DNA of 64,000 nt, taken from IMG/VR virus record IMGVR_UViG_3300020183_004466; one strand, 5' to 3'. Below the pieces are notes generated by a model. That model saw only the letters and a list, made by a program, of their open reading frames with translations, made no database searches and was not told the DNA's origin. Both the position numbers and the translations under genes were made by a program. This document shows, in pieces, positions 1-64,000 of the stretch (positions within the stretch are counted from its first letter, which is position 1; the number at the start of each line of letters is the position of its first letter). The DNA comes from an uncultured virus (IMG/VR IMGVR_UViG_3300020183_004466) (Duplodnaviria > Heunggongvirae > Uroviricota > Caudoviricetes).

Positions 1-611
1 AAGAACTTCCTTCCAACCTCCTGTGGCGCTCCCACAAGACTTGTGAGCTTGTTATGGTCGCAATCGAAACTCCCACCAACCTCCTGTGGCGCTCCCTCAA
101 GACTTGTGAGAGAGTTATAGTGGCACCGGAAATCCCCTCCAACCTCCTGTGGCGCTCCCACAAGACTTGTGAGCTTGTTATGGTCGCAATCGAAACTCCC
201 ACCAACCTCCTGTGGCGCTCCCTCAAGACTTGTGAGCTTGTTATCACCGCAATAGAAACGCTCTCCAACCTTCTGTGGCGCTCCCACAAGACTTGTGAGT
301 CTGTTACAGTAGCAATAGAAACTCCCCGAAACCTCCTGTGGCGCTCCCTTAAGATCTGTGAGCTTGTTATATTCGCAACGGAAATCCCCTCCAACCTTCT
401 GTGGCGCTCCCACAAGGTTTGTGAGCTTGTTACCGCGGCAATAGAAATTCCCAGTAACCACTCCAAACTTAACACCTTTAAAGTCGGTTAAGTTTTTACT
501 GGAACAATTGAAATCTCCTTTAATATCGACTAGTCTTGTCTCCTGATTAAAAGTCCACCTGCCTTTAGCGAACTGGTCTAAAAATTCTATTTGTTCTTTA
601 TTAAGCTTCAT
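1..611 (-). CDS. LRR-like 22-aa repeat protein, family A (3' end outside window)
   Basis: ATG at 611 gives MKLNKEQIEFLDQFAKGRWTFNQETRLVDIKG..., then LTSLxGAPQxVGxxFxCxxN repeats open to the window edge; paralog of 1790, 2407 and 3668 genes; not in ORF track because truncated. Confidence 0.9.
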   Translation of the reverse strand, partial: MKLNKEQIEFLDQFAKGRWTFNQETRLVDIKGDFNCSSKNLTDFKGVKFGVVTGNFYCRGNKLTNLVGAPQKVGGDFRCEYNKLTDLKGAPQEVSGSFYCYCNRLTSLVGAPQKVGERFYCGDNKLTSLEGAPQEVGGSFDCDHNKLTSLVGAPQEVGGDFRCHYNSLTSLEGAPQEVGGSFDCDHNKLTSLVGAPQEVGRKF

Positions 612-615
612 AGCT

Positions 616-652
616 CAAATGTAGAAAATTCTACTTAAAGAAAAAAATGATT
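616..652 (-). promoter_or_regulatory. 37-bp early/host-type promoter repeat
   Basis: minus strand AATCATTTTTTTCTTTAAGTAGAATTTTCTACATTTG ending in Bacteroidota -7 element TAnnTTTG, 4 nt before ATG. Confidence 0.8.
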
Positions 653-653
653 C

Positions 654-1529
654 CTAATCTTCGTCATTACAAGCGATCATATCCCTTAGTTGACTAGCAA
701 CCTCATAGTTCTCATCAGCAACGGCTAACTCTAACATGTAGTCAATTACCACTCTCGGAAAGTCTTCAATGACACCCTTGTTGTAAACCGATTTGATATA
801 AGTCTTCTCGTAATCCTCAAGCTCTTCGACACTCTCAGCCTCGATATCATACACACGGTCTGTGAGATAACTTTCATATCCCGTGATATCAGCGGCCATC
901 TCATAAGCCTCTTCGGAACCACCCTCAGGGATGTTCTGACTAACAATCTCTCCGTTCTCCAAACTGTACTCACCGACATTATGACCAAAATCCTCATCCG
1001 CAAATCTCACATGAAACACAACATCCGGATACTTACGACTTAAAGCCTCCATTACAGGATACGGATTACTCCAAGCCGTATGGAAATAAATTCCATCGTC
1101 TCCGTTCTCGTTGGTGTCATATGCGTTCCACTTAGTACCCCAATTAGCATTACTCCATGAATACCAATCACGGTGTCCGTATAATCGCTCATTATCCAAA
1201 GCCCTCTGAGCCTCTTCGAGATTAGCCGTGCCCTTCTCGAGCATATGATCGATTAAATCTTCTGGTGTCGCAAACTCAGTCGCCCATTGATATCCCATTA
1301 TCTCATTAATCCCCGTGGGATCACCAGCACGATACTTCAAGATAGCAAGTCCGTTACTCGTACTGCTGCCGCTAGTGATATCCAAGCTCTCTGGCCTCGG
1401 AACGATTTTATTAAAATCGATATGTCTGATATTCCCTTCCTCATCAACGGAAATGATCTCACCCTTAATCTGTGCTACCCTCTTGGCGTCGCCTTTGAGA
1501 GTCAAAATGTTTGAAATGTGATTCGGCAT
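654..1529 (-). CDS. DUF1281/YubB ferredoxin-like protein with C-terminal UVR (UvrB/C) motif
   Basis: MPNH start, DWYSW..NWGTKWNA, FHTAWSNP, FADEDFG; C-terminus LAVADENYEVASQLRDMI. Confidence 0.75.
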   Translation of the reverse strand: MPNHISNILTLKGDAKRVAQIKGEIISVDEEGNIRHIDFNKIVPRPESLDITSGSSTSNGLAILKYRAGDPTGINEIMGYQWATEFATPEDLIDHMLEKGTANLEEAQRALDNERLYGHRDWYSWSNANWGTKWNAYDTNENGDDGIYFHTAWSNPYPVMEALSRKYPDVVFHVRFADEDFGHNVGEYSLENGEIVSQNIPEGGSEEAYEMAADITGYESYLTDRVYDIEAESVEELEDYEKTYIKSVYNKGVIEDFPRVVIDYMLELAVADENYEVASQLRDMIACNDED

Positions 1530-1549
1530 TGTCTATTATTTTTACAAAT

Positions 1550-1729
1550 TTAATCTTCTTTTTTCAATAAATCCATAATATCGTCACGCTCGTCCTGAAG
1601 CATTACGTTATTCATATAAGAAACTAAAATATCAACCGCATTCAATCCATGCTCTCCACTAGTCTCTACCATATTAACGAGTAATAACTCTATAGCAAGA
1701 TTTCTTTCCGATTCTTTTGTGTTTTCCAT
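1550..1729 (-). CDS. small hypothetical protein (59 aa)
   Basis: manual translation MENTKESERNLAIELLLVNMVETSGEHG...LLKKED, downstream of promoter repeat 1753-1789 with A-rich leader. Confidence 0.7.
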   Translation of the reverse strand: MENTKESERNLAIELLLVNMVETSGEHGLNAVDILVSYMNNVMLQDERDDIMDLLKKED

Positions 1730-1752
1730 TTTTTTTGTTTTATTGGTTATCT

Positions 1753-1789
1753 CAAATGTAGAAAATTCTATTTAAAGAAAAAAATGATT
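1753..1789 (-). promoter_or_regulatory. 37-bp early promoter repeat
   Basis: near-identical to 616-652. Confidence 0.8.
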
Positions 1790-2365
1790 CTAATTAAAAT
1801 GTCCAAATCGTCCCAACATTGAAATACCCTTTTGTGTGTCTTTAGATAATCTATCGTCCAATCCTCTAGACATCTTCTTCCAATCCCTACTCTTGATCTC
1901 ACTCTTAAGTATCGATAAAGCAAACCAATAATCGATCTTCTTCTCACACATAGTCTCCCACACCAACTCTAACGTCTTCTCTGAGATCGGGTTATCGCCG
2001 CACCAGAAGAAACCTCCCCCAACCTCCTGTGGCGCTCCCACAAGACTTGTGAGCTTGTTACGGGAGCAATAGAAACCCCATCCAACCTTCTGCGGCGCTC
2101 CCTCCAGACTTGTGAGCTTGTTACTGGAGCAATCGAAACCCACTCCAACCTTCTGTGGCGATCCCTCAAGACTTGTGAGAGAGTTATTGGAGCAAATGAA
2201 ATTCCCAGTAACCACTCCAAACTTAACACCTTTAAAGTCGGTTAATTTTTCCGAGGCACAATCGAAACACCCTCCGATGTCAACTAGTCCAGTCTTCTCG
2301 TTAAGAGTCCACACTCCATCAGTGTACTTGTCTAAAAATTCTATTTGTTCTTTATTAAGCTTCAT
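1790..2365 (-). CDS. LRR-like repeat protein, family A (3 full repeats)
   Basis: conserved N-cap, LTSLxGAPQxVG repeats, C-terminus KGISMLGRFGHFN. Confidence 0.9.
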   Translation of the reverse strand: MKLNKEQIEFLDKYTDGVWTLNEKTGLVDIGGCFDCASEKLTDFKGVKFGVVTGNFICSNNSLTSLEGSPQKVGVGFDCSSNKLTSLEGAPQKVGWGFYCSRNKLTSLVGAPQEVGGGFFWCGDNPISEKTLELVWETMCEKKIDYWFALSILKSEIKSRDWKKMSRGLDDRLSKDTQKGISMLGRFGHFN

Positions 2366-2369
2366 ATAT

Positions 2370-2406
2370 CAAATGTAGAAAAATCTACCTAAAGAAAAAA
2401 ATGATT
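2370..2406 (-). promoter_or_regulatory. 37-bp early promoter repeat
   Basis: near-identical to 616-652; TACATTTG 4 nt before ATG. Confidence 0.8.
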
Positions 2407-3612
2407 CTAATTAAAATGTCCAAATCGTCCCAACATTGAAATACCCTTTTGTGCGTCTTTAGATAATCTATCGTCCAACTCTTTAGACAGCTTCTCCCAA
2501 TCCCCACTCTTGATCTCACTCCTAAGTAACGATAAAGCAAACCAATAGTCGACCTTCTTCTCACACATAGTCTCCCGCACCAACTCTAACGTCTTCTCTG
2601 AGATCGGGTTATTGGAGCAAAGGAAACACCCGCCAACCTTCTGTGGCGCTCCCTCAAGACTTGTGAGATTGTTATCGTAGCAAGATAAATCCCCGCCAAC
2701 CTTCTGTGGCGCTCCCTCAAGACTTGTGAGAGAGTTATAGGAGCAAGAGAATCTCCCTCCAACCTTCTGTGGCGCACCCTCAAGACTTGTGAGAGAGTTA
2801 TAGGAGCAATAGAAACTCCCTCCAACCTCCTGTGGCGCTCCCACAAGACTTGTGAGCTTGTTATCGTGGCAATCGAAACTCCCCTCAACCTTCTGTGGCG
2901 CTCCCCTAAGACTTGTGAGATTGTTATTGTGGCAATCGAAACTCCCCTCAACCTTCTGTGGCGCTCCCCTAAGACTTGTGAGATTGTTATAATTGCAAGA
3001 GAAACTCCTTCCAACCTCCTGTGGCGATCCCTCAAGACTTGTGAGCTTGTTATTGCGGCAATAGAAACTCCCTTTAACCTCTTGTGGCGCTCCCTTAAGA
3101 CTTGTGAGCCTGTTATTGGAGCAACCGAAATACCCTCCAACCTCCTGTGGCGCTCCCACAAGACTTGTGAGCTTGTTATCGTGGCAATCGAAACTCCCCT
3201 CAACCTTCTGTGGCGCTCCCCTAAGACTTGTGAGCATGTTATAGGAGCAATCGAAACTCCCCTCAACCTTCTGTGGCGCTCCCCTAAGACTTGTGAGATT
3301 GTTATAATTGCAAGAGAAACTCCTTCCAACCTCCTGTGGCGATCCCTCAAGACTTGTGAGCTTGTTATTGTCGCAAATGAAATCCCATCCAACCTTCTGT
3401 GGCGCTCCCACAAGACTTGTGAGAGAGTTATTGGAGCAACTGAAATTCCTAGTAACCACTCCAAACCGAACACCTTTAAAGTCGGTTAAGTTTTTACTTC
3501 GACAATAGAAATCCCCTTCGATATCGACTAGTCCAGTCTTCTCGTTAAGAGTCCACTTGCTGCCATAAGTGCACTTGTTTAAAAATTCTATTTGTTCTTT
3601 ATTAAGCTCCAT
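2407..3612 (-). CDS. LRR-like repeat protein, family A (about 12 repeats)
   Basis: 66-bp tandem repeats; start moved to ATG 3612 (MELNKEQ) by paralogy. Confidence 0.9.
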   Translation of the reverse strand: MELNKEQIEFLNKCTYGSKWTLNEKTGLVDIEGDFYCRSKNLTDFKGVRFGVVTRNFSCSNNSLTSLVGAPQKVGWDFICDNNKLTSLEGSPQEVGRSFSCNYNNLTSLRGAPQKVEGSFDCSYNMLTSLRGAPQKVEGSFDCHDNKLTSLVGAPQEVGGYFGCSNNRLTSLKGAPQEVKGSFYCRNNKLTSLEGSPQEVGRSFSCNYNNLTSLRGAPQKVEGSFDCHNNNLTSLRGAPQKVEGSFDCHDNKLTSLVGAPQEVGGSFYCSYNSLTSLEGAPQKVGGRFSCSYNSLTSLEGAPQKVGGDLSCYDNNLTSLEGAPQKVGGCFLCSNNPISEKTLELVRETMCEKKVDYWFALSLLRSEIKSGDWEKLSKELDDRLSKDAQKGISMLGRFGHFN

Positions 3613-3630
3613 AGTTATTTGGTTACAATA

Positions 3631-3667
3631 CAAATGTAGAAAAATCTACTTAAAGAAAAAAATGATT
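3631..3667 (-). promoter_or_regulatory. 37-bp early promoter repeat
   Basis: near-identical to 616-652. Confidence 0.8.
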
Positions 3668-4366
3668 CTAATCAAAATGTCCAAACCGTCCCATCATTGA
3701 AATACCCTTTTGTGTGTCTTTAGATAATCTATCGTCCAATCCTCTAGACATCTTCTCCCAATCCTCACTCTCGATCTGGCTCTTAAGTATCGATAAAGCA
3801 AACCAATAGTCGACCTTTTTTTCTTGCATCGTCTTCCACACCAACTCTAACGTCTTTTCTGAGATCGTGTTATCGGAGCACCAGAAACTCCCCTCAACCT
3901 CCTGTGGCGCTCCCACAAGACTTGTGAGCTTGTTACTTGAGCAATAGAAATACCCTCCAACCTTCTGTGGCGCTCCTTCAAGACTTGTGAGCTTGTTATG
4001 GTCGCAATCGAAACTCCAACCAACCTCCTGTGGCGCTCCCTCAAGACTTGTGAGAGAGTTATTGTCGCAATCGAAATTCCCTCCAACCTTCTGTGGCGCT
4101 CCCACAAGACTTGTGAGCTTGTTATTGGAGCAATAGAAATTCCTTCCCACCTTCTGTGGCGCTCCCACAAGACTTGTGAGCTTGTTATGTGAGCAATCGA
4201 AACACCCAGTAACCACTCCAAACTTAATACCCTTAAAACTTGATTCTCCTCGCCTCCCACAATCGAAATCACCTTTAATATCGACCAGTCCAGTCTTCTC
4301 GTTAAGAGTCCACCTGTCTTTAGCGAACTGGTCTAAAAATTCTATTTGTTCTTTATTAAGCTTCAT
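3668..4366 (-). CDS. LRR-like repeat protein, family A (5 repeats)
   Basis: same caps and repeats as paralogs; ends KGISMMGRFGHFD. Confidence 0.9.
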   Translation of the reverse strand: MKLNKEQIEFLDQFAKDRWTLNEKTGLVDIKGDFDCGRRGESSFKGIKFGVVTGCFDCSHNKLTSLVGAPQKVGRNFYCSNNKLTSLVGAPQKVGGNFDCDNNSLTSLEGAPQEVGWSFDCDHNKLTSLEGAPQKVGGYFYCSSNKLTSLVGAPQEVEGSFWCSDNTISEKTLELVWKTMQEKKVDYWFALSILKSQIESEDWEKMSRGLDDRLSKDTQKGISMMGRFGHFD

Positions 4367-4370
4367 ATAT

Positions 4371-4407
4371 CAAATGTAGAAAAATCTACCTAAAGAAAAA
4401 AATGATT
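4371..4407 (-). promoter_or_regulatory. 37-bp early promoter repeat
   Basis: identical to 2370-2406. Confidence 0.8.
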
Positions 4408-4937
4408 TAGGAAGCTTTTGGATCGTACTTAGATAATATTTTTAAAACCCGATCCCGATGCTTACTCTCGTATATGCTCATGAAAGTCAACCAATGGGCA
4501 AACTGTAGTCTCTCGGCAAAAAGCAAATCCGGGGTTTTAAAAGGAGCTCCAACTGAGAGTTTACCGATGAGCTCTCGTAATCCACCAAGAGAAATTTGCA
4601 GCTGCATAAAAGCATCCGGGTCGATTCCGTCTACCAATTGTTTAAACTTGACATCCGTCTTACCTTCGATATCTTCAACATCCACACCGAAGAATTCTCC
4701 GCTTCCCATACGTCCACCTAAATCCTGATACAACTTATTATGTACACGAGACATTTCTTCATATACACTCTGAAGCTCTTCCCGCATCCGGTCAAATCGT
4801 GCATCGCTCTTTTCCAACACGGCAGTTGAGATACCTAATATACGTCCCATACGCTTGCTCACGTCGTTACCCTCGTAAAAGTGATCTGCGATGTTTCTTG
4901 AAACCGCTAATGCCGCTGTCTTGGTTGTGTCTTTCAT
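4407..4937 (-). CDS. hypothetical protein
   Basis: 176-aa ORF behind promoter motif 4952-4988. Confidence 0.75.
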   Translation of the reverse strand: MKDTTKTAALAVSRNIADHFYEGNDVSKRMGRILGISTAVLEKSDARFDRMREELQSVYEEMSRVHNKLYQDLGGRMGSGEFFGVDVEDIEGKTDVKFKQLVDGIDPDAFMQLQISLGGLRELIGKLSVGAPFKTPDLLFAERLQFAHWLTFMSIYESKHRDRVLKILSKYDPKAS

Positions 4938-4951
4938 AATCTCCTTTTCTG

Positions 4952-4988
4952 TAAATGTAGAAATTTCTTATAAAACAAAAAAATGATT
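4952..4988 (-). promoter_or_regulatory. early promoter (TAcaTTTA variant)
   Basis: AATCATTTTTT...CTACATTTA with the same 37-bp span. Confidence 0.7.
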
Positions 4989-5154
4989 TCCAAAAAATTC
5001 CAATCCGAGGGGAAAATTTCTATCCCCGGGGGTTCCACAGGAACCGCGATTCCGAGAGATGTCCGAACACTTTCCGCTCGGATTCCGAACGAGTTCCGAG
5101 CGGCATCCCGCTGGGATTTTCTTGGAATCTCTGGGATTTCCGAATTTCCTCGCA

Positions 5155-5243
5155 CAACAAAAAACCGAGTCCTTTTGAGACTCGGTCTTATGATAACCAA
5201 TTATAAACCTAAATAATACGGAAAACAAAGATATGTTTTACAA
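5155..5243 (-). ncRNA. candidate U-rich small RNA (~85 nt)
   Basis: promoter motif 5246-5282 followed by an ATG-free U-rich stretch and hairpin ACCGAGTC..GACTCGGT plus U-tract. Confidence 0.45.
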
Positions 5244-5245
5244 AG

Positions 5246-5282
5246 CAAATGTACGCTTACTTTACCGAATAAAAAAACAATT
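5246..5282 (-). promoter_or_regulatory. early promoter
   Basis: AATTGTTTTTTT...GTACATTTG, 37-bp span. Confidence 0.6.
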
Positions 5283-5298
5283 CTCGGATAAATATCAT

Positions 5299-5751
5299 AT
5301 GAAACGTATAAAATCATTCGGAACTCTTTCGGAATCCACATCGGACACCCCAGTTTACACATCGAGACTCTCCAGCTACAAGAAAAATGACAGGCCCACT
5401 CAGATAGACACCTATGACGAACCCAAGTCCCTATATGGCATGAACGTCACAGACGGGAAGGTGGAATGGACACTACAAATCCAACACTTCAACTACGGAA
5501 TAGACATAGGACACGAAGGAGCAAGAATTAAATCCCTAACACTCCACATCGAGAAGGACGACGAATACACAGGAGAACCAGAGGAAGACACTATAGAACT
5601 CACGGAAGAAGACATCAACCACGAGAATCTAAAATACGAAGTAAACCAATTTCCTCTAGACCTGGACGCAATAGAGATCGATATGAATCAATCAGAAGAT
5701 CCCAAAGACTGGAACATCACACTAAAGATAGGAAGAATCTCTGACTATTAG
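5299..5751 (+). CDS. acidic hypothetical protein with CTS-like N-terminus
   Basis: likely start MKRIKSFGTLSES at 5299, 4 nt after GATAAATA. Confidence 0.75.
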   Translation: MKRIKSFGTLSESTSDTPVYTSRLSSYKKNDRPTQIDTYDEPKSLYGMNVTDGKVEWTLQIQHFNYGIDIGHEGARIKSLTLHIEKDDEYTGEPEEDTIELTEEDINHENLKYEVNQFPLDLDAIEIDMNQSEDPKDWNITLKIGRISDY

Positions 5752-5809
5752 AAAATTCCACACACGTACGCGCACATCCGCACGGGGTCCCCGGTACATC
5801 CCCCCACTA

Positions 5810-5840
5810 AAAAGACCAGCCCGAAAGACTGGTCTTTTCT
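5810..5840. terminator. bidirectional intrinsic terminator
   Basis: AAAAGACCAG...CTGGTCTTTT between convergent genes. Confidence 0.75.
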
Positions 5841-5865
5841 TTTTATAATCTCGAGGGGTGTGAGA

Positions 5866-6540
5866 TTAGTTTGTCATTTTAACTTCCATGCCCTCAGCGG
5901 TAACGTTCAGTGTGACATTAACACCAAACTCTTTAACTAGCTTAGCTAAATCCGCAAGATCAATATTGCTAGTTGGCTTAACCGGCTCAGCAACTTTAAT
6001 CTCGCCCTGCTTATTCTCAGCAGCCATCACTAGCACATCAGCAACCAACTCAGGAGTACTCATCACGTTCGCCAATGGCTTACGTACTCTCTTAATTCCA
6101 GTAGGCGGAACAAATCGATCTCCATCAGAGATAAATCCATCCTCTACCAACTTACTCTTCTGACACATGATAGATGCAGGGGTTCTTCCTAGCAAATCTG
6201 TAGTCTCCTTAATAGTCATCTTACTAAGAACCGCGTCCCGTAATAACTCATTCTCAGTATCAGTCCATCTGTAGTTAGCTCGATTGTAAGTGGGAGACGA
6301 CTTAGATGTTCTAATCTTTCTAGCATCTGATTTAATCCCCTCTCTCTTTACTAACAAAGGGTTGTTGCTTCTCTTACCTTTAAGATGAAAACCTCTAGGA
6401 CGCACCTTGTCGCCTAACCATCTGCGTAAACTCTCGGAGTTAATATCAAACTCCTTGGAAACCTCTCTCAAGGTTTTACCATCAGCTACATATGATCTCA
6501 TAGCAGCCACTCTTACATTTTTTGGAATCTTCTTTCCCAT
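5866..6540 (-). CDS. putative DNA-binding protein (HTH plus Myb/SANT-like repeat)
   Basis: GKTLREVSKEFDINSESLRRW HTH; RWTDTENELL...LGRTPASI. Confidence 0.65.
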   Translation of the reverse strand: MGKKIPKNVRVAAMRSYVADGKTLREVSKEFDINSESLRRWLGDKVRPRGFHLKGKRSNNPLLVKREGIKSDARKIRTSKSSPTYNRANYRWTDTENELLRDAVLSKMTIKETTDLLGRTPASIMCQKSKLVEDGFISDGDRFVPPTGIKRVRKPLANVMSTPELVADVLVMAAENKQGEIKVAEPVKPTSNIDLADLAKLVKEFGVNVTLNVTAEGMEVKMTN

Positions 6541-6558
6541 ATATTAAAATTAAATTGT

Positions 6559-6918
6559 TTACAAATCTTCAACGAAGAACATCGCCATCGTTATTCTCTT
6601 ACCATTAGCTCGGGCAATCTGACGGGCAACACCAGCTATCTCCTTCGCCTTATCCCTCGGACTCACCTCAGAACTTACTGGGATATTCACCTCTCCACTC
6701 TTAGTCTTCACCTTAACACTCTTAGTCTTCTTCACTCTCTTCTCGGACAATCCCATCGCACTCTTCTGATACTGTACCGCAGCAGGGGTTCTACCAAGAG
6801 CCTCTGCGATCTCCTTGATACTCTTACCACTCTTGTACATACCCTTCAGAGTCTTACGATCATCCTTAGTCCATGCAGTGGAATCATTAGAAGGAGTTTC
6901 TTTTTTCTTTATAATCAT
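6559..6918 (-). CDS. Myb/GcrA-like HTH DNA-binding protein
   Basis: WTKDDRKTL..GKSIKEIAEALGRTPAAV; related to the second domain of 5866-6540. Confidence 0.65.
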   Translation of the reverse strand: MIIKKKETPSNDSTAWTKDDRKTLKGMYKSGKSIKEIAEALGRTPAAVQYQKSAMGLSEKRVKKTKSVKVKTKSGEVNIPVSSEVSPRDKAKEIAGVARQIARANGKRITMAMFFVEDL

Positions 6919-6951
6919 AACCTTTTACTTTTTTTGTTTTTAGATTTTATG

Positions 6952-6988
6952 CAAATCTAGAAGTTCTCTTCAGAAGAAAAAAATGATT
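6952..6988 (-). promoter_or_regulatory. early promoter
   Basis: AATCATTTTTTT...CTAGATTTG. Confidence 0.75.
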
Positions 6989-6989
6989 T

Positions 6990-7945
6990 CTGAATTTTCC
7001 TACAATTCCCACATCTCTCTATTACATACGGACTCCCGGGACGCACCCGAGATCGCCCCCGCATACGCATACACACACGGGGGTTTCCAAGAGTTTCCAA
7101 GAAATTCCCGGGGTATCTCAGGGATTCCCAGGAAGTTCCCCGAAGATCCATCCTAGATATCCAGGAGATTCCCCGAAATTCCCAGATAATCGCCCGCTCG
7201 AGACCGCGTGGGGTCCCCCTGGGGGCCTTCTGAGGCGCACGTAGAAAGAGGGTTTAACCTCGATCACTTTGTGGTATATTCTACGGGCCTTCTACCAGGG
7301 AGTTCTGTGGGATCTTTTCAGGGAATATCTAGGAGTATTTTAGCTGCACGGGACGCTGAGAAAATCCCCTTGTAGGTCTATCTATTAACTACGTGTATAC
7401 GTGTGAGCGCGGGGTCATCCATACGTCCCCTTCTCTATACAGTATGTGTGGATGTTCTCTATACAGTAGGGATAGGTGTCTATATAGGTATGTGAGTGAT
7501 GTATACTATGTGTAGGGTAGTGATTCTTTTTGTTTTGTGTGTTTTAATTATGGTTGGTGTATTATTAGGTGTATGTGTATACTGTATAGAGGTGTGTATA
7601 TGTATAGAGAGATGTATATAGATAGTAGTTATTAGTAGGTGTTAATAGATGATAGTAGTGATGGGATTATTGTCTATAAGAGCGGGGGCATGATTGGGGG
7701 ATTTTTGGTGTTTAGTCCCCCCTCGGAAAGGGTGGAAAATTCGGGATTTATTTTGGAGATTTTGGTGGAAAATTCGGGGGACTAAACGGGGATTTTTCTA
7801 TTCCGCGCTTTGTGGATGTTTAAGCTAAGATAATGAGGAGGAGGCGAGGCGAAATGGAAAAATGAGGCGAAATTGGGTAGTGAAAACGGGGCGAAACGGG
7901 GCAAGTGAGGCGAGTGTTGCCTCGGTGGATGAGGAGGGTATTGAA
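6990..7945. other. non-coding control region, candidate replication origin
   Basis: no credible ORF; divergent transcription; + strand changes from C/A-rich to G/T-rich; short direct and inverted repeats. Confidence 0.5.
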
Positions 7946-7948
7946 ATG

Positions 7949-7956
7949 GATATATA
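7949..7956 (+). promoter_or_regulatory. late-type promoter motif GATATATA
   Basis: 4 nt before ATG 7961; motif recurs upstream of more than 12 genes. Confidence 0.55.
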
Positions 7957-7960
7957 GAGT

Positions 7961-8527
7961 ATGACCAGAGACGAGCTTATCAAGGTATTAGAGAAGAAAG
8001 GTTACTCCTACAAGATAGAAGGGGATAAGATAGTTGTTACCTATTATAATGGGGATGTCAATTTGAGTTCCCTAACGAGTCTTCCCCCTGGTGTGGAGTT
8101 CAGAAATAAAGGGTTTGTCCTTTTGGAATCACTAACGACACTTCATCATGGTGGGGTATTCAATAATGAAGGGAGTGTCTTTTTGAATTCACTAACGACA
8201 CTTCATCATGGTGGGGTATTCAATAATGAAGGGAGTGTCTTTTTGAATTCACTAACGACACTTCATCCTGGAGTCCAATTCAATAATGGTGGAGAGGTCA
8301 TTTTGGGTTCACTAGAGACACTCCCTCGTGGTGTGGTGTTCAAGAATAGATGGGGTGTCCAGCTTTCAGTATTAAAATCTATTCCCCCCGGTACAGAGTT
8401 TAGAAATGGTCGTGGTGTCGATTTGGGATCACCAAAAGGATGGTTTAGTGAATGGAAAGGAAATATAAAAGGTATAGATTCAAATAGGCTATTGAACGTG
8501 ATGATTAAACAAGAGATGTTTATATGA
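7961..8527 (+). CDS. LRR-like repeat protein, family B
   Basis: MTRDEL..IEGDKIVV N-cap, 22-aa LxSLTxLPxGVxFxNxG repeats, C-cap GNIKGIDSNRLLNVMIK. Confidence 0.9.
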   Translation: MTRDELIKVLEKKGYSYKIEGDKIVVTYYNGDVNLSSLTSLPPGVEFRNKGFVLLESLTTLHHGGVFNNEGSVFLNSLTTLHHGGVFNNEGSVFLNSLTTLHPGVQFNNGGEVILGSLETLPRGVVFKNRWGVQLSVLKSIPPGTEFRNGRGVDLGSPKGWFSEWKGNIKGIDSNRLLNVMIKQEMFI

Positions 8528-9228
8528 CCAGAGAAGAGTTTAAGAAGGTATTAGAAGATAATGAATACTCCTACGAGATAGAAGGGGATCGGATAGTTGT
8601 TACGCATAGGAAGGATGTCTATTTGAGATCTCTAACGAGTCTTCCCCCTGGGGTGGAGTTCGAGAGTGGAGGGTATGTCTATTTGGAATCTCTAACGAGT
8701 CTTCCCCCTGGGGCCCAGTTCAAGAATAGAGGGTCTGTCTATTTGGAATCACTAATGAGTCTTCCCCCTGGTGTGGAGTTCAATAATGGAGGGAATTATG
8801 GAGGTAATGTCTATTTGAAATCACTAACGAGTCTTCCTCCTGGGGTCCAGTTCAAGAATAGAGGGTCTGTCAATTTGGAATCACTAATGAGTCTTCCCCC
8901 TGATGTGAAGTTCGAGAATGTAGGGGAGGTCCGTTTGGATTCGCTAAAGACACTCCCTCCTGATGTGAAGTTCGAGAATGTAGGGTGGGTCCTTTTGGAT
9001 TCACTAGAGACACTCTCTCCTGGGGTTGAGTTCAGGAATAAGGGGTGTGTCAGTTTACATTCCCTAACGAGTCTTCCCCCTGGGGTGGAGTTCGAGAATG
9101 ATGGGTATTCCGATTTGAAATCCCTAATGGGGGGATGGTTTGATGATTGGAAAGGTAATATAAGAGGAATAGGATCTAATAGGTTGCTTAATAAGATGAT
9201 AGAATTAGGGTTATTCGATAAAAAATAA
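8524..9228 (+). CDS. LRR-like repeat protein, family B
   Basis: same caps, about 7 repeats; ATGA overlap. Confidence 0.9.
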   Translation: MTREEFKKVLEDNEYSYEIEGDRIVVTHRKDVYLRSLTSLPPGVEFESGGYVYLESLTSLPPGAQFKNRGSVYLESLMSLPPGVEFNNGGNYGGNVYLKSLTSLPPGVQFKNRGSVNLESLMSLPPDVKFENVGEVRLDSLKTLPPDVKFENVGWVLLDSLETLSPGVEFRNKGCVSLHSLTSLPPGVEFENDGYSDLKSLMGGWFDDWKGNIRGIGSNRLLNKMIELGLFDKK

Positions 9229-9232
9229 AAGG

Positions 9233-9679
9233 ATGACAAGAGAAGAGTTTATAGAGGTATTAGAAAATAAAAGGTATTCCTACGAGATAGAAGGAGATAA
9301 GATAGTGGTTACTGATTATGGGTATGTCGATTTGTCTTTACTAACAAGCCTTCCCTCTGTGGTGGAGTTCAATAATAGAGGTGATCTCAATTTGAAAAGA
9401 TTAAAAACACTTCCCCCTGGTGTCCAGTTCAAGAATTGGGGGGATGTCTATTTGAACTCGCTTAAGACTCTTCCGCCAGATGACCAATTCAATAATAAGG
9501 GGTATGTCAATTTGTCTTCACTAACAAGCCTTCCTCCTGGTGTCCAGTTCCATAATGGAGGTGGTGTCTATTTGGAATCAATAATCGGGGGATGGTTTAA
9601 TCGCTGGAGTGGTAACATAGAAGGAATAGATAGTACTATATTATTAAACTTGATGATCAAAAGAGGAATGTTTATATGA
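9233..9679 (+). CDS. LRR-like repeat protein, family B
   Basis: same caps and repeats. Confidence 0.9.
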   Translation: MTREEFIEVLENKRYSYEIEGDKIVVTDYGYVDLSLLTSLPSVVEFNNRGDLNLKRLKTLPPGVQFKNWGDVYLNSLKTLPPDDQFNNKGYVNLSSLTSLPPGVQFHNGGGVYLESIIGGWFNRWSGNIEGIDSTILLNLMIKRGMFI

Positions 9680-10062
9680 CAAGAGAAGAGTTTATAGAGC
9701 AATTAGATTATATGGGCGTTCCTTATAAGATAGAAGGCGATAAGATAGTTGTAAATGGAACAAATATAAAGCTTAATTTATTAGATAGTATTCCATCAGG
9801 AGTTCGTTTTGATAATAGGATTGGTGTGAGCTTGGTGTCGCTAAAACACCTTCCACCTGATGTAGTTTTCAATAATAGGGAGGACGTATTTTTTAGAGAT
9901 ATAGAGACAATCTCTCCTGGTGTGGAATTCAGAAATGGTGGATATGTATATCTTGGAAAATTCACGGATGGTGGGCTTTTCCATTATTGGGATGGTAATA
10001 TAAAAGGAATAGATAGTAAGAGATTATTGAACTTGATGATTAAACAAGAGATGTTTATATGA
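9676..10062 (+). CDS. LRR-like repeat protein, family B
   Basis: same caps, fewer repeats. Confidence 0.9.
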   Translation: MTREEFIEQLDYMGVPYKIEGDKIVVNGTNIKLNLLDSIPSGVRFDNRIGVSLVSLKHLPPDVVFNNREDVFFRDIETISPGVEFRNGGYVYLGKFTDGGLFHYWDGNIKGIDSKRLLNLMIKQEMFI

Positions 10063-10502
10063 CCAGAGAAGAATTTATAGATCAATTAGATAAGGACAAG
10101 ATCACTTATAATTTATTAGGTAGTGATATAGAGATCACTGGTTCTAATGGTCTTGCTTACAAGTGGAACGTGGGTATTAGTCATGTAAAGGCATTGCCTT
10201 CTGGTGTTATATTTAATAATAAGGGCAATGTTCATATACCAGATCTACAAGAGATTCCTGAGGGAGTTCAGTTTAACAACGGGGGTAACATTGTTTTAGG
10301 ATTATACGAGCAAGGTATTAAGATACATCCTTCCACTGTGTTTAATAATGGCAAGAGTAAGATTATGATTGGGTATCAAAGGGGTGGTAAATACATGTTT
10401 AACACATCTGATGATTGGGGTGAATCTTGGGATGGTTCTATCGATGATATAAACACCAAGAGATTGTTTAAGCTCCTGGTTAAGCGAGGGGTATTTTTAT
10501 GA
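10059..10502 (+). CDS. divergent LRR-like protein, family B
   Basis: MTREEFI start, LPSGVIFNNKG, C-cap GSIDDINTKRLFKLLVK. Confidence 0.85.
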   Translation: MTREEFIDQLDKDKITYNLLGSDIEITGSNGLAYKWNVGISHVKALPSGVIFNNKGNVHIPDLQEIPEGVQFNNGGNIVLGLYEQGIKIHPSTVFNNGKSKIMIGYQRGGKYMFNTSDDWGESWDGSIDDINTKRLFKLLVKRGVFL

Positions 10503-10854
10503 GTGTGACAAATAAATTTTTGTGGGAAATCAAGGAGCTTGGATATAGAGCGGATCTGAGTGGTGATAGAATAATAGAATAATAGTCTCCGTGCCTGTTA
10601 CGAAAAAGCGAGGATTATACAGTGTTTTATACATAAGCGGGATTGTAGATATTCCACCAAGGGTCACCTTTAAGGGTGACTTTATAAACATGCACTATAT
10701 CCCTTTTTGGAATATACCAAAAGACACAGAGTTCGATGGTATTGAAAAAGTGATCCTCAAGGAGTTTAGGACTGACGATCCACAGGATTTTGATTTACCA
10801 GGCGTCGATAGTATGAGACTCTTCAAATTGATGGTTAAAAGATTAGGGGTTTAG
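10499..10854 (+). pseudogene. family B paralog frameshifted by an 8-bp tandem duplication
   Basis: ATG 10499 frame stops at 10580; removing one ATAGAATA (10566-10581) restores ...GDRIIVSVP... in frame with ORF 10591-10854, which ends GVDSMRLFKLMVK. Confidence 0.75.
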
Positions 10855-10855
10855 A

Positions 10856-10892
10856 AATCATTTTTTATTTTATTAAGAGTTTTCTATCTTTG
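10856..10892 (+). promoter_or_regulatory. early promoter
   Basis: AATCATTTTTT...CTATCTTTG. Confidence 0.75.
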
Positions 10893-10899
10893 TGTTTGT

Positions 10900-11592
10900 A
10901 TGGAGAAACACACACAGAAAGGACCTGATGGTTACATGATGATCGGAGCTAACATGGGTAATGTTATACCTATGGATGTTATAGGTATTCAGCATAAAGG
11001 AGATATAGATGTCGCACATATTGTTTTTCTTATTGATGATGAGAGATTTAAGAACAAGCTCGTTATAACCCCTGGTCTAATAACATACACGGATTTTAAG
11101 AACTCTCAAAAACAAATAAGCATCTATAGATCCGCTCCTGAATGTTTAGAAAATTCTCCAAATAAATGGAGATTGATGGATATAGATGAGCTTGAGGCTT
11201 TCTATGATTTTTATAAGCGAGAGGGGATGGGTCAGTTCTATGATTTGGTTGAGGATTATAGTTTCGAATACGGATCATCAGATTTTGTGGATATAGATCG
11301 CACTGAAACAAGTAAGATCTATTGTGTGGATTTTGGGAGTGGTAAAAGAAAGACAAGATATCAATATCAGGATAAGGCTTTGATGATGATAAGGAAAGTC
11401 ACTGATGATGACATTGTCACCATAATGAAGGACATGATTGATAGAGTGGCTTTTACCGAATTTAGTTTTATTGCGGAGAAGGTGATAAAGCTTTATCCGA
11501 ACTTAGAGGAGAGAATCAAATCACTAGCTGGTGAGGATGCTGATGATTCTTTCAAGGGATCGAGATTTCTTAGAATTTTTGAAACTTATTAA
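10900..11592 (+). CDS. hypothetical protein with DUF1566 (Lcl)-like domain and degenerate C-terminal tag
   Basis: KWRLMDIDEL, YCVDFGSG; ends KGSRFLRIFETY. Confidence 0.55.
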   Translation: MEKHTQKGPDGYMMIGANMGNVIPMDVIGIQHKGDIDVAHIVFLIDDERFKNKLVITPGLITYTDFKNSQKQISIYRSAPECLENSPNKWRLMDIDELEAFYDFYKREGMGQFYDLVEDYSFEYGSSDFVDIDRTETSKIYCVDFGSGKRKTRYQYQDKALMMIRKVTDDDIVTIMKDMIDRVAFTEFSFIAEKVIKLYPNLEERIKSLAGEDADDSFKGSRFLRIFETY

Positions 11593-11600
11593 TAAAGATT

Positions 11601-12413
11601 ATGGAGCTTACAGAAAAACAAGAGAAGTGGTTGAATAGATGCGTAAATGGTTATACTTGGTGGAGGAATATACCCGGGCATTTTGAGGTCAACCAAGAAA
11701 CTGGACTAGTTGATATCTATGGAACTTTTGATTGCTCTAATCAGGGTATAGAAGATTTTATGGGTATTAGATTTGGAGTGGTTACAGGAATAAAATTTGA
11801 TTGCTCATATAACGAACTTACAAGTCTTGAAGGTGCTCCTCTTGAAATAGGGAGTAGTGAGGATAGTATGGCTGCTGGAGCTGAATTTTTATGCTCGCAT
11901 AACAATTTAAAGAAACTAGGAAACGTTCTTCCTAAACAAAAGAATTATTTAACATACTTCGACTGCAAGGATAATCTTTTGGAAAATCTGGTAGGGCTTC
12001 CCAAAAATATTATGAATTTAGATTTTTCTAAAAACAGGATAATAAGTCTCAAAGGAATACCCTTAGGATTTAGATTTACCGAGGAATTTTATTTAAAACA
12101 TTTTTATAATGAATCATATCGACCGGATATAGTTCACGAGTTAGATTATATTAGATGTGAAGGAAATATAATTCCGGAAAGAAGAATAAGAAGCATATAC
12201 AAAACTATGGTGGAATTCCAGTGTGATTATTGGATGGCTTTAGCTCTTCATGCTAAAGGTATAAAATATTGGAGTCCTGATATATGGGAGAAGATTCTTA
12301 AGGATCCTGAAGTAAAGCATTTCTCTGATTTAACTGAGGGATTTGATTCTGTTGCTATATCAGAAATGTATATGGCTTCTTTGGCTCTATCTGAATTAGA
12401 AATGAATTTATAA
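11601..12413 (+). CDS. divergent LRR-like protein, family A
   Basis: GLVDIYGTFDCS..FMGIRFGVVTG, NELTSLEGAP, DYWMALAL shared with family A. Confidence 0.8.
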   Translation: MELTEKQEKWLNRCVNGYTWWRNIPGHFEVNQETGLVDIYGTFDCSNQGIEDFMGIRFGVVTGIKFDCSYNELTSLEGAPLEIGSSEDSMAAGAEFLCSHNNLKKLGNVLPKQKNYLTYFDCKDNLLENLVGLPKNIMNLDFSKNRIISLKGIPLGFRFTEEFYLKHFYNESYRPDIVHELDYIRCEGNIIPERRIRSIYKTMVEFQCDYWMALALHAKGIKYWSPDIWEKILKDPEVKHFSDLTEGFDSVAISEMYMASLALSELEMNL

Positions 12414-12450
12414 TCCAGAGTTTAACGTTAACCTCTAAATTTATTTAATA

Positions 12451-12487
12451 AATCGTTTTTTTAATCTGACCCGATATTCTACATTTG
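12451..12487 (+). promoter_or_regulatory. early promoter
   Basis: AATCGTTTTTT...CTACATTTG. Confidence 0.75.
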
Positions 12488-12508
12488 AGAGTGTAATAAT
12501 TAAGAAAT

Positions 12509-13222
12509 ATGGAAAAAAAAGACAAAGCAAAATTTTTCTTCGGATTGGATATCCTTTTAATTTCTCACGAATTAGAATCAATAGAAGAAAAAGACAAAAG
12601 AAATGATAGAGCGGGTTCCCTTATTAGGAGAGCAGCTGTTATTTATATGAACGGCGGTAACCAATATAGGGATATGATATATGATGTTTTTAATAACGCA
12701 CTAAAAGAATACCAAGATTGGTATTACAATAATATTTATAGCGTCGTAATGAGTAATCCAGTTCATCTAATGGAAGATGGAGATGCTTGTCCAATCCCTA
12801 AATATGATGTTAACAAATATGATCTCAATAAATACTTCGATGGACTCAATAAAGAGGCATTCGAGGAGTTACAAAAGTTGATATTCTTTCTTAAAGATCC
12901 AGCATCACAAGAGGCATTAGAAAATTTTGGTAAAGTTCACGGAAGTGATAATGAAAAATTCGCTGATGAATCTAGAAACTTCTATGTACTAGCCCATAGT
13001 ATTTTAGTTGCAACATTAGAGGGAGGTGAATTTTTAGATAGATTGGAAAAGATATTTGGGGGATATGGTCTTTCAGACCAAGATTCCAAAGATCTAAATG
13101 AATTTTCTGAAAAAACACTAAGTAATCCTTCAGAAGCAAATAGGTTAAAGGATGAAGTTGTTAAGAATTTCTCCATAGAAAAGATCGCTAAAGACTTCTT
13201 GAAATATTCTAGAAGTAATTAA
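12509..13222 (+). CDS. hypothetical protein
   Basis: 237-aa ORF between promoter and terminator. Confidence 0.8.
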   Translation: MEKKDKAKFFFGLDILLISHELESIEEKDKRNDRAGSLIRRAAVIYMNGGNQYRDMIYDVFNNALKEYQDWYYNNIYSVVMSNPVHLMEDGDACPIPKYDVNKYDLNKYFDGLNKEAFEELQKLIFFLKDPASQEALENFGKVHGSDNEKFADESRNFYVLAHSILVATLEGGEFLDRLEKIFGGYGLSDQDSKDLNEFSEKTLSNPSEANRLKDEVVKNFSIEKIAKDFLKYSRSN

Positions 13223-13268
13223 TAATATTGTCTCAGGACAAAGGGTAGAGAAGACCCGATTTACAGCT

Positions 13269-13291
13269 AGCCCCTTTTAGGGGCTTTTTTA
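13269..13291 (+). terminator. intrinsic terminator
   Basis: AGCCCC-TTTTA-GGGGCT followed by T-tract. Confidence 0.75.
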
Positions 13292-13330
13292 TTGGAAATT
13301 TTTATTAGATTCGTGTCTATAAAAGGCACA

Positions 13331-13891
13331 ATGAATGACAAAATTCCTGAAATTATTAGACACTGTGTTAAGTGGTACTCGTTGGGGATTGATACCCGCA
13401 TCTGTAAAATAGAAGGAGAGTTTGGAATAAGAAAATTACACAAGAATTCTGTGGAATTTTCCATAGAAAATGCAAAAAAATTCAGAGATAAGTACTCAGA
13501 TTACAATTTTTTAGGGGTCTGCTTGAGAAATTCTGGTCTAATGTGTCTTGATATAGAAGGAACACCTCGTTCAGTAGAGGAATTTATGGGGATTTTAGAG
13601 GAGAAATCTCTAAAAATTGGTGATTTCTTAGTGGAAAGCACTATGAATGGAGGGCTTCATCTGTATTTTAGAGTTCCTAATGGATGGAAAACAAAGAATA
13701 TTTATGATTGTAGGTTAGGAGATATCAATTTTGATGTCCTTTTCAATGGAAAATCGTTTACTTCACCCTCAGAATTTAGAGGTAAGTCTTATAAATTCAT
13801 AGGTAGATCCTTTTTCAGTCTCAATTCAGTAGGAGATATTCCTGAATTTCCTCAGGAGCTTTATTTTTTAATTGAAAATAGGGATAAATAA
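13331..13891 (+). CDS. stand-alone Prim-Pol (bifunctional primase/polymerase N-terminal) domain protein
   Basis: N.LGV....SGLMCLDIE and ST.NGGLHLYFR motifs; likely ATG start at 13331. Confidence 0.7.
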   Translation: MNDKIPEIIRHCVKWYSLGIDTRICKIEGEFGIRKLHKNSVEFSIENAKKFRDKYSDYNFLGVCLRNSGLMCLDIEGTPRSVEEFMGILEEKSLKIGDFLVESTMNGGLHLYFRVPNGWKTKNIYDCRLGDINFDVLFNGKSFTSPSEFRGKSYKFIGRSFFSLNSVGDIPEFPQELYFLIENRDK

Positions 13892-13909
13892 TAGATACAA
13901 AATCAAAAA

Positions 13910-14593
13910 ATGGAAATAACAAAATTTATATTCGTTCCCGATGGTCATTATGGATATCCAACACCGGAAGACGGGGATACACCCCGTGATTATCATGCTT
14001 TAGTTGAAGAATATTGTGACTCTTCATATAGCGCATGGAATATGGGAGATTTTTCTGAAGGGGAACCAGACGAGGATGACTACGAAACATCGGAAGAATA
14101 TGATGAAGCATATGCAGAATGGGAGGAAAATCAAGACAGTAATAAAGTGGACTGTTATGATGAATACGGATGCTATGATGTTTTTAGAAATTCATATGAA
14201 ATGCTATCAGATGGGGTAGATCCGGAAGATATATTTGATTCATTTTTTAATTATGATGGGACTTCATGTCACGATGATTTCATGCAGAGTGCTGCTAATA
14301 CTGAGGGTGTTGTTTATGTTATTTCTAGAGGAAGCGATGATGAGATAGCACTAGCAGGACAAGTTTATCCTCTTTCATCCGATGCACAAGAAATATCAGA
14401 GATTCTTTCAGACACAATAGTAAAAGAGTATAGAAATAAAAACCCTAAAGCTGGCGTTATGTACAAAGATATATCATCTTCAATCTCAGGTGTTGATGAT
14501 AAGGTTAGATCTAAGCTTTCACCTGAAGAATATGATGATCTGAATAGGGCAGGTAAAGGTGGATCTATGCTAAGGAGATTTGGAATAGATTAA
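13910..14593 (+). CDS. acidic hypothetical protein with C-terminal KGGSMLRRFG tag
   Basis: ORF; GATAAATA upstream at 13883. Confidence 0.8.
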   Translation: MEITKFIFVPDGHYGYPTPEDGDTPRDYHALVEEYCDSSYSAWNMGDFSEGEPDEDDYETSEEYDEAYAEWEENQDSNKVDCYDEYGCYDVFRNSYEMLSDGVDPEDIFDSFFNYDGTSCHDDFMQSAANTEGVVYVISRGSDDEIALAGQVYPLSSDAQEISEILSDTIVKEYRNKNPKAGVMYKDISSSISGVDDKVRSKLSPEEYDDLNRAGKGGSMLRRFGID

Positions 14594-15138
14594 AGAAAGG
14601 GGTCCCAATCTACAAGGAGGTGTATCCGGTCGGATACACCTTTATTTTGAACGCTGTGTGGGCTCCTCACATTACTTATCTCCCAGATCTCACCCTCTTT
14701 CATATTTTTCTCCTCACCATCTATCTCAAATATACAATCAGGATTGGTTATTATAGGGATGTGTATTCTGTGGCATCTATTAAATCTTTCTCCTATAGGA
14801 TTTGCGTCTATATGTCTTGCTATAGATTTGCCCATTGGGAGATTTATAAGGATTACACTCATAAAATCCCCGCTTTTACATAAAGATTCCCTTATTATAC
14901 TTTCTATTTTATCAAGATCATCCTTAAAGATCGAATAATAAGGATCCCATTTTTGTTGTGACGTAAATTTTTCTGACCATATAAGAGGTATTGTCTTGGT
15001 TTCGATGTGATCCTTATATCTTAATTGTCTAAAATCATAATCATCCCAATCAAGATCACTAGTTAATATCTTTTCTTTCCAGAGAGAGACGTCAATGTCT
15101 CCCACAAATCTGTATTTTATTTCATCAGGAAGTATCAA
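14590..15138 (-). CDS. aspartyl/asparaginyl beta-hydroxylase family 2OG-Fe(II) oxygenase
   Basis: HID, RIHIPIITNP, HSVQN.G..DRIHLLVD. Confidence 0.85.
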   Translation of the reverse strand: MILPDEIKYRFVGDIDVSLWKEKILTSDLDWDDYDFRQLRYKDHIETKTIPLIWSEKFTSQQKWDPYYSIFKDDLDKIESIIRESLCKSGDFMSVILINLPMGKSIARHIDANPIGERFNRCHRIHIPIITNPDCIFEIDGEEKNMKEGEIWEISNVRSPHSVQNKGVSDRIHLLVDWDPFL

Positions 15139-15174
15139 ATCAATGATATATATAAAGTAAATATAGTAATAAAA

Positions 15175-15576
15175 ATGAAATATCTAAAGCTTTTCGAAGA
15201 GTTTACCAGCTATAATTCTAAAACATCTTATAGTGGGATGTCAAAAATATCAGAGGGGAGATCTAAAGGATCTGTTAACTGGTTTACTGGGGATGAGATA
15301 GATAAAATCAGGGAAAGAGCTTCACAGCTAGGTGTTCCTAGGATTCTTAATAAAAGCAGGGGAGTTTCAATGAGCTTTTTTGGAGAAGCTAATGGGTTAG
15401 GAGGATTAGAAGAATCGCTTCACAACTTCTTTACCCGCGGTGGAAATTTATGTAATACAGTTTCGATAGAAACTAAAAGAGGGGATTATCAAATAGTAAA
15501 AAGAGGAGGCGAGTTTAAGCTAAATGGCAAAAACGTCGGAAAAGATATCTCAGGTGCACTAAGTATGATGCTTTAA
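15175..15576 (+). CDS. hypothetical protein with CTS-like N-terminus
   Basis: MKYLKLFEEF; GATATATA at 15145. Confidence 0.75.
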   Translation: MKYLKLFEEFTSYNSKTSYSGMSKISEGRSKGSVNWFTGDEIDKIRERASQLGVPRILNKSRGVSMSFFGEANGLGGLEESLHNFFTRGGNLCNTVSIETKRGDYQIVKRGGEFKLNGKNVGKDISGALSMML

Positions 15577-15950
15577 TGAAATACTACAACTTAGGAATAT
15601 TTGATATAATGAGGGAGGATGTTTCTTTCGAAAGAAATAAGAATCCTAATGTCCCCCTACAATATAGATTCGATAACAGAATTATGTTCGATGAAGCTGT
15701 TTCTTATGCTGAAGATCTTGGAGATGGATGGAGACTTCCAACTATGGGGGAGATTATTTTTCTTCAAGAATATAATGATATGAATATTCTTAATTTTTCT
15801 AATTCTGGAGCTTATTGGGTTTCTGGGGGATTAGAGGGGGATGAAGACATGGGAAAATATTCCGCATGGGCATATTATTTTAATCTGAGAAGAAGGGGAG
15901 GAATACCAAAAACAGAAAGACTTAATTTACGTCTAGTTAGATCAATATAA
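15576..15950 (+). CDS. DUF1566/Lcl C-type-lectin-fold protein
   Basis: A..YA..LG.GWRLPT..E, YWVS, AWAYYF, RLVRS. Confidence 0.8.
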   Translation: MKYYNLGIFDIMREDVSFERNKNPNVPLQYRFDNRIMFDEAVSYAEDLGDGWRLPTMGEIIFLQEYNDMNILNFSNSGAYWVSGGLEGDEDMGKYSAWAYYFNLRRRGGIPKTERLNLRLVRSI

Positions 15951-16064
15951 TCGTACGATAATTAATAACATACGTCTGTTAATTTCATGCTAATAAATAT
16001 TAGGATTTTTTAAATCTTGTAATATATAGATAGTAATTCCCCATATAATTTGTAATGTCACGGT

Positions 16065-18233
16065 ATGAAAAAAATCTTATCCTTTATAATTTTAATGATG
16101 TGTGGTTTTTATGGATTATCACAATGTAATAACTACCAGATTTATGAGAGCTTCACGGGTTCTTTACCAACACAAGGTGGTACGTGGACTGAAAACTCAA
16201 TGATAGTAGTTACCACACCAGTTAGAACTGGAACACACGCAATTGGTTTTAATGGTTCCGGTGATTGGATCAGAATACCCCAGATTGCCAATCCTGGAGT
16301 ACTTTCATTTTGGTACAGAAGAAGTTCAAACACAACCGCTTGGACTTTAAATATTCAGACATCGCCTGATGGAACTACATGGACAACTAGAGGTTCTGTA
16401 ACAGCACCTACAGCGACATACCAACAATATAGTTTAAATATTGGTTCGCTTGGTTTAACTAATGTTTTTATTAGATTGATAGACGCTAGAGCGTCTGGGA
16501 CACACCAACGTTATGTAGAAGATCTAAGTATTACATCGACATCTTCATCTGTAAATACTTTAATTCCAATATTAGGTGCATGTTCACAAACATTAACATC
16601 AACTTTAACATATTCACTATCTGATGACGGTGGCCCAGCAGGACCTATTTCAACAGGATATGGTAATAGCGTAGATAGAACAATCACATTAACACCGTCA
16701 GACAATACCAAGAAGCTGCAATTAAATTTTAGTCAATTGGATTTGGAAACGAGTTGGGATTACTTGTATATCTATGATGGTGCAAACACATCAGCTCCGT
16801 TGCTTGCAACCTTGAACGGTACAACAATACCAAGTGCAATAACCGCTGAAAATGCTTCTGGACAATTAACAATAAGATGGACTACCGATGGTTCAAATGT
16901 AGGTGCTTGGGGTGGATTTTTAGCAAGCATTACATCGGTAACTATATGTACGACACCAACAAACGGAGGAACATTATCTTCAACAAAAACCAATACGACG
17001 GTTAATGATGCAACAACACTTACAACTTCCGGAAATGGTGGAACTATAACTAAATTAGAATGGTCATATAATAACTTTACAAGTGTTGCGGGATCTATAT
17101 CAAGTCCCTCCAATCCATACACTTTTATGATGAACATACAACAATCACAGATTTATTTCAGAACAACATCAAAAGACGGTACATGCCCCTCAGGTAACTC
17201 AAACATTGTAACGGTCAACTTGAACAACGCAACACCATACTCTAGTTCTAGCGGAACTTATGGAATACAAGATGGCGATCATGTCACTAACGTAACTTTA
17301 GCAAACATAAACAATACCTCAACAAACGATGGAGATTCCTATCAAGATTTTAGATCTCAGATAATTGAAGTAGCCAAAGGAACACAATACACACTATCAG
17401 TTACCGCGACAAACACCTTCAATCCTGGTCAAGGGTATGCTGCGTGGATTGATTGGAATGGAGATGGTGTTTTTCAGACAACTGAAAATGTGTTACAATC
17501 TGCACCAGCAAATAGTGTTTCACAAAATATAACAGTACCAATAGATGCTATAACAGGTGATGTATTAATGCGAGTTTTATCCGTTTGGAATACAACACCA
17601 TCAACTAATGCTTACTCAACTACTGCTTATCGATGGGGTGAGATAGAAGAATATACCGTTAGAATATCAGTTGAATTACCAATTGAATTAGTTAGTTTTT
17701 CTTCTACCTGTATAGGAAGTGGTTCTCTCATAACATGGAAAACTTCCTCTGAGAACAACACCTCACATTTTACTTTGGAAAAATCTAAAGATGGATCAAA
17801 CTGGTACATAATAAATAATCAACAAGCTGCAGGTAATAGCAACAATCTAATTACCTATACATTTACTGACGAGGAAAAGAATAATGATATCAATTACTAC
17901 AGATTAAATCAATATGATATAGATGGAACATATGAAACATTCGGTCCCATTTCTAATAATTGCTTAGAGGAGTCATCAGGATATTTCTCTATATTTCCAA
18001 ACCCGAGTACAAATTCTTTTAGTGTCATAATAAATAATAGTTCTTTAATAGGGACTTGCTTTTTATACATTAGGGACGAAGGAGGAAGAATAGTATATGA
18101 TAAAAATATTGAAGTCACACAAGGAATAAATCTATATCTTATAGATAAATTAGATATATCACCCGGATTTTATTACATATCAGTAGTAAACTCTAAATAC
18201 ACGACTGGAATTTTAAAGCAGATAATTAAATAA
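16065..18233 (+). CDS. secreted T9SS type A cargo protein (CUB + GEVED domains)
   Basis: signal peptide MKKILSFIIL; CUB DLETSWDYLYIYDG; GEVED AWIDWNGDG..GEIEEY; LPIELVSF; CTD IFPNP...GFYYISV. Confidence 0.85.
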   Translation: MKKILSFIILMMCGFYGLSQCNNYQIYESFTGSLPTQGGTWTENSMIVVTTPVRTGTHAIGFNGSGDWIRIPQIANPGVLSFWYRRSSNTTAWTLNIQTSPDGTTWTTRGSVTAPTATYQQYSLNIGSLGLTNVFIRLIDARASGTHQRYVEDLSITSTSSSVNTLIPILGACSQTLTSTLTYSLSDDGGPAGPISTGYGNSVDRTITLTPSDNTKKLQLNFSQLDLETSWDYLYIYDGANTSAPLLATLNGTTIPSAITAENASGQLTIRWTTDGSNVGAWGGFLASITSVTICTTPTNGGTLSSTKTNTTVNDATTLTTSGNGGTITKLEWSYNNFTSVAGSISSPSNPYTFMMNIQQSQIYFRTTSKDGTCPSGNSNIVTVNLNNATPYSSSSGTYGIQDGDHVTNVTLANINNTSTNDGDSYQDFRSQIIEVAKGTQYTLSVTATNTFNPGQGYAAWIDWNGDGVFQTTENVLQSAPANSVSQNITVPIDAITGDVLMRVLSVWNTTPSTNAYSTTAYRWGEIEEYTVRISVELPIELVSFSSTCIGSGSLITWKTSSENNTSHFTLEKSKDGSNWYIINNQQAAGNSNNLITYTFTDEEKNNDINYYRLNQYDIDGTYETFGPISNNCLEESSGYFSIFPNPSTNSFSVIINNSSLIGTCFLYIRDEGGRIVYDKNIEVTQGINLYLIDKLDISPGFYYISVVNSKYTTGILKQIIK

Positions 18234-18269
18234 ATCATTTTTTTTATTAGCTCTAGTTATCTACATTTA
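18233..18269 (+). promoter_or_regulatory. early promoter
   Basis: AATCATTTTTTTT...CTACATTTA, 4 nt before ATG. Confidence 0.7.
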
Positions 18270-18273
18270 CGTT

Positions 18274-18633
18274 ATGGAAGATTTCGATAGAATCGATGGG
18301 ATAACTTATGTTGTACATTTCAAAAAGTACACACACGATATCTATATTGGAAGACCAAGTAAGTGGAGTAATCCATATACTCATAAAGATCTTGATAAGA
18401 CACAAGCAAAATTTCAAGTCTCCTCTAGAAAAGAAGCAATAGAGGGATATGAGAAGTATTTAAGGGAGAGCGGATTAATAAAGGATATAGATGAATTGAG
18501 AGGTAAGGTACTAGGATGTTGGTGCTGTAACAAGCCCGCAGATGGATCAGAAAAGACTTTCCTTTGTCATGGTCAAGTCTTAGCAAAATATCTCAATAGC
18601 GAGCTTAAAAACAAACAAAAACAATTAATATAA
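18274..18633 (+). CDS. DUF4326 family protein
   Basis: DIYIGRPSKWSNPY, ELRGKVLGCWC, CHGQVL. Confidence 0.85.
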   Translation: MEDFDRIDGITYVVHFKKYTHDIYIGRPSKWSNPYTHKDLDKTQAKFQVSSRKEAIEGYEKYLRESGLIKDIDELRGKVLGCWCCNKPADGSEKTFLCHGQVLAKYLNSELKNKQKQLI

Positions 18634-18875
18634 TGAGTAGATACGTTATACAATTAGAGGGAAACAGAGAATTCGTATATGGATATGACCACGCTCTAAA
18701 ATACTTCTACGAATTATGGGATAATACTCTAGGGGAGGAAGACCATGAATGTATTGTTGAGGATAAATCTTATCTTTTTAGTAAGCTTAAAAAAGAAGAA
18801 ATGTTGGAAATGATGACTAAATATAATGCTAACAAGGAGCATATATTTTTAATGGCCATGGATTTACCTTTTTAG
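18633..18875 (+). CDS. hypothetical protein
   Basis: TAATG-coupled ORF; YGYDH motif. Confidence 0.7.
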   Translation: MSRYVIQLEGNREFVYGYDHALKYFYELWDNTLGEEDHECIVEDKSYLFSKLKKEEMLEMMTKYNANKEHIFLMAMDLPF

Positions 18876-19253
18876 GAACTCGTACTCGTAATCAAAACCC
18901 CCAGATTCTGCACAAAGATGAGAACAAATAGCCCTTCCGAATATATGTAATAATTTTTTCAGAGAATCCTCATTGTTCTCGCCTAGAAATTTTCTAAGAT
19001 CAAGCTTAAATTGACATCTCATTAAAAACCCGTAGAGATCCTGGTAATTGGATTTTAGGTCATTCATTATTTGAACAAACATGCTATCCATGATATCATT
19101 AATATCATCCTCATCGAAATACAACTGTTCAGTATCCCATTTACTGTTTAATATGTTATAGAGAAGATCCGATCTATTATCTGCCTCTATTAACATCTTT
19201 AATACCTCAGGATCCTCCTCTGGATCAGTGGAAAATCTAAACTCGTATATCAT
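18864..19253 (-). CDS. hypothetical protein (paralog of 19250-19672)
   Basis: shared R..LLYNI....WD and FDYE. Confidence 0.75.
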   Translation of the reverse strand: MIYEFRFSTDPEEDPEVLKMLIEADNRSDLLYNILNSKWDTEQLYFDEDDINDIMDSMFVQIMNDLKSNYQDLYGFLMRCQFKLDLRKFLGENNEDSLKKLLHIFGRAICSHLCAESGGFDYEYEFLKR

Positions 19254-19672
19254 ATTTTGTCTATTTTGAATTTAAATTTATCAGTTCCTGCTGCTTCGTA
19301 ATCGAAATTTTCTACTATACAATCACAAAAAATTTTTAAGATGTCTTTTTCTTTGATCTCTGGATTATATTTTGATATTGATCCCCTTATATTAAGATCG
19401 TATTCGCAGAGCATTTCTAAATTATATACGAATTTATTATAACCATTTGGATCTTCTGGATAATAAGGAACATTATTACAGATTAGATCTAAAAAATTCC
19501 ATTTTATATCATCCCAATCTCCTTCATCAACTATGAAATATCCTCCCTGGTCCCAATTTTGAGAGATAATATTATAGAGGAGCTTAGTTCTTGATCCACC
19601 CACTATACCAAGCGTAAAAACTAATTCCCCCCTCCTTTTAGTAAAAAAATTTATCTCGTATTCTGTCGTCAT
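19250..19672 (-). CDS. hypothetical protein (paralog of 18864-19253)
   Basis: shared motifs, ATGA overlaps. Confidence 0.75.
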   Translation of the reverse strand: MTTEYEINFFTKRRGELVFTLGIVGGSRTKLLYNIISQNWDQGGYFIVDEGDWDDIKWNFLDLICNNVPYYPEDPNGYNKFVYNLEMLCEYDLNIRGSISKYNPEIKEKDILKIFCDCIVENFDYEAAGTDKFKFKIDKI

Positions 19673-20277
19673 CTTTTTATTAGGTATCCAGATAGATTGT
19701 TTGCTAGATCTATTATTTCAACCACTAGTTCTTCAGTCATTTCTATCTTATGCTTAACTGTGTGTAGCTGTATAAATCCAATAAGTTGTCCAGAAAGACT
19801 TCTTATTGGTGCGCTAAAGATCTGTAATATTCCTTCTTCAGTTACTCTTCCTCTTATATAGTCAAGAACCGGATCTCCAGCATCAATATAAAAGAATTCT
19901 TTCTCACTTAAATGTTTCATTAAGGATGGATGTTCCGTTACAAAAACCCCCTGGTTGTGTTCTTTAGACTTAGAAACTCCGTGTGAAACTGATTCAAAAG
20001 TCTGTGAATATTTTTTCATCGGAATACCGTGGAAAAATTTACCCCCGTTATGAAATTGAAATATACCAACTCTATCCACCTTCCATTTTTCTCTGAAATT
20101 ATCAAGAAATCCCTGAACTTCGAGCATTGAATCTATATCCTGTTGAGATATACTCTCGTAGTTTTCCTCGTCACTAGCTTTCTTTTTACTGTCGAGATAG
20201 TGTTTTAACCACACTGTACCAAAAGCCACCACTACGGAAAAAATTCCTGTTATTATTATCTGTGTTACCTCTATCAT
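19669..20277 (-). CDS. putative holin-like protein (N-terminal TM plus GAF-like domain, T4 T-type architecture)
   Basis: hydrophobic residues ~6-24; DRVGIFQFHNGG...E.V; PI....QLIGFI. Confidence 0.55.
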   Translation of the reverse strand: MIEVTQIIITGIFSVVVAFGTVWLKHYLDSKKKASDEENYESISQQDIDSMLEVQGFLDNFREKWKVDRVGIFQFHNGGKFFHGIPMKKYSQTFESVSHGVSKSKEHNQGVFVTEHPSLMKHLSEKEFFYIDAGDPVLDYIRGRVTEEGILQIFSAPIRSLSGQLIGFIQLHTVKHKIEMTEELVVEIIDLANNLSGYLIKR

Positions 20278-20297
20278 TGTTTAACCCCCTATCTTTA

Positions 20298-21011
20298 TTA
20301 GTTATCATCGCTTTCAAATCCACCGAATCTCTTAAGCATTGAAGCTCCTTTTGCTATGTCGCTTCCTTTTAAGCTAGGAGGAAGTGAAACTTGCTTATAA
20401 ACTTTAGGAGAACTTGAAATACTTCCTTCTCTAGGGTCAGAAGGAACTTCAACATCTTTAAAATGTCTAATTACACTAGGATCTTCGTCCATTTTTCTTT
20501 TTATAAGGTCCTTATAAGACTCATTATTATAGAGTTCTTCATTAGAAACTGGGAATCCTTGTTGTCTTATACAATACTTAATAAGAAAACTCATCTTATA
20601 AAGATAATCTTGTACTGTCATACAAGACCTAGTTAAATCAGTACTTAATCTAGGAAATTCTGCAGTGTTTCCAACTCCTTCTACTACTCTAACTCCGCCA
20701 TCATGCTTGATATTAAAATGAGGATATCCCTCTGGGGCATTTCCTGTGGCTCTTCTAGTTAATCTCATTCCCTTAAATACTGGGTGATAGAATGCAATGT
20801 TACCCATTCTATCCTTGTGACTTCTTTCTTCTTCAGTAGCAAAAGCTAATATACCAGCTGGATTATCCGCAAGTACCTCAATCCAACCCATTCCTATCAT
20901 GTCTGTATATGTTTCAGATTCTCTGATTGGTTTAAAACTTAGAACTGGACATTTCTTAGGTCTTCTTACTTCTTGTATTTTTCTGAAGTTCTTATAATTT
21001 TTAACTTTCAT
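20298..21011 (-). CDS. hypothetical protein with CTS-like N-terminus and KGASMLKRFG C-terminal tag
   Basis: MKVKNYKNF; GATATATA upstream (21029-21036); distant similarity to 37893-38903. Confidence 0.8.
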   Translation of the reverse strand: MKVKNYKNFRKIQEVRRPKKCPVLSFKPIRESETYTDMIGMGWIEVLADNPAGILAFATEEERSHKDRMGNIAFYHPVFKGMRLTRRATGNAPEGYPHFNIKHDGGVRVVEGVGNTAEFPRLSTDLTRSCMTVQDYLYKMSFLIKYCIRQQGFPVSNEELYNNESYKDLIKRKMDEDPSVIRHFKDVEVPSDPREGSISSSPKVYKQVSLPPSLKGSDIAKGASMLKRFGGFESDDN

Positions 21012-21104
21012 CTATTTTGGGTTTTTTATATATATCTTTTTTCTTCGCGGGACTTCGGGGTTTTATTTCTTGAAACTTTTTGGAAATATATCAATAAATA
21101 ATAT

Positions 21105-21178
21105 ATCCAGCAAAAGCTTTCGGGCTTTATGCTTCTCCATATCTCTCAAAACCGATTCTACGGAATCGGTTTTTTTAT
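21105..21178 (+). ncRNA. candidate small RNA (~70 nt)
   Basis: GAAACTT-N15-ATAAAT upstream; UUCG hairpin, C/U-rich linker, terminator AAAACCGATTC..GAATCGGTTTTTT. Confidence 0.35.
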
Positions 21179-21200
21179 ACAATTTTATTTGCTAATTTTG
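21164..21200 (+). promoter_or_regulatory. early promoter overlapping terminator
   Basis: AATCGGTTTTTT...CTAATTTTG, 37-bp span. Confidence 0.6.
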
Positions 21201-21210
21201 TTTAACTGTT

Positions 21211-22329
21211 ATGAAAAATAAAAAATACGATATAAAGGTTTTAGAAAAATACATAAGCGAGGGAAAAATAGAGAAAAATGACCATCCCACTCTTCCTATA
21301 TCCATTTATAATTACACTAGAGAGGTTCAGTACAACGGGGACTGGGACGAAATAACTCTTTCTATGAGAGGTACTGTCATAGACAGGGATGGATATGTAA
21401 TAGCTTCCGCTTTTGATAAATTTTTCAATTACGAAGAGGTTAAAGATAAATTGCCAGTTAGATCTGATTATGTCTACGTCCAAAAAAAGATAGACGGATC
21501 TCTAGGAATACTTTTCAATTATGGAGGAGAATGGCACTTAGCTACAAGAGGATCTTTTACCTCTGATCAATCTAAGAGGGGAATGGAGATATTAAAGGAA
21601 AAATATAAATTCTTTGAGCAGACATTCATAAGTCACATGACTTATATAGTAGAAATCATATATCCGGAGAATAAAATAGTTGTAGATTATAATAATGAGG
21701 AGAAAATAGTGTTTCTAAGCACTTCTGAAGGAGGATTAGAGAACCATTGGACCACTTCTCTATCCATTTTTGTAGGTAGCGGAATAAGATTAGAAGATAT
21801 AATTAAAACGGAACAGCATTTTGTATTCGGAAAAGAGCTTTATGATAGTTTAAAAGCTCAAAATCTCCATAATGAAGAGGGATTCGTTGTTATATTTCAG
21901 CCTTATTTCAGAATGAAGATAAAATTTGAGGATTATGTGAGGCTTCATCGATTAATAACCGGATTTTCCAATGTAGATATATGGGAAGCTTTAAAAGACG
22001 GGAAGGATATAGATGAGATTTTAGCAAATGTGCCTGATGAGTTTGATAAATGGGTTAGAGGAATCATAAGTGACCTTAAATATCACAAATATAGGGTGGA
22101 AGAAAGAGCAGGAAAGATACATGACTATTTTAGATATGGAAAATATGGGGATAGAGATCCTGAGCCAACTAAGAAACAATTTGTAGAACACCTAGATTTT
22201 TGCAAAACCGAAGCCCTAATAAGAGCTATATGCTTATCCATCTGGGACAGGAAGAATTATGATCGAATCATTTGGAAAATTTTGAAACCTAAATATCAAA
22301 AACCCTTCTGGCAAAAGGATGATTTGTAA
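21211..22329 (+). CDS. T4 Rnl1-like RNA ligase
   Basis: KFFNY, motif I KIDGSLG, ATRGSF, EEGFVV, RMKIK. Confidence 0.9.
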   Translation: MKNKKYDIKVLEKYISEGKIEKNDHPTLPISIYNYTREVQYNGDWDEITLSMRGTVIDRDGYVIASAFDKFFNYEEVKDKLPVRSDYVYVQKKIDGSLGILFNYGGEWHLATRGSFTSDQSKRGMEILKEKYKFFEQTFISHMTYIVEIIYPENKIVVDYNNEEKIVFLSTSEGGLENHWTTSLSIFVGSGIRLEDIIKTEQHFVFGKELYDSLKAQNLHNEEGFVVIFQPYFRMKIKFEDYVRLHRLITGFSNVDIWEALKDGKDIDEILANVPDEFDKWVRGIISDLKYHKYRVEERAGKIHDYFRYGKYGDRDPEPTKKQFVEHLDFCKTEALIRAICLSIWDRKNYDRIIWKILKPKYQKPFWQKDDL

Positions 22330-22361
22330 CTTATTATGTCCTTTTGGATATAATATTATGA

Positions 22362-23369
22362 ATGAGAAGAACGGTTTTTGAGATCTACAAGCAGGAATTT
22401 GATGATTATTTCAAAACCAAGTTGATTAGTCCAACTATATCTAAAAGATTCATTACATCATTCTACTTACATATAGAAGAAAACCAGAAATCATTTAAGA
22501 TTTTTTGGGAATTTATCAAGAAAAATAGAGAAAATCCTCTAAAAGAGTCCCTTCGTGACTTAAACAAACTCCTCACTTCTGATAAAAAGCTCTCTAAAAC
22601 ATTCTATTTTGTTTCAGACTGGGGTCATTCATATCTTGGGCCCGGTGAAATAATCTGTTTACTTCTTTCGAGCAACAGCTATACAGGGGGTAAAAGGAAT
22701 CCCGATATACTTTTCTTAGACTCTAGTGAAAAAATGGAGGTAAAATCATATGGAGAGAACTTTAGATTGACTGAAGCCACATCTTTTTTCACCGATTTGG
22801 GCACTATTATCCAGGCATTAGTACAAGGAGGATTTATTACAAGTTTAACAGATGTAAACAATAATGACATAAGGAAAGGACTAAGACATTTTTGTGAGAG
22901 CTTTCTTTGTCCTAGGGGGTACATCGAATTAAATAGCAACATTTGGAAGCTAGAGTCCAAGACTGATGATAGAATAATATTTAAGATCAGTCCAGAATCC
23001 CCTAAGGAATATATTAATTATTCGGTAGTAAGAAATTCCCTCAGAAACTGGCTAGGCAGAGGAATGCTAAGTGTAAAACTAGCATCCATAATTGATCCTA
23101 ACAGAACCACAAGAGTACAAAAAAGGGAATTAAATGATTATGTAAATAATATACTAGGTCTGGGGGATCTTTCACCCATCCCCCTAGAACAATACTTCAT
23201 ACTATGTTCACTAAGTTCCATTATAATATACGAGAGCAAGAACAAGGAAGAGCCATTTCAATACATAATATTCGAGGAATTAAACAAGTTTATCCTTGAC
23301 AGAATAGGCCAAGCCAAGGTTTCATACAAGAAGAAATCATCTATTAAGCCTAGGAGATCTAAAAAATAA
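22362..23369 (+). CDS. putative PD-(D/E)xK nuclease-fold protein
   Basis: GPGE...PDIL...MEVK. Confidence 0.5.
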   Translation: MRRTVFEIYKQEFDDYFKTKLISPTISKRFITSFYLHIEENQKSFKIFWEFIKKNRENPLKESLRDLNKLLTSDKKLSKTFYFVSDWGHSYLGPGEIICLLLSSNSYTGGKRNPDILFLDSSEKMEVKSYGENFRLTEATSFFTDLGTIIQALVQGGFITSLTDVNNNDIRKGLRHFCESFLCPRGYIELNSNIWKLESKTDDRIIFKISPESPKEYINYSVVRNSLRNWLGRGMLSVKLASIIDPNRTTRVQKRELNDYVNNILGLGDLSPIPLEQYFILCSLSSIIIYESKNKEEPFQYIIFEELNKFILDRIGQAKVSYKKKSSIKPRRSKK

Positions 23370-23504
23370 TGGGTCCTTATTATCATTTATTTCTTCAGAT
23401 TCGAGAAATCCATTGTAATTTGATTTAGTCGATATACGACTAGACGAATCTCTAGCAAGAAGCCAGTTTTTAAACGTTTTAATACGTCTTTTTTTCTTTG
23501 TCAT
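23337..23504 (-). CDS. small protein (55 aa) with CTS-like N-terminus
   Basis: manual translation MTKKKRRIKTFKNWLL...; GATATATA at 23512-23519. Confidence 0.55.
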   Translation of the reverse strand: MTKKKRRIKTFKNWLLARDSSSRISTKSNYNGFLESEEINDNKDPLFFRSPRLNR

Positions 23505-23551
23505 CCTAATCTATATATCAAACAAGTAAATCCTTTTAAAACGCGCTAAAT

Positions 23552-23579
23552 GAAACTTTTTGATAGTAAATGAGTATAA
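23552..23579 (+). promoter_or_regulatory. GAAACTT-N15-GTATAA promoter-like motif
   Basis: same spacing at 37863-37890 (-) and 47157-47184 (-). Confidence 0.55.
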
Positions 23580-23604
23580 ATTACATAATCATAAAAACAA
23601 AAAA

Positions 23605-23949
23605 ATGAGTACAAAAGCAAAGAAAACTGTTAAGGCCACTACCAAGTCTAAAACAGTAAAAGCTGTTGTTAAGACAGCTCCTAAAGCTACTAAGGCAGTG
23701 GCTTCTAAAACAAAAACTGTAAAGGTTGTTGCTAAAGCAACCCCAGTTAAAACTGTTTCTAAGAAAGCTAAAACTAGCAATAGAAACACCATCGCAGTTA
23801 TTCAACTTACTCCACGAGGAAGAAGAATCAGAAAGTACAACTCAATGTCTGATGCTGAAAGAGCAACAGGAGTTAACACAGGTTCAATCTCTAAAGTAGT
23901 TCGTGGAATCATGAAAACTGCAGGAGGATTTGTTTGGGCTAACGCCTAA
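23605..23949 (+). CDS. histone H1-like basic protein fused to NUMOD1-type HTH
   Basis: K/A/T/V-rich N-half; YNSMSDAERATGV..GSISKV.RG.MKTAGGFVW. Confidence 0.8.
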   Translation: MSTKAKKTVKATTKSKTVKAVVKTAPKATKAVASKTKTVKVVAKATPVKTVSKKAKTSNRNTIAVIQLTPRGRRIRKYNSMSDAERATGVNTGSISKVVRGIMKTAGGFVWANA

Positions 23950-23967
23950 TCAAACTCGATCAAACGG

Positions 23968-23993
23968 AAAAGACCCTTCTGGGTCTTTTTTTT
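23968..23993 (+). terminator. intrinsic terminator
   Basis: AAAAGACCC-TTCT-GGGTCTTTTTTTT. Confidence 0.8.
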
Positions 23994-24004
23994 GTGTTAT
24001 ATTA

Positions 24005-24041
24005 AATCTTTTTTTTTATTTAATTGATCAATCTACATTTG
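24005..24041 (+). promoter_or_regulatory. early promoter
   Basis: AATCTTTTTT...CTACATTTG, 4 nt before ATG. Confidence 0.7.
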
Positions 24042-24045
24042 AATT

Positions 24046-24642
24046 ATGAGAATAATATCGATTATATACACATTATTACTATCCATTACTACTTTTAGCC
24101 AAATCCCTGATAATTTATTAGTTTCAGACAAAGAAACATCGGAGTACCTACTAAGTCTTATAAATGAATATAGGGAAAAGAATGGGCTCGGTCAACTTAA
24201 AATAGATACAAGCTTAACTAGAGGATGTATTCATCACTGTGACTATTCTTCTCTTTATGATTCAGGAGGACACATAGAAGATAAACGAGATTCCTCGCAT
24301 CTTATAGAAAATTTAGTTTCTCCTGAATCCAGAATTAAAAAATTTGGTGCAAAAGTAGGAGGAATGATAGCTGAGAATTGTGTAAATATAGGCCCAATGG
24401 TATTTAAAGATTCTACACACCAAAAATATGGAGACATATGGGTAGATAAAATTAAAAATAATCAGATTGATCCAAAAATAGCAGCAGTCTGTGTTCTTAA
24501 CTATTGGATAGAATCTCCCGGACACAACAAAAATCTACTTAAAAAGGAGGCAACTTTCTGTGGAATATATCAGAAAATCTATATAAACAAAAAAGGTAGA
24601 TACAGAATAGCATCTACCTTTCTAATAACTAATAGAGATTAG
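24046..24642 (+). CDS. secreted CAP/SCP domain protein
   Basis: signal peptide; INEYR..NGL, AENC, W.ESPGHNKNLL. Confidence 0.85.
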   Translation: MRIISIIYTLLLSITTFSQIPDNLLVSDKETSEYLLSLINEYREKNGLGQLKIDTSLTRGCIHHCDYSSLYDSGGHIEDKRDSSHLIENLVSPESRIKKFGAKVGGMIAENCVNIGPMVFKDSTHQKYGDIWVDKIKNNQIDPKIAAVCVLNYWIESPGHNKNLLKKEATFCGIYQKIYINKKGRYRIASTFLITNRD

Positions 24643-26699
24643 CAGTTACCATATGCACAGCACAGGTCTTGAACACCGAGTCCTTCCATTGGAATATCGG
24701 GAAATAAAGCTCCCCAATTGAATTTTTTGTAAGCTTTTCTATAACTACTTCTTCTTCTTCTTTTCTTTCTATTGGAATCACCTGCCCATTTAATCTCATA
24801 AAGCCATTCACCAGTAACTTCGTATTCAGTAACTTCCGTTTCTTCCTCTGTTGGCGGAGTTCCCCCTTTTTCTATTGTGGTATATTTAATGTTAAAAAGT
24901 ATTCCTGAGTGTTTAGGCTCCGCAAATATCTTTCTATACTCAGCATCCGTTTTTGCATCTGCACCCTGATCCTTTCTCATGTGCTTCATTTTTTCATATA
25001 CTGCAGTTCCTCCTAAAGTGTTATTTGGCCTAAGTAAATCTGGCGATTTAGTTACTAGATCTTCGCCTATTCCATATTTTGTAATTGCTTTTCTTAATTC
25101 ATCCTCAATTACTTTGGCTCTTGCTACAACCAAATATTCATTATTCTTTTTATCGTAAGGTTTTCTTACTGTTCCGTCCTTTTGATACGCAGAAGGTTCA
25201 TCACTAGTTGATGCTACAACTTTATAATCAAATGCAGATAGCTTACCGTTTTTAGATTTTATTAAATCCATTATCTTTTTGACTGCATCATCTATAGCAG
25301 TGGCTTTATCTTTTTTAAGAGTTGCTCTATCACTCTCAAAATAAGCATAAGCCATTTTTTCTCCTGGATTACTAGATCCAGTTAACCCGATTCCTTCCGA
25401 ATCGACCGACCCGGTTGCTCCTGCTGCTCCAGTTGCCCCTTCCATATAAGGCCAAGAATAAAGATACTCGTTTTCGTATTCATACTCAGTCCCTTCAGTT
25501 CCTTGAGTTATAATCGTTGTTTCTGGCATTACCTCTTTAGCTTCAGCAGGCCACCATAAAATTGAACTAGCACCATATATCCCCCAAACTGCTCTACCAG
25601 TCTCATCATAATCTTTCTTAGAAAATTTTTTCTTAGCTATTTCTGTGATACCTTTTATTATCTCTTTTTTGTCAGTATCAGTCATTTTTATGAATGTTGT
25701 CTGTATATAAGAAGGATCTTCAAATCTATCTAGTAATTTTTTAAACTTGTCCTCATCAGATATAATCATATACCATAAGACGAAATCTGTTGCCTCTTTT
25801 TTATCGTAAAATAATCCCTTGTCAAATTTTCCTTCAGTGTCGTAAAAATCACCAGGAATAATACCTATGCTTGTATTATCAAGGCTACGGGTTTTTTCTG
25901 TTACATCTTTTTTTGCATATGGATTTTGACCACCTATAGCATAATCAAATCCCATATATTTTCTACCAATCTTTCCAGATCCGTCGAAGGTCTCTTTTGC
26001 TTTATCTAATAGTATCTTACTTTTTTCTACTATTAATCCCTGATTAAAATCTTTAAAATCAGATTTAGGTAATTTGCTCCAATCAATAGTTTCTCCAAAA
26101 ATACTTAGATTCTGATCAGATAGGACTTTACCAGTTTTATTTTTCCAATAAACATCTATCAATTCCTTAACCTGTTTTGGATCACTTAAAAACTCTAAAG
26201 TTTTTATTGCTTGCATCTCTTTACCTGTGGCTTCACCCATCTTCCCGTCCCAGTATTCCATACATTTAATCATGTCAGGAACTTTCATTGTAGTTTTTCT
26301 GTCCTTAAATCTTTTTTGCCAATCCTCAGGAGGATCAGTGTATCCTCCTCTTCCGTCGCTAAATTTAGTAGGATTACCAGAAGCACTAAACCAATCAGTT
26401 ATTGCATCCCATGGTCGTATTTGAGTTGAACCCGATTTTGCTGTATCCTTTACCTCTTTACTATCTTTATCTACTGCTTTATTTACTAAATATTCCAATT
26501 TTTTCTTAGGATCTTTAGGAATTTTCTCGTCGGATTTTTTATCCTTATCTGAATCCTCATATAGTTCATTCTCGTAGATTTCTTTAAAAGATAATACGTT
26601 CTTTTTGATCCTATCAAATTGATCAGTGCCTTTCTTTATATTTTTACTCTCTATTAGCTGGTCTATATAGGAATTAAAATCCAATACTTTTTTTTCCAT
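24639..26699 (-). CDS. large putative virion/ejection protein with degenerate OmpA-like domain
   Basis: CTS-like MEKKVLDFNSYI..LIES; FESDRATL...ASTS...NEYLVVARAKVI. Confidence 0.6.
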   Translation of the reverse strand: MEKKVLDFNSYIDQLIESKNIKKGTDQFDRIKKNVLSFKEIYENELYEDSDKDKKSDEKIPKDPKKKLEYLVNKAVDKDSKEVKDTAKSGSTQIRPWDAITDWFSASGNPTKFSDGRGGYTDPPEDWQKRFKDRKTTMKVPDMIKCMEYWDGKMGEATGKEMQAIKTLEFLSDPKQVKELIDVYWKNKTGKVLSDQNLSIFGETIDWSKLPKSDFKDFNQGLIVEKSKILLDKAKETFDGSGKIGRKYMGFDYAIGGQNPYAKKDVTEKTRSLDNTSIGIIPGDFYDTEGKFDKGLFYDKKEATDFVLWYMIISDEDKFKKLLDRFEDPSYIQTTFIKMTDTDKKEIIKGITEIAKKKFSKKDYDETGRAVWGIYGASSILWWPAEAKEVMPETTIITQGTEGTEYEYENEYLYSWPYMEGATGAAGATGSVDSEGIGLTGSSNPGEKMAYAYFESDRATLKKDKATAIDDAVKKIMDLIKSKNGKLSAFDYKVVASTSDEPSAYQKDGTVRKPYDKKNNEYLVVARAKVIEDELRKAITKYGIGEDLVTKSPDLLRPNNTLGGTAVYEKMKHMRKDQGADAKTDAEYRKIFAEPKHSGILFNIKYTTIEKGGTPPTEEETEVTEYEVTGEWLYEIKWAGDSNRKKRRRRSSYRKAYKKFNWGALFPDIPMEGLGVQDLCCAYGNC

Positions 26700-26742
26700 C
26701 CGGATTATTTTATAGTTATGTTATATATCTTTTTATTTAAGA

Positions 26743-26779
26743 AATCCTTTTTTTTATTAAATAGTATACTCTACATTTG
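26743..26779 (+). promoter_or_regulatory. early promoter
   Basis: AATCCTTTTTT...CTACATTTG. Confidence 0.7.
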
Positions 26780-26809
26780 TCTTGTCTAACAATTAAAAAA
26801 ATAAAAATT

Positions 26810-27241
26810 ATGAAAAATCTAATTTTAACAGTCATCTTAGGATCTATTATCGGTTTTAATTCTATATCCTTCAGTATGGAAGGTCCAAAGGATCCAAAAA
26901 ACACAGAAATTAAAAAAGAATTCAGTGATGTACTTTCATTATTCTTCGGTCACGAATTAAATCTAGACTCTACACTAAGAGAAAGTTGTATTAAATTCTT
27001 AGAAAAACAAGTCGATGGTAAAGACATAGTAAAAGGTAAGAATTATGCCTACTTTCACCAAATGTGGACATTGACTGATCCTGTTGAAATGTACAAATCC
27101 GAGGATCTTGTAAAAAGCTTCAATGAAGCAATCCACCAAGACATTTATAAAGATTATTTCGGTAGAATGGAAGGGAGATCTTATTGGGTAGACGTAATTC
27201 AAAAAGGAGACAAATACTACTTAGTAATAGCAGTAAATTAA
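26810..27241 (+). CDS. secreted protein, possibly degenerate CAP-like
   Basis: signal peptide MKNLILTVILG; LNLDSTLRESC resembles LKIDTSLTRGC of 24046. Confidence 0.65.
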   Translation: MKNLILTVILGSIIGFNSISFSMEGPKDPKNTEIKKEFSDVLSLFFGHELNLDSTLRESCIKFLEKQVDGKDIVKGKNYAYFHQMWTLTDPVEMYKSEDLVKSFNEAIHQDIYKDYFGRMEGRSYWVDVIQKGDKYYLVIAVN

Positions 27242-27257
27242 TTAAAATATTAATTAA

Positions 27258-27294
27258 AAAATAAAAAGGCCCTTTAAAGGGCCTTTTTATTTTA
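27258..27294. terminator. bidirectional terminator
   Basis: palindrome AAAATAAAAAGGCCCTTTAAAGGGCCTTTTTATTTT between convergent genes. Confidence 0.85.
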
Positions 27295-27305
27295 TGTATG
27301 TTTTT

Positions 27306-28835
27306 TTATTTCGATCTTCTAGTAACGTCTGAAGGCGATACTTCAAAAGTAATACAGATCTGTTTAATATCAACCTGATCTGGATTAAACGTAGCAAGAG
27401 TAGGAACTAGGTAAGGTACTTCTTTCATTTCTGGATATGAAGATTTCAATTTAGTTCCTTTAACAACAAGTCTTATTTTTCTCCAAGATTTAAGAGGATC
27501 TGTACTACCTTTACCGGTTTTTGGCTGTATATTAGGCGTTGATGATGCAGTAATAGATTCTTTTTTAATTTCCCAATCTGGTACTGATTTTATATATTCA
27601 GCTACAGATTTAGCTCTTTCTATACATAGAGTTTCGTTATTTTTTACGTCTCCTTCTTTAGAAGCAAATCCTTTTACCTGTATAGAATCTATATTATTAA
27701 ATTCTTCTATAGCTCTATTTATATTATTCTTACCTGCTGGACTTAATTTATAAGAATTTACATCAAAAAGTACTTGATTACCCTTTTCGTCACTATCATA
27801 AACATCCAATTCAAAAGTCTCAACGTTTTTACCAGTAGGTACTAGTTTTGAAGTTAAAACTAGCTTAGTATAAGGAATTTCTCTATCGCTTTTTTTAAGA
27901 TCACCGAATGAATATAAAACCAATGTGAAATAAGCTTTAACTCCCTTTTCTGTTTTAGCAGATTTATTACTTGTTGGATCCATTGCTTTTTCTGGAAGAT
28001 TAGCTTTATAAGGAGGTTGTATAGCTGGTTTAGTAGCTACCTTCTTATCGCCAGGCAAGTTAGAAAACCCTTTTCTTTTTTTGCCTTTGTTTTCAGAGCT
28101 GGCTTTGCCACCAAATATCATATCTCTGCTTTCTATTATTGATGTTTTAGTTACTATAGACCCTGTGGATTCAACATCAGTGATAACAGTATTACCTAAA
28201 AGTCCGGTACCCGATAAATATTTTGTATCTTTCGTTTGTGATTCTAATCCAGAAGTTTGTTTACTAGGATTTCTAAGGAAGAATGATGCAAAAAAGTTAA
28301 CTGTTCTTGCTCCAAATCTTTTCTTCCCGTCTAAATAATTAGACATAACTCCAATACCTCCGAATCTTTTATCTGTTTGTACCTTATTCCAATATGTTTT
28401 TCCTTTATCTACATGTGTACCAGAACCGATTTTTTCAGAAGCATTACCTACGTTCAAATCGTTTATAAATTCAATAAGGTTAATGTAAGTTGCATCTTCT
28501 CCCTCTCCAACTAGAACATTCTGTGAAACAACATTATCGTAATTGATCACATTCATTTTAGTATCTACTCCTGTTATTTTTATACCTTCACCTTCTATTC
28601 CCTCTATGAAACCTAAAAGAGATTTAGCTAAATCTCCCTCAGTATCCGGATAATCCTTATTTGCTGCAAGTTTAGCAATACCAGCTATAATACCTAGCTC
28701 TTCTTTATACTTAACACCACTTCTTTCTAATCTTCCTATAGCATCAATAAGAGATCCAGCTACATCTTCATCAGATTCTAATATTCTATAAGCTTCAAAT
28801 ATAAATTCGTTGAATGACAATACTTGTTTTTTCAT
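27306..28835 (-). CDS. putative virion/ejection protein with OmpA-like peptidoglycan-binding domain
   Basis: MKKQVLSFNEFIFEA; VLFDVNSYKLS..GFASKEG..NETLCIERAKSVAEY..WRK. Confidence 0.75.
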   Translation of the reverse strand: MKKQVLSFNEFIFEAYRILESDEDVAGSLIDAIGRLERSGVKYKEELGIIAGIAKLAANKDYPDTEGDLAKSLLGFIEGIEGEGIKITGVDTKMNVINYDNVVSQNVLVGEGEDATYINLIEFINDLNVGNASEKIGSGTHVDKGKTYWNKVQTDKRFGGIGVMSNYLDGKKRFGARTVNFFASFFLRNPSKQTSGLESQTKDTKYLSGTGLLGNTVITDVESTGSIVTKTSIIESRDMIFGGKASSENKGKKRKGFSNLPGDKKVATKPAIQPPYKANLPEKAMDPTSNKSAKTEKGVKAYFTLVLYSFGDLKKSDREIPYTKLVLTSKLVPTGKNVETFELDVYDSDEKGNQVLFDVNSYKLSPAGKNNINRAIEEFNNIDSIQVKGFASKEGDVKNNETLCIERAKSVAEYIKSVPDWEIKKESITASSTPNIQPKTGKGSTDPLKSWRKIRLVVKGTKLKSSYPEMKEVPYLVPTLATFNPDQVDIKQICITFEVSPSDVTRRSK

Positions 28836-28878
28836 TTTTTTCTTTTTATTTATTATATATCTAACCGATAAATTGTTT

Positions 28879-30975
28879 TCAACCTAGAAAAGAGTTTATG
28901 GATAGAACATATCTTCTAGATTCATTCTTTTTCCAACCGTCCTTAGGATCCATCAATTTTACTCCTTTATCCGCTTTGAATTCACCTCTAGCTTTTTTGT
29001 TAGGCCCAGTAAGAACTGTATACTTACCATCATTAAATAGAGTTACTGAACCTCCAGCTTTTTTGGACATAAAAGTAAAAGTTGCTTTACCTGTTGGACT
29101 CTGTCCAAATGTTCCTTTCTCTTTAGCAACTCCAGGGAACTTCTTCTTGAACTCGGCATTTGCTTTTTTGATTTTTTCTAAGATCTTTTCGCTACCTCCT
29201 CCTGCTTTTACTATTGTTGCAGTTCCAGTAGTACCTATTTTTTTGATTGCTGCCTTATCTTTAGCTGTTACTTGAACCTCTTTCTTTTTTATTTTAGCAG
29301 GTCCTGCTTCTTTTAAAGCTGCCTCTGGGGATTTTAATTTTTTATTTCCGTCTATTGCTTTAGATATTTGAGCATTTCGTTTACCTAAAGATGTCATCCA
29401 TCCAGTTACCGGTTTAAATTTTGGCTTGATGTATCCATCTATAAATTTTTGTGCACAACTAGTAATAGGTCTTACTGCCGTACCAAGAGCTCCTGATATA
29501 ATTCCTCCTATGAAAGATCCCCCTTGATCTTTTTTAAATCGATCTATACTTTTTGTAATTCTACCTGGTAATTCCATTAGTCCGTTGATAGCTTTACCTA
29601 CCATACTGATACCTTTAACTACAGCGTTATAAAGCCAGTTAAAACAAGATTTACCTACATAAGTTATGAAGTTTATTAGAAGTTCACCGAAGCTCCAATC
29701 CCCTCCTTCTGCTTCATTTATTGATTGATCCCACTCAGCAATATATTCCTCGTGGTCTAAAACTGCGCCTTTTCCTTGTTCCAATCCCTGATCTGCTACG
29801 GTTCCAGCATTTTTTGCAACAAGATTTCCAACTTTACCAGTTGAGCCTAATTTGTCTAGATTTTTAGTAACAAATGGTGCTTTTTGGCAAAGTGTAACGA
29901 AAAATTCTCCAAGCCATGCTGAACACCCTAATACCTTACCAGCTCCGACTGAAGCAGCACTACCAAAAGCTGTAGCTGTAAACTTTTGTGTCCATGCTAT
30001 AGTGCTAGATTTTATAGCAACACCTATTGATCCCATACCAGGAAGTGCATCAGCAGCAGAAGAAATTATATCCCTTATTCCGAGAACTAAACTAGCACTA
30101 CCAAAAACAATCTTACCTCCTCCTTTTACTATATCTCCAACCTTCTGTGCAGCTCCTATTTCTTTACCAGCAGTAATAAGATTGGTAACTCCCTCATATA
30201 CAGTTAATGCCCCTGCGACCATTGCACAAATCGGGGCTAAGAATTGAACAACAGGAATAAATGATAATATTGTACCTATTATAGTTAAAAGAATACCTAT
30301 TGCTGTTAGAGGATTTTCCTTAATAAATGCCCCTACGGCAGATACTATTTGTTTACTAAAATCCCAAACTGCTTTAGCACCTTTGGAAAGAGCGTCCCAA
30401 GCCTTAACAACTTTATCTTTAACATAGGCTGCCGCTTTTTTAACCGGCTGTACCACATACTTATTAACGGCACTTCCTACTGCTTTAACCGCGCTTTTAA
30501 CTCCACTAGCAACTGAAGATGCTGCACTCGAAAAGAAGTCACCAACTGCTCCAAAAAATCCCTCTGTGATTAATTCGATCCCCTCTTTTACCGTATTTAT
30601 TGTTGACTCTTTGACAATGTGTAATTTATTACCTTTAAAAAGAATCGAATATCCCTCCTCTAATCCAGGAGTATTATTTAAATAAACGATTCTCTCTGAA
30701 TCATCCTCAAACCATTCCTTTCTGTTCTCATATAAAACACCTAATTCATAGGTGTGGTATGCTTTTTCTAACAATAATTCAGATTCTTCTGGACTATTGC
30801 TTTCATTCAAGGATGGACCGAAAAAAGTTTTAAACTCGTTCAAATCCCATGATGCCATGCATCCCTCTCTCAGAATAGACATCTGATTTAGTTTAGCTTC
30901 TAATAGGGAATCGTTATCGAACGAATAATACTCATCTATATGAGAAAAGTCATCAAATAAAGAAATATATTTCAT
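28879..30975 (-). CDS. large putative ejection/membrane-inserting protein
   Basis: MKYISLFDDF; G/A-rich amphipathic region and hydrophobic hairpin IGILLTIIGTILSFIPVVQFLAPICAMVAG; basic C-terminus. Confidence 0.65.
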   Translation of the reverse strand: MKYISLFDDFSHIDEYYSFDNDSLLEAKLNQMSILREGCMASWDLNEFKTFFGPSLNESNSPEESELLLEKAYHTYELGVLYENRKEWFEDDSERIVYLNNTPGLEEGYSILFKGNKLHIVKESTINTVKEGIELITEGFFGAVGDFFSSAASSVASGVKSAVKAVGSAVNKYVVQPVKKAAAYVKDKVVKAWDALSKGAKAVWDFSKQIVSAVGAFIKENPLTAIGILLTIIGTILSFIPVVQFLAPICAMVAGALTVYEGVTNLITAGKEIGAAQKVGDIVKGGGKIVFGSASLVLGIRDIISSAADALPGMGSIGVAIKSSTIAWTQKFTATAFGSAASVGAGKVLGCSAWLGEFFVTLCQKAPFVTKNLDKLGSTGKVGNLVAKNAGTVADQGLEQGKGAVLDHEEYIAEWDQSINEAEGGDWSFGELLINFITYVGKSCFNWLYNAVVKGISMVGKAINGLMELPGRITKSIDRFKKDQGGSFIGGIISGALGTAVRPITSCAQKFIDGYIKPKFKPVTGWMTSLGKRNAQISKAIDGNKKLKSPEAALKEAGPAKIKKKEVQVTAKDKAAIKKIGTTGTATIVKAGGGSEKILEKIKKANAEFKKKFPGVAKEKGTFGQSPTGKATFTFMSKKAGGSVTLFNDGKYTVLTGPNKKARGEFKADKGVKLMDPKDGWKKNESRRYVLSINSFLG

Positions 30976-31011
30976 TATTTATGTTTTTACTTCTTATACT
31001 TATATATCCAA

Positions 31012-33147
31012 CTAAGAGAACGAGAAGGATTCAAAAGTGCTTATGTAATTTCTTGATTCATTCTTTTTATCTCCCTTTTTAGGCTTCTTGAATCCTTCCT
31101 TAGGAGGTTGAAGATCTATATTCTTCTTAGCTGTATAGTTACCTTTTATTCCTTCATTAGGACCATCTTTAACTTGATATCTTCCATTGTTATATAGAAC
31201 AACAGAACCGTGAGCAGATTTAGATTTATATTTAAAGCAAAGCGTACCATCATTTAATGTGTGCCAGTCACCCTCGGATTTATTTCTAATAATTCCTGGA
31301 AATTTTTCTTTGAAAAGCTTTTCTTGTTGTGCTTTAACTTTAGCTTGTATAGCTGCTTGGACCTTCTTGAATTCTTTATCAAACCATCCTCCCTCCTTAG
31401 CTATACTTTTATCCCCAGATTTAGCCGAATTAGATGCTTGAATCTTAGCAAGATTCTGTTTGTCCTGTGCGGTTAACTCGACCTTTTCTGAGGGTACCCC
31501 TCCCTTAGGCTGTGGTATTTTTTTTCCACCGCTAACAGCAGCTTTTAGAGATGCGTTGCTTTCTACTGATTTTTTTATAGATTTACTATGCTTACCTAAA
31601 CTAACCATCCAATTAGTAATGGGCTTAACTAGTGGTTTTATTTTATTCTCACAGAACCACGAAAGAACCTTAGCAACTGGTCGAACAAAAAGTTTTAGCG
31701 CACCTCCTACGATCCATCCAAACGTACTATCTGAATATTCTCTATTAAAATCGTCTATTGCATTAACAGTTTTAGTCGGTAAATCTAATATTCCATTTAT
31801 TAATTTACCAATACCAGAAACAGCTCCTAATATAAGATCCCATAACCACCCTAAAGCATATTGCCCAGCTATACATAACATAGGAACAGCAGCTTCATTA
31901 GCCTTATCTCCTAACTTTTTACCAATAATATCAGATCCTGCTTTACCTAAAATATCAGCCCCAATTACAACTCCTTTTTTAGCTCCAGCTTTAGTTAGAG
32001 CCTTTGTTCCTGCAGACCCAGCAGATTCAACTAAGAATTTAATAAGAGTCTCAAACATACCTACTGCTGCCCCAGTAACGCCCAATCCTGAAACTGTTTT
32101 GGTCACCCATGATTTTGCGGGTACTGCAACTGCAGTGCTAGTGGCTCCACCCCCAGGTACTGCTCCTTTTGCCGATGTTGCAATATCATGAATTCCTAAA
32201 AGTAAACTAACAGCTCCCCCTAAAAGCTTAGTACCTCCTTTTACAAATTCAGGTGCAGCTTTTTTTATCGGATCGGTTGGACATTCTTTTGTTATTTTTA
32301 CTCCCTCGTAAATATCATATCCACCTGTAAATACCTGTATTGCCCCAGCTATTATTAAAAGAACTGGGCCAGCAACTTGCCCAGCAGCAGGTATAAATGC
32401 TATTATACCAGCTATAACTTGTAGTGCAACCGAAACATAGAATAGTATATCTTGCCAATTCTCAGAAACGAAAGTTGATATTGCATTCATAACCCTCTTT
32501 GAAAACTCGTAGAGTTTCTTAGCTCCGTCTGTTAAAGCATCATAAGCTTTCTTTAAAGGATCAACAACATATTCTTTTACAAATTTTTTAGTAGGCTGAT
32601 ATATATTTTTATCCACCCATTCAACCCCTCCCTTAATAACACTTCCTGCATCGTCTAAGAACTCGCCAAATGAATCCCATTCATATAGTCTATTTCCTAT
32701 CACCTCATTAAAAAGATCCTCATTGATCGATTGATCATTATCTTTTAACATTTTTAAAGATCTCTCTGTTATAGCAAAAGCTTCACCTTCTTTAAATAGT
32801 AAAATATTACCTTCAAACTCAAGATACGAGATAACACCTTTTGAATGTTCGTACATAAGAGGTTTTTCATCATCAAACCAATGTGATTTAGACTCTTGTA
32901 GCATTCCTAGCTCATATACACTGTGAGCTTTTTCTAATAAAGACTCCGACTCATCATATCCTCTACTTTCTAGTAAAGAATTATTTCTGAACATGTCCTT
33001 AAACTCATTTAGAGCCATACCAGCCGCACATCCATTTTGTCTAAGAGACAGCATTTGGTTTATTTTAGATTCAAAAAGGGAATCATTATCAAAATTATAT
33101 GATTCCTCAACTAATCTAAAATCATCGAATAAAGAAATATATTTCAT
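31012..33147 (-). CDS. paralog of 28879-30975
   Basis: end-to-end similarity including hydrophobic hairpin and terminal motifs. Confidence 0.7.
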   Translation of the reverse strand: MKYISLFDDFRLVEESYNFDNDSLFESKINQMLSLRQNGCAAGMALNEFKDMFRNNSLLESRGYDESESLLEKAHSVYELGMLQESKSHWFDDEKPLMYEHSKGVISYLEFEGNILLFKEGEAFAITERSLKMLKDNDQSINEDLFNEVIGNRLYEWDSFGEFLDDAGSVIKGGVEWVDKNIYQPTKKFVKEYVVDPLKKAYDALTDGAKKLYEFSKRVMNAISTFVSENWQDILFYVSVALQVIAGIIAFIPAAGQVAGPVLLIIAGAIQVFTGGYDIYEGVKITKECPTDPIKKAAPEFVKGGTKLLGGAVSLLLGIHDIATSAKGAVPGGGATSTAVAVPAKSWVTKTVSGLGVTGAAVGMFETLIKFLVESAGSAGTKALTKAGAKKGVVIGADILGKAGSDIIGKKLGDKANEAAVPMLCIAGQYALGWLWDLILGAVSGIGKLINGILDLPTKTVNAIDDFNREYSDSTFGWIVGGALKLFVRPVAKVLSWFCENKIKPLVKPITNWMVSLGKHSKSIKKSVESNASLKAAVSGGKKIPQPKGGVPSEKVELTAQDKQNLAKIQASNSAKSGDKSIAKEGGWFDKEFKKVQAAIQAKVKAQQEKLFKEKFPGIIRNKSEGDWHTLNDGTLCFKYKSKSAHGSVVLYNNGRYQVKDGPNEGIKGNYTAKKNIDLQPPKEGFKKPKKGDKKNESRNYISTFESFSFS

Positions 33148-33158
33148 TTTTTTTTTAT

Positions 33159-33665
33159 TTAGTAGTTTTCTCCGTCTGATACCATAGAATCTTCTTCGTG
33201 GTGTAGATCCATAGTGGCTTTTAAAAATCCATAAACCTCTTCTACATCATCCTTAGATGTTGCTATATGATCGGTTGCCCATCCGTGTCCTTCACTAAGA
33301 AGAGAATCGACTTTTGCTGGATCCATTTCTAAAATCTCCCCGCAAATTCTTTTTATATTAGAAACATTTGCAAAAAACATATAGTTTTCAGACTCATCAT
33401 GATCCTCATTCATACCTTTAAGGGTTTTTGCTAGCTGGAGTCTCTTATAAAGCTTAGCGTCCCTTTTACCTAACTGAGCACCAGGAGTTTTAGAATCAAG
33501 ATCCTTTCTCATAAGATCCGCAATTTCATCCTTTATTTCAGTTTTAGTGATCTTTTCTCCTTCCTTCTTATGAAAATGTTTCCTAAGAGCTCCAGGATGC
33601 TTTATAGAGTCCTTTATCCACTCTTTCTCGTTTAGAAATTGGTCGAATTTTTTTATGTTGCTCAT
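33159..33665 (-). CDS. putative head internal protein
   Basis: MSNIKKFDQFLNE; WIKDSIKHPGALR; NYMFF..GHGWATDHI. Confidence 0.7.
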   Translation of the reverse strand: MSNIKKFDQFLNEKEWIKDSIKHPGALRKHFHKKEGEKITKTEIKDEIADLMRKDLDSKTPGAQLGKRDAKLYKRLQLAKTLKGMNEDHDESENYMFFANVSNIKRICGEILEMDPAKVDSLLSEGHGWATDHIATSKDDVEEVYGFLKATMDLHHEEDSMVSDGENY

Positions 33666-33666
33666 T

Positions 33667-33822
33667 TTAGTTGCTCAGTTTAAAATTCATTACAGAAAGG
33701 GAGAATTTTTTACTAGACCAATCTAAATCTAAATTGAAAACTGTAATAGCCCCCAATCTTACGTTTATTTGGATCTTATCCCATTGTTTAATTTTAGATC
33801 CCCATGAGTTTTTAAATTTCAT
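33667..33822 (-). CDS. small hypothetical protein (51 aa)
   Basis: manual translation MKFKNSWGSKIKQWDKIQINVRLG...; GATATATA at 33841-33848; abuts next gene. Confidence 0.65.
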   Translation of the reverse strand: MKFKNSWGSKIKQWDKIQINVRLGAITVFNLDLDWSSKKFSLSVMNFKLSN

Positions 33823-33941
33823 AATCGTATATTATTTTATTATATATCCTTATCTAAATACTATTCTTTCTTCGTACGAAAATTTAAATGATGTTAGATA
33901 TATAGATATATAGAATAAAACCTAAAATAATATTTTTAAAA

Positions 33942-34478
33942 ATGAGAAATATAGAACAATTTGAAAGCTTCTTCGGTTCTAATATGAATGAAGGGCTAAA
34001 GAGCTCCTCTAAGAATTTCGTAAGAGATATGGCTAATCAAATGGGAGTAGACCCAGAGGAACTTTTAAGAATGGTACAATCTGATCTTGAGGAAGAGGGA
34101 ATGCACGAATCAAAAATATATGAATTCTTAGGATCTGATGGTCTTATTACAATGACGGATTTCTTTATTCTTTTCCCTAGTGTTATTGCTGGACTTGTTA
34201 CACTAGGTTTAGGAGGAACTTGGTTAGAAGGATGGAGAACTAATAAGCAATGGATTAAAGCTGAAGCAGAGCAAAGAGTTAAAGCAATGATTAAGAAAGA
34301 TCCTAATCTTATCGATCGTCAAGAAGAATTAACTGCTAAAGTTGCTGAAGAGCTTAAGAATGATCCTAAGGTTCAAGAAATGCTTAAGAAAGCAAAATGG
34401 GAAGGGGGAAAAAAACACCCTTCTATTAAAAGAGACACAACATATTATAAGACCCACATCTTCGGTGGAGGTTACTAA
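33942..34478 (+). CDS. CTS-like protein with one TM segment
   Basis: MRNIEQFESF; FFILFPSVIAGLVTLGLGG; tandem GATATATA at 33897-33912. Confidence 0.75.
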   Translation: MRNIEQFESFFGSNMNEGLKSSSKNFVRDMANQMGVDPEELLRMVQSDLEEEGMHESKIYEFLGSDGLITMTDFFILFPSVIAGLVTLGLGGTWLEGWRTNKQWIKAEAEQRVKAMIKKDPNLIDRQEELTAKVAEELKNDPKVQEMLKKAKWEGGKKHPSIKRDTTYYKTHIFGGGY

Positions 34479-34497
34479 TAAAGACACCATAAAAATA

Positions 34498-34524
34498 AAA
34501 AAAGCCTCTTCTAGAGGCTTTTTT
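34498..34524. terminator. bidirectional terminator
   Basis: AAAAAAGCCTCT..AGAGGCTTTTTT. Confidence 0.75.
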
Positions 34525-34542
34525 AGTGACTTAATATTTAGA

Positions 34543-34932
34543 TTAAAGAGATATATCGAACCTATCCTTCATTTTATCTATAATTTCTTCTGGAACATCG
34601 TGTATGTTCTTACCTCCGTGTCTGTTTTCTACAACTAATGTAAATACTTTATATCCATAATCTTTAGCCATATTAATGTATGGCTCCATCTCCCATTCTT
34701 GTGTGAAGGTATTGGAAACTACTACTTTTTTTTCACCAGATCTCATAGCTCCTTTTATAGAATTCTTACACCATTCATGAGCTTCTTTTATTTGAGTAAT
34801 ATCAAATTTATAATCACTGTTTTCGTCTAAGAAGAACATATCTGCTTCGAAGTGTATTCCACCTAGTGATTTGGCTAAGGTGGACTTTCCAGATCCAGGA
34901 ATTCCCCTAACTATGTAAAGTATCTTATTCAT
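34543..34932 (-). CDS. P-loop (AAA_33 / polynucleotide kinase-like) protein
   Basis: RGIPGSGKST, EAD.FF, VSNTFTQEWE, HDVP. Confidence 0.85.
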   Translation of the reverse strand: MNKILYIVRGIPGSGKSTLAKSLGGIHFEADMFFLDENSDYKFDITQIKEAHEWCKNSIKGAMRSGEKKVVVSNTFTQEWEMEPYINMAKDYGYKVFTLVVENRHGGKNIHDVPEEIIDKMKDRFDISL

Positions 34933-35152
34933 CCTTATATTTTTTAAACATATCATCCACTTCCTCTTGAGTGTAATACCATTTCATGTCACTCTGAGCA
35001 ACTCCTATCAAAAGTCTCCATGTTGTTTTACTGTTAAATTGTTTGTCTTTGGTGAACATTCTCCATTGTAACCATCTAAAAGGAATTTTTAGGTAGTGTC
35101 TTCTCCTCCACAGTTTAACTAATGTACTACATTCTTGATATCTTTTTTCCAT
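34925..35152 (-). CDS. hypothetical protein
   Basis: ORF in packed minus-strand operon. Confidence 0.65.
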   Translation of the reverse strand: MEKRYQECSTLVKLWRRRHYLKIPFRWLQWRMFTKDKQFNSKTTWRLLIGVAQSDMKWYYTQEEVDDMFKKYKDE

Positions 35153-35355
35153 TTAGTATTTCTTATTATATAGACAGCATTTATTAAAACTATAGATGCG
35201 TTAATAAAGATAACTGGATAATCACCTTTAGAAATAGAATAATAAATGAATATGGAAGCACCAATAGAGTTTAATACCCTTAGCTTTATCTGATCTTTAA
35301 GCATGAAAGAAATAAGTATAAAAGCGGATCCTATATAAGCAATTATATCCAGCAT
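35119..35355 (-). CDS. small membrane protein (YgjV-like)
   Basis: three hydrophobic segments; KLRVLNSIG, PVIFIN. Confidence 0.7.
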   Translation of the reverse strand: MLDIIAYIGSAFILISFMLKDQIKLRVLNSIGASIFIYYSISKGDYPVIFINASIVLINAVYIIRNTKWKKDIKNVVH

Positions 35356-35356
35356 A

Positions 35357-35587
35357 TTAGTTTAAAATTTTTATTGTATCTATATAACTTTCACTTGTTA
35401 TTATAGATTTACCTCCGCAATCTCTTATATCTACAAATCCAGAATTGTAAGAATTTATTGTTCTAGCCATAATATTTTTATGGTCTTTAAAAACCACTAG
35501 ATATTGACACTCGCCTTTTTTGGTCATCTTAATTAAAGCAAACGTAAAAACCAAAAATAAAAATAATAGCAATATACGATTTTTCAT
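35357..35587 (-). CDS. hypothetical protein with N-terminal TM/signal
   Basis: MKNRILLLFLFLVFTFAL. Confidence 0.65.
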   Translation of the reverse strand: MKNRILLLFLFLVFTFALIKMTKKGECQYLVVFKDHKNIMARTINSYNSGFVDIRDCGGKSIITSESYIDTIKILN

Positions 35588-35596
35588 TTATGGGTT

Positions 35597-36298
35597 TTAT
35601 TTATATTTTTTCCTGAACAACTCTATAATATCCCAAGCGTCATCTAATGATTCGTGGGAAACGAAATCATCCAAGCCTGCTCTTTTCTTACATGTACTGA
35701 GATCCGGAGCAGTTTCATCAGTTTCCCAATCTATATAGAGTGCGCTAGGATCTAGAACCCTTTGTCTAAAATATATAAATTCATAAATCTTATCAATATT
35801 ATCTATGAATTTCTTATCAAAGCTAGAGAAGTTTTTACCTGCAGCGTTACATCCTATCTTCTTGTTTCCGTTTGATTCTTTTATCTCTCTTATTTTACAC
35901 ATAAGAGATGAATTCTTTCTATTTCCCCAATTTTCAGATTCAAGTATCTCTTTAAATTCTTCTTTTCCCTCATGGTGAACCAGTAGCCATAGATAAATGT
36001 AAAATGGTATCTCGTTTTCGTACATAAACACACCATCAACTATTTTTCTCTGAATCATTTTTTCCGATTCATCCCTGGTATTAAGGTATTTAGAGATCCT
36101 TTCTATTATTTCGGAGTTCATATTTATTGCAAAATGACTCCCAGTGATGTCATCACTAAGAACGTAGATATTAAACTTCGGTATTTCCTCGTAATCTAAA
36201 ATTTTTGAGGTGTCTTCTAATATACCAGAAAATGTTAATATCTGATGTTTTTCTGGGTTAAGTCCCGTTGTCTCTAAATCGATTGATACGTATTTCAT
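35597..36298 (-). CDS. DEDDh 3'-5' exonuclease
   Basis: SIDLETTGL, GKNFSSFD, HESLDDA. Confidence 0.9.
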   Translation of the reverse strand: MKYVSIDLETTGLNPEKHQILTFSGILEDTSKILDYEEIPKFNIYVLSDDITGSHFAINMNSEIIERISKYLNTRDESEKMIQRKIVDGVFMYENEIPFYIYLWLLVHHEGKEEFKEILESENWGNRKNSSLMCKIREIKESNGNKKIGCNAAGKNFSSFDKKFIDNIDKIYEFIYFRQRVLDPSALYIDWETDETAPDLSTCKKRAGLDDFVSHESLDDAWDIIELFRKKYK

Positions 36299-36822
36299 TT
36301 ATTTTTTGGATTAAAATTGTAAACTTTTTCTGCATATCCATTAACACAGGGTCTACCGGTATTGTAGCAACCGAAAACTAATTTCCAGTCTCCGTACCTG
36401 TCGTACAATCTTCTAAGGACTCTCATTGAGGTTTCAACATTTAAATCTATATCAGAAACTAATTGATTCCTTGGTATATTCTTATCCCACACAGAATTTG
36501 CCGTACTTGGCATTATCTGCATTGGACCAAGAGCACCAGCTGAAGATTTTTGCTCCGGGTTATATGACCAATGAAAAGGTCCTTGATATCTTGTTTCTGC
36601 ATAAGCTACACCTAGAGCATATTTAAGAGGAATATCATATTTTTTAGAATAAATCTCGATAGAATTAAACATTTTAACGGCTGTAGGAGCGTTTAAATCA
36701 ACGCTCCCATAGTTTACCTTATAAATGATATTCTTTTCGTTCTCCGGCTCTAAATATAACCTTATTGGAACGGTTAGAATCCCTATCAATCCTATCTTTA
36801 AAGCTAAAGAGTAGGTTTTCAT
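36295..36822 (-). CDS. SLT lytic transglycosylase with N-terminal hydrophobic anchor
   Basis: AET, SSAGALGPMQIMPSTA, N....M..L, YNTG. Confidence 0.9.
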   Translation of the reverse strand: MKTYSLALKIGLIGILTVPIRLYLEPENEKNIIYKVNYGSVDLNAPTAVKMFNSIEIYSKKYDIPLKYALGVAYAETRYQGPFHWSYNPEQKSSAGALGPMQIMPSTANSVWDKNIPRNQLVSDIDLNVETSMRVLRRLYDRYGDWKLVFGCYNTGRPCVNGYAEKVYNFNPKNK

Positions 36823-37148
36823 TGATTCTGATATTTCGTTTGGATACTATTTGCATAGAGATTAAAGATACATCGCCCTACAGAGTCTTGGTATATCTCA
36901 TAACTCCCATCAGTACGATCAATTATCATTAGCTCATTTCTCTCGTTTATAGCAACAGATACTTTGTCGATTTTTTTAGTGATCTTAGGAACCGAGGCTC
37001 CCTCATTTTTTTCGTTTCCTGATCCTTTAACCCTATGGTAAAGATCGGATGAAATGTATCCGATAGCAAAAACGATAAGGAATAAAAATACCTTACTGGT
37101 AGTTAGTGCATACTTCGTAAGATTTTCTTTGATTTCTTTTTTTTCCAT
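36819..37148 (-). CDS. single-TM hypothetical protein coupled to SLT
   Basis: VFLFLIVFAIGYI; ATGA overlap; early promoter 37172-37208. Confidence 0.7.
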   Translation of the reverse strand: MEKKEIKENLTKYALTTSKVFLFLIVFAIGYISSDLYHRVKGSGNEKNEGASVPKITKKIDKVSVAINERNELMIIDRTDGSYEIYQDSVGRCIFNLYANSIQTKYQNQ

Positions 37149-37171
37149 TTTTTTTAATTTTATAGTTTACC

Positions 37172-37208
37172 CAAAGATAGAAAAAATGAGCCCTAGAAAA
37201 AAACGATT
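37172..37208 (-). promoter_or_regulatory. early promoter
   Basis: AATCGTTTTTTT...CTATCTTTG. Confidence 0.7.
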
Positions 37209-37216
37209 TCTAAAAA

Positions 37217-37474
37217 TTACTGAATTATATCGGAATGACAAGTTGATTTAAGCTCTTCTGGAATACCTTTAGCAGCGTCAAAAAAGAATTTAGGAACCTT
37301 ACCACACTTCTTACAAGTTATTACCTCCGCTGGTATAAGTTCTTCTTTTCCTGACGGGCTCATTAAAGGAGAAAGTCTCTTGAATAACATAGACGATTCC
37401 CATAACATGTTCCCCCCTTCGCATTTAATCCAAGGCGTAGAACTAATATCTACTTTTAAAGTTTTATCTTCCAT
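37217..37474 (-). CDS. small putative Zn-ribbon protein
   Basis: KCEGGN...SPLMSPSG...CKKCG. Confidence 0.7.
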   Translation of the reverse strand: MEDKTLKVDISSTPWIKCEGGNMLWESSMLFKRLSPLMSPSGKEELIPAEVITCKKCGKVPKFFFDAAKGIPEELKSTCHSDIIQ

Positions 37475-37481
37475 TATATTT

Positions 37482-37844
37482 TTATTTAAATATTAGTGAT
37501 TTATATCTTTCCGCTAAAATATCCCATTTGATCATAAACAAATCACGATATATTTCAATAGAATCTTCGTGAATGTCTAAATTTTTATCATTCATTACTA
37601 GATTTATACACTTTATAATATCTCTCGTAAATTCTTCGGATTCGTTTTTAAGACAATCAAATAAAATATCTCTAGAATCGTCGCTTTCGAAACAAAAGTA
37701 AGCCTTAAAAAAATCATTAGACTCGTTATCTTGAAGTATATGTGCATCTGGTTTAGACATCCACATATCAAATTCTTTAAAATCCCTAGTTTTGGAATGT
37801 TCTTTTATTCTATCCCAAGTATAATACCTCTTGTGAAACGACAT
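37482..37844 (-). CDS. hypothetical protein
   Basis: MSFHKRY start; GAAACTT-N15-ATATAA upstream. Confidence 0.75.
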   Translation of the reverse strand: MSFHKRYYTWDRIKEHSKTRDFKEFDMWMSKPDAHILQDNESNDFFKAYFCFESDDSRDILFDCLKNESEEFTRDIIKCINLVMNDKNLDIHEDSIEIYRDLFMIKWDILAERYKSLIFK

Positions 37845-37892
37845 AATTTTATATTATGTCTTTTATATACGATGATATTAATTAAGTTTCGA

Positions 37893-38903
37893 TTAGAATA
37901 GACCGAACCTATCTAACATAGATGCTCCCTTCTTAACATCAGTGTCTAAAACAGAATTAGGGTCAGGCATTCTTGTTGATATTAATGGCTCTGAGGATGC
38001 TAAAGAAGAAAGTGCAGAACTATAAGAATCAAGATCCCCAGATACATACAATTTACAAAGCTTATTAGCTTCTTTTGTTGATATTTTAAATTTATAAATC
38101 AGAATATCCTTCATAAGATATCCTATTAAATAGCTAAGCTTAAGATTTAAATCATCCTCAGTATACATAGGACCGGATATCTCAATATTAGAAGTAAGTA
38201 CAGGTGTTTTGTCCCCAAGATCCCTTCTGATATAACCATTAGGCTGTATTATCAATCCATAATTAAGGTCTCTAATAGAAAATCTTAAAATTCCTTTTTT
38301 CTTCCTAGCTTCACTTGTATCTATATAAGCTCCAAGCTTGTCTAAGATTTTAATTAAAGGATTATTATTTAGATCCACGTCTGTAAAAGGATTCAGAACA
38401 GGTAAATCTTCCTTTACAACATCTCTTAAAGAACTAAAAATGCTATAGATTATTGATTTTAGATTTTCATCAATACCTCTGTTGTTAAAATCCCACCTTT
38501 CCCCGTTTTGCATTACTCTATAATCAACACCCTCGACGGGAGTATAAGTCCCTTCCTCTATTTCTATTCTTTTCTTTATGTCTTGGTGATATCTTCCTAT
38601 AGGATATTTCAATCCTAGATTTCTATAAAAATCTTCAACTAATTTAAGATCCTTAAGATTGTTGGTATTTGGTACAACTTTGTCACCTATATAATTAACA
38701 AAAGGGAATAGTATCTTGTTGCCGTTTATATTAAAATAGATGTTATCTCCTTCTAAAGATATAGAAAAATTTCTAAGACCTATAACTTTAGATAATATAT
38801 TCTTCTTAGCTCTCTCTATAAAAAAATCCTTAACCGATTTAGGTAGTTCATTAAATTCTGAATAGCTCTCGTTTATAAACTGAGAGAAGTTCATTATTTT
38901 CAT
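37893..38903 (-). CDS. hypothetical protein with CTS-like N-terminus and KGASMLDRFGLF tag
   Basis: MKIMNFSQFINES; C-terminal tag. Confidence 0.8.
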   Translation of the reverse strand: MKIMNFSQFINESYSEFNELPKSVKDFFIERAKKNILSKVIGLRNFSISLEGDNIYFNINGNKILFPFVNYIGDKVVPNTNNLKDLKLVEDFYRNLGLKYPIGRYHQDIKKRIEIEEGTYTPVEGVDYRVMQNGERWDFNNRGIDENLKSIIYSIFSSLRDVVKEDLPVLNPFTDVDLNNNPLIKILDKLGAYIDTSEARKKKGILRFSIRDLNYGLIIQPNGYIRRDLGDKTPVLTSNIEISGPMYTEDDLNLKLSYLIGYLMKDILIYKFKISTKEANKLCKLYVSGDLDSYSSALSSLASSEPLISTRMPDPNSVLDTDVKKGASMLDRFGLF

Positions 38904-38957
38904 ATAGATACAATATTATTTGGTAAAGATAGAAAAATATTCACAATGAAAAAAATG

Positions 38958-39398
38958 TTACTTAAGAGTTAATAGATATTTAAGCTTAGAAACTGCTGCT
39001 ATTAATTCATCTACCATATTTTGTAAGTCAGATTCTTTCAGTTCATTTCTAAGAGAATTTAAGCACTCTAGCATAGAATTTAACCAAGAATCACATTCAA
39101 CATCTTTAAAGCTTATAAACTCGCATGAGTTACCAAAATCTATTCTTCCGTGATATCCTTGGTATGATTCAACTAAAGAATCTAATCCTTCATCGATACT
39201 CCCATAAGTATCACCGAATGCGTTGTGCTGAGCATATGATTCCGTACCCCAGTGCATTATTTTAAGCTGTGCTTGGAATAGAAGAAGATTTATAAAATGT
39301 TCATCCACTGATGATCCCAATGATTTTGTTTTTCTTGTAATAATATCTAAATCCATTTCTAATTCTGTTCCTTTGTCTTTAAATTCGTCGAATGTCAT
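38958..39398 (-). CDS. ferritin/Dps-like four-helix protein (DUF5856-like)
   Basis: HWGT.SYAQH.AF..TY....D.LVESYQG..GR; DLQN..DE....KLKYLLTLK. Confidence 0.8.
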   Translation of the reverse strand: MTFDEFKDKGTELEMDLDIITRKTKSLGSSVDEHFINLLLFQAQLKIMHWGTESYAQHNAFGDTYGSIDEGLDSLVESYQGYHGRIDFGNSCEFISFKDVECDSWLNSMLECLNSLRNELKESDLQNMVDELIAAVSKLKYLLTLK

Positions 39399-39411
39399 TT
39401 TTTAATTTATT

Positions 39412-40278
39412 TTAAAATCCTAGATCCCCCAGATCTGCTGCAGTGTCTATATTAGGTAAAAGCTCTTTTACTCTATTATATATCCCCACGTTAGATTTTC
39501 TTAACTCGTCTGCTGCTTTAAATGAATCCTCAGATTCTCTAAAATATAAAACAACATAATTTGCCATTCTTTCTGGTAAAGGAATATTCTTAAAATACTC
39601 CATATCATATATAGCAAATATCTTTAGAAAATTAAATATTCTATTACCTAAATCAGTTGAAAATTCTATTCCTTTATAGAGATCTGAAGCCATTTTAAAG
39701 CTTTTGTCTAACTCGTTAATAACAGTTTGATCCACCATTAAGGAATTGTAGTAATTCTCCTTCGTGTACTTTTTTAAATAGTCAAGATATTTTAATTTTT
39801 GAATATTGCTAATATTAGAAGGTAAGAATATTTCGTTTATTACATTTTTTATTGATTCCTGTACAGCAGAAGCAATAGCATCTTTAACTTCCATTGTCAC
39901 TGCAGAATTTACAGGAGGTATTCTTTTTATCTTTTCAACTAAAAAATTATTAATAAACCAATTTACACTCTTTACACCTAAAGAAGAATCAATAGCTATC
40001 TCTTTATCGAAATCAAAACTAGTTAAATATCCTTGTGGATATGGTGTTGTTTTATCCGTTTCTATAGATGATAAAACTGATTCAGGAACATCCAGACTTA
40101 AAATAGAATTAAGATAAGCCTTATAAGCTGCCCATCTAGGAAAATCCCTTTCCTCGTTACATTTCGCCATTCCTTTTAATGCAAATTCCAGATGATTCTT
40201 ATAATCTTTATTTAAGAACAATTCTTTGTAATTAAATCCAGCGCTTTCGAAAAGATTAAATCCTACTAAATTTTTCAT
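39412..40278 (-). CDS. hypothetical protein with CTS-like N-terminus
   Basis: MKNLVGFNLFES; ends TAADLGDLGF. Confidence 0.75.
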   Translation of the reverse strand: MKNLVGFNLFESAGFNYKELFLNKDYKNHLEFALKGMAKCNEERDFPRWAAYKAYLNSILSLDVPESVLSSIETDKTTPYPQGYLTSFDFDKEIAIDSSLGVKSVNWFINNFLVEKIKRIPPVNSAVTMEVKDAIASAVQESIKNVINEIFLPSNISNIQKLKYLDYLKKYTKENYYNSLMVDQTVINELDKSFKMASDLYKGIEFSTDLGNRIFNFLKIFAIYDMEYFKNIPLPERMANYVVLYFRESEDSFKAADELRKSNVGIYNRVKELLPNIDTAADLGDLGF

Positions 40279-40279
40279 A

Positions 40280-41218
40280 CTATCTTTTAACTTTTATAGA
40301 TCCCACAGGGGCAAAAAGTATCTTACCGAAAGATGGTGGATTATACATTTCAGGAGAACATATAAACCAAAGCACCTTCTTTCTGTATTTATTTATACCG
40401 TATTTACTAGGATCTGGCATTTCTCCTCCGGTATCTGTTAAATAAATAAATGCGGATGGCTTTATCTTATTTTTTTCTACCCACTGGAATGGCGGTATAA
40501 ATCCCTCTTGATTTCCTCCGGTTGAAGCTATCTTTGTTAGATCTGGAGATCCTCCTTTTTTAACTATATCAACATTGTCTATATGATCACTGCAGTATAT
40601 TATTATAGTTTTATCAGCATCAAATGTTTTTGTGAGATACATTATTTCGTTGATAAATACCTTTATCTGTTCTTTTGAAATAGATGACGATGTATCAACC
40701 GCAGCAACTATAGTTTTTAAAGTGTCATCGCCTACGTTTCTTCTTCCGTATATCATGTCGCCTCCAGCAAGGAATCTTTTATTAGGAAGAACCCATTCAT
40801 CAGATTTAAAAGTGTTATCAAAGAATTTTTTAAGCTCTTTCTTCCAATCAACTAAAGGCTCGCTGGTTTTTAAAGCTTTTATTAGTCTTTTAGCTTTGTC
40901 ACTAACTTTATTTCTAGACATAGCCTGATTAGCTATATCCTGCCAATTTCTTTTTGGGAGATCACCCTTAAATATTTTAGATGGCTTATTAGGTTTTATC
41001 TCTTTAGCTTTTTCCTTGGAATCTTGTGGTCCCTCAAAATCTCTGAATTTTTTTATTCCTGGAGTTTCTTCGCCAACCTTAGGTATGTCAGTCATTACCT
41101 CAGGAGAATCGGAAAATTCATGCTCTCCCCCAGAAGATTTTCCTTGATCTCCTGGTTTGCCATTTTCTTTATTCTTATCGTCAGATACTACTGAATAATC
41201 TCCGTTTTTTATAAACAT
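40280..41218 (-). CDS. VWA-like (DUF2201 C-terminal) protein
   Basis: VDW...L, PNKRF, AVDTSSSI MIDAS-like motif, TGG, YLTDTGG. Confidence 0.8.
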   Translation of the reverse strand: MFIKNGDYSVVSDDKNKENGKPGDQGKSSGGEHEFSDSPEVMTDIPKVGEETPGIKKFRDFEGPQDSKEKAKEIKPNKPSKIFKGDLPKRNWQDIANQAMSRNKVSDKAKRLIKALKTSEPLVDWKKELKKFFDNTFKSDEWVLPNKRFLAGGDMIYGRRNVGDDTLKTIVAAVDTSSSISKEQIKVFINEIMYLTKTFDADKTIIIYCSDHIDNVDIVKKGGSPDLTKIASTGGNQEGFIPPFQWVEKNKIKPSAFIYLTDTGGEMPDPSKYGINKYRKKVLWFICSPEMYNPPSFGKILFAPVGSIKVKR

Positions 41219-41220
41219 AA

Positions 41221-42261
41221 TTAAGAAATTTCTATATCTCCGTTAGGATAAACCTTAGTTATAGTTCCTTCCCTTCCGTCTTTTGTTATTACCTTCTGGC
41301 CAACCCTTGGAAGACTCTTTTTATCTCCACCCGGTTGATCTCCTGGTTGGTCTCCTGGTTGGTCTCCTGGTTGGTCTCCTGGTTGGTCTCCTGGTTGGTC
41401 TCCTGGTTGGTCTCCTGGTTGATCTCCTGGTTGGTCTCCTGGTTGGTCTCCTGGTTGGTCTCCTGGTTGGTCTCCTGACTCATCCCCTGGTTCATCCCCT
41501 GGTTCATCCCCTGGTTGGTCTCCTGGTTCATCCCCTGGTTCTCCATCTTCTCCTGGTTCTCCATCTTCTCCTGGTTCTCCATCCTCTCCTGGTTCTCCAT
41601 CTTCACCCGGTTCATCTCCTTTTTGTATCACCATTTCTTCGTCAGGGTCTGCTAATTCTTTATCCTCATCTTCAACTTTACCTGTAGTCTCTACAGTTTT
41701 TTGTACTTTAGAGTTATTAATCAACTTTTGTAGTTCTCCGGATTCTTCTAGTGCATCATATATGTCTTCTGCCCTCATCCCTTCAAATCTTGGATCGTAT
41801 AATCCTTCCCTGTTACCATTCTCGTCTACAGGAAATTCAAATCCCGCTTCATCTTTAAGTAATGGATTTATTGCATAGTCGCATGCTATGTTCCATCCCA
41901 TAGGATCTCTGCTTCCTCTTCTGTTCATATGATCTCCTATACAATGTAGTATCTCGTGACATAGAACAAGTCTTAAAGCTGCCTCTGATTGTCTCATAAC
42001 AAATTCAGGATGGAATATTATATCCCTTCCATTTGTACACATAGTTTTAGGATCGAGATCACTAGATCCGAATATGTTTACGTGGCTAAGAAGTTCCGCA
42101 TAAAATCCCTGGTTTATATTTAACCAAAGTATAACCCTTCTTATTTTTTTGTTGACCTCATCTGGATCATATAATGATGATTCATTTATGAATCTAACAT
42201 AATTAGAGAAAGATGTTATTACTTTCCCTGTTTTGTATTTACTCTCGTTTATCTTTCTCAT
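41221..42261 (-). CDS. DUF2201 N-terminal metallopeptidase-like protein with acidic tandem repeats
   Basis: TMCTNG, HEILH, WNIACDYAIN, AEDIYD. Confidence 0.85.
   Translation of the reverse strand: MRKINESKYKTGKVITSFSNYVRFINESSLYDPDEVNKKIRRVILWLNINQGFYAELLSHVNIFGSSDLDPKTMCTNGRDIIFHPEFVMRQSEAALRLVLCHEILHCIGDHMNRRGSRDPMGWNIACDYAINPLLKDEAGFEFPVDENGNREGLYDPRFEGMRAEDIYDALEESGELQKLINNSKVQKTVETTGKVEDEDKELADPDEEMVIQKGDEPGEDGEPGEDGEPGEDGEPGEDGEPGDEPGDQPGDEPGDEPGDESGDQPGDQPGDQPGDQPGDQPGDQPGDQPGDQPGDQPGDQPGDQPGDQPGGDKKSLPRVGQKVITKDGREGTITKVYPNGDIEIS
41332..41620. repeat. coding tandem repeats (18-bp GEDGEP, 12-bp PGDE/PGDQ)
   Basis: direct reading of (TCTCCTGGTTGG)n and (TCTCCTGGTTCTCCATCT)n. Confidence 0.95.
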
Positions 42262-43751
42262 CCTTGGAGACCTTTATCTTTAGCACCTTTTGTGATCATT
42301 AAAGCTGCTTTGTGTTTTAATTCATCTTCGGGTGTACTAGAGGACCCTCCGAATTTGAATTCTGGGTATTTAGATAAGATATCTTTATATAGCCAGCTTA
42401 GTGGTTCCAGCTCGTTGTATCTATTGAAATACTCCATAACATTATAGAATTTCTGTGTGTCATAAGATTTAACTCTCTTCATCACCATTTCTATAAGTCC
42501 ATAAAGTACGCTCTTTGTAGATTGTGCCTCTGGTACCATTCTAGCAGACATCGGACTGTTAATCATATCTTCCATATCTGAATCTGTAACTTTTCTTAAA
42601 ATGTCTAAGTAAGCTACAAATTTACCAGCTGCTTCTGGCCCAACCTGATCATAGAATATGTCCAATATATCTTGTCTAGAAATATCTCTCCATGAATCCG
42701 CTCCCTTGTATTGTATCTCATCGTGAAGTATTAATGATCCATCGGTCCAAGATCTAGGTGTAGGATAGTTTAGAGATTTTTTATCTGCATCTAGATTATG
42801 GAAATAATCTGGATTAAAGGTTAAGAAAGTAACCAGCTCAGGAAGTATTTTTTCGTTTCTATCTGCCCAAGAAGCATATCCTTCGATTGTAGGAACATAG
42901 TTTTTAATAGTGAATCGGTCTGCTAATGCAAAGTCAAAATCAGCAACACCCTCCGCTTCTTCCGGTCTGTTACCAGCTGCTACAATTACCCATCTATCTG
43001 GTAATTTATAAGGACCTATTTCTCCCTTCTGTACAAATTGCATGATTGAGTTAAGAACTGCTTTATTAGCTCTGTTCATTTCGTCCATAAATATTATACC
43101 TCCTCTATCACCAGGACCATTGTCAGTAGGAAGTAATATAGGGGGATTAGATCTTGTAAATCCCTTACCTGCACTAACTAATTTTCCACCCTCAACTTGA
43201 ACCGGCTCTACGTCATGTCTACTAGGAATACCTAAGAAGTCCTCAGGGTTCATGAATTGTAAATCAAGCTTCATTACAGGTACACCTAATTCGTCAGCCG
43301 CTTGACCAACTATTTCAGTTTTACCAATACCAGGAGCTCCATAAATAAAGATAGGCTTAGCTCTGCCACCCCTTTCCTTACTCTTGTATAATCTTATTAC
43401 GTCTTGCTTTAATTGATCAGCGGAGATGTTTCTTACACTCTGATCCTCTCCAGTATATTCCAAAGGTATTCTTGCTTCCTTTATAGGATTAACCCCTCTT
43501 TCGAATTCAGTCATCTGTTTAAAGATTGATCCATTCTCAGGCAAGAAAAGCATAACAGTAGGAAGCCCCTTTTTAGGTCCATATGGTATAGGAGCTATTA
43601 ACCCGTCAATTATGCTCTTTAAAAATTTTCCGGTCCATCCGAAAAATCTTTTTGCATAATCTTTAATAGTTGAAAGGAATCCTTCATCTATTCTTGAAGG
43701 GCTATATGATTCATTAATAAAATCGCTAAAGTTCTTTATTCTTTTTGGCAT
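42258..43751 (-). CDS. MoxR-type AAA+ ATPase
   Basis: GAPGIGKT, IFMDEMNRA, VAAGNR, ALADRF, PTPRSW. Confidence 0.9.
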   Translation of the reverse strand: MPKRIKNFSDFINESYSPSRIDEGFLSTIKDYAKRFFGWTGKFLKSIIDGLIAPIPYGPKKGLPTVMLFLPENGSIFKQMTEFERGVNPIKEARIPLEYTGEDQSVRNISADQLKQDVIRLYKSKERGGRAKPIFIYGAPGIGKTEIVGQAADELGVPVMKLDLQFMNPEDFLGIPSRHDVEPVQVEGGKLVSAGKGFTRSNPPILLPTDNGPGDRGGIIFMDEMNRANKAVLNSIMQFVQKGEIGPYKLPDRWVIVAAGNRPEEAEGVADFDFALADRFTIKNYVPTIEGYASWADRNEKILPELVTFLTFNPDYFHNLDADKKSLNYPTPRSWTDGSLILHDEIQYKGADSWRDISRQDILDIFYDQVGPEAAGKFVAYLDILRKVTDSDMEDMINSPMSARMVPEAQSTKSVLYGLIEMVMKRVKSYDTQKFYNVMEYFNRYNELEPLSWLYKDILSKYPEFKFGGSSSTPEDELKHKAALMITKGAKDKGLQG

Positions 43752-43785
43752 CTTTGATTTTTTTAGATACCTTATATATCTAAAT

Positions 43786-44955
43786 TTAATACAAAGATCT
43801 TACCAATAGTAAATTAGGAGATAAAGGAGTATATCCCATTGCTTCGATAAATCTGTTTATAGGGTCAAGAATAACCCTATTAAATTGCTCGTCAAAATCG
43901 ACAGGGGGAGCAAACTCATAAGGATAAGATCCATTAAGATATCCAAATACGTTGTTCTCCCTCTCGTTGTTAACTTTAACGTAATAGTACTTTATCTTCT
44001 CTGATGATCTTATTAAGCTATACTTTGCTTTATGTTTTGAATTATTTAAGATGTAGTTATGGTATCCAGCAGCTCTAACGTGCATCGGGCATCCCTTAGC
44101 AACCTCAAACTTACTTGTATCATTTACTATGAACTTCTCGATGTTGTTAACAGAAGTACCGATTGATATCTGATCGGGGCTCTGTACCTTAAATTCGTTT
44201 TTAATATCTTTTAGAATCTTTACGAATTCTCTTATGTCAAAACCCTTACCCTTTTCAAATATATGTCTAAGAAGGAATGTAAGCTTCTCTCTAGCGAAAG
44301 GAGCAGTTCCTCCTTGTGCTAGTTCTATACCTGTTGATTTAATCTTAGAAAGCTTAGGAAATAAATCCTTGTTTGGATCTTGCCAAGCTATGTGAAGTAC
44401 ATATTTCTTCTTACCTAAGAATATACCAGCATAAGATAAACTTTCTAGTTCAAAATCCTGATAGTTATCAGTGTTCCATTTTTCAGCATATATGTCATAA
44501 CACTTCCTGATGTATTCTTTTAATCTATGCTCATTTAGTCTTTTTACAAACTCAAATGGCTCGTAATCGAATTCACACGAATCCATCACTGCACCAAGAT
44601 TTATATAATTAGAATCGGTATCCCCGTATAGAATAAAATCCATAGTTATCTTTCTGACATTACGAACTTCCATTTTCTCATGTAGCTCTGTATCAAGGTG
44701 CCACATGTCGTTGAAATACCTGTTAACTATCTTCTCAGCGAATTTCCAGATATCCTGTCCTTGTAATGTTACACTCTCTGCTACATCTGGATTGAATAAA
44801 GCAAAGTATTGGTTTCCTGTCGCTCCGTATATACTGTTAAGAGTTAACTTAATACCTTGTTCAGTGTTATAAAAGTCTGAAGATTTTTTTTGAAACTCCT
44901 GGAGTTTCTGATTGAGCTCTTCTAAGCTCATTGACATGTAATCTATCTCTTCCAT
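43786..44955 (-). CDS. polB: family B DNA polymerase, C-terminal subunit (gp43B-like)
   Basis: motif B K...NSIYG, motif C YGDTDS, KKKY, GIE. Confidence 0.9.
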   Translation of the reverse strand: MEEIDYMSMSLEELNQKLQEFQKKSSDFYNTEQGIKLTLNSIYGATGNQYFALFNPDVAESVTLQGQDIWKFAEKIVNRYFNDMWHLDTELHEKMEVRNVRKITMDFILYGDTDSNYINLGAVMDSCEFDYEPFEFVKRLNEHRLKEYIRKCYDIYAEKWNTDNYQDFELESLSYAGIFLGKKKYVLHIAWQDPNKDLFPKLSKIKSTGIELAQGGTAPFAREKLTFLLRHIFEKGKGFDIREFVKILKDIKNEFKVQSPDQISIGTSVNNIEKFIVNDTSKFEVAKGCPMHVRAAGYHNYILNNSKHKAKYSLIRSSEKIKYYYVKVNNERENNVFGYLNGSYPYEFAPPVDFDEQFNRVILDPINRFIEAMGYTPLSPNLLLVRSLY

Positions 44956-44956
44956 A

Positions 44957-45724
44957 TTATACCTCTACTAAACCTATTGCTATTATAGAATCCGATTCAG
45001 TTGACTTAACCAAGATTCTGTTATCGTGGAAATGTATCTCTGAATTTTCTTGATCTATATAAGAAAATTGGTTTTTGTAGATAGTATAAACGCTAGAGTT
45101 AGAAAATCCATTAGGTTTTTTACCTTTTATTAAATTATATTGGAAAGAATTTCCTCTTATAGTTACTCCGTTCTCCTCTATATCAAAATTTAGAAGTTCT
45201 TCTGAGTTTGATTCGATACCAGTTAATGAAGAAACCTTTTGGAAGTTTTCTTTAGATATCTCAAAATTAACTTCAGATCCTTCTGTTGAATGGATTTGTC
45301 TCTGTATATTATCATCTATATAAGCAAGTAGACTGATATCTGCACATTTAACAAATATATTTAATGTTGTTGAGGAGAATTTTAATCCAGTAGCTATTAA
45401 ATCAGAATCATAAGGCTGAGAATCTACAGTTAGATTAAGTTCTTCCTCTGGTCCAAAATATTTGAACACGTCTATTAATTTGTTTATCTCTAAGATACCT
45501 ATTTTTAATCTGTTTGCAGGAAAGTCTCCCTCCAATATCTCGTTGATGTCTACACTGACATACTTTATAACAGATTTATCAGGAGTTCTAACTTTAGCAA
45601 ATAAATTTCCACCTTCTATTTCTAAGGGAACGCTTTTGTCTACCAATTTTAATTTTTTAAGGAAAGACATAAAATTGGTAGGATTAGTAATCCTAAAATT
45701 CCAAGTTGATTGTTTCTTACTCAT
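44957..45724 (-). CDS. putative sliding clamp (gp45/PCNA-like)
   Basis: 255-aa beta-rich two-domain pattern directly upstream of polymerase subunit; no diagnostic motif. Confidence 0.5.
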   Translation of the reverse strand: MSKKQSTWNFRITNPTNFMSFLKKLKLVDKSVPLEIEGGNLFAKVRTPDKSVIKYVSVDINEILEGDFPANRLKIGILEINKLIDVFKYFGPEEELNLTVDSQPYDSDLIATGLKFSSTTLNIFVKCADISLLAYIDDNIQRQIHSTEGSEVNFEISKENFQKVSSLTGIESNSEELLNFDIEENGVTIRGNSFQYNLIKGKKPNGFSNSSVYTIYKNQFSYIDQENSEIHFHDNRILVKSTESDSIIAIGLVEV

Positions 45725-47132
45725 TTTCTATATTTAATTCATTTTCTTGTTCTGATTCTTCAATTATTTCTTCCTCGGGATCGAATATTCTTATACCATT
45801 ATGGAATTCTTCTTTGACCTCTCCTAAGAGAGAAGTAGTCCTAGAATTTGTTTTCTTTTTTAATAGAGAATTTTCCTTTTCCACAACTTTTACTCTTTCC
45901 TTTTGACTTTTTATTTCCTGATTCTTATTCTTTATAGCCGATTTTATCGAATTAATTTCCTCTTTAGTCTTAATTATTTCTTCCTTGGTTAGTTTTATTA
46001 AAGATATTGATTCCAATCTTCTTGATATTTCTCTCTTGTATTCACTAACAAAATTTAAAACCTCATCAACTCCCCTTTTCTTTTCCTGCATAAAAATAAG
46101 GAATTTAAGCTTAGCTTCTAAAAATTCCAATTCGTCATTAAGATAGAGTAAATCCCTTTCATATCTTTTTAATATCGTCCTTTCTCTATGTACAATAAAA
46201 TCTTCTAAATAATCCTCTATACAATCGTATTCTAACACGGATCCGTCTCTAACAAAAACAATATTTTCCGTAACTATCTGCTTAGTTTCCTTAGCAAGTA
46301 TTTCAGATATCTCCTTAAATTCATGATCTGTACATCGGAATTTTATATTGATCTTAACCTCATCAGTAGAGAAGTTGTCCATCTTGTAATTTAGACCCTT
46401 TCTTTCTAAAATATTATTAAGTCTAATAAAAAATGATTCATATCTCTGTAATGGAGATATAGAATTAATCTTAAAAGTTCTAGTTGTAACGTCAGTCTCT
46501 ATATCCCCCTCTATAAGCCAAGCAGATTTAAGTGAATCCATTTTAGTGACCTTACCTTTGAATCCTCTGAAATATGGCTTTAATTTCTTCGATTTATTTC
46601 CATCCAAATAAGTAACTATCTCTTCCGGCTTTCTTGGTAATATATTAGACTTATATCCAACAGCTATACCAACTACATGGGTGGATAGTCCTATAGGATA
46701 GTCTACGTGAATCCAATCAAATCCCCCCTCCTCATTAGGAACATTAAGATCCTTGTATTTTTCTATTATCTCCTTGTATTTGTTGGATATCTTTACTTGT
46801 GTATATCTAGGAGCGGAAGGAACCGGATTAACTGGACTACCAAAAAATCCATCCCCTAATAATATTTGTTCTGAGCAAGAAAAAGGTCTAGCTAGTTTTG
46901 ATATTGCTTGAGCCATTGAACTGTCCCCATGGTGGTAAAGTCCTGTACTGAAAACCTCACCAATAACACCAACAGTTTTCTTAAATATGCTTGGGGAATT
47001 TTGAAGGATTAATCTTTGCACCGGAGTTAGCGCATCATAAAAATTTGGTATTCCTCTACTCTGTATAACGTATAGAGCATACTTCCGATAATCCTGATTT
47101 ATTTGATCCGTGATTGTTATTCTCTTGTCCAC
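45717..47132 (-). CDS. type II topoisomerase GyrA/gp52-like subunit
   Basis: RGIPNFYDALTPVQR, YHHGDSS, SAPRYT catalytic Tyr, GIAVGY. Confidence 0.9.
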   Translation of the reverse strand: MDKRITITDQINQDYRKYALYVIQSRGIPNFYDALTPVQRLILQNSPSIFKKTVGVIGEVFSTGLYHHGDSSMAQAISKLARPFSCSEQILLGDGFFGSPVNPVPSAPRYTQVKISNKYKEIIEKYKDLNVPNEEGGFDWIHVDYPIGLSTHVVGIAVGYKSNILPRKPEEIVTYLDGNKSKKLKPYFRGFKGKVTKMDSLKSAWLIEGDIETDVTTRTFKINSISPLQRYESFFIRLNNILERKGLNYKMDNFSTDEVKINIKFRCTDHEFKEISEILAKETKQIVTENIVFVRDGSVLEYDCIEDYLEDFIVHRERTILKRYERDLLYLNDELEFLEAKLKFLIFMQEKKRGVDEVLNFVSEYKREISRRLESISLIKLTKEEIIKTKEEINSIKSAIKNKNQEIKSQKERVKVVEKENSLLKKKTNSRTTSLLGEVKEEFHNGIRIFDPEEEIIEESEQENELNIENE

Positions 47133-47156
47133 TTAAATTTTTTTCCCTAATAAAAA

Positions 47157-47184
47157 TTATACTAGGGAATAAGAATAAAGTTTC
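47157..47184 (-). promoter_or_regulatory. GAAACTT-N15-GTATAA promoter-like motif
   Basis: upstream of topoisomerase/clamp/polymerase operon. Confidence 0.55.
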
Positions 47185-48701
47185 TAATCCTCAGTAAATC
47201 CTATTTTTCTTATATCTTTACCAGATGTATTGGCTGGGCCTGTAGTATTTTGAGCAACTAATGGTTGCTGTTGTCCTGTATAAGGTAATCCAATCAATGC
47301 TGATTTTAAAACCTCCTCCGGAATATCATCTAGCTGAATTAAACCATATAGGAATTTGCTAGCATTCATTGATTCTTTCTCTGCCTTAGATATAAAATCC
47401 TGCCATTCAGCATAATCCGAAAATACCTGACACCCAGCTGACCAAGGGCCTATACAAACACCAACTCCTTTAGTAGATGACCTATGGATCTGCATTCCAC
47501 AATTTTCTGTGTAAGTCTCTGCTGGCTTATATGTTTCAAATTTGGTAACACCTATAGGATATCTACCAACTTTGATTTTCTCCCCCTCAACCATCATTTT
47601 ATATTTTGTTCCGCTTCCTAAACTGGACTCTTGTAAGATATAAAGGGTATCTCCTGGGAGTTTAATACCTACCCCTTTAGGATTCATTGGCTTCTTACCG
47701 TAATAAGCCAAACTAGGAACAGTAGTTATCTGATAAGGTTCTATTTTATCACCTAGATCGGAAGGAGGTGTTGGTCCAGTTGGTCCAGCTTGCTGTTGTT
47801 GTTGAGTAGTAGATGACTTAGTATTATCTTCGCTATCCATATCAACTTTTTTACCCTTAGGCTTATCATCATCAACTATTCCTAGTTTTTTTCCTACCCA
47901 TTTAACTGCCTGTTTACCCTTGTCATAAGCTCCTTTAAGAAATCCTCCAATCCCTAAGAAATCCTCATAAAGAACTTCGAAATCATCCTCACTAATTTGT
48001 CCAGACTCTAGAAGATCCCTACTTTGAACTAAAAATTCCCTCTCCTTATTCATCTGAGCAAAATCTTCAAACGTCCAAAGTCCAGATTCAGAAATTGTTT
48101 CTAATTCGATTATTCTTTCATCTATAAATTCATATACTGAAAGAGATTCATTTTTCTTCTGCTTCATGAAACTAGAAGCTTCTCCAGTTGCACCGGTACC
48201 TCCTGCACTCTCAGAACCATCTTTTGCATTACCTGGGATGTAATATAAAGCATCACAGAATCTATCTTGATTTGACGTTTCTTTCTTAGTTGCAATTCTG
48301 TTTCTTATTCCTATTATTACCGCTCGCTTCTCGTTTAATTCGTTTATTACTCTAGTGTAATCGCCAGCCTTTTTCTCTTGTAAATATGAAAGAAGTAATT
48401 TTATAGTCATTACGGAAAGCGGAGTTTTCTCCAGCTTATAAGATTCGGACATTCCACATCCTTTATAAGGAAGGGATTCCTTTACCTCTTTTGTTTGATC
48501 GATTATACTGTCCACTCCTCCAGTTCCTCCAATATCACCAAATATTGACTGAACTATATTTTTTGCAATCCTAGATTTCTGTTCCCTTTCAGTTTCGGGT
48601 CTCTGAGGATTCTCTGATGTAGTGGTAGGAGTAGACCCAGTAACTCCTGCAGTTTCCTCTTCGTTCAAAAACTGCTTAAACGATAATACTTTTTTTTCCA
48701 T
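47184..48701 (-). CDS. CTS-like protein with L,D-transpeptidase-like (YkuD-type) His/Cys motif
   Basis: MEKKVLSFKQFLNEE; IIGIR, TTVP, GMQIHR...WSAGCQVF. Confidence 0.6.
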   Translation of the reverse strand: MEKKVLSFKQFLNEEETAGVTGSTPTTTSENPQRPETEREQKSRIAKNIVQSIFGDIGGTGGVDSIIDQTKEVKESLPYKGCGMSESYKLEKTPLSVMTIKLLLSYLQEKKAGDYTRVINELNEKRAVIIGIRNRIATKKETSNQDRFCDALYYIPGNAKDGSESAGGTGATGEASSFMKQKKNESLSVYEFIDERIIELETISESGLWTFEDFAQMNKEREFLVQSRDLLESGQISEDDFEVLYEDFLGIGGFLKGAYDKGKQAVKWVGKKLGIVDDDKPKGKKVDMDSEDNTKSSTTQQQQQAGPTGPTPPSDLGDKIEPYQITTVPSLAYYGKKPMNPKGVGIKLPGDTLYILQESSLGSGTKYKMMVEGEKIKVGRYPIGVTKFETYKPAETYTENCGMQIHRSSTKGVGVCIGPWSAGCQVFSDYAEWQDFISKAEKESMNASKFLYGLIQLDDIPEEVLKSALIGLPYTGQQQPLVAQNTTGPANTSGKDIRKIGFTED

Positions 48702-48718
48702 ACTGTATATATCAAAAC

Positions 48719-49045
48719 TTATTCCTTAGATTTATTTATAAGAATCGACATTAATAATGCTATAAAGGAAATGATACCTGATCCAATGAATGCTGCTATA
48801 ATAAAATCGAGGCTAAATCTAAATTCTTTTATATAAAAATGTACCCCCCCGAAATTTAATTCGTCAAAAAAGAAATACAAAATAATAGATGTCCAAAATG
48901 AAGTGCATTGATAGCAATTTAACATATCACCGAAAAATGGAGAATTTATAAGAAGCCAATTTCTTAGTGGGTCCATTATTTTAGATGCTACTAATATATG
49001 GGTTAATCCCCATACAGATAAAATATAAAAAAAGAAAGAAATCAT
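48719..49045 (-). CDS. DUF1360-like membrane protein
   Basis: T.ILV.SKI..PLR, LNCYQCTSFW, TM segments. Confidence 0.7.
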   Translation of the reverse strand: MISFFFYILSVWGLTHILVASKIMDPLRNWLLINSPFFGDMLNCYQCTSFWTSIILYFFFDELNFGGVHFYIKEFRFSLDFIIAAFIGSGIISFIALLMSILINKSKE

Positions 49046-49054
49046 AGTTATAAA

Positions 49055-50092
49055 TTATTTAAACATGTCATATTCTCTTAGCTCCTCCATAAATCGCTTC
49101 TCGTCCTTATTAAGATCGGATGGTATTTTTATGTTAATCTCAACTAAAAAGTCTCCCCTACTTCCATATCCTATATTAGGTATTCCCTTCTGAGAGAATT
49201 TAAGTACTGTTCCTGGTATGGTTCCAGGCGAAACAACAGCTTTGACTTTCTCTCCATCTGGCATTTCCACGTCTATATTTGTTCCTAAAACTGCATCAAT
49301 AAAAGTTATCTCTTTAGCAGAAATAAGATCAGTACCCCTTCTTAAGAAGTTTTCATCATGGATCTCATTTATTCTGACATATAGATCTCCAGGAAGACCG
49401 TTGCCCCTTCCGTCGTTTCCTTTATTTGCTACAACAAACTGCATACCATCAGAGGATCCAGCAGGGATGTTTATATCAATTACATCCTCGTCGTTTATTA
49501 GACCTTTTCCTAAACAGCTCATACAATATTCAAGAATAACCTTTCCGCTTCCCCCACAAGAATTACAAGTTGTAACAGAATTTATTTGAATAAATCCATT
49601 TGCTCTGTTAGAGGTTACATATCCTGATCCGTTACAAGGTCCACATGTTTGAAAAGATCTACCCCCTTCAGATCCTGTGGCTTCACATGCTTTACATTTT
49701 TTGTCCCTCTTTAACTTGATTCTTTTTTCTACACCATTAAGTATATCCTTTAATGTTACCTTCAAAGTTATACTTATGTGGCCACCCTTTGGATCTTGAT
49801 GAAATCCGGGATTGTAGTGACTGGCAAAAGGATCTTTATGATTCCAATTATCGAAGTTATTAAATCCTCCGAAGAAGTGATCCTTAAAATTTCTTTTATT
49901 GTCGTATTCCTTCCTCTTAACAGGATCCCCTATATTTTCATATGCCTCGGTAATTTTTTTAAATTTTTCCTCAGCATCTTTATCCTTATTCCGGTCAGGA
50001 TGAAATTTTTTAGCCATCAGCCTATAAGCTTTCTTTATAGACTCCTGGTCGGCGTTTTCTTGAACACCTAAGATTTCGTAGTAATTAATCAA
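49055..50092 (-). CDS. dnaJ: DnaJ chaperone (J domain, Zn finger, C-terminal domain)
   Basis: YYEILGV, HPD, four CxxCxGxG-type motifs, PGDLYV. Confidence 0.95.
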
Positions 50093-50228
50093 TTTTACTA
50101 GGTTTTAAAAAAGAAAAAATACTGAAAAATATTTTAGGAAACTCAACTAAGAAAAGAATTGCATAGATAGAAAATCCAAATCCCAAAAAGAAAAACATAA
50201 AAAATATCCTTTTTAATATCATTAGCAT
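50085..50228 (-). CDS. small hydrophobic protein (47 aa)
   Basis: manual translation [32 protein letters not shown]...; TAATG-coupled, fills operon gap. Confidence 0.5.
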
Positions 50229-50443
50229 TAATCCGGATATTTTTCATTGAGCTTTTTCATAAATGAAACAATCTTATCGGAATCAGTTAAGTCATTAATA
50301 GAATAACCAGATTCTTTTAGCTCTTCTTCCAGGTCTATTTGTGGATAGTTTTCTTTTATTCCTTCCACAACAGACATAAGATAAATCTCATTTTCTGGAC
50401 TCCATTTAGATTTAGATAAATCTATTCCTTCAATTCCTTCCAT
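50228..50443 (-). CDS. hypothetical protein
   Basis: ORF within operon. Confidence 0.7.
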   Translation of the reverse strand: MEGIEGIDLSKSKWSPENEIYLMSVVEGIKENYPQIDLEEELKESGYSINDLTDSDKIVSFMKKLNEKYPD

Positions 50444-51348
50444 TTCTCTAAATATTTCAGTAAGGCAAGATCTTTCATCTTTACCTCTAATTCTATATCG
50501 AAAACTTTGTCATAAGTTTCTATTTTACTCCAAATCCAATCGGAGTGTGCTACTTCTTTAGCACTAGAATCCTCATAAAGTTTTCTAGAATCTGAAAAGT
50601 GAGTTAGAGCTGTTGTGCCTTCCTTCCATGTAGATATACAAAGTTCTAAAGCTTCCTCTTCAGTTCTATTGTCAGGATTACACTTATGATGTAAAAAATC
50701 ATAAGTTATAGGTATTCCTGACACTTTATATATCATATTATATAAATCAGTAGGGGTAAACTGACTCTTCTTGTCATCATTTTCAACTACTAATCTCTTT
50801 TTAACCCCTTCTGGAAGATTATCAAATGATTTTAAAAATCTAGAAGCAGCTTCCTCCTTTGTTGGCTTAGTCGTATTAATGTGTATGTTTATAGGATATT
50901 TATGACTTCTTTCTAATCCCATTAAATCCATTATTTCTGCGTGTTGTCTGAGTTCTTTTATCGACTTCTCAACAACCAAAGGATTTTCTGATGCAATCAC
51001 ACAATAGGGGGAAGGATGAAAACTAAGTCTCTGGTCAAGTCCTCTTGCTAAATCTCCGGCTATTTTAAGGTTGAGATCTATTGTATGGTAATCTGGGAGA
51101 TCTGATATCTCGTATTCAGACATCCAAGGGAACATATCAGAACTCATCCGATACATTTTTATTCCTTTCTGACCGTTGAAATTTATTATTCTTATTAGAT
51201 CTTCGGTGTTTTTTACTGCAAGCTCTGAAACGTATGGTAGGCCTTTTTCGAGAAATGTCTTTTTTATCATTCCTCTATTTGTGGTAACTTTATCTTTTTC
51301 TAAAGACAGGCAAAGACAACAATAGCCTATTCGTGGATTGTATTTCAT
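50422..51348 (-). CDS. uvsE: UV damage endonuclease (UVDE)
   Basis: IGYCC, YRMSSDMFP, RLSFHP, LVVENDD, D..HH, AHSD, ELEVK.KDLA. Confidence 0.92.
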   Translation of the reverse strand: MKYNPRIGYCCLCLSLEKDKVTTNRGMIKKTFLEKGLPYVSELAVKNTEDLIRIINFNGQKGIKMYRMSSDMFPWMSEYEISDLPDYHTIDLNLKIAGDLARGLDQRLSFHPSPYCVIASENPLVVEKSIKELRQHAEIMDLMGLERSHKYPINIHINTTKPTKEEAASRFLKSFDNLPEGVKKRLVVENDDKKSQFTPTDLYNMIYKVSGIPITYDFLHHKCNPDNRTEEEALELCISTWKEGTTALTHFSDSRKLYEDSSAKEVAHSDWIWSKIETYDKVFDIELEVKMKDLALLKYLEKWKELKE

Positions 51349-51362
51349 ACCATAAAGGTAGA

Positions 51363-52109
51363 TTAAAAATTCTTAAGAGATTGGATGATTTTAAATCTTT
51401 CCCTAGCATTTAAATCATCTATGCTTTCCTTACCAGTTTCTCTTCTTAGAAGTTTTTTGAATTTGGTAGGATCTGCGGAAGCACCGGATTGATCAGCAAA
51501 TTGTCTAACATCCCTTCTTGAAGGAATTAAATCAATCACCCATGCTTTTATTGGTATATTATATTGTAGAGCTAAGTTAGCAACCCTATTTCCAGAAAAA
51601 AGATAGTAGCTAGCTTCCTCCGAAGTTCTAGTCTCACCAAAGTTTATAAATTTTATTATAACAGGAGCAGGCAAACTTATATTACCGCTTTTCTTTAGTT
51701 CATCCGTTGTTCTTACTAACACGTCACCATAAGCTCTACCATAAGCTCCATTTACTATATTATCATATTCATAAACCATAAAGTTTTGAATACTATTAAC
51801 ATCAAAGCTTCCTTCAGAAACTATAGGAACATTTTCGAAATGTCCCTTTCTAAATGGCTCAGATATGTATTTGTAAAACTTAGTTGATCTAGCAGCAGTC
51901 TTTCCAATGTCCTTATTTCCGATAGTTATATTATGCTGATAAAACTCTAATTTTGCTTTATCATCATAGTGTTCGATTTCTTCAGCAAGGTCTGGTTTAG
52001 TCCAATTTATTTTTAGACCCCTGTTAGAACTTGTGGAGGGAGAGCTTTTAGGAACTTCTGCTCCTACATTTTCTTGCTCATTAACAAAATCTTTTAACCT
52101 TAAAATCAT
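51363..52109 (-). CDS. CTS-like protein, possibly ParB/Srx-like fold
   Basis: MILRLKDFVNE; LPAPVII...YYLFSGNR. Confidence 0.55.
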   Translation of the reverse strand: MILRLKDFVNEQENVGAEVPKSSPSTSSNRGLKINWTKPDLAEEIEHYDDKAKLEFYQHNITIGNKDIGKTAARSTKFYKYISEPFRKGHFENVPIVSEGSFDVNSIQNFMVYEYDNIVNGAYGRAYGDVLVRTTDELKKSGNISLPAPVIIKFINFGETRTSEEASYYLFSGNRVANLALQYNIPIKAWVIDLIPSRRDVRQFADQSGASADPTKFKKLLRRETGKESIDDLNARERFKIIQSLKNF

Positions 52110-52140
52110 TATTGTATATATCTACTTTTGTTAGATAACT

Positions 52141-53928
52141 CTACTTAGTATTAGAAAGCCATTTTTTTCTTAACTCTGAAGAATCACCAAACGCCATTTC
52201 TAATTTTTCTTTGCTGTCCTCACTCTCTTCTATAGATATTAGAGATTTGTTAGTCATTACCCATTCCCAATCTTCTAAAGATAAAGAACCCAAACCTTTT
52301 AAATATCTTATATTACCTGAAGGTCTTGCTTTTTTAAAATCGTCCAAATCCCAGTAATATTTTCTCTTCTTCGCATCGCCGACAGAAACTAAAGGAATTT
52401 TCAAAAAGCTAAGTCTCTTAGATCTTATCACCATAGGGAACCATTTATAAAAAAGGTTTATTAGTAAGGATGTTATGTGAGATCCGTCTGGATCTGGATC
52501 TGTAGCAATAACTATTTTTTTATATCCTACTGACTCTATATTTCTTGCTGTCGGATCTAACCCAAGAATTTGCATTAGCTCTAATATCTCCTTATTGTCA
52601 GATAGATCGCCTATATTCTTACAGTTCTTAATCTTCCCCTTCAAAGCATAAACTCCATCCTCCTTGGGATTTCTTTTTTGTAATATCGATCCCATAGCTG
52701 ATAATCCCTCCACTATGAAAAGATTTTCAGCTAGGGATTTCTGTGCGGGAAAATATTTATGAGAATGCTTAAGATTAACTTTCCTTTTTTCAGCTCTTAA
52801 CTTTTTTACGTATCCATCATTCTTTCTTTCCTCAACCTTTTTCATTATCCTTTCGAACATTTCTGTCTTAAATAATCCCTGAAGTTTAGAACCGAACTTG
52901 TTAACGAGTAAATTTTCTATCTCCTCTCTAGTAGTTACAAATCTAGTTTTGTTCTGATCACCGAATTTAACATATTTAGGAGGAAGATTTAAAACTATTA
53001 AGGAATCGTAAAAATGATGACCTAGTGTATCATCTAACTTATTATTAATAAAATCATTAACTATCTTCTGATGTATACCAGTACACATAGCAGAGTTAAC
53101 AAAACTTATAGATCCAGATCCCTCGTATTTCTCCCATATGGTTATTTGTCCTATATCTGTGTTTATTTTAAAGCATTCTTGGGGAAGAAAATCCTGATTA
53201 AGATCCATCTTCTCATCGTCCCAGATTAGATCTATAGCTAGATTACCAAGAATAGGATCTCTTTTTATTAGATCATATTTAAGTATAAGAGTTGTTGAAA
53301 GAACATCTTTATCCCATTTGTCGTAGCCAAAAACCTCCGAGAGAGGTTTAAATTTTACAGTTGTTCCAGTTTTGGCATTTCCTGTATTTTTAGAAATCTT
53401 AGGTTCAGCTCCTTCGTAGTTTTTCCACTCTTGAAAATAATAGTTTTTATCATTAATAGTTTCTATTGAAAAATACTTAGATAAGACATTTACCAAGCTA
53501 ACACCCATACCATTTGTTCCAACTAACGATTCCTCGACATCATCATTATCAAAATTAGATCCTGATCTGAGCTGGGAAACCGCAGTTTCTATGTTTGTTT
53601 TTCCACTAACTTTATTGATGTCAGTTCCTTTGTAGAATCCATTTCCAGTATCTGTTATAGAAACTTCATTTGATTTGGAATTGATCTCTATAGTTATTTT
53701 TTTCATCTTTCCATTCATGCGTTTAGCTTCGTCTAACGCATTAGAAAACACCTCATCAAATAACTTATACATTCCTACCGATATCTTCTTAGACTCAATA
53801 AAAACCTTGCTATTTTTTATAACCGGAACCTTTTCGTCGGTTGGTTTTACACTACCAACATAAACTGTAGGCCTTAATAAAATGTGTTCTCTTTCAGATA
53901 GAACTTTTATCTCTTTCTTTGATGACAT
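52141..53928 (-). CDS. type II topoisomerase GyrB-like (gp39+60) subunit
   Basis: EHILLRP..YVGS, NALDE, DTGNG, GTNGMG, VEGLSA, LKGK, TDPDPDGSHI, YLKGLGS. Confidence 0.93.
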   Translation of the reverse strand: MSSKKEIKVLSEREHILLRPTVYVGSVKPTDEKVPVIKNSKVFIESKKISVGMYKLFDEVFSNALDEAKRMNGKMKKITIEINSKSNEVSITDTGNGFYKGTDINKVSGKTNIETAVSQLRSGSNFDNDDVEESLVGTNGMGVSLVNVLSKYFSIETINDKNYYFQEWKNYEGAEPKISKNTGNAKTGTTVKFKPLSEVFGYDKWDKDVLSTTLILKYDLIKRDPILGNLAIDLIWDDEKMDLNQDFLPQECFKINTDIGQITIWEKYEGSGSISFVNSAMCTGIHQKIVNDFINNKLDDTLGHHFYDSLIVLNLPPKYVKFGDQNKTRFVTTREEIENLLVNKFGSKLQGLFKTEMFERIMKKVEERKNDGYVKKLRAEKRKVNLKHSHKYFPAQKSLAENLFIVEGLSAMGSILQKRNPKEDGVYALKGKIKNCKNIGDLSDNKEILELMQILGLDPTARNIESVGYKKIVIATDPDPDGSHITSLLINLFYKWFPMVIRSKRLSFLKIPLVSVGDAKKRKYYWDLDDFKKARPSGNIRYLKGLGSLSLEDWEWVMTNKSLISIEESEDSKEKLEMAFGDSSELRKKWLSNTK

Positions 53929-53963
53929 ATAATGATTATAAATAAATGGGAGAAAAAAGTTTC

Positions 53964-54323
53964 CTACATGAGCCTATATATAAGACCCTCATTGATGTTG
54001 TTTTTCTTACAGGTACCTCCCATAAGTTCAACCACGGTATCAGCATCTTCATGTTCAAACTGATCGCATTCTTTAACTTCGCAGGGATTACAACTGTGAT
54101 GTATTTTTTGAATCTTTCCACCTTTTATAAATATTATATCAAGAGGAATTAAACATCCCTTCATATGAAATGACTTGTGACCTGAGTCATTAAACTTAAA
54201 AAGCATCCCCTCGTTTTCAAGGAGATGCTCTCTTTCAGAAAGACCTTTTGGAAAATCTTTACATTCTTCTAATATGAAAGTATGGTCTCCGATTTTTGCA
54301 ATATAAAAATCATCAAAATCCAT
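53964..54323 (-). CDS. DUF192 family protein
   Basis: GL..RE.L..NEGMLF, F.MK...IPLDIIFI, VVELMGG. Confidence 0.85.
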   Translation of the reverse strand: MDFDDFYIAKIGDHTFILEECKDFPKGLSEREHLLENEGMLFKFNDSGHKSFHMKGCLIPLDIIFIKGGKIQKIHHSCNPCEVKECDQFEHEDADTVVELMGGTCKKNNINEGLIYRLM

Positions 54324-54343
54324 ATTTATTTTTAGAAATTAAA

Positions 54344-54826
54344 TTATTTAACGTAAGCCTCATCAATCATATCAGGAGTTAGCTCTACCATAACATTCTT
54401 TCTTTTTAAAGAGTAAGGAACTGCTATGATAATACCCCTTGTCTGATCTACATCCTTAACAATAAATTCAGAATCTACAAATATGTTTCTCGAAGGCTCA
54501 TCAGCTGTTCTGCTTCTATCACCCATATAAACATCAGTCTCTGGATCATACATATCATCACTCTCTTTGCTAGGATCGTAACCCATTTCTGAGTAGATGT
54601 CTTTTAGATACTGTGGTGCGTTTTTACCTTGAGTTGGTATTTCTGCAACTACTGTAATCTCAGAAATAGTTCCGTTAGCAACCTGTGTAAGGAAGTCTTG
54701 TAATTCTCCTATAAACTTATTTCTCTTTATTGTTCTTTCTGGTTGAAAGCTAGACCCCCTATAAAGAGGAATACCTACGTTATAAACAGATTCGTTTAAA
54801 AAATCCTCAAATCTTAGAATTCTCAT
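54344..54826 (-). CDS. hypothetical protein with CTS-like N-terminus
   Basis: MRILRFEDFLNES; GATATATA at 54844-54851. Confidence 0.8.
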   Translation of the reverse strand: MRILRFEDFLNESVYNVGIPLYRGSSFQPERTIKRNKFIGELQDFLTQVANGTISEITVVAEIPTQGKNAPQYLKDIYSEMGYDPSKESDDMYDPETDVYMGDRSRTADEPSRNIFVDSEFIVKDVDQTRGIIIAVPYSLKRKNVMVELTPDMIDEAYVK

Positions 54827-54859
54827 TATATAACTTTTTATGTTATATATCTAAATCTT

Positions 54860-56086
54860 CTAGGATTCCTGTAATTCTTCTTTAGGCTGTTCTTCGGTAG
54901 TATTTCTATCTATAGCTTTTTTATAGAAATCTAAATTCTTAATAATTCTGTCTTGCTCCCCTTTAGGAATTCTTTCGAATAGGGGAGAATTGATAATAAT
55001 GGTTGTTGTTTTATGAGCTTCCTCAGCATTACCGTTGTAATAAGCTAGAACTGAATACTCATCTGGCATTCTCCATTTCCAAATTTCATCCTCTACGAAA
55101 AGAATATCTGAGCAAGGCCCAGTTTTCATTCCTATAGCGGAAAGAGCAAAAGCTAAAGCATATCTTTTTCTACTTCCGAGGAATTTAATTAGATGATACA
55201 ATGCTTCCAATCTATTTGGCCTATATTCCCAAGCTTTAAGGTAAGCATCAATAACTTCCTCATCAGGGCTTTGCATTGTTTGCTTTTGTCTAGCAATCCA
55301 ATACTTAGAAATATAAATCTCTTCGTTCCATCCCCCAAGATCTACCCTTCTTTGATAAGATTCGATGGATCTTTCGTGCATACCAGCATCTCTATAGCTT
55401 TGTGCCATATAGAAAACATATCTTCTCTCTAGATCAATCGGTAATTCTTCCTTAGGGGTTGTTAAAATTGCTTTTTCAAATATTAAAGCGTCGTTGTAAT
55501 ATTTGTCTTTCCCTTTAATATCTCTATTATGACCAGAAACAGAAGCGTGCATTTCCACTCCATCTAGGAAATCTTCCTCCAGAGTAACCCCCTCAGGACC
55601 AGACATATACTCATGTAAAACACCTACATATTTCCAATCTTGATCTCCTCTTATTAATTGAGATCTATAATAAGCTAAAGATCCTAGTCTAATCTTTATT
55701 TTATAAAAATCCTTAGTGATGTTTAAAAAAGGGTTAACTTCAGGGTTTTCTACCGAAAGAACATCATCAGCATCTATTATCAATCTATAGTCTGCTTTAT
55801 CTTTAGCATATTGTAAACTTTCAGTCCTATTATGACCGAAATCTACCCAAGGTCTTTCGTGTAATTCTCCTGGGATTTCATACTCAGCCATTATCTCTTT
55901 TATGAGATCCTGAGTTCCGTCAGTAGAACCGGTGTCTACAATAATCCAATAACTAATATAATCTTTTACTGAATCTATACATCTTCGAATTACTTGAGAT
56001 TCATTCTTAACTATCATTGTTAAACAGATAGTTGGTTGTTTTTTTTCCTGAACTTCTTCAGCTGATTCTTTTTTAGCTTTAGCCAT
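54860..56086 (-). CDS. GT2 glycosyltransferase with TPR repeats
   Basis: CLTMIVKNE, VDTGSTDGT, DADD, GVLHE, FYMAQSYRD, P.RLEAL. Confidence 0.9.
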   Translation of the reverse strand: MAKAKKESAEEVQEKKQPTICLTMIVKNESQVIRRCIDSVKDYISYWIIVDTGSTDGTQDLIKEIMAEYEIPGELHERPWVDFGHNRTESLQYAKDKADYRLIIDADDVLSVENPEVNPFLNITKDFYKIKIRLGSLAYYRSQLIRGDQDWKYVGVLHEYMSGPEGVTLEEDFLDGVEMHASVSGHNRDIKGKDKYYNDALIFEKAILTTPKEELPIDLERRYVFYMAQSYRDAGMHERSIESYQRRVDLGGWNEEIYISKYWIARQKQTMQSPDEEVIDAYLKAWEYRPNRLEALYHLIKFLGSRKRYALAFALSAIGMKTGPCSDILFVEDEIWKWRMPDEYSVLAYYNGNAEEAHKTTTIIINSPLFERIPKGEQDRIIKNLDFYKKAIDRNTTEEQPKEELQES

Positions 56087-56123
56087 TTTATTAATTTTTA
56101 ATATTTATAGAATAGTTTACTGA

Positions 56124-56783
56124 TTAAATTTCACTTAATTTTTTAAATATTATAGATGATATCTCATCCAGATCTTTATTTGCAGATATCTCTAGGAAAT
56201 CCGTTCCATTTCTCATAGATTCTATCATAGGAAGTGTTTGCTCTTTATACTCCTCCATTCTTTTATTGAAAGCTTTCTCATTTTTATCGTCAGATCTACC
56301 AGAAGATTTTCCTCTTTCAGTTATTCTTTTCTTTAATAGTGACTCAGGAGCATTCAAGAAAAAAACATAAACTAATTTAAGCTTATTCACACTGCATATC
56401 TCATTAAAAATATCTTTTTGAGCTAAGTTTCTAGGATATCCATCAAATATAAATCCTCTTGGGTCGTGGTGTTTTGAGTATTCCTTTAGATAGGAGATTA
56501 ATTCCTTTCCTACTAAATCATCAGGGAGGAGTTCCCCGCTCTTCATCATTTTTTTAATGTCTTTATCATCGGATCCTCTCAATATATCTCCTGTAGAAAT
56601 GTGTTTCCATCTCATACCTTTAGATATTATTTTAGCCTGTGTACCCTTTCCACATCCAGGAGGACCTGCTAAAATTATACAAGGTATTTCTTCGAGATTT
56701 TCTTTACCATCTATATCTCCAAATTCTTTTACAAATTCTTTGAAGTTGTTTATTTTTTTAGGATTATTCTTTTTACTTTCCAT
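56124..56783 (-). CDS. adk: adenylate kinase (short-LID type) with N-terminal extension
   Basis: GPPGCGKGTQ, HISTGDILR, FDGYPR, GRSDD; likely start ATG 56783 avoiding overlap with nrdA. Confidence 0.9.
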   Translation of the reverse strand: MESKKNNPKKINNFKEFVKEFGDIDGKENLEEIPCIILAGPPGCGKGTQAKIISKGMRWKHISTGDILRGSDDKDIKKMMKSGELLPDDLVGKELISYLKEYSKHHDPRGFIFDGYPRNLAQKDIFNEICSVNKLKLVYVFFLNAPESLLKKRITERGKSSGRSDDKNEKAFNKRMEEYKEQTLPMIESMRNGTDFLEISANKDLDEISSIIFKKLSEI

Positions 56784-56790
56784 ACAATAT

Positions 56791-59157
56791 TTATGATCCG
56801 CAAGCTTCACAATCTTCTGGGTTATCAATACTACAAACTAAATCGCTATAGTTGTCATCCTCCGATTTTATATCTTCCGATTTATTAGTATCTATTCCTA
56901 ATCCTTTAATTGCAGTTGTTGCTGCTTTAGTTCTGATGTAGTAGCTTCCAGTTTTTAATCCCTTCCCCCATCCATAGAAATGAGCTGAAGATAGCTTAGC
57001 AAAGTTTGCATCCTGAACAAATAGATTCATACTTTGGCTTTGGCAAATGAAAGGGGATCTTGCAGCAGCATGATCTATTATAACCTTCTGGCTCATCTCC
57101 CAGGCTGTTTTATAGATAGCTTTAAGATCTTCTGGTATCTCGTTTATATCCTGTACCGATCCATTATTAATAATGATCTTGTCTCTAAGAGATTCACCCC
57201 ATAATCCAAGTTTAACTAAATCCTTAACAAGATGCTTGTTAACTACAGGAAATTCTCCAGATAATGTTTTTCTAATGTAAATATTGGATGTAAAGGGTTC
57301 AAAACATTCGTTGTTACCTAGAATCTGACTAGTTGAAGCAGTAGGCATAGGGGCAAGCAATAAAGAATTCCTAGCTCCGTGTGTTTTTACTCTTTCTCTT
57401 AAAGCTTCCCAATCCCATTTAGTTCCTGGCGATTCATTCCATAAATCAAATTGGAATATGCCTTTAGATAATGGAGATCCTTTAAATGATTGATAAGCTC
57501 CCTCTTTTTCTGCAAGATCAACTGAAGCGCACATAGCTCCGTAATATATTGCTTCAAAAATTTCTCTATCTAATTGTTTAGCCTCTTCAGACTCAAATGG
57601 GATCTTTAAGATAGCAAAAGTGTCAGCTAATCCTTGTACACCTATACCAATCGGTCTATGTTTAAGATTAGATGTTTTAGTTTCTTTAGTAGGATAGTAG
57701 TTAACATCAATTACCCTATTAAGATTAACAGTAGCTGTGTAAGCGATGTCCTTTAGAGCATTAAAGTCATACTTAGGTTTCTTACCTGGGATAATGAATT
57801 TAGGTAGTGCGATAGAAGCTAGATTACATACTGCAGTTTCTTTCGAATCAGAATATTCAATAATCTCAGTACAAAGATTCGATGATTTAATAGTACCAAG
57901 ATTCTTCTGGTTAGATTTAATATTTGCTGAATCCTTATAAAGAATATAAGGCGTTCCTGTTTCAATCTGTGCCTCTATAATTTTATACCAAAGATCTTGT
58001 GCTTTTACTGTTTTTCTTCCTCTTCCCTCAGATTCATATTTAGTGTAGAGCTTATTGAAATCTTCTCCGTAAGCATCATCTAGGCCAGGAGCTTCGTCTG
58101 GAGAAAATAAAGTCCAATCCCCATTTTCTTTTACCCTTTCCATAAATAAATTAGGAGTCCATAAAGCCAAGAAAAGATCTCTAGCTCTCATTTCTTCCTT
58201 TCCGTGATTCTTTCTAAGGTTTAAAAAATCCTCCACGTCACAATGCCAAGGCTCTAAGTAAATAGCAAAAGATCCTTTTCTTCTACCCCCTCCTTGATCT
58301 ACGTATCTAGCAGTTTCATTGAATACCTTTAGCATTGGAATAATTCCATTAGAAGTTCCATTGGTACCTTTAATATAAGCTCCGGTACCTCTTACATTGT
58401 GAATATGTAATCCTATACCTCCAGCATTTTTAGAAATTTGAGCTACGTCAGATAATGTTTTATAAATTCCTTGAATTGAATCGGCGTCCATAGAAACTAA
58501 GAAACAAGAAGAAAGCTGTGGTCTTCTAGTTCCGGAATTAAATAGGGTAGGAGTAGCATGTGTGAAATAACCCTGACTCATTAAGTCATAAGTTTTGTAA
58601 GCAGATGCTAAGTCATTCTTATGAATTCCTATAGCAACTCTCATTAACATCTGCTGTGGTCTTTCTGCTGGTTGCCCGTCAATCTTTAATAGATAAGATT
58701 TCTCTAATGTTTTAAATCCAAAGTAATCATATTCTAGATCCCTATCAGTGATTATCTGAGAATCTATATCTTTAGAATTGTTCATGATAATTTCATAAAC
58801 GTCATCAGCTATCATAGGAGCTTTTAAACCTGTTCTAGGATCTACATAATTATATAGCTGATCTATTACGTGAGAAAAGCTTTTAGGTGTTCTTTTATGT
58901 AAAGATGTAACACATATTCTAGCAGCTAAAATAGAATAGTCAGGATGTGTAGGGGTTAAAGCAGCTGCTGTTTCTGCTGCTAATGTATCTAGTTCAATAG
59001 AAGTAATTCCATCATAAAGACCGTGGATAACTTTTTTTGCTATTTCCATAGGCTCTATATAATCCATATTTAACCCATAACACTGCTTCTTAACTCTATT
59101 AAGAATCTTATCCAATTTCACTCTTTCTCTAGAGCCATCTCTTTTTATTACTTCCAT
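56791..59157 (-). CDS. nrdA: class Ia ribonucleotide reductase alpha subunit
   Basis: ATP cone VIKRDG, TPTLFN, SSCF, SNLCTE, CNLAS, KTGSYY, C-terminal CxxC. Confidence 0.97.
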
Positions 59158-59245
59158 TTTACTATTTTATTTTTTTATTTTTTAGCCGACAATTAGTTTC
59201 AATCATTTGATTGATTAATTAGATTTCATTAAATTTTTATTGTTG

Positions 59246-59452
59246 TTATGGTCTAAGATATCCTAAACTTGACATAGCGGAGTCTATCTTCATAACATCT
59301 GAATCGATAATTGGGTTATCTGAAGTGATTAAAATTCCGGAGTCCTGTTCAGTAACAGAAAATGGATTATAACCAAGGTAGTAATTAATTCTTTCCGAAA
59401 CTGTATTGGAATCTGAAGAATGTATTGATGCAATATAATAAAGACTATTCAT
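59246..59452 (-). CDS. hypothetical protein
   Basis: ORF after collagen-like gene; TATAAATA upstream. Confidence 0.65.
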   Translation of the reverse strand: MNSLYYIASIHSSDSNTVSERINYYLGYNPFSVTEQDSGILITSDNPIIDSDVMKIDSAMSSLGYLRP

Positions 59453-59476
59453 ACTTATTTATTTATAATTTTGTAA

Positions 59477-60793
<1,317 letters not shown>

Positions 60794-60838
60794 TTATTAT
60801 ATCTCTTATATATATTCAACCGGGGATCTATTACTAAA

Positions 60839-61819
60839 TTAAAAGTCTGCATCCATAGTAAATGCCTTACCTGAATCTTTATTGTCTTTGGTACTATCCA
60901 TAACACCAGATTTTTGATAAGAACCAACTCTTCCTTCAAAGAAATTTCCTTTATTTTCTAGAGCTATATTAACCATAAAATCAAATGGGCACTTAGTGTT
61001 ATAGATCTTAGAGCATCCCAACGAAACTAATAACCTATCAGCAACAAATTCTATGTATTCACACATAAGATCAGAATTCATACCTATAAGTCTTACGGGG
61101 AGTGAAGATGTAACAAACTCTTTTTCTATCTCTACAGCTTCACTAATTATCTCCACCACTGTTTCCTCTGAAAGTTTATTTTCGATGTGGCTAGTGTAAA
61201 GTAAACAAGCAAAATCGCAGTGTAAGCCCTCGTCTCTAGATATCAATTCATTGGCAAAGCATAGACCCGGCATCAGTCCTCTTTTCTTTAACCAGAAGAT
61301 TGAACAAAATGATCCAGAAAAGAAAACACCTTCGACAGCTGCAAAAGCTATTAGGGTTTCAACAAAAGAACCGTTTTCGATCCATTTCATAGCCCAGTCA
61401 GCTTTTCTTTTAACGGAAGGAACGGTATCGATAGCATTAAACAAATGTTCCTTTTCCTCCTCATCATTTATATAGGAGTCAATTAGGAGAGAATAAGTTT
61501 CTCCGTGGATATTTTCTATAGCTAATTGAAATCCATAGAAACATCTTGCTTCTGGATACTGAACCTGATTAAAGAAGTTAGCTGCTAAATTTTCATTAAC
61601 AATTCCATCAGAGTTATTAAAGAAAGCTATTACGTGCTTAATAAAATATCTCTCGTTGTCATTTAATTTGTCTCTCCAGTGAGATATGTCTTGTGCTAAA
61701 TCTATTTCCTCTGCTGTCCAAAAAGATGCTTCTGCTGTTTTGTACATTTTCCACAGATCGTGTTGTTGAACTGGGAATAGTGAGAATCTTTTCGGGTTGG
61801 GCGTTAATAATTTTTCCAT
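60839..61819 (-). CDS. nrdB: class Ia ribonucleotide reductase beta subunit
   Basis: [35 protein letters not shown]. Confidence 0.97.
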
Positions 61820-61839
61820 GAATTGTTTTATTTTATATA

Positions 61840-62304
61840 TTAGTATCCTCTCTCTTGTCTGTTGTGATTTTCTGAATTTTTTGACATATAAAGATTAACA
61901 ATATCCTTACTTGTCATCCCTATAGAAATAGCAAAATTCATAAAGAAATGTAATCCATCGATCCACTCATAGAATAGCTCTAACTTATCTGCTTCACTAA
62001 GATCAGATATCTTCATTTCAGTTGTTTTCTTGTTATCCCCCTTCCAATATTTCCAACCTGCAGATCCAATACCATCATTGATTCCTCCTAGTGCATCAAA
62101 CATCTCGTTGAGTTCATCCCCAAGAGCATGTTTGTTAACCATCCAAAAATCTGCTATCTGTTTAATAGACCAATCTTTAAAATCGAACCCGTATCTTTCC
62201 TGAAGTTCTTTTTGTTTGTTGTAAATTAATCCTAAAGTGTCTTCCGACCCTGTGTAAAAATCCTCCACGGGAAGATCTGCGCATTTGTTATCCGTATTCG
62301 CCAT
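61840..62304 (-). CDS. dimeric dUTPase / T4 gp56-like dCTP pyrophosphatase
   Basis: [27 protein letters not shown]. Confidence 0.8.
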
Positions 62305-62343
62305 AATTTATTTTAATTTTATTCTTTTATTAATTCTTTGTAT

Positions 62344-62580
62344 TTATAATCCTTCATAGAGTGAAATTAAAGAATCTAATTTATCTTTAGCATTTGTGTA
62401 AGATTCTATCCATCTGTCATGCTCTGCCAATAAGTCAGAGTGCTCGCCTATAGCGGCTAAATTGGAATTTGAAAAATATAAAGCTAAATTAGCCTTAGCT
62501 TCCTCCATCTGGTATTCATACTTCTTTTTCAAAGCGATCACATAGTTTTGTCCGTGATTTTGCATTAATGTTATTTTCAT
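62344..62580 (-). CDS. hypothetical coiled-coil protein
   Basis: A.ANL.LYF....AIGEHSD. Confidence 0.75.
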   Translation of the reverse strand: MKITLMQNHGQNYVIALKKKYEYQMEEAKANLALYFSNSNLAAIGEHSDLLAEHDRWIESYTNAKDKLDSLISLYEGL

Positions 62581-62590
62581 ATTGTATTTT

Positions 62591-63997
62591 TTATTGTTTT
62601 GATTTTATTGCTTTTTTAATTTTTTCTATTTCTTTCTCACATTCGAAATATTTCTTCTTAGTAGCTTTTCTCTGTGAATAAAGGCCTTTTAATATTTCTC
62701 TAAGTATTGGTTCTTGGCCATCCTTATTGTAGAATACAGCACCGGAAGATGTTTTGATTGCGCCCTCTGGTATTTCTTTTAAGTTCTTGCCTATGTAAGC
62801 TTCCGGTGAAATCCCCCACTGCACCATAGTATTAGGATACAGGGAAGCAAAGTCAAAACAAGCTATCCATTCATATAATCCTTTTTCGGGCTTCTTTACA
62901 TAAGCCCCCTCGAATTTTACATGGGATTCTCCTTTTCTTTCGTTTACTATAACTTTATTCCTTTCTAAAAATTTTCTAAGCATTAGAACCTCTGTAGTCC
63001 AAACAGGAGACAGTGCCCTATTAATTTCCACCCTACTAACTTCTGCAATTTTAAAGAACGTCGATAATGTATCCAATCTTTTATCTATGTAATGAACTAA
63101 AGCGCAGTCAACTGCGTTATAGAAGATAAAGGTTTCGAAATCAGACTCGTATAGATCCTTCAATGTCCCATTGTAAGAAATCTTTTTTATTCCTATTGCT
63201 TGGTTAGCTACGTAGTCCAAAGAATTAGATTCCCGTATTTTTATAACTCTATCCCACTTCTTATAAATGTCCAGGTAATCCACCATAAGAATGTGCATAG
63301 GTATTTGATTCTGTCCTAGAAGAATTCCTGACGGAGAAGCTATCTTAGGATCAATTCCTAATCTTTTTGCCCTGTTGATAAGATAAGGCCAGTCATATCC
63401 AAACCAGTTCCATCCGGTTATTAAAGGCATCTTGGGAACTAGCTTAGAAAGGAAAGTGTATATCATATCAAACTCAGTGTCAAACCTCCTATAATTAAAA
63501 GTCCATTCGCCCTGTTGATCTTTGAAATGCTCTTTTATTCTTTTCTCGATTTTTAATATTCGTTCCTGTGGCATATCCTCAAGTCCAATAACAAGAATTT
63601 TTCCTTGGGATGAAGCCATACCAATAGACAATACCCTGTTTTTAGAGTTCTCTGTGTCTAAAGAATCCGCTCTGTTATCTGTTATTTCAACCTCAATATC
63701 TACAAAATATTTCTTAGGTGTTTGATAATCCCAGAGAGGCTTAGTTATATTAGGATCAATCGCCTCTAATATTTCAACAACCCTATATTTGTCAAATTTG
63801 CTGGAGGGAACTTTTTTAACCGGACAATTATCCCAGGATCTCCATTCTTTATCTTTGTTTCTGTCATTCTCTGATGTCTTTTGCCAAACAAATTGTAGAT
63901 GCTTAGGTACCGGGATTTTTAATAAATTAACTTCTCCTTCTTCTGTGTAATGAGAAACGGATAATCCATTTCCTATGTTCTCAATATCTATGATCAT
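62591..63997 (-). CDS. polB: family B DNA polymerase, N-terminal subunit (exonuclease plus motif A; gp43A-like)
   Basis: ExoI DIE, ExoII GWN..YD.PY, ExoIII YN.VD, GAYV, motif A DFASLYP; stops within fingers helix. Confidence 0.9.
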   Translation of the reverse strand: MIIDIENIGNGLSVSHYTEEGEVNLLKIPVPKHLQFVWQKTSENDRNKDKEWRSWDNCPVKKVPSSKFDKYRVVEILEAIDPNITKPLWDYQTPKKYFVDIEVEITDNRADSLDTENSKNRVLSIGMASSQGKILVIGLEDMPQERILKIEKRIKEHFKDQQGEWTFNYRRFDTEFDMIYTFLSKLVPKMPLITGWNWFGYDWPYLINRAKRLGIDPKIASPSGILLGQNQIPMHILMVDYLDIYKKWDRVIKIRESNSLDYVANQAIGIKKISYNGTLKDLYESDFETFIFYNAVDCALVHYIDKRLDTLSTFFKIAEVSRVEINRALSPVWTTEVLMLRKFLERNKVIVNERKGESHVKFEGAYVKKPEKGLYEWIACFDFASLYPNTMVQWGISPEAYIGKNLKEIPEGAIKTSSGAVFYNKDGQEPILREILKGLYSQRKATKKKYFECEKEIEKIKKAIKSKQ

Positions 63998-64000
63998 ATC

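What the first reader, a model, noticed from the sequence alone, without database searches (positions are those of the whole stretch)
1..4366. Hypervariable LRR repeats with a fixed-third-position codon pattern (VLR-like binder repertoire)
Seen: the 66-bp unit has a near-invariant frame (CTC ACA AGT CTT ... GGA GCG CCA CAG). The residues around FxCxxN vary almost entirely at codon positions 1-2: NNT TTC NNT TGC NNC NNT AAC, e.g. AAT TTC TAT TGC CGC GGT; GAT TTC ATT TGC GAC AAT; TAT TTC GGT TGC TCC AAT; AGT TTC GAT TGC CAC GAT. Repeat number ranges from about 3 to 12 between paralogs and some units are exact copies. Established: these positions line the concave ligand-binding face of LRR solenoids. 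Inference: strong diversifying selection plus repeat shuffling. The NNY pattern also resembles DGR output from AAY codons, but neighbouring adenines are invariant and no RT is in the window.
Basis: partly seen in the sequence, partly recalled or inferred. Interest (0 to 1): 0.85.

Follow-up and report, generated by a model that had tools for sequence, protein, structure and literature searches.

The report
Hypervariable LRR binder genes of a phage
A large freshwater phage carries a cluster of small leucine-rich-repeat binding proteins whose repeats are almost identical in DNA except at four surface codons, and which differ between near-identical strains by whole repeat units, so they look like a fast-evolving binder repertoire whose target is still unknown.

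Summary
The unit is 63 bp (21 aa), not 66, and the genes lie on the minus strand. Four paralogs (3-611 partial, 1790-2365, 2407-3612, 3668-4366) hold 28 units of GxFxCxxNxLTSLxGAPQxVG.

Framework codons are near-invariant even at silent sites. Codons 2, 4, 6 and 7 differ mainly at positions 1-2, and their third base is fixed per column and per phage lineage.

A confident AlphaFold model (pLDDT 95.8) is an LRR solenoid. It is closest to the 21-residue cysteine-ladder LRR of InlJ and to IpaH/SspH/YopM LRRs.

The repeat framework is 4-6 times more uniform at silent sites than the N- and C-terminal domains of the same genes, which indicates concerted evolution. Crude counts give dN/dS of about 2.5 at the four hypervariable codons.

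Two other metagenome assemblies match the window over more than 12 kb, with two exceptions. One gene's array differs by 74 substitutions, all inside window 65-521. Another array has 12 units instead of 13. So variation arises by recombination, not point hypermutation.

A DGR is excluded as far as it can be tested: silent third-position adenines do not vary, and no reverse transcriptase was found in the window or in a 100%-complete relative.

The family has thousands of unnamed viral members. This scan has met it before on other DNA. Function is inferred only.

The parts
3..611 (-). g1: family member cut by the window start (203 aa seen, 7 full units at 12-452). The colinear contig L035 shows a complete 337-aa, 10-unit gene here.
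616..655 (-). Bipartite promoter-like motif (AAATCATTTTTTT ... TCTACATTTG) just upstream of g1. The same motif precedes g3 (core 2370-2380), g4 (3631-3641), g5 (4371-4381) and the small gene at 1753-1763.
654..1529 (-). Intervening gene that is not a family member: DUF1281_C / Api92-like, phrog_12644.
1790..2365 (-). g3: 191 aa, 3 full units (2018-2206), with an N-terminal cap and a C-terminal helical domain.
2407..3612 (-). g4: 401 aa from the ATG at 3612, 13 full units (2632-3450). Units 3 and 8, and units 5 and 10, are exact copies. Contig L036 has 12 units.
3668..4366 (-). g5: 232 aa, 5 full units (3893-4207). This is the protein that was modelled.
11601..12413 (+). Divergent fifth family member (270 aa). 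It has the same N-terminal and C-terminal signatures and 2 recognisable units.

Best explanation
Window 1-4366 holds four tandem paralogs of a phage-specific family of small soluble LRR proteins. A fifth, divergent member lies at 11601-12413, and the colinear contig L035 shows two more beyond the window start.

Shown:
- Each protein is an N-terminal helical cap, a variable number of 21-residue cysteine-ladder LRR units, and a conserved helical C-terminal domain of about 65 aa.
- Each unit carries four hypervariable residues (unit positions 2, 4, 6, 7) flanking the core Phe and Cys, where LRR proteins usually contact ligands. Positions 1, 9, 14, 19 and 21 vary less.
- Units are kept nearly identical in DNA within a genome, while the four codons are kept different.
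- Near-identical strains differ by unit gain or loss and by replacement of a whole array segment.

Inferred mechanism of diversification: ordinary homologous recombination among units, paralogs and co-infecting relatives (unequal crossing-over and gene conversion), followed by diversifying selection on the binding face. No dedicated mutator is needed.

Inferred function: the proteins are made inside the infected cell. They have no signal peptide, their core carries a cysteine ladder, and each gene has its own promoter of a class shared with small non-structural genes. They probably bind variable host proteins, for host takeover or counter-defence. The target is unknown.
For: Fold: AlphaFold2 on a 41-sequence alignment gives pLDDT 95.8 and pTM 0.88. 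VIA-align gives Z 13.6 to a designed LRR, 12.9 to YopM, 12.5 to the IpaH9.8 LRR and 11.8 to the SspH1 LRR. The profile against PDB sequences gives InlJ 3bz5 at E 1.1e-19 and SspH1 at 6.6e-13, with Cys on Cys and Asn on Asn.

Concerted evolution: silent difference (pS) in the repeat framework is 0.048 across all 28 units. In the N- and C-terminal domains of the same genes it is 0.20-0.32 in 3 of 4 comparable paralog pair-regions; the exception is the g3/g4 C-terminus at 0.055. Each phage has its own framework codons:
- window and G002: CTC ACA AGT CTT .. GGA GCG CCA CAG
- G003: CTC ACC TCA CTG .. GGA GCA CCA CAG
- Vibrio phage: CTA ACT TCG TTG .. GGT GCT CCT CAA
The third base of col 7 is T in 28/28 window units but C in 33/35 G003 units.

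Selection: omega is 2.46 (p = 0.0076) at the hypervariable codons and 0.41 at the framework. NG86 gives hypervariable dN 0.763 against framework dS 0.051. There are 24 distinct four-residue codes in 28 units. Across the family, 633 distinct units (692 in all) in 120 homologs show 3.0-3.3 bits of entropy at columns 2, 4, 6 and 7, dominated by D, Y, N, S and H.

Recombination in the population:
- L035 is colinear with window 12-12937 with 74 mismatches and no gaps. All 74 lie in g1 (window 65-521) and none in 612-12937. They split as 34 in hypervariable codons, 26 in semi-variable codons, 8 in the framework including silent changes, and 6 in the N-terminal part.
- L036 equals the window over 612-3243 and 3300-8218 but lacks exactly 63 bp in g4, giving a hybrid of units 3 and 4.
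- Contigs whose neighbouring gene is 86-90% identical carry family genes at the same place with entirely different codes and unit numbers.

Location and expression: no N-terminal hydrophobic run longer than 2 residues in the first 30 aa, pI 5.0-7.5. The bipartite promoter motif occurs at 11 sites, including genes at 6918, 12509, 18274, 24046 and 26777.

Family range: more than 7,487 hits of similar length. The ESM Atlas clusters are 99-100% viral and unnamed. Only 1 locus was found among one genome for each of 185,579 prokaryote species.
Against: No experiment or expression data bears on function, and no target is known.

The selection test is a crude MST/Nei-Gojobori count on 63-bp units that recombine. 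In G003 it is weaker: omega 1.73, p = 0.05, and the hypervariable-N to framework-S rate ratio is 1.8.

All arrays come from short-read metagenome assemblies. Exact repeats reach 124 bp. A paper on fungal repeats of this kind reports that Illumina assemblies misbuild them (PMC12222747, abstract and passages). So the 12 versus 13 unit difference and the unit order in g4 could be assembly effects.

No donor for the g1 allele was found among the paralogs in hand; the nearest units differ by 1-11 nt.

The repeats are 49-53% GC in a 35% GC window and use rare codons (CTC 5% of Leu, GCG 6% of Ala). Recombination alone does not explain this.

Exposure of the variable side chains was inferred from alignment and secondary structure, not measured on coordinates.

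The early, intracellular reading rests on a promoter motif whose likeness to a host-type promoter is recalled, not tested.
Confidence: 0.7

Rival explanations
1. A diversity-generating retroelement or another targeted mutator writes the variable codons.
For: The variable codons are mostly NNY, as AAY-templated DGR output would be. The variation is confined to a few codons.
Against: Silent third-position adenines that a DGR would mutate freely are fixed: ACA 28/28, GGA 27/28, CCA 27/28. AAC at col 8 is 28/28. No RVT_1 was found in G001, G002 or G003, and G003 is rated 100% complete and has 14 matching stretches of the family; the control search rang in 3 of 14 genomes. No RT matched among the window ORFs scanned. 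Near-identical strains show zero point differences in g3, g4 and g5. The one divergent allele also carries silent framework changes and N-terminal changes.
Confidence: 0.02
2. The pattern is neutral. Exposed positions are merely unconstrained, concerted evolution keeps the rest uniform, and no positive selection acts.
For: Omega is only 1.7-2.5 by crude counts. In G003 the nonsynonymous rate at the hypervariable codons is just 1.8 times the framework silent rate. The semi-variable columns give omega of about 1 (1.21 and 0.89).
Against: Homogenisation that erases silent differences (framework pS 0.048 against 0.20-0.32 in most flank comparisons) should also erase neutral differences at codons embedded in the same 63 bp. 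Instead, position 1 of these codons differs in 66.7% of pairs while their own third positions differ in 12.9%. The residue spectrum is restricted to D/Y/N/S/H-rich sets family-wide.
Confidence: 0.12
3. The proteins are loaded into the phage head through an N-terminal capsid-targeting tag, like T4 internal proteins, and injected with the DNA. This is the reading of earlier notes of this scan.
For: The shared N-terminus starts MK/ME and is conserved. A T4-type prohead protease (Peptidase_S77) is present in relative G003 (E 2.6e-9). T4 internal proteins are also variable arms-race proteins (PMC9026906, passages).
Against: In T4 the tag is 10 residues long, with processing determinants at residues 8 and 10 (PMC9026906). 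None of the 4 window proteins has an [LI]xE in its first 20 residues, and only 61 of 120 homologs do. Residues 5-14 form a helix modelled at pLDDT above 95 as the N-terminal cap of the solenoid, so cutting it off would uncap the fold. The genes carry the promoter motif of small non-structural genes.
Confidence: 0.12
4. The arrays are assembly artefacts of short-read metagenomics.
For: Repeats of this kind are known to be misassembled from Illumina data (PMC12222747). Logan contigs break inside the arrays and show many joints between paralogs.
Against: The g5 and g3 arrays are letter-identical in the window, L035 and L036, and g4 is identical in the window and L035. An independent 2,870-bp contig encodes a protein identical to g5 through all repeats (P0001). 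Exact repeats are at most 124 bp. The same architecture occurs in an isolate, Vibrio phage VB_VaC_SRILMA.
Confidence: 0.05

Closest known systems
Listeria monocytogenes internalin J (PDB 3bz5), 21-residue cysteine-ladder LRR
   Same: It is the best sequence match among solved structures (profile E 1.1e-19; NCBIfam internalin_J E 6.5e-28). It shares the 21-residue period, a Cys in place of the second core Leu, the Asn ladder and the NxLTxL motif.
   Different: InlJ is a bacterial surface protein. That it is secreted and wall-anchored is recalled, not tested here. The phage proteins have no signal peptide and different N- and C-terminal domains. They score 97.5 bits against a cut-off of 1700. 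Their loop motif is GAPQxVG. They are hypervariable and multicopy.
LRR domains of the IpaH / SspH / YopM type III effectors
   Same: Structural matches with Z 11.6-12.9. The C-terminal cap motif (NP-I/L-S..TL) aligns with SspH1. These are short bacterial-type LRRs that act as protein-binding modules.
   Different: There is no NEL ligase domain (Pfam). The proteins are phage-encoded and not secreted by a type III system. Foldseek E-values are all above 0.001.
Flavobacterium psychrophilum tandem LRR surface-protein loci (Altae-Tran et al. 2020, PMC10392669; passages read)
   Same: Up to 19 tandem paralogs, 2-14 internal LRRs of about 22 residues, hypervariable positions on one face, and recombination between copies. 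The same paper's Dictyostelium LRRs have a Y/D/H/N-rich hypervariable pair, like columns 6-7 here.
   Different: Those are bacterial surface proteins with a signal peptide and a type 9 secretion signal. Here the genes belong to a phage and carry neither. The paper's main text uses the word phage once, in another context, and reports no phage family.
High-internal-conservation (HIC) repeats of fungal NLRs (Podospora HNWD WD40 repeats; PMC12222747, abstract and passages)
   Same: The same evolutionary signature: repeats 80-100% identical through concerted evolution, four specific hypervariable codons under diversifying selection, and length polymorphism by unequal crossing-over.
   Different: A different fold (WD40 propeller), a different organism and a different role (fungal allorecognition receptors). 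This is a likeness of process, not of family.
Lamprey variable lymphocyte receptors, and DGR variable proteins
   Same: VLRs are LRR binders whose diversity sits on the concave face and in the unit number. DGR targets show variation confined to a few codons.
   Different: There is no somatic cassette assembly: these are complete genes with their own promoters. There is no reverse transcriptase, no template repeat and no adenine-specific pattern.

Membership tests
Leucine-rich repeat superfamily | Tandem units with the LxxLxLxxNxL core motif | tested here: met
   Pfam LRR_4 at E 5.1e-12 for g4. The profile alignment to InlJ and SspH1 LRRs is in register on F/L, C/L, N and L.
Leucine-rich repeat superfamily | Curved solenoid fold with one short strand per unit | tested here: met
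   Model pLDDT 95.8, with strands at the F-x positions of each unit. Z 10-13.6 to 50 LRR entries. Foldseek alone was weak, with all E-values above 0.001.
InlJ-type cysteine-ladder LRR (repeat class) | 21-residue period with Cys at the second core position | tested here: met
   Period 63 bp. Cys in 28/28 units. Cys aligned on the InlJ Cys.
Internalin J (protein family, NF033187) | Whole-protein score over the curated cut-off, i.e. the internalin architecture | tested here: not met
   97.5 bits against a cut-off of 1700. No N-terminal hydrophobic segment.
IpaH/SspH NEL effectors | C-terminal NEL E3 ligase domain | tested here: not met
   No such Pfam hit in any of the four proteins. The NCBIfam SspH2 match is 81 bits against a cut-off of 1243 and covers the LRR part only.
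Diversity-generating retroelement target | A reverse transcriptase in the element | tested here: not met
   None among 68 window ORFs. No RVT_1 in G001, G002 or G003, where G003 is 100% complete. The rest of this phage's own genome could not be searched.
Diversity-generating retroelement target | Variation only where the template has adenine, and a template repeat | tested here: not met
   Silent third-position A is fixed in ACA, GGA and CCA. Every unit-like copy found lies inside a family ORF. The strain allele differs at silent framework sites too.
VLR-type somatic assembly | An incomplete germline gene completed from flanking cassettes | tested here: not met
   g3, g4 and g5 are complete ORFs, each with start, stop and its own promoter motif. 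The cytidine deaminase was not searched for.
T4 internal-protein capsid-targeting sequence | A short N-terminal propeptide ending in a prohead-protease site ([LI]xE) | tested here: not met
   0 of 4 window proteins and 61 of 120 homologs have [LI]xE in the first 20 residues. Residues 5-14 are a confidently modelled cap helix. The motif itself is taken from PMC9026906 and from recall.
T4 internal-protein capsid-targeting sequence | A T4-type prohead protease in the phage | tested here: inconclusive
   Peptidase_S77 was found in G003 only (E 2.6e-9). It was not found in the incomplete G001 and G002. This phage's own genome is not held.
High-internal-conservation repeat arrays (an evolutionary class) | Units more alike than the flanking domains, a few hypervariable codons, and length polymorphism | tested here: met
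   Framework pS 0.048 against 0.20-0.32 in most flank comparisons. Four hypervariable codons. 13 versus 12 units between assemblies, with the assembly caveat.

The most novel reading that the evidence does not exclude
The units form a modular recognition code. Each 21-residue unit would read one element of an extended or repetitive ligand through its four variable residues, much as TALE or PUF repeats read bases. The phage would then re-target its binders simply by reshuffling units between paralogs and strains. The evidence does not exclude this: there are 24 codes in 28 units, unit-wise indels and swaps occur, and the residue alphabet is restricted and D/Y/N/S/H-rich. It does not favour a nucleic-acid ligand, because the proteins are neutral to acidic (median pI 5.98 in 120 homologs).
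Probability: 0.07. Interest if true: 0.9.

Novelty: new variant of a known kind. Interest (0 to 1): 0.6.

Why it matters
Arrays of near-identical repeats with a few hypervariable surface codons are the signature of receptors caught in arms races: plant and fungal NLRs, VLRs, TALEs and the Flavobacterium surface LRRs. Here the same design sits in a virus, in several copies per genome, and in thousands of unnamed viral proteins from lakes and seas.

If these proteins bind host proteins, they would be a phage-side counterpart of host repeat-based immune sensors. They would also be a natural library of small, cysteine-laddered LRR scaffolds.

The strain comparison gives a rare direct view of how such a repertoire changes in nature: one unit lost, one array segment replaced, and nothing else changed in 12 kb.

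It is also a warning for annotation, because short-read assemblies of such genes need checking with long reads.

Tried and rejected
- Whole-genome search for an RT was not possible. No genome is held for the window, and the 97.8-kb contig L035 is not held either.
- megablast of window 20000-44000 against GenBank phages found nothing.
- IMG/VR with the single protein gave 1 locus. The framework DNA pattern gave only one contig, G002.
- A 40-mer from the window hit G001. This is an 87%-identical relative that overlaps only window ~41330-49000 and has no family gene.
- Foldseek against PDB gave no hit at E of 0.001 or below. VIA-align was needed.
- Laying Logan contigs of 4 lake runs on 1-5000 was inconclusive. 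The pieces inside the arrays are about 80-150 bp, there are many joints between paralogs, and the 2-unit skip 2076-2206 seen in 3 runs has sides of only 28-30 letters. A variant contig in run X13 shares 9 of its 10 listed differences in 202-264 with the L035 allele.
- No donor for the g1 allele was found among the paralogs in hand.
- The capsid-targeting tag proposed in earlier notes was not supported here.
- A TALE-like nucleic-acid reading is disfavoured by charge.
- The long ORFs in other frames (2-475, 2586-3473, 3847-4272 on the minus strand; 3-491 and 2866-3489 on the plus strand) are by-products of stop-free repeats.
- Literature: five searches found no description of this phage family.

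Full report
WHAT IS THERE

The window is part of a large tailed phage. PHROG matches include topoisomerase II subunits, ribonucleotide reductase, RNA ligase, a family-B DNA polymerase in two separate ORFs, and tail-fibre-like proteins. No whole genome is held.

A related IMG/VR record rated 31% complete is 84.5 kb. Two family-bearing relatives are 206 kb (81% complete) and 290 kb (100% complete). So the genome is probably well over 200 kb.

The DNA occurs in 24 lake or freshwater metagenome runs.

Three points suggest a Bacteroidota host, which remains an inference:
- A window protein carries a weak type-9 secretion sorting domain (Por_Secre_tail, E 0.003, below Pfam's cut-off).
- Start codons are not preceded by Shine-Dalgarno-like sequences.
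- The only cellular-genome hit of the family's N-terminal domain is a Saprospirales MAG contig.

THE OBSERVATION

Region 1-4366 holds four paralogous genes on the minus strand:
- g1, 3-611, which runs off the window
- g3, 1790-2365, 191 aa
- g4, 2407-3612, 401 aa
- g5, 3668-4366, 232 aa

An unrelated DUF1281_C gene lies at 654-1529.

The repeat period is 63 bp, not 66. Twenty-eight full units (7+3+13+5) follow the pattern G-x-F-x-C-x-x-N-x-L-T-S-L-x-G-A-P-Q-x-V-G. Twenty-five are distinct in DNA.

Framework codons are the same in 25-28 of 28 units, including their silent positions. Columns 2, 4, 6 and 7 vary at codon positions 1-2, with a column-specific third base: T 27/28, T 27/28, C 22/28 and T 28/28.

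Asp is GAC in column 6 but GAT in columns 2, 4 and 7. His is CAC in column 6 and CAT in column 7. Among NAY codons, column 6 differs from column 7 with Fisher p = 1.3e-7.

Pairwise differences per site are 0.667 / 0.491 / 0.129 at the hypervariable codons and 0.022 / 0.011 / 0.042 at framework codons.

FOLD AND RELATIVES

A model of g5 built on 41 homologs is very confident (pLDDT 95.8, pTM 0.88). It has an N-terminal helix, two short strands per unit (at V of column 20 and at F-x of columns 3-4), and a five-helix C-terminal domain.

It matches LRR solenoids at Z 10-13.6: a designed LRR, YopM, IpaH, SspH1 and internalins. Foldseek alone stayed above E 0.001.

By sequence profile, the nearest solved protein is internalin J, the 21-residue cysteine-ladder LRR (E 1.1e-19), followed by SspH1. 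In that alignment the hypervariable columns fall on the x positions of xxLxLxxN. By established knowledge of LRR proteins (recalled), these line the concave sheet and the adjoining loop.

The family is very large and unnamed:
- More than 7,487 hits of similar length.
- 2,787 longer hits, many with an N-terminal PcfJ-like domain in front of the same repeats.
- ESM Atlas clusters that are 99-100% viral.
- A 'hypothetical protein' in the isolate Vibrio phage VB_VaC_SRILMA.

G002 has about six family genes. G003 has ten or more, in two clusters.

In 633 distinct units (692 in all) from 120 homologs, columns 2, 4, 6 and 7 have 3.0-3.3 bits of entropy and are rich in D, Y, N, S and H.

HOW THE PATTERN ARISES

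Three results point to concerted evolution plus diversifying selection.

First, the repeat framework is far more uniform at silent sites (pS 0.048 over all units of all four genes) than the N- and C-terminal domains of the same genes. Those give pS 0.20-0.32, except the g3/g4 C-terminus at 0.055. Even against a G002 gene the framework pS is 0.09.

Second, each phage has its own framework codon set, and its own fixed third base at the hypervariable columns. Column 7 is T 28/28 here, C 33/35 in G003 and T 7/7 in the Vibrio phage. Ser at column 12 is AGT here and TCA or TCG elsewhere. So the fixed third base is identity by descent within a lineage, not a universal constraint.

Third, changes counted along a minimum spanning tree of units give 76.6 nonsynonymous and 6.4 synonymous changes at the four codons. 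That is omega 2.46 (p = 0.0076), and 9.6 times the framework silent rate. The framework itself gives omega 0.41. In G003 the figures are weaker: 1.73, p = 0.05, and 1.8 times. These counts are crude and ignore recombination.

VARIATION BETWEEN STRAINS

A search with the neighbouring gene (4407-4937) returned 18 metagenome loci.

Contig L035 is colinear with window 12-12937 without gaps and has 74 mismatches. All 74 lie in g1 between 65 and 521, and none in the other 12.3 kb, which includes g3, g4 and g5. They fall as follows:
- 34 in hypervariable codons
- 26 in semi-variable codons
- 8 in the framework, including silent GCG/GCT, CCA/CCG and CAG/CAA changes
- 6 in the N-terminal domain

They thin out toward one end. 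This is what replacement of about 460 bp by a diverged homologous sequence would leave. It is not what a codon-targeted mutator would leave.

One L035 g1 unit shares the rare CAA and AAA codons with g4 unit 6 and differs from it at 3 nt. That hints at unit transfer between paralogs, but no exact donor was found.

Contig L036 carries the L035-type g1. It is identical to the window over 612-3243 and 3300-8218, and lacks exactly 63 bp in g4. This creates a hybrid of units 3 and 4, giving 12 units instead of 13. L035 also has a 9-unit paralog that L036 lacks.

Contigs whose neighbouring gene is 86-90% identical carry family genes at the same place with wholly different codes and unit numbers.

All of these are short-read assemblies. 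The fungal HIC literature warns that such arrays can be misbuilt. Against that, the g3 and g5 arrays agree in three assemblies, g4 agrees in two (the window and L035), and g5 agrees again in a fourth contig (P0001).

DGR REJECTED

Silent adenines at third positions (ACA, GGA, CCA) and the AAC of column 8 do not vary. No RT is present in the window ORFs scanned or in G001-G003. Near-identical strains show no scattered point changes. The rest of this phage's own genome could not be searched.

FUNCTION (INFERRED)

The proteins have no signal peptide and are neutral to acidic.

Each gene is preceded by a bipartite motif, AAATCATTTTTTT ... TCTACATTTG. The motif also precedes several small non-structural genes elsewhere in the window, at 11 sites in all. 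Its downstream half resembles the Bacteroidota -7 element TAnnTTTG; that likeness is recalled, not tested.

I therefore favour soluble binders made in the infected cell and aimed at variable host proteins.

Earlier notes of this scan on other genomes (e1-5689791, e1-6052748, e1-5904754) describe the same family. They reach the same view of recombination and of InlJ as the closest known protein, and they propose a T4-like head-loading tag. Here that tag is not supported. None of the 4 proteins has an [LI]xE site in the first 20 residues, and residues 5-14 are a confidently modelled cap helix. Virion packaging remains possible.

COMPARISON AND NOVELTY

By process, the closest known cases are the high-internal-conservation repeats of fungal NLRs (PMC12222747, abstract and passages) and the tandem LRR surface-protein loci of Flavobacterium psychrophilum (PMC10392669, passages). 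By structure, they are InlJ and the IpaH/SspH/YopM LRRs.

Five literature searches found no account of a phage family of this kind. The library is limited to open-access papers and preprints.

I rate it a new variant of a known kind.

UNEXPLAINED

The repeats are 49-53% GC with GC3 about 0.5, in a 35% GC window. They use codons that are rare in the rest of the phage.

Noticed in passing
window 7961-10854 (+): A second tandem family of six small genes. It has 60-bp (20-aa) repeats of the type L-x-S-L-T-S-L-P-P-G-V-x-F-x-N-x-G-x-V-x, a shared N-terminus (MTREEF...) and a shared C-terminus (...GNI.GIDS.RLLN.MIK). Unit numbers vary between genes. There is no Pfam family; the only lead is a weak NCBIfam match to the SspH2 LRR (E 1.3e-5).
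   Followed up: partly
window 616-655, 1753-1790, 2370-2406, 3631-3667, 4371-4406, 4952-4990, 6952-6990 (-); 12450-12487, 18232-18269, 24004-24041, 26742-26779 (+): A bipartite promoter-like motif, AAATC.TTTTTTT, about 15 nt, then TCTACATTTG, lies 5-40 nt upstream of start codons at 11 sites on both strands. It precedes the LRR genes, HTH regulators, a DUF4326 gene and other small genes. It contains a GTAGA....TCTAC palindrome in the LRR copies.
   Followed up: partly
window 12-452, 2018-2206, 2632-3450, 3893-4207: The repeat arrays are 49-53% GC (GC3 0.50-0.56) in a 35% GC window. They use codons that are rare in the phage's other genes (CTC 5% of Leu, GCG 6% of Ala, GTG 9% of Val). The N-terminal domains of the same genes are 34-38% GC. 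This is unexplained; possible causes are recent transfer, biased gene conversion, or selection on the DNA.
   Followed up: partly
window 43786-44955 (-) and 62591-63997 (-): The family-B DNA polymerase is matched by two separate ORFs about 17 kb apart. One covers the C-terminal part and the other the N-terminal part of the PHROG profile. Two HNH-endonuclease-like genes (40280-42261) and topoisomerase and RNR genes lie in the neighbourhood.
   Followed up: no
window 41333-41613 and 59915-60604: Short-period (9, 12 and 18 bp) in-frame tandem repeats. The first sits in an HNH-endonuclease-like gene. The second, collagen-like Gly-X-Y, sits in a tail-fibre-like gene placed between the two RNR subunit genes.
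   Followed up: no
homologs P0122, P0130, P0202 and others: Many longer relatives fuse the same 21-residue repeat array to an N-terminal PcfJ-like domain (PF14284). Some sources label them as alphaproteobacterial or conjugal-transfer proteins. The repeat module therefore also circulates on other mobile elements.
   Followed up: partly
window 16065-18233 (+): A 722-aa phage protein with GEVED and CUB domains and a weak C-terminal type-9 secretion sorting domain (Por_Secre_tail, E 0.003, below cut-off). This is unusual cargo and a hint at a Bacteroidota host.
   Followed up: no

What the first reader, a model, noticed from the sequence alone, without database searches (positions are those of the whole stretch)
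1790..40278. Shared C-terminal tag KG.SML.RFG.F on unrelated proteins: possible modular adaptor system
Seen: family A LRR proteins end KGISMLGRFGHF(N) or KGISMMGRFGHFD. The otherwise unrelated 13910-14593 ends KGGSMLRRFGID, 20298-21011 ends KGASMLKRFGGF and 37893-38903 ends KGASMLDRFGLF. Looser versions are in 10900-11592 (KGSRFLRIFETY) and 39412-40278 (TAADLGDLGF). Most have acidic residues shortly before the tag. The bodies differ (LRR, lectin-like, acidic, unknown) and the genes are spread over 38 kb on both strands. Inference: a portable docking peptide that links variable target-binding domains to one common hub, such as a protease/AAA+ unfoldase, membrane or phage structure. This would resemble poxvirus ankyrin/F-box adaptors and could be used to neutralise host defence proteins. 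I do not recognise this motif from described phages.
Basis: partly seen in the sequence, partly recalled or inferred. Interest (0 to 1): 0.9.

Follow-up and report, generated by a model that had tools for sequence, protein, structure and literature searches.

The report
Shared docking tag on phage proteins
A jumbo phage of Bacteroidota puts the same twelve-residue peptide on more than a dozen unrelated, mostly early proteins, and the peptide changes in step on all of them in sister phages, so it most likely acts as an address label read by one still unknown partner.

Summary
The strict motif KG..M[LM].[RK]FG occurs 6 times in the window. All six lie 12-17 residues from a stop, against 0.0005 expected. 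An 81%-identical 206-kb phage contig (G001) adds 17 carriers. With the tag masked, the 23 carriers fall into 13 BLAST-unrelated groups. Nineteen tags are C-terminal, two N-terminal and two internal.

The loose copy in 10900-11592 is a decayed ortholog of a good tag. The one in 39412-40278 is a different conserved tail.

The tag changes in step in sister lineages. Position 5 is Met in 11 of 14 families here and in 0 of 11 in G006/G009. Position 8 is Arg in 10 of 11 families there and in 0 of 8 in G010. Proteome composition and the polymerase tail stay the same. This points to one co-evolving protein receptor rather than plain membrane binding.

The receptor is not identified. The phage clamp (44957-45724) is a weak candidate, because the polymerase tail is a different motif.

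Carrier genes are enriched for host sigma-A-type promoters, which suggests early expression. The adaptor and anti-defence reading remains untested.

The parts
1790..2365 (-). LRR carrier (191 aa). The tag KGISMLGRFG is encoded at 1802-1831 and is followed by HFN and the stop.
   Evidence: matrix score 41.1
2407..3633 (-). LRR carrier (408 aa as called). The tag is at 2419-2448. The real start is probably the ATG at 3612, because the promoter-like TACATTTG box overlaps the TTG at 3633 (inference).
   Evidence: Pfam LRR_4 E 5.6e-12, 45.9 bits against a cut-off of 27
3668..4366 (-). LRR carrier (232 aa). The tag KGISMMGRFG is at 3680-3709.
2366..2406 (-). Class A promoter-like element (T-run followed by TACATTTG, which fits TAnnTTTG) upstream of 1790-2365. 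Near-identical copies lie at 4367-4406 and upstream of 2407-3633.
   Evidence: sigma-A -7 consensus TAnnTTTG in Flavobacterium, PMC9723704 (passages)
10900..11592 (+). Carrier with a decayed tag KGSRFLRIFETY (11554-11589). Its G001 ortholog ends KGSRMLRRFGEY.
11601..12413 (+). Fourth LRR paralog, without the tag.
   Evidence: 29-39% identity to the tagged LRR genes; matrix score -14.4
13910..14593 (+). Acidic ORFan carrier (227 aa). The tag KGGSMLRRFG is at 14555-14584.
   Evidence: no Pfam or PHROG family
20298..21011 (-). ORFan carrier (237 aa). The tag KGASMLKRFG is at 20322-20351 and is followed by GFESDDN. Orthologs occur in all four lineages, each with that lineage's form of the tag.
   Evidence: family 2
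37893..38903 (-). ORFan carrier (336 aa). The tag KGASMLDRFG is at 37902-37931. It also has the N-terminal MKIMNFSQFINES motif.
   Evidence: 57 homologs keep the tail; AF2 mean pLDDT 81, helix 321-332 runs into the tag, last three 10-residue blocks pLDDT 72/68/59; no PDB fold match
38904..38957 (-). Class A promoter-like element upstream of 37893-38903.
39412..40278 (-). Not a carrier. It has its own invariant tail ..LLPNIDTAADLGDLGF and lies just downstream of the MoxR, peptidase-like and VWA genes.
44957..45724 (-). Phage sliding clamp (PCNA/gp45 fold), considered as the receptor.
   Evidence: AF2 pLDDT 93.4; Foldseek hits to PCNA and beta clamps, E 4e-11, TM about 0.7
43786..44955 (-). C-terminal half of a split family-B DNA polymerase. 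Its tail ..SPNLLLVRSLY is a different conserved terminal motif.

Best explanation
The peptide K-G-x-S-M-L-x-R-F-G-x-(F/I) is a genuine short linear motif. It is a cationic amphipathic helix of about 12 residues at the end of a flexible, often acidic tail. It is less often found near the N-terminus or in a linker.

A sub-clade of jumbo phages carries it. These phages have a T4-type replisome and appear to infect Bacteroidota. Within this sub-clade the peptide has been placed on at least 13 unrelated protein families, nearly all ORFans plus one LRR family.

The peptide works as an address or docking tag. One protein receptor reads it and thereby gathers all carriers at one place or hands them to one machine.

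Shown: the motif is real, far above chance, biased to termini, conserved as protein while codons drift, and altered in step on unrelated carriers in sister lineages.

Inferred: it forms a helix; a single protein receptor reads it; most carriers are made early from host sigma-A-type promoters; the host is a member of Bacteroidota.

Unknown: the receptor, whether it is a host or a phage protein, and what happens to the carriers or to whatever they bind.
For: Enrichment. The window has 6 strict matches against 0.0005 expected. G001 has 10 DNA-pattern matches against 0 for the reversed control. On the tag matrix, 22 of 416 ORFs score >=17.7, the shuffle maximum is 16.3 and the next real ORF scores 12.5.

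Independence. The 23 carriers form 13 BLAST-unrelated groups once the tag is masked.

Position. Nineteen of the 23 tags start within 17 residues of the C-terminus, 2 start at residue 11, and 2 are internal.

Rarity elsewhere. The DNA pattern hit 11 stretches among 2.9 million viral contigs. Eight lie in four related contigs and 3 look like chance. In 185,579 species genomes it hit 51 stretches, close to my rough estimate of about 70 by chance (not computed by any search). Only one of these is a true terminal tag, on a phage-like 9-kb contig.

Purifying selection. Codons are synonymous but different between carriers. The 37893 family keeps the tail down to about 50% identity.

In-step change, counted by family:
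- Met at position 5: 11 of 14 families in lineage A (window, G001), 0 of 11 in lineage B (G006, G009), p=1.2e-4; 1 of 8 in lineage C (G010).
- Arg at position 8: 11 of 14 in A, 10 of 11 in B, 0 of 8 in C (Asn or Lys instead), p=1.2e-4 for B against C.
- Eight families are seen in more than one lineage, and each carries the local form of the tag.

The change is not compositional. Proteome Met (1.7-2.1%) and Arg (3.6-4.0%) are the same in all lineages.

Shape. The mean hydrophobic moment is 0.57, equal to the 95th percentile of random 11-mers. Net charge is +1 to +3. AF2 puts a helix on the tag of 37893.

Expression. A class A promoter (T-run plus TAnnTTTG) precedes 9 of 22 carrier genes against 25 of 347 others (Fisher p=3.5e-5).
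Against: No receptor was identified, and no binding, localisation or stability data exist.

The peptide is also a textbook cationic amphipathic helix. It resembles the E. coli MinD membrane anchor ..EEKKGFLKRLFGG.

Counts by carrier include orthologs twice (window with G001, G006 with G009). The by-family counts are small: 8 to 14 per lineage.

The relaxed matrix used outside lineage A gives 0.2-0.45 false hits per proteome. Three internal hits are probably false.

The 'early' label rests on a promoter consensus, not on expression data. Four of the 22 carrier genes have the other (class B) promoter box.

All genomes are uncultured contigs that are 34-85% complete.
Confidence: 0.6

Rival explanations
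1. Membrane-targeting amphipathic helix of the MinD/FtsA kind. The tag lies flat on the cytoplasmic face of the inner membrane and brings the carriers there. No protein receptor is involved.
For: The tag is cationic and amphipathic, with mean hydrophobic moment 0.57 and charge +1 to +3. It is flanked by Gly, like the E. coli MinD tail ..KKGFLKRLFGG. It works in principle at a C-terminus, an N-terminus or a linker, as seen here.
Against: K1, G2, M5, F9 and G10 are near-invariant across unrelated carriers within a genome. Amphipathicity alone does not require this.

All carriers of a lineage switch together, Met to Ile/Leu and Arg to Asn/Lys. The Arg to Asn change removes charge.

Several tags are followed by acidic runs such as ESDDN, GEDE and DEDED, which should repel an anionic membrane.
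Confidence: 0.13
2. Shared degron. The tag marks the carriers themselves for timed destruction by one protease, either a host Lon/Clp/FtsH type or the ClpP-like protease of the phage. This would remove early proteins later in infection.
For: The tag is terminal, hydrophobic and aromatic, and sits on proteins that appear to be early. A protease receptor would also explain the in-step changes. G001 encodes a ClpP-like protease at L021:7371-7943 (phrog_94 and phrog_1827).
Against: Four of the 23 tags are N-terminal or internal. There are no data on stability. I know of no precedent for one degron shared by a dozen phage proteins; I did not search for one.
Confidence: 0.1
3. The receptor is the phage sliding clamp. 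The tag is a clamp-binding tail like those of T4 gp43 and gp55, and it recruits the carriers to replicating phage DNA.
For: The phage has a PCNA-fold clamp next to its polymerase. T4 gp43 ends ..EEKASLDFLFG and gp55 ends ..SPSLDFLYEAND. These are acidic linkers followed by Ser, hydrophobic residues, Phe and Gly, loosely like the tag. Clamp-binding motifs can be terminal or internal (general knowledge).
Against: The polymerase of this clade carries a different tail. 119 of 120 homologs end ..NLLLV.[AS]L[FY], and the best tag-matrix score among them is -1.2. That tail is unchanged in lineages A, B and C while the tag changes.

No carrier is a recognisable DNA- or RNA-handling protein.

G036 is 99% complete and has a clamp 44% identical to this one, yet it has no tag.
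Confidence: 0.08
4. Capsid or scaffold targeting peptide, in the manner of encapsulin cargo-loading peptides or the T4 capsid targeting sequence. The carriers would be packed into the head and injected.
For: Unrelated cargo proteins share a terminal peptide. Some carriers also have an N-terminal motif like that of the T4 internal proteins. Giant phages pack many ejection proteins (PMC7411985, abstract only).
Against: Carrier genes are enriched for the host-type class A promoter, not the class B box that goes with the N-terminal motif. Tag and N-terminal motif are not associated: 2 of 22 against 31 of 347. No capsid gene was recognised in the contigs for a test.
Confidence: 0.05
5. No function. 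The similarity is left over from common ancestry or from recombination of a small module, or it is chance.
For: The three LRR carriers of the window are paralogs.
Against: The carriers form 13 unrelated groups. Synonymous codons have drifted while the residues are kept. The shuffle expectation is 0.0005. The tag changes in step in sister lineages.
Confidence: 0.02

Closest known systems
T4 sliding-clamp-binding C-terminal tails (gp43 polymerase, gp55 sigma factor)
   Same: One short terminal peptide after an acidic linker is shared by unrelated proteins of one phage and read by one hub. T4 gp43 and gp55 share SLDFL[FY]. This phage has a T4-type replisome and a PCNA-fold clamp.
   Different: The polymerase here carries another tail. 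The carriers are ORFans and LRR proteins, not replication or transcription factors. The motif is basic rather than acidic. The receptor is not identified.
MinD-type C-terminal membrane-targeting helix
   Same: Both are short cationic amphipathic helices flanked by Gly. E. coli MinD ends KKGFLKRLFGG.
   Different: The residues here are near-invariant across unrelated carriers and change in step between lineages. That is not expected for lipid binding.
T4 capsid targeting sequence of internal proteins IPI, IPII and IPIII
   Same: Both are portable ~10-residue terminal peptides that send unrelated proteins to one destination (PMC9026906, passages).
   Different: The T4 sequence is N-terminal and cleaved. 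In this phage the look-alike of that sequence is a separate N-terminal motif on other proteins, not the KG tag.
Poxvirus ankyrin/F-box (PRANC) and other repeat-plus-box adaptors
   Same: In the LRR family a variable repeat domain is followed by a small helical region and a short conserved C-terminal docking element.
   Different: There is no sequence relation to F-box (no Pfam hit). Most carriers have no repeat domain. No ligase or protease partner is known. The comparison is recalled knowledge, not a test.
Shared terminal tags noted in other jumbo phages by this scan (e1-5666260, e1-5756822, e1-1960956, e1-5978825)
   Same: A dozen or more unrelated proteins per phage end in one short peptide. 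In some of those cases the peptide changes in step in sister phages.
   Different: Those are unchecked AI notes on other genomes with other motifs. Most of those carriers are DNA-handling proteins, and a clamp or an AAA ATPase was suspected as the receptor.

Membership tests
T4-type clamp-binding tail | The phage encodes a PCNA/gp45-fold sliding clamp. | tested here: met
   44957-45724: AF2 pLDDT 93.4; Foldseek hits to PCNA and beta clamps, E 4e-11
T4-type clamp-binding tail | The replicative polymerase ends in the same motif as the other clients. | tested here: not met
   119 of 120 PolB-C homologs end ..NLLLV.[AS]L[FY]; best tag-matrix score -1.2
T4-type clamp-binding tail | The clients are replication, repair or transcription proteins. 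| tested here: not met
   The carriers have no Pfam or PHROG function apart from LRR and the unknown phrog_1987.
T4-type clamp-binding tail | The peptide binds the clamp. | not testable with these tools
   Needs a binding assay with the purified clamp.
MinD/FtsA-type membrane-targeting helix | A short cationic amphipathic helix. | tested here: met
   Mean hydrophobic moment 0.57 against 0.30 for random 11-mers; charge +1 to +3; helix in the AF2 model
MinD/FtsA-type membrane-targeting helix | Only the physico-chemical pattern is constrained, not residue identity. | tested here: not met
   K1 in 24 of 24, G2 in 23 of 24, M5 in 21 of 24 and F9 in 23 of 24 carriers of lineage A; in-step switches between lineages
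MinD/FtsA-type membrane-targeting helix | Binds lipid bilayers. | not testable with these tools
   Needs a liposome or localisation assay.
Capsid-targeting or cargo-loading peptide | The carriers are expressed with, and packed into, the capsid. | tested here: inconclusive
   The carriers are enriched for the host-type promoter: 9 of 22 against 25 of 347. There are no expression or virion data.
F-box/PRANC-like adaptor | Sequence or profile match to an F-box-type domain. | tested here: not met
   No Pfam match in the tails of the carriers scanned.
F-box/PRANC-like adaptor | A repeat-type target-binding domain upstream of the docking element. | tested here: inconclusive
   Met only for the LRR family, which is 8 of the 23 carriers. 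The other bodies are of unknown fold (for 37893).
Leucine-rich repeat proteins (Pfam LRR_4) | Score above the Pfam gathering cut-off. | tested here: met
   2407-3633 scores 45.9 bits against a cut-off of 27. 3668-4366 scores 24.3 bits (below) and 1790-2365 has no hit, but both are 62-70% identical paralogs of 2407-3633.

The most novel reading that the evidence does not exclude
The tag is the docking end of a phage-encoded adaptor system. The LRR and ORFan bodies each capture a different host protein, for example a defence factor. The common tag plugs them into one remodelling or degrading machine. That machine could be a host AAA+ protease, or the phage's own MoxR, VWA and metallopeptidase-like sets, which are present in the tag-bearing lineages and gave no BLAST hit in the tag-free relative G036. 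The lineage-specific forms of the tag would then follow the receptor of each host or phage lineage. This would be a bacterial-virus counterpart of the poxvirus ankyrin/F-box adaptors.
Probability: 0.12. Interest if true: 0.9.

Novelty: new variant of a known kind. Interest (0 to 1): 0.72.

Why it matters
Hub-and-tag wiring by short linear motifs is well known in eukaryotes and in a few phage replisomes. It is hardly described for the large pool of early phage proteins of unknown function. Here one peptide links 13 or more ORFan families into a single functional group. That gives a handle on proteins that otherwise offer none.

The handle is a 12-residue peptide that can be synthesised and used for pull-down, localisation or competition. 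The natural forms of the tag in sister lineages serve as built-in specificity controls. If the receptor is a host machine, the system would show how a jumbo phage redirects it with interchangeable adaptors.

This scan has noted similar tags with other sequences in other jumbo phages. Such address codes may therefore be a general feature of large phage proteomes.

Tried and rejected
**Receptor test**
- Complex prediction of the clamp (alignment A1) with the 40-residue tail (alignment A2) scored 0.02 against a mark of 0.32. The controls were not folded, so there is no verdict either way.

**Function and fold of the carriers**
- tblastn of 37893-38903 against 50,697 phage records found no match.
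- Pfam and PHROGs gave no function for the carriers scanned, apart from LRR and the unknown phrog_1987.
- Foldseek of the 37893 model against the PDB found no match at E<=0.001.

**Collection scans**
Of 82 matches in the 80 loci fetched, 38 are one unrelated ORF of about 63 aa and 21 are phage-type tags. No new carrier with a known domain appeared.
- The scan of 185,579 species genomes gave 51 stretches. This is near my own rough estimate of about 70 chance hits, which no call computed. Only L213 is a real tag, so there is no sign of a cellular motif being mimicked, at least for this codon-restricted pattern.

**Deeper relatives**
- The search with P0166 in viral contigs found none.
- Alignment A3 found only 4 loci.
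- G015 and G013 (52% and 25% complete) show no carriers.
- LR756500 (462 kb) has 0 strict matches.
- G036 (99% complete, clamp 44% identical) has no tag and no enriched C-terminal pattern. The same de novo test recovers the tag in G001.

**Phyletic screen for a phage receptor**
- 85 of 344 query ORFs are present in lineages B and C and absent from G036. That is too many to name one.

**Earlier notes and literature**
- Look-ups in the scan's earlier findings by place and by sequence returned nothing.
- A full-text search for five forms of the tag string found 0 papers. Two broader searches found nothing on such a tag. Subscription journals are not covered.

The matrix was then built from the stored alignment A2.

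Full report
**What the window is**

The window is a stretch of an uncultured jumbo phage. PHROGs and Pfam find:
- a split T4-type family-B DNA polymerase (62591-63997 and 43786-44955);
- topoisomerase II subunits and ribonucleotide reductase;
- an RNA ligase and a full-length DnaJ;
- a MoxR ATPase with peptidase-like and VWA-like partners.

The closest polymerases are those of huge uncultured phages and T4-like cyanophages. No whole genome is held for the window.

A Bacteroidota host is suggested by three things:
- a weak match to the type-9 secretion sorting domain in 16065-18233;
- promoter boxes of the Flavobacterium sigma-A type;
- a related 9-kb contig binned with a Cryomorphaceae genome.

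**The observation**

The strict pattern KG..M[LM].[RK]FG occurs six times in the six-frame translation. Every match lies in a long ORF, 12 to 17 residues before the stop. The mean in 2000 shuffles of the 80-ORF proteome is 0.0005. Codons differ between carriers at nearly every degenerate site, so selection acts on the peptide.

The three LRR genes are paralogs (62-70% identical). A fourth paralog, 11601-12413, lacks the tag. The other bodies match only over the tag.

**A close relative multiplies the cases**

37893-38903 has an 81%-identical homolog on a 206,617-bp viral contig, G001. A degenerate DNA pattern hits G001 10 times, against 0 for the reversed control.

I built a position matrix from the 19 aligned tails (A2). 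It separates 22 of 416 ORFs of window plus G001 (scores 17.7-43.0) from the rest. The next real score is 12.5 and the shuffle maximum is 16.3. One further carrier lies in an ORF that my non-overlap filter had dropped.

With the tag masked, the 23 carriers form 13 groups with no BLAST link at E<=1e-3. Nineteen tags are C-terminal, two start at residue 11, and two lie in linkers at residue 42 of 169 and residue 75 of 163.

- 10900-11592 is a decayed copy, since its G001 ortholog ends KGSRMLRRFGEY.
- 39412-40278 carries another tail that is invariant even in a 29%-identical ortholog.

**How rare the motif is elsewhere**

- In 2.9 million viral contigs the pattern hit 11 stretches. Eight lie in four related contigs and three look like chance.
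- In one genome each of 185,579 species it hit 51 stretches. This is close to my own rough estimate of about 70 by chance, which no call computed. The only true terminal tag sits on a phage-like contig.
- The metagenome scan was swamped by an unrelated small ORF (38 of 82 matches). It still returned 21 phage-type tags.
- The 57 homologs of 37893 keep the tail down to about 50% identity. Below that it drifts and gains an acidic extension.

**The key test: change in step**

Notes from this scan on other phages suggested asking whether the tag changes together on all carriers in sister phages.

The clamp gene gave 52 related viral contigs. The Met-type DNA pattern was found in only 1 of 47 further contigs. 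I therefore read several contigs in full. The tag is present in them, but in local forms:

| Lineage | Contigs | Clamp identity to the window | Form of the tag |
|---|---|---|---|
| A | window, G001 | G001 97% | KG.SML.RFG |
| B | G006, G009 | 87% and 84% | KG.S[IL]L.R[FLV]G |
| C | G010 | 80% | KG.[GS]LL.[NK]FG |
| D | G012 | 78% | [QA]GA.LL.RFG |

Counted by family:
- Met at position 5: 11 of 14 families in A, 0 of 11 in B (p=1.2e-4), 1 of 8 in C.
- Arg at position 8: 11 of 14 in A, 10 of 11 in B, 0 of 8 in C (p=1.2e-4 for B against C).
- Eight families occur in more than one lineage, and each wears the local form. Family 2 (20298), for example, reads KGASMLKRFGGF, KGANILKRFGGF, KGAGMLKNFGVF and QGASLLKRFGGF.

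Overall Met and Arg usage does not differ between the proteomes.

A complete relative whose clamp is 44% identical (G036) has no tag at all. The same de novo test recovers the tag in G001. The system therefore appears confined to a young sub-clade.

Caveats:
- Orthologs in window/G001 and in G006/G009 are not independent when counted by carrier.
- The relaxed matrix gives 0.2-0.45 false hits per proteome.
- The contigs are incomplete.

**What this implies**

A coordinated switch of single residues on unrelated proteins, without compositional drift and with divergent codons, is what one expects if a single protein pocket reads the peptide and co-evolves with it. Lipid binding alone would not produce it.

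The peptide is nevertheless a good cationic amphipathic helix. Its mean hydrophobic moment is 0.57, the 95th percentile of random 11-mers. AF2 draws a helix over the tag of 37893. It resembles the MinD anchor ..KKGFLKRLFGG. The membrane rival is therefore kept at a lower weight.

**Who reads it?**

I first suspected the phage clamp. T4 gp43 and gp55 share an SLDFL[FY] tail. In addition, 44957-45724 folds as a PCNA-type clamp (pLDDT 93.4; Foldseek E 4e-11).

Three results argue against the clamp:
- 119 of 120 polymerase homologs end in ..NLLLV.[AS]L[FY], a different motif.
- That tail is unchanged in lineages A, B and C while the tag changes.
- No carrier is a recognisable DNA-handling protein.

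A phyletic screen left 85 of 344 query ORFs that are shared by the tag-bearing lineages and absent from G036. Among them are the MoxR, peptidase-like and VWA genes. This is a lead, not a result. The receptor may equally be a host protein.

**Timing**

Two promoter-like boxes stand out in the upstream regions.

Class A is a T-run followed by TACATTTG or TATCTTTG. It fits the sigma-A -7 box TAnnTTTG of Flavobacterium (PMC9723704, passages). It precedes 9 of 22 carrier genes against 25 of 347 others (p=3.5e-5).

If these are early genes made by the host polymerase, the receptor must be available early. That argues against a capsid destination.

**Verdict**

The docking-tag reading is supported by the in-step test. 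The hub, the adaptor role and any link to defence remain open.

Noticed in passing
window 37893-38903, 42258-43751, 47184-48701, 27306-28835, 33159-33665, 51363-52109, 54344-54826, 15175-15576 and others; G001 e.g. 132290-132757: Many proteins begin with one N-terminal motif, M-x(2-5)-F-x-x-F-(I/L/V)-N-E, for example MKIMNFSQFINES and MRILRFEDFLNES. It resembles the start of T4 internal proteins IPII and IPIII, MKTYQEFIAEA. The first ten residues of IPIII are the capsid targeting sequence (PMC9026906, passages). Counts are 8 of 78 window ORFs and 25 of 291 G001 ORFs by a loose regex that includes some false hits. The motif goes with the class B promoter box: 19 of 33 against 48 of 336, p=9e-8. 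It is not associated with the KG tag. These may be packaged, protease-processed proteins.
   Followed up: partly
window, e.g. 2366-2406, 4367-4406, 38904-38957 (class A); upstream of 42258-43751, 47184-48701, 51363-52109, 54344-54826, 27306-28835 (class B): There are two recurrent upstream boxes. Class A is a T-run plus TAnnTTTG, like Bacteroidota sigma-A. Class B is GATATATA, 7-30 nt before the start codon. In some cases it is so close that the mRNA would be nearly leaderless. G001 encodes three RpoD-like sigma factors.
   Followed up: partly
window 39412-40278: Its tail ..LLPNIDTAADLGDLGF is identical in orthologs that are 66% (G001) and 29% (G010) identical overall. It is a second, different conserved terminal peptide. 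The gene lies directly downstream of the MoxR, peptidase-like and VWA genes.
   Followed up: partly
window 43786-44955 and 62591-63997: The family-B DNA polymerase is split into two genes about 18 kb apart. The C-terminal half ends in a clade-wide motif ..SPNLLLV.[AS]L[FY] in 119 of 120 homologs. This is probably the polymerase's own clamp-binding tail.
   Followed up: partly
window 7961-10854: Six tandem paralogs start MTREEF.. and share their own conserved C-terminus..GIDS.RLLN.MIK..MFI. This is another family-specific tail on repeat-like proteins.
   Followed up: no
window 16065-18233: A 722-aa protein has a signal-peptide-like start, CUB and GEVED domains and a weak match to the type-9 secretion C-terminal sorting domain (E 0.003, below the cut-off). 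It looks like a phage-encoded protein that uses a Bacteroidota secretion route.
   Followed up: no
window 28879-30975 and 31012-33147: Two adjacent paralogs of about 700 aa share the same start (MKYISLFDDF) and similar basic C-termini (..KKNESR.Y..S..SF).
   Followed up: no
window 1-8000: The first 8 kb have higher G+C (0.42-0.45) than the rest (0.29-0.38). ORF 54-491 contains an internal repeat (..EIPSNLLWRS..).
   Followed up: no
G001 92292-97440 (L017:7292-12440): An LRR carrier (95151-95867) sits between two CobT-like VWA genes and next to a MoxR/CobS-like ATPase. In the window, carrier 37893-38903 lies downstream of another MoxR/VWA set.
   Followed up: no
L213 (9-kb contig binned in a Cryomorphaceae genome) and L118: A 127-aa ORF ends ..KGGSMLKRFGLYGNDE. 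Its neighbouring paralog ends ..IGLAKRFGI. Other neighbours are homologs of phage genes. This is a hint at the host group and at further tag variants.
   Followed up: partly
metagenome loci L045, L046, L050 and 35 others: One ORF of about 63 aa (..KGISMLFRFGTEAG..) recurs nearly unchanged in 38 contigs and matches the DNA pattern by chance. It is unrelated to the phage.
   Followed up: no
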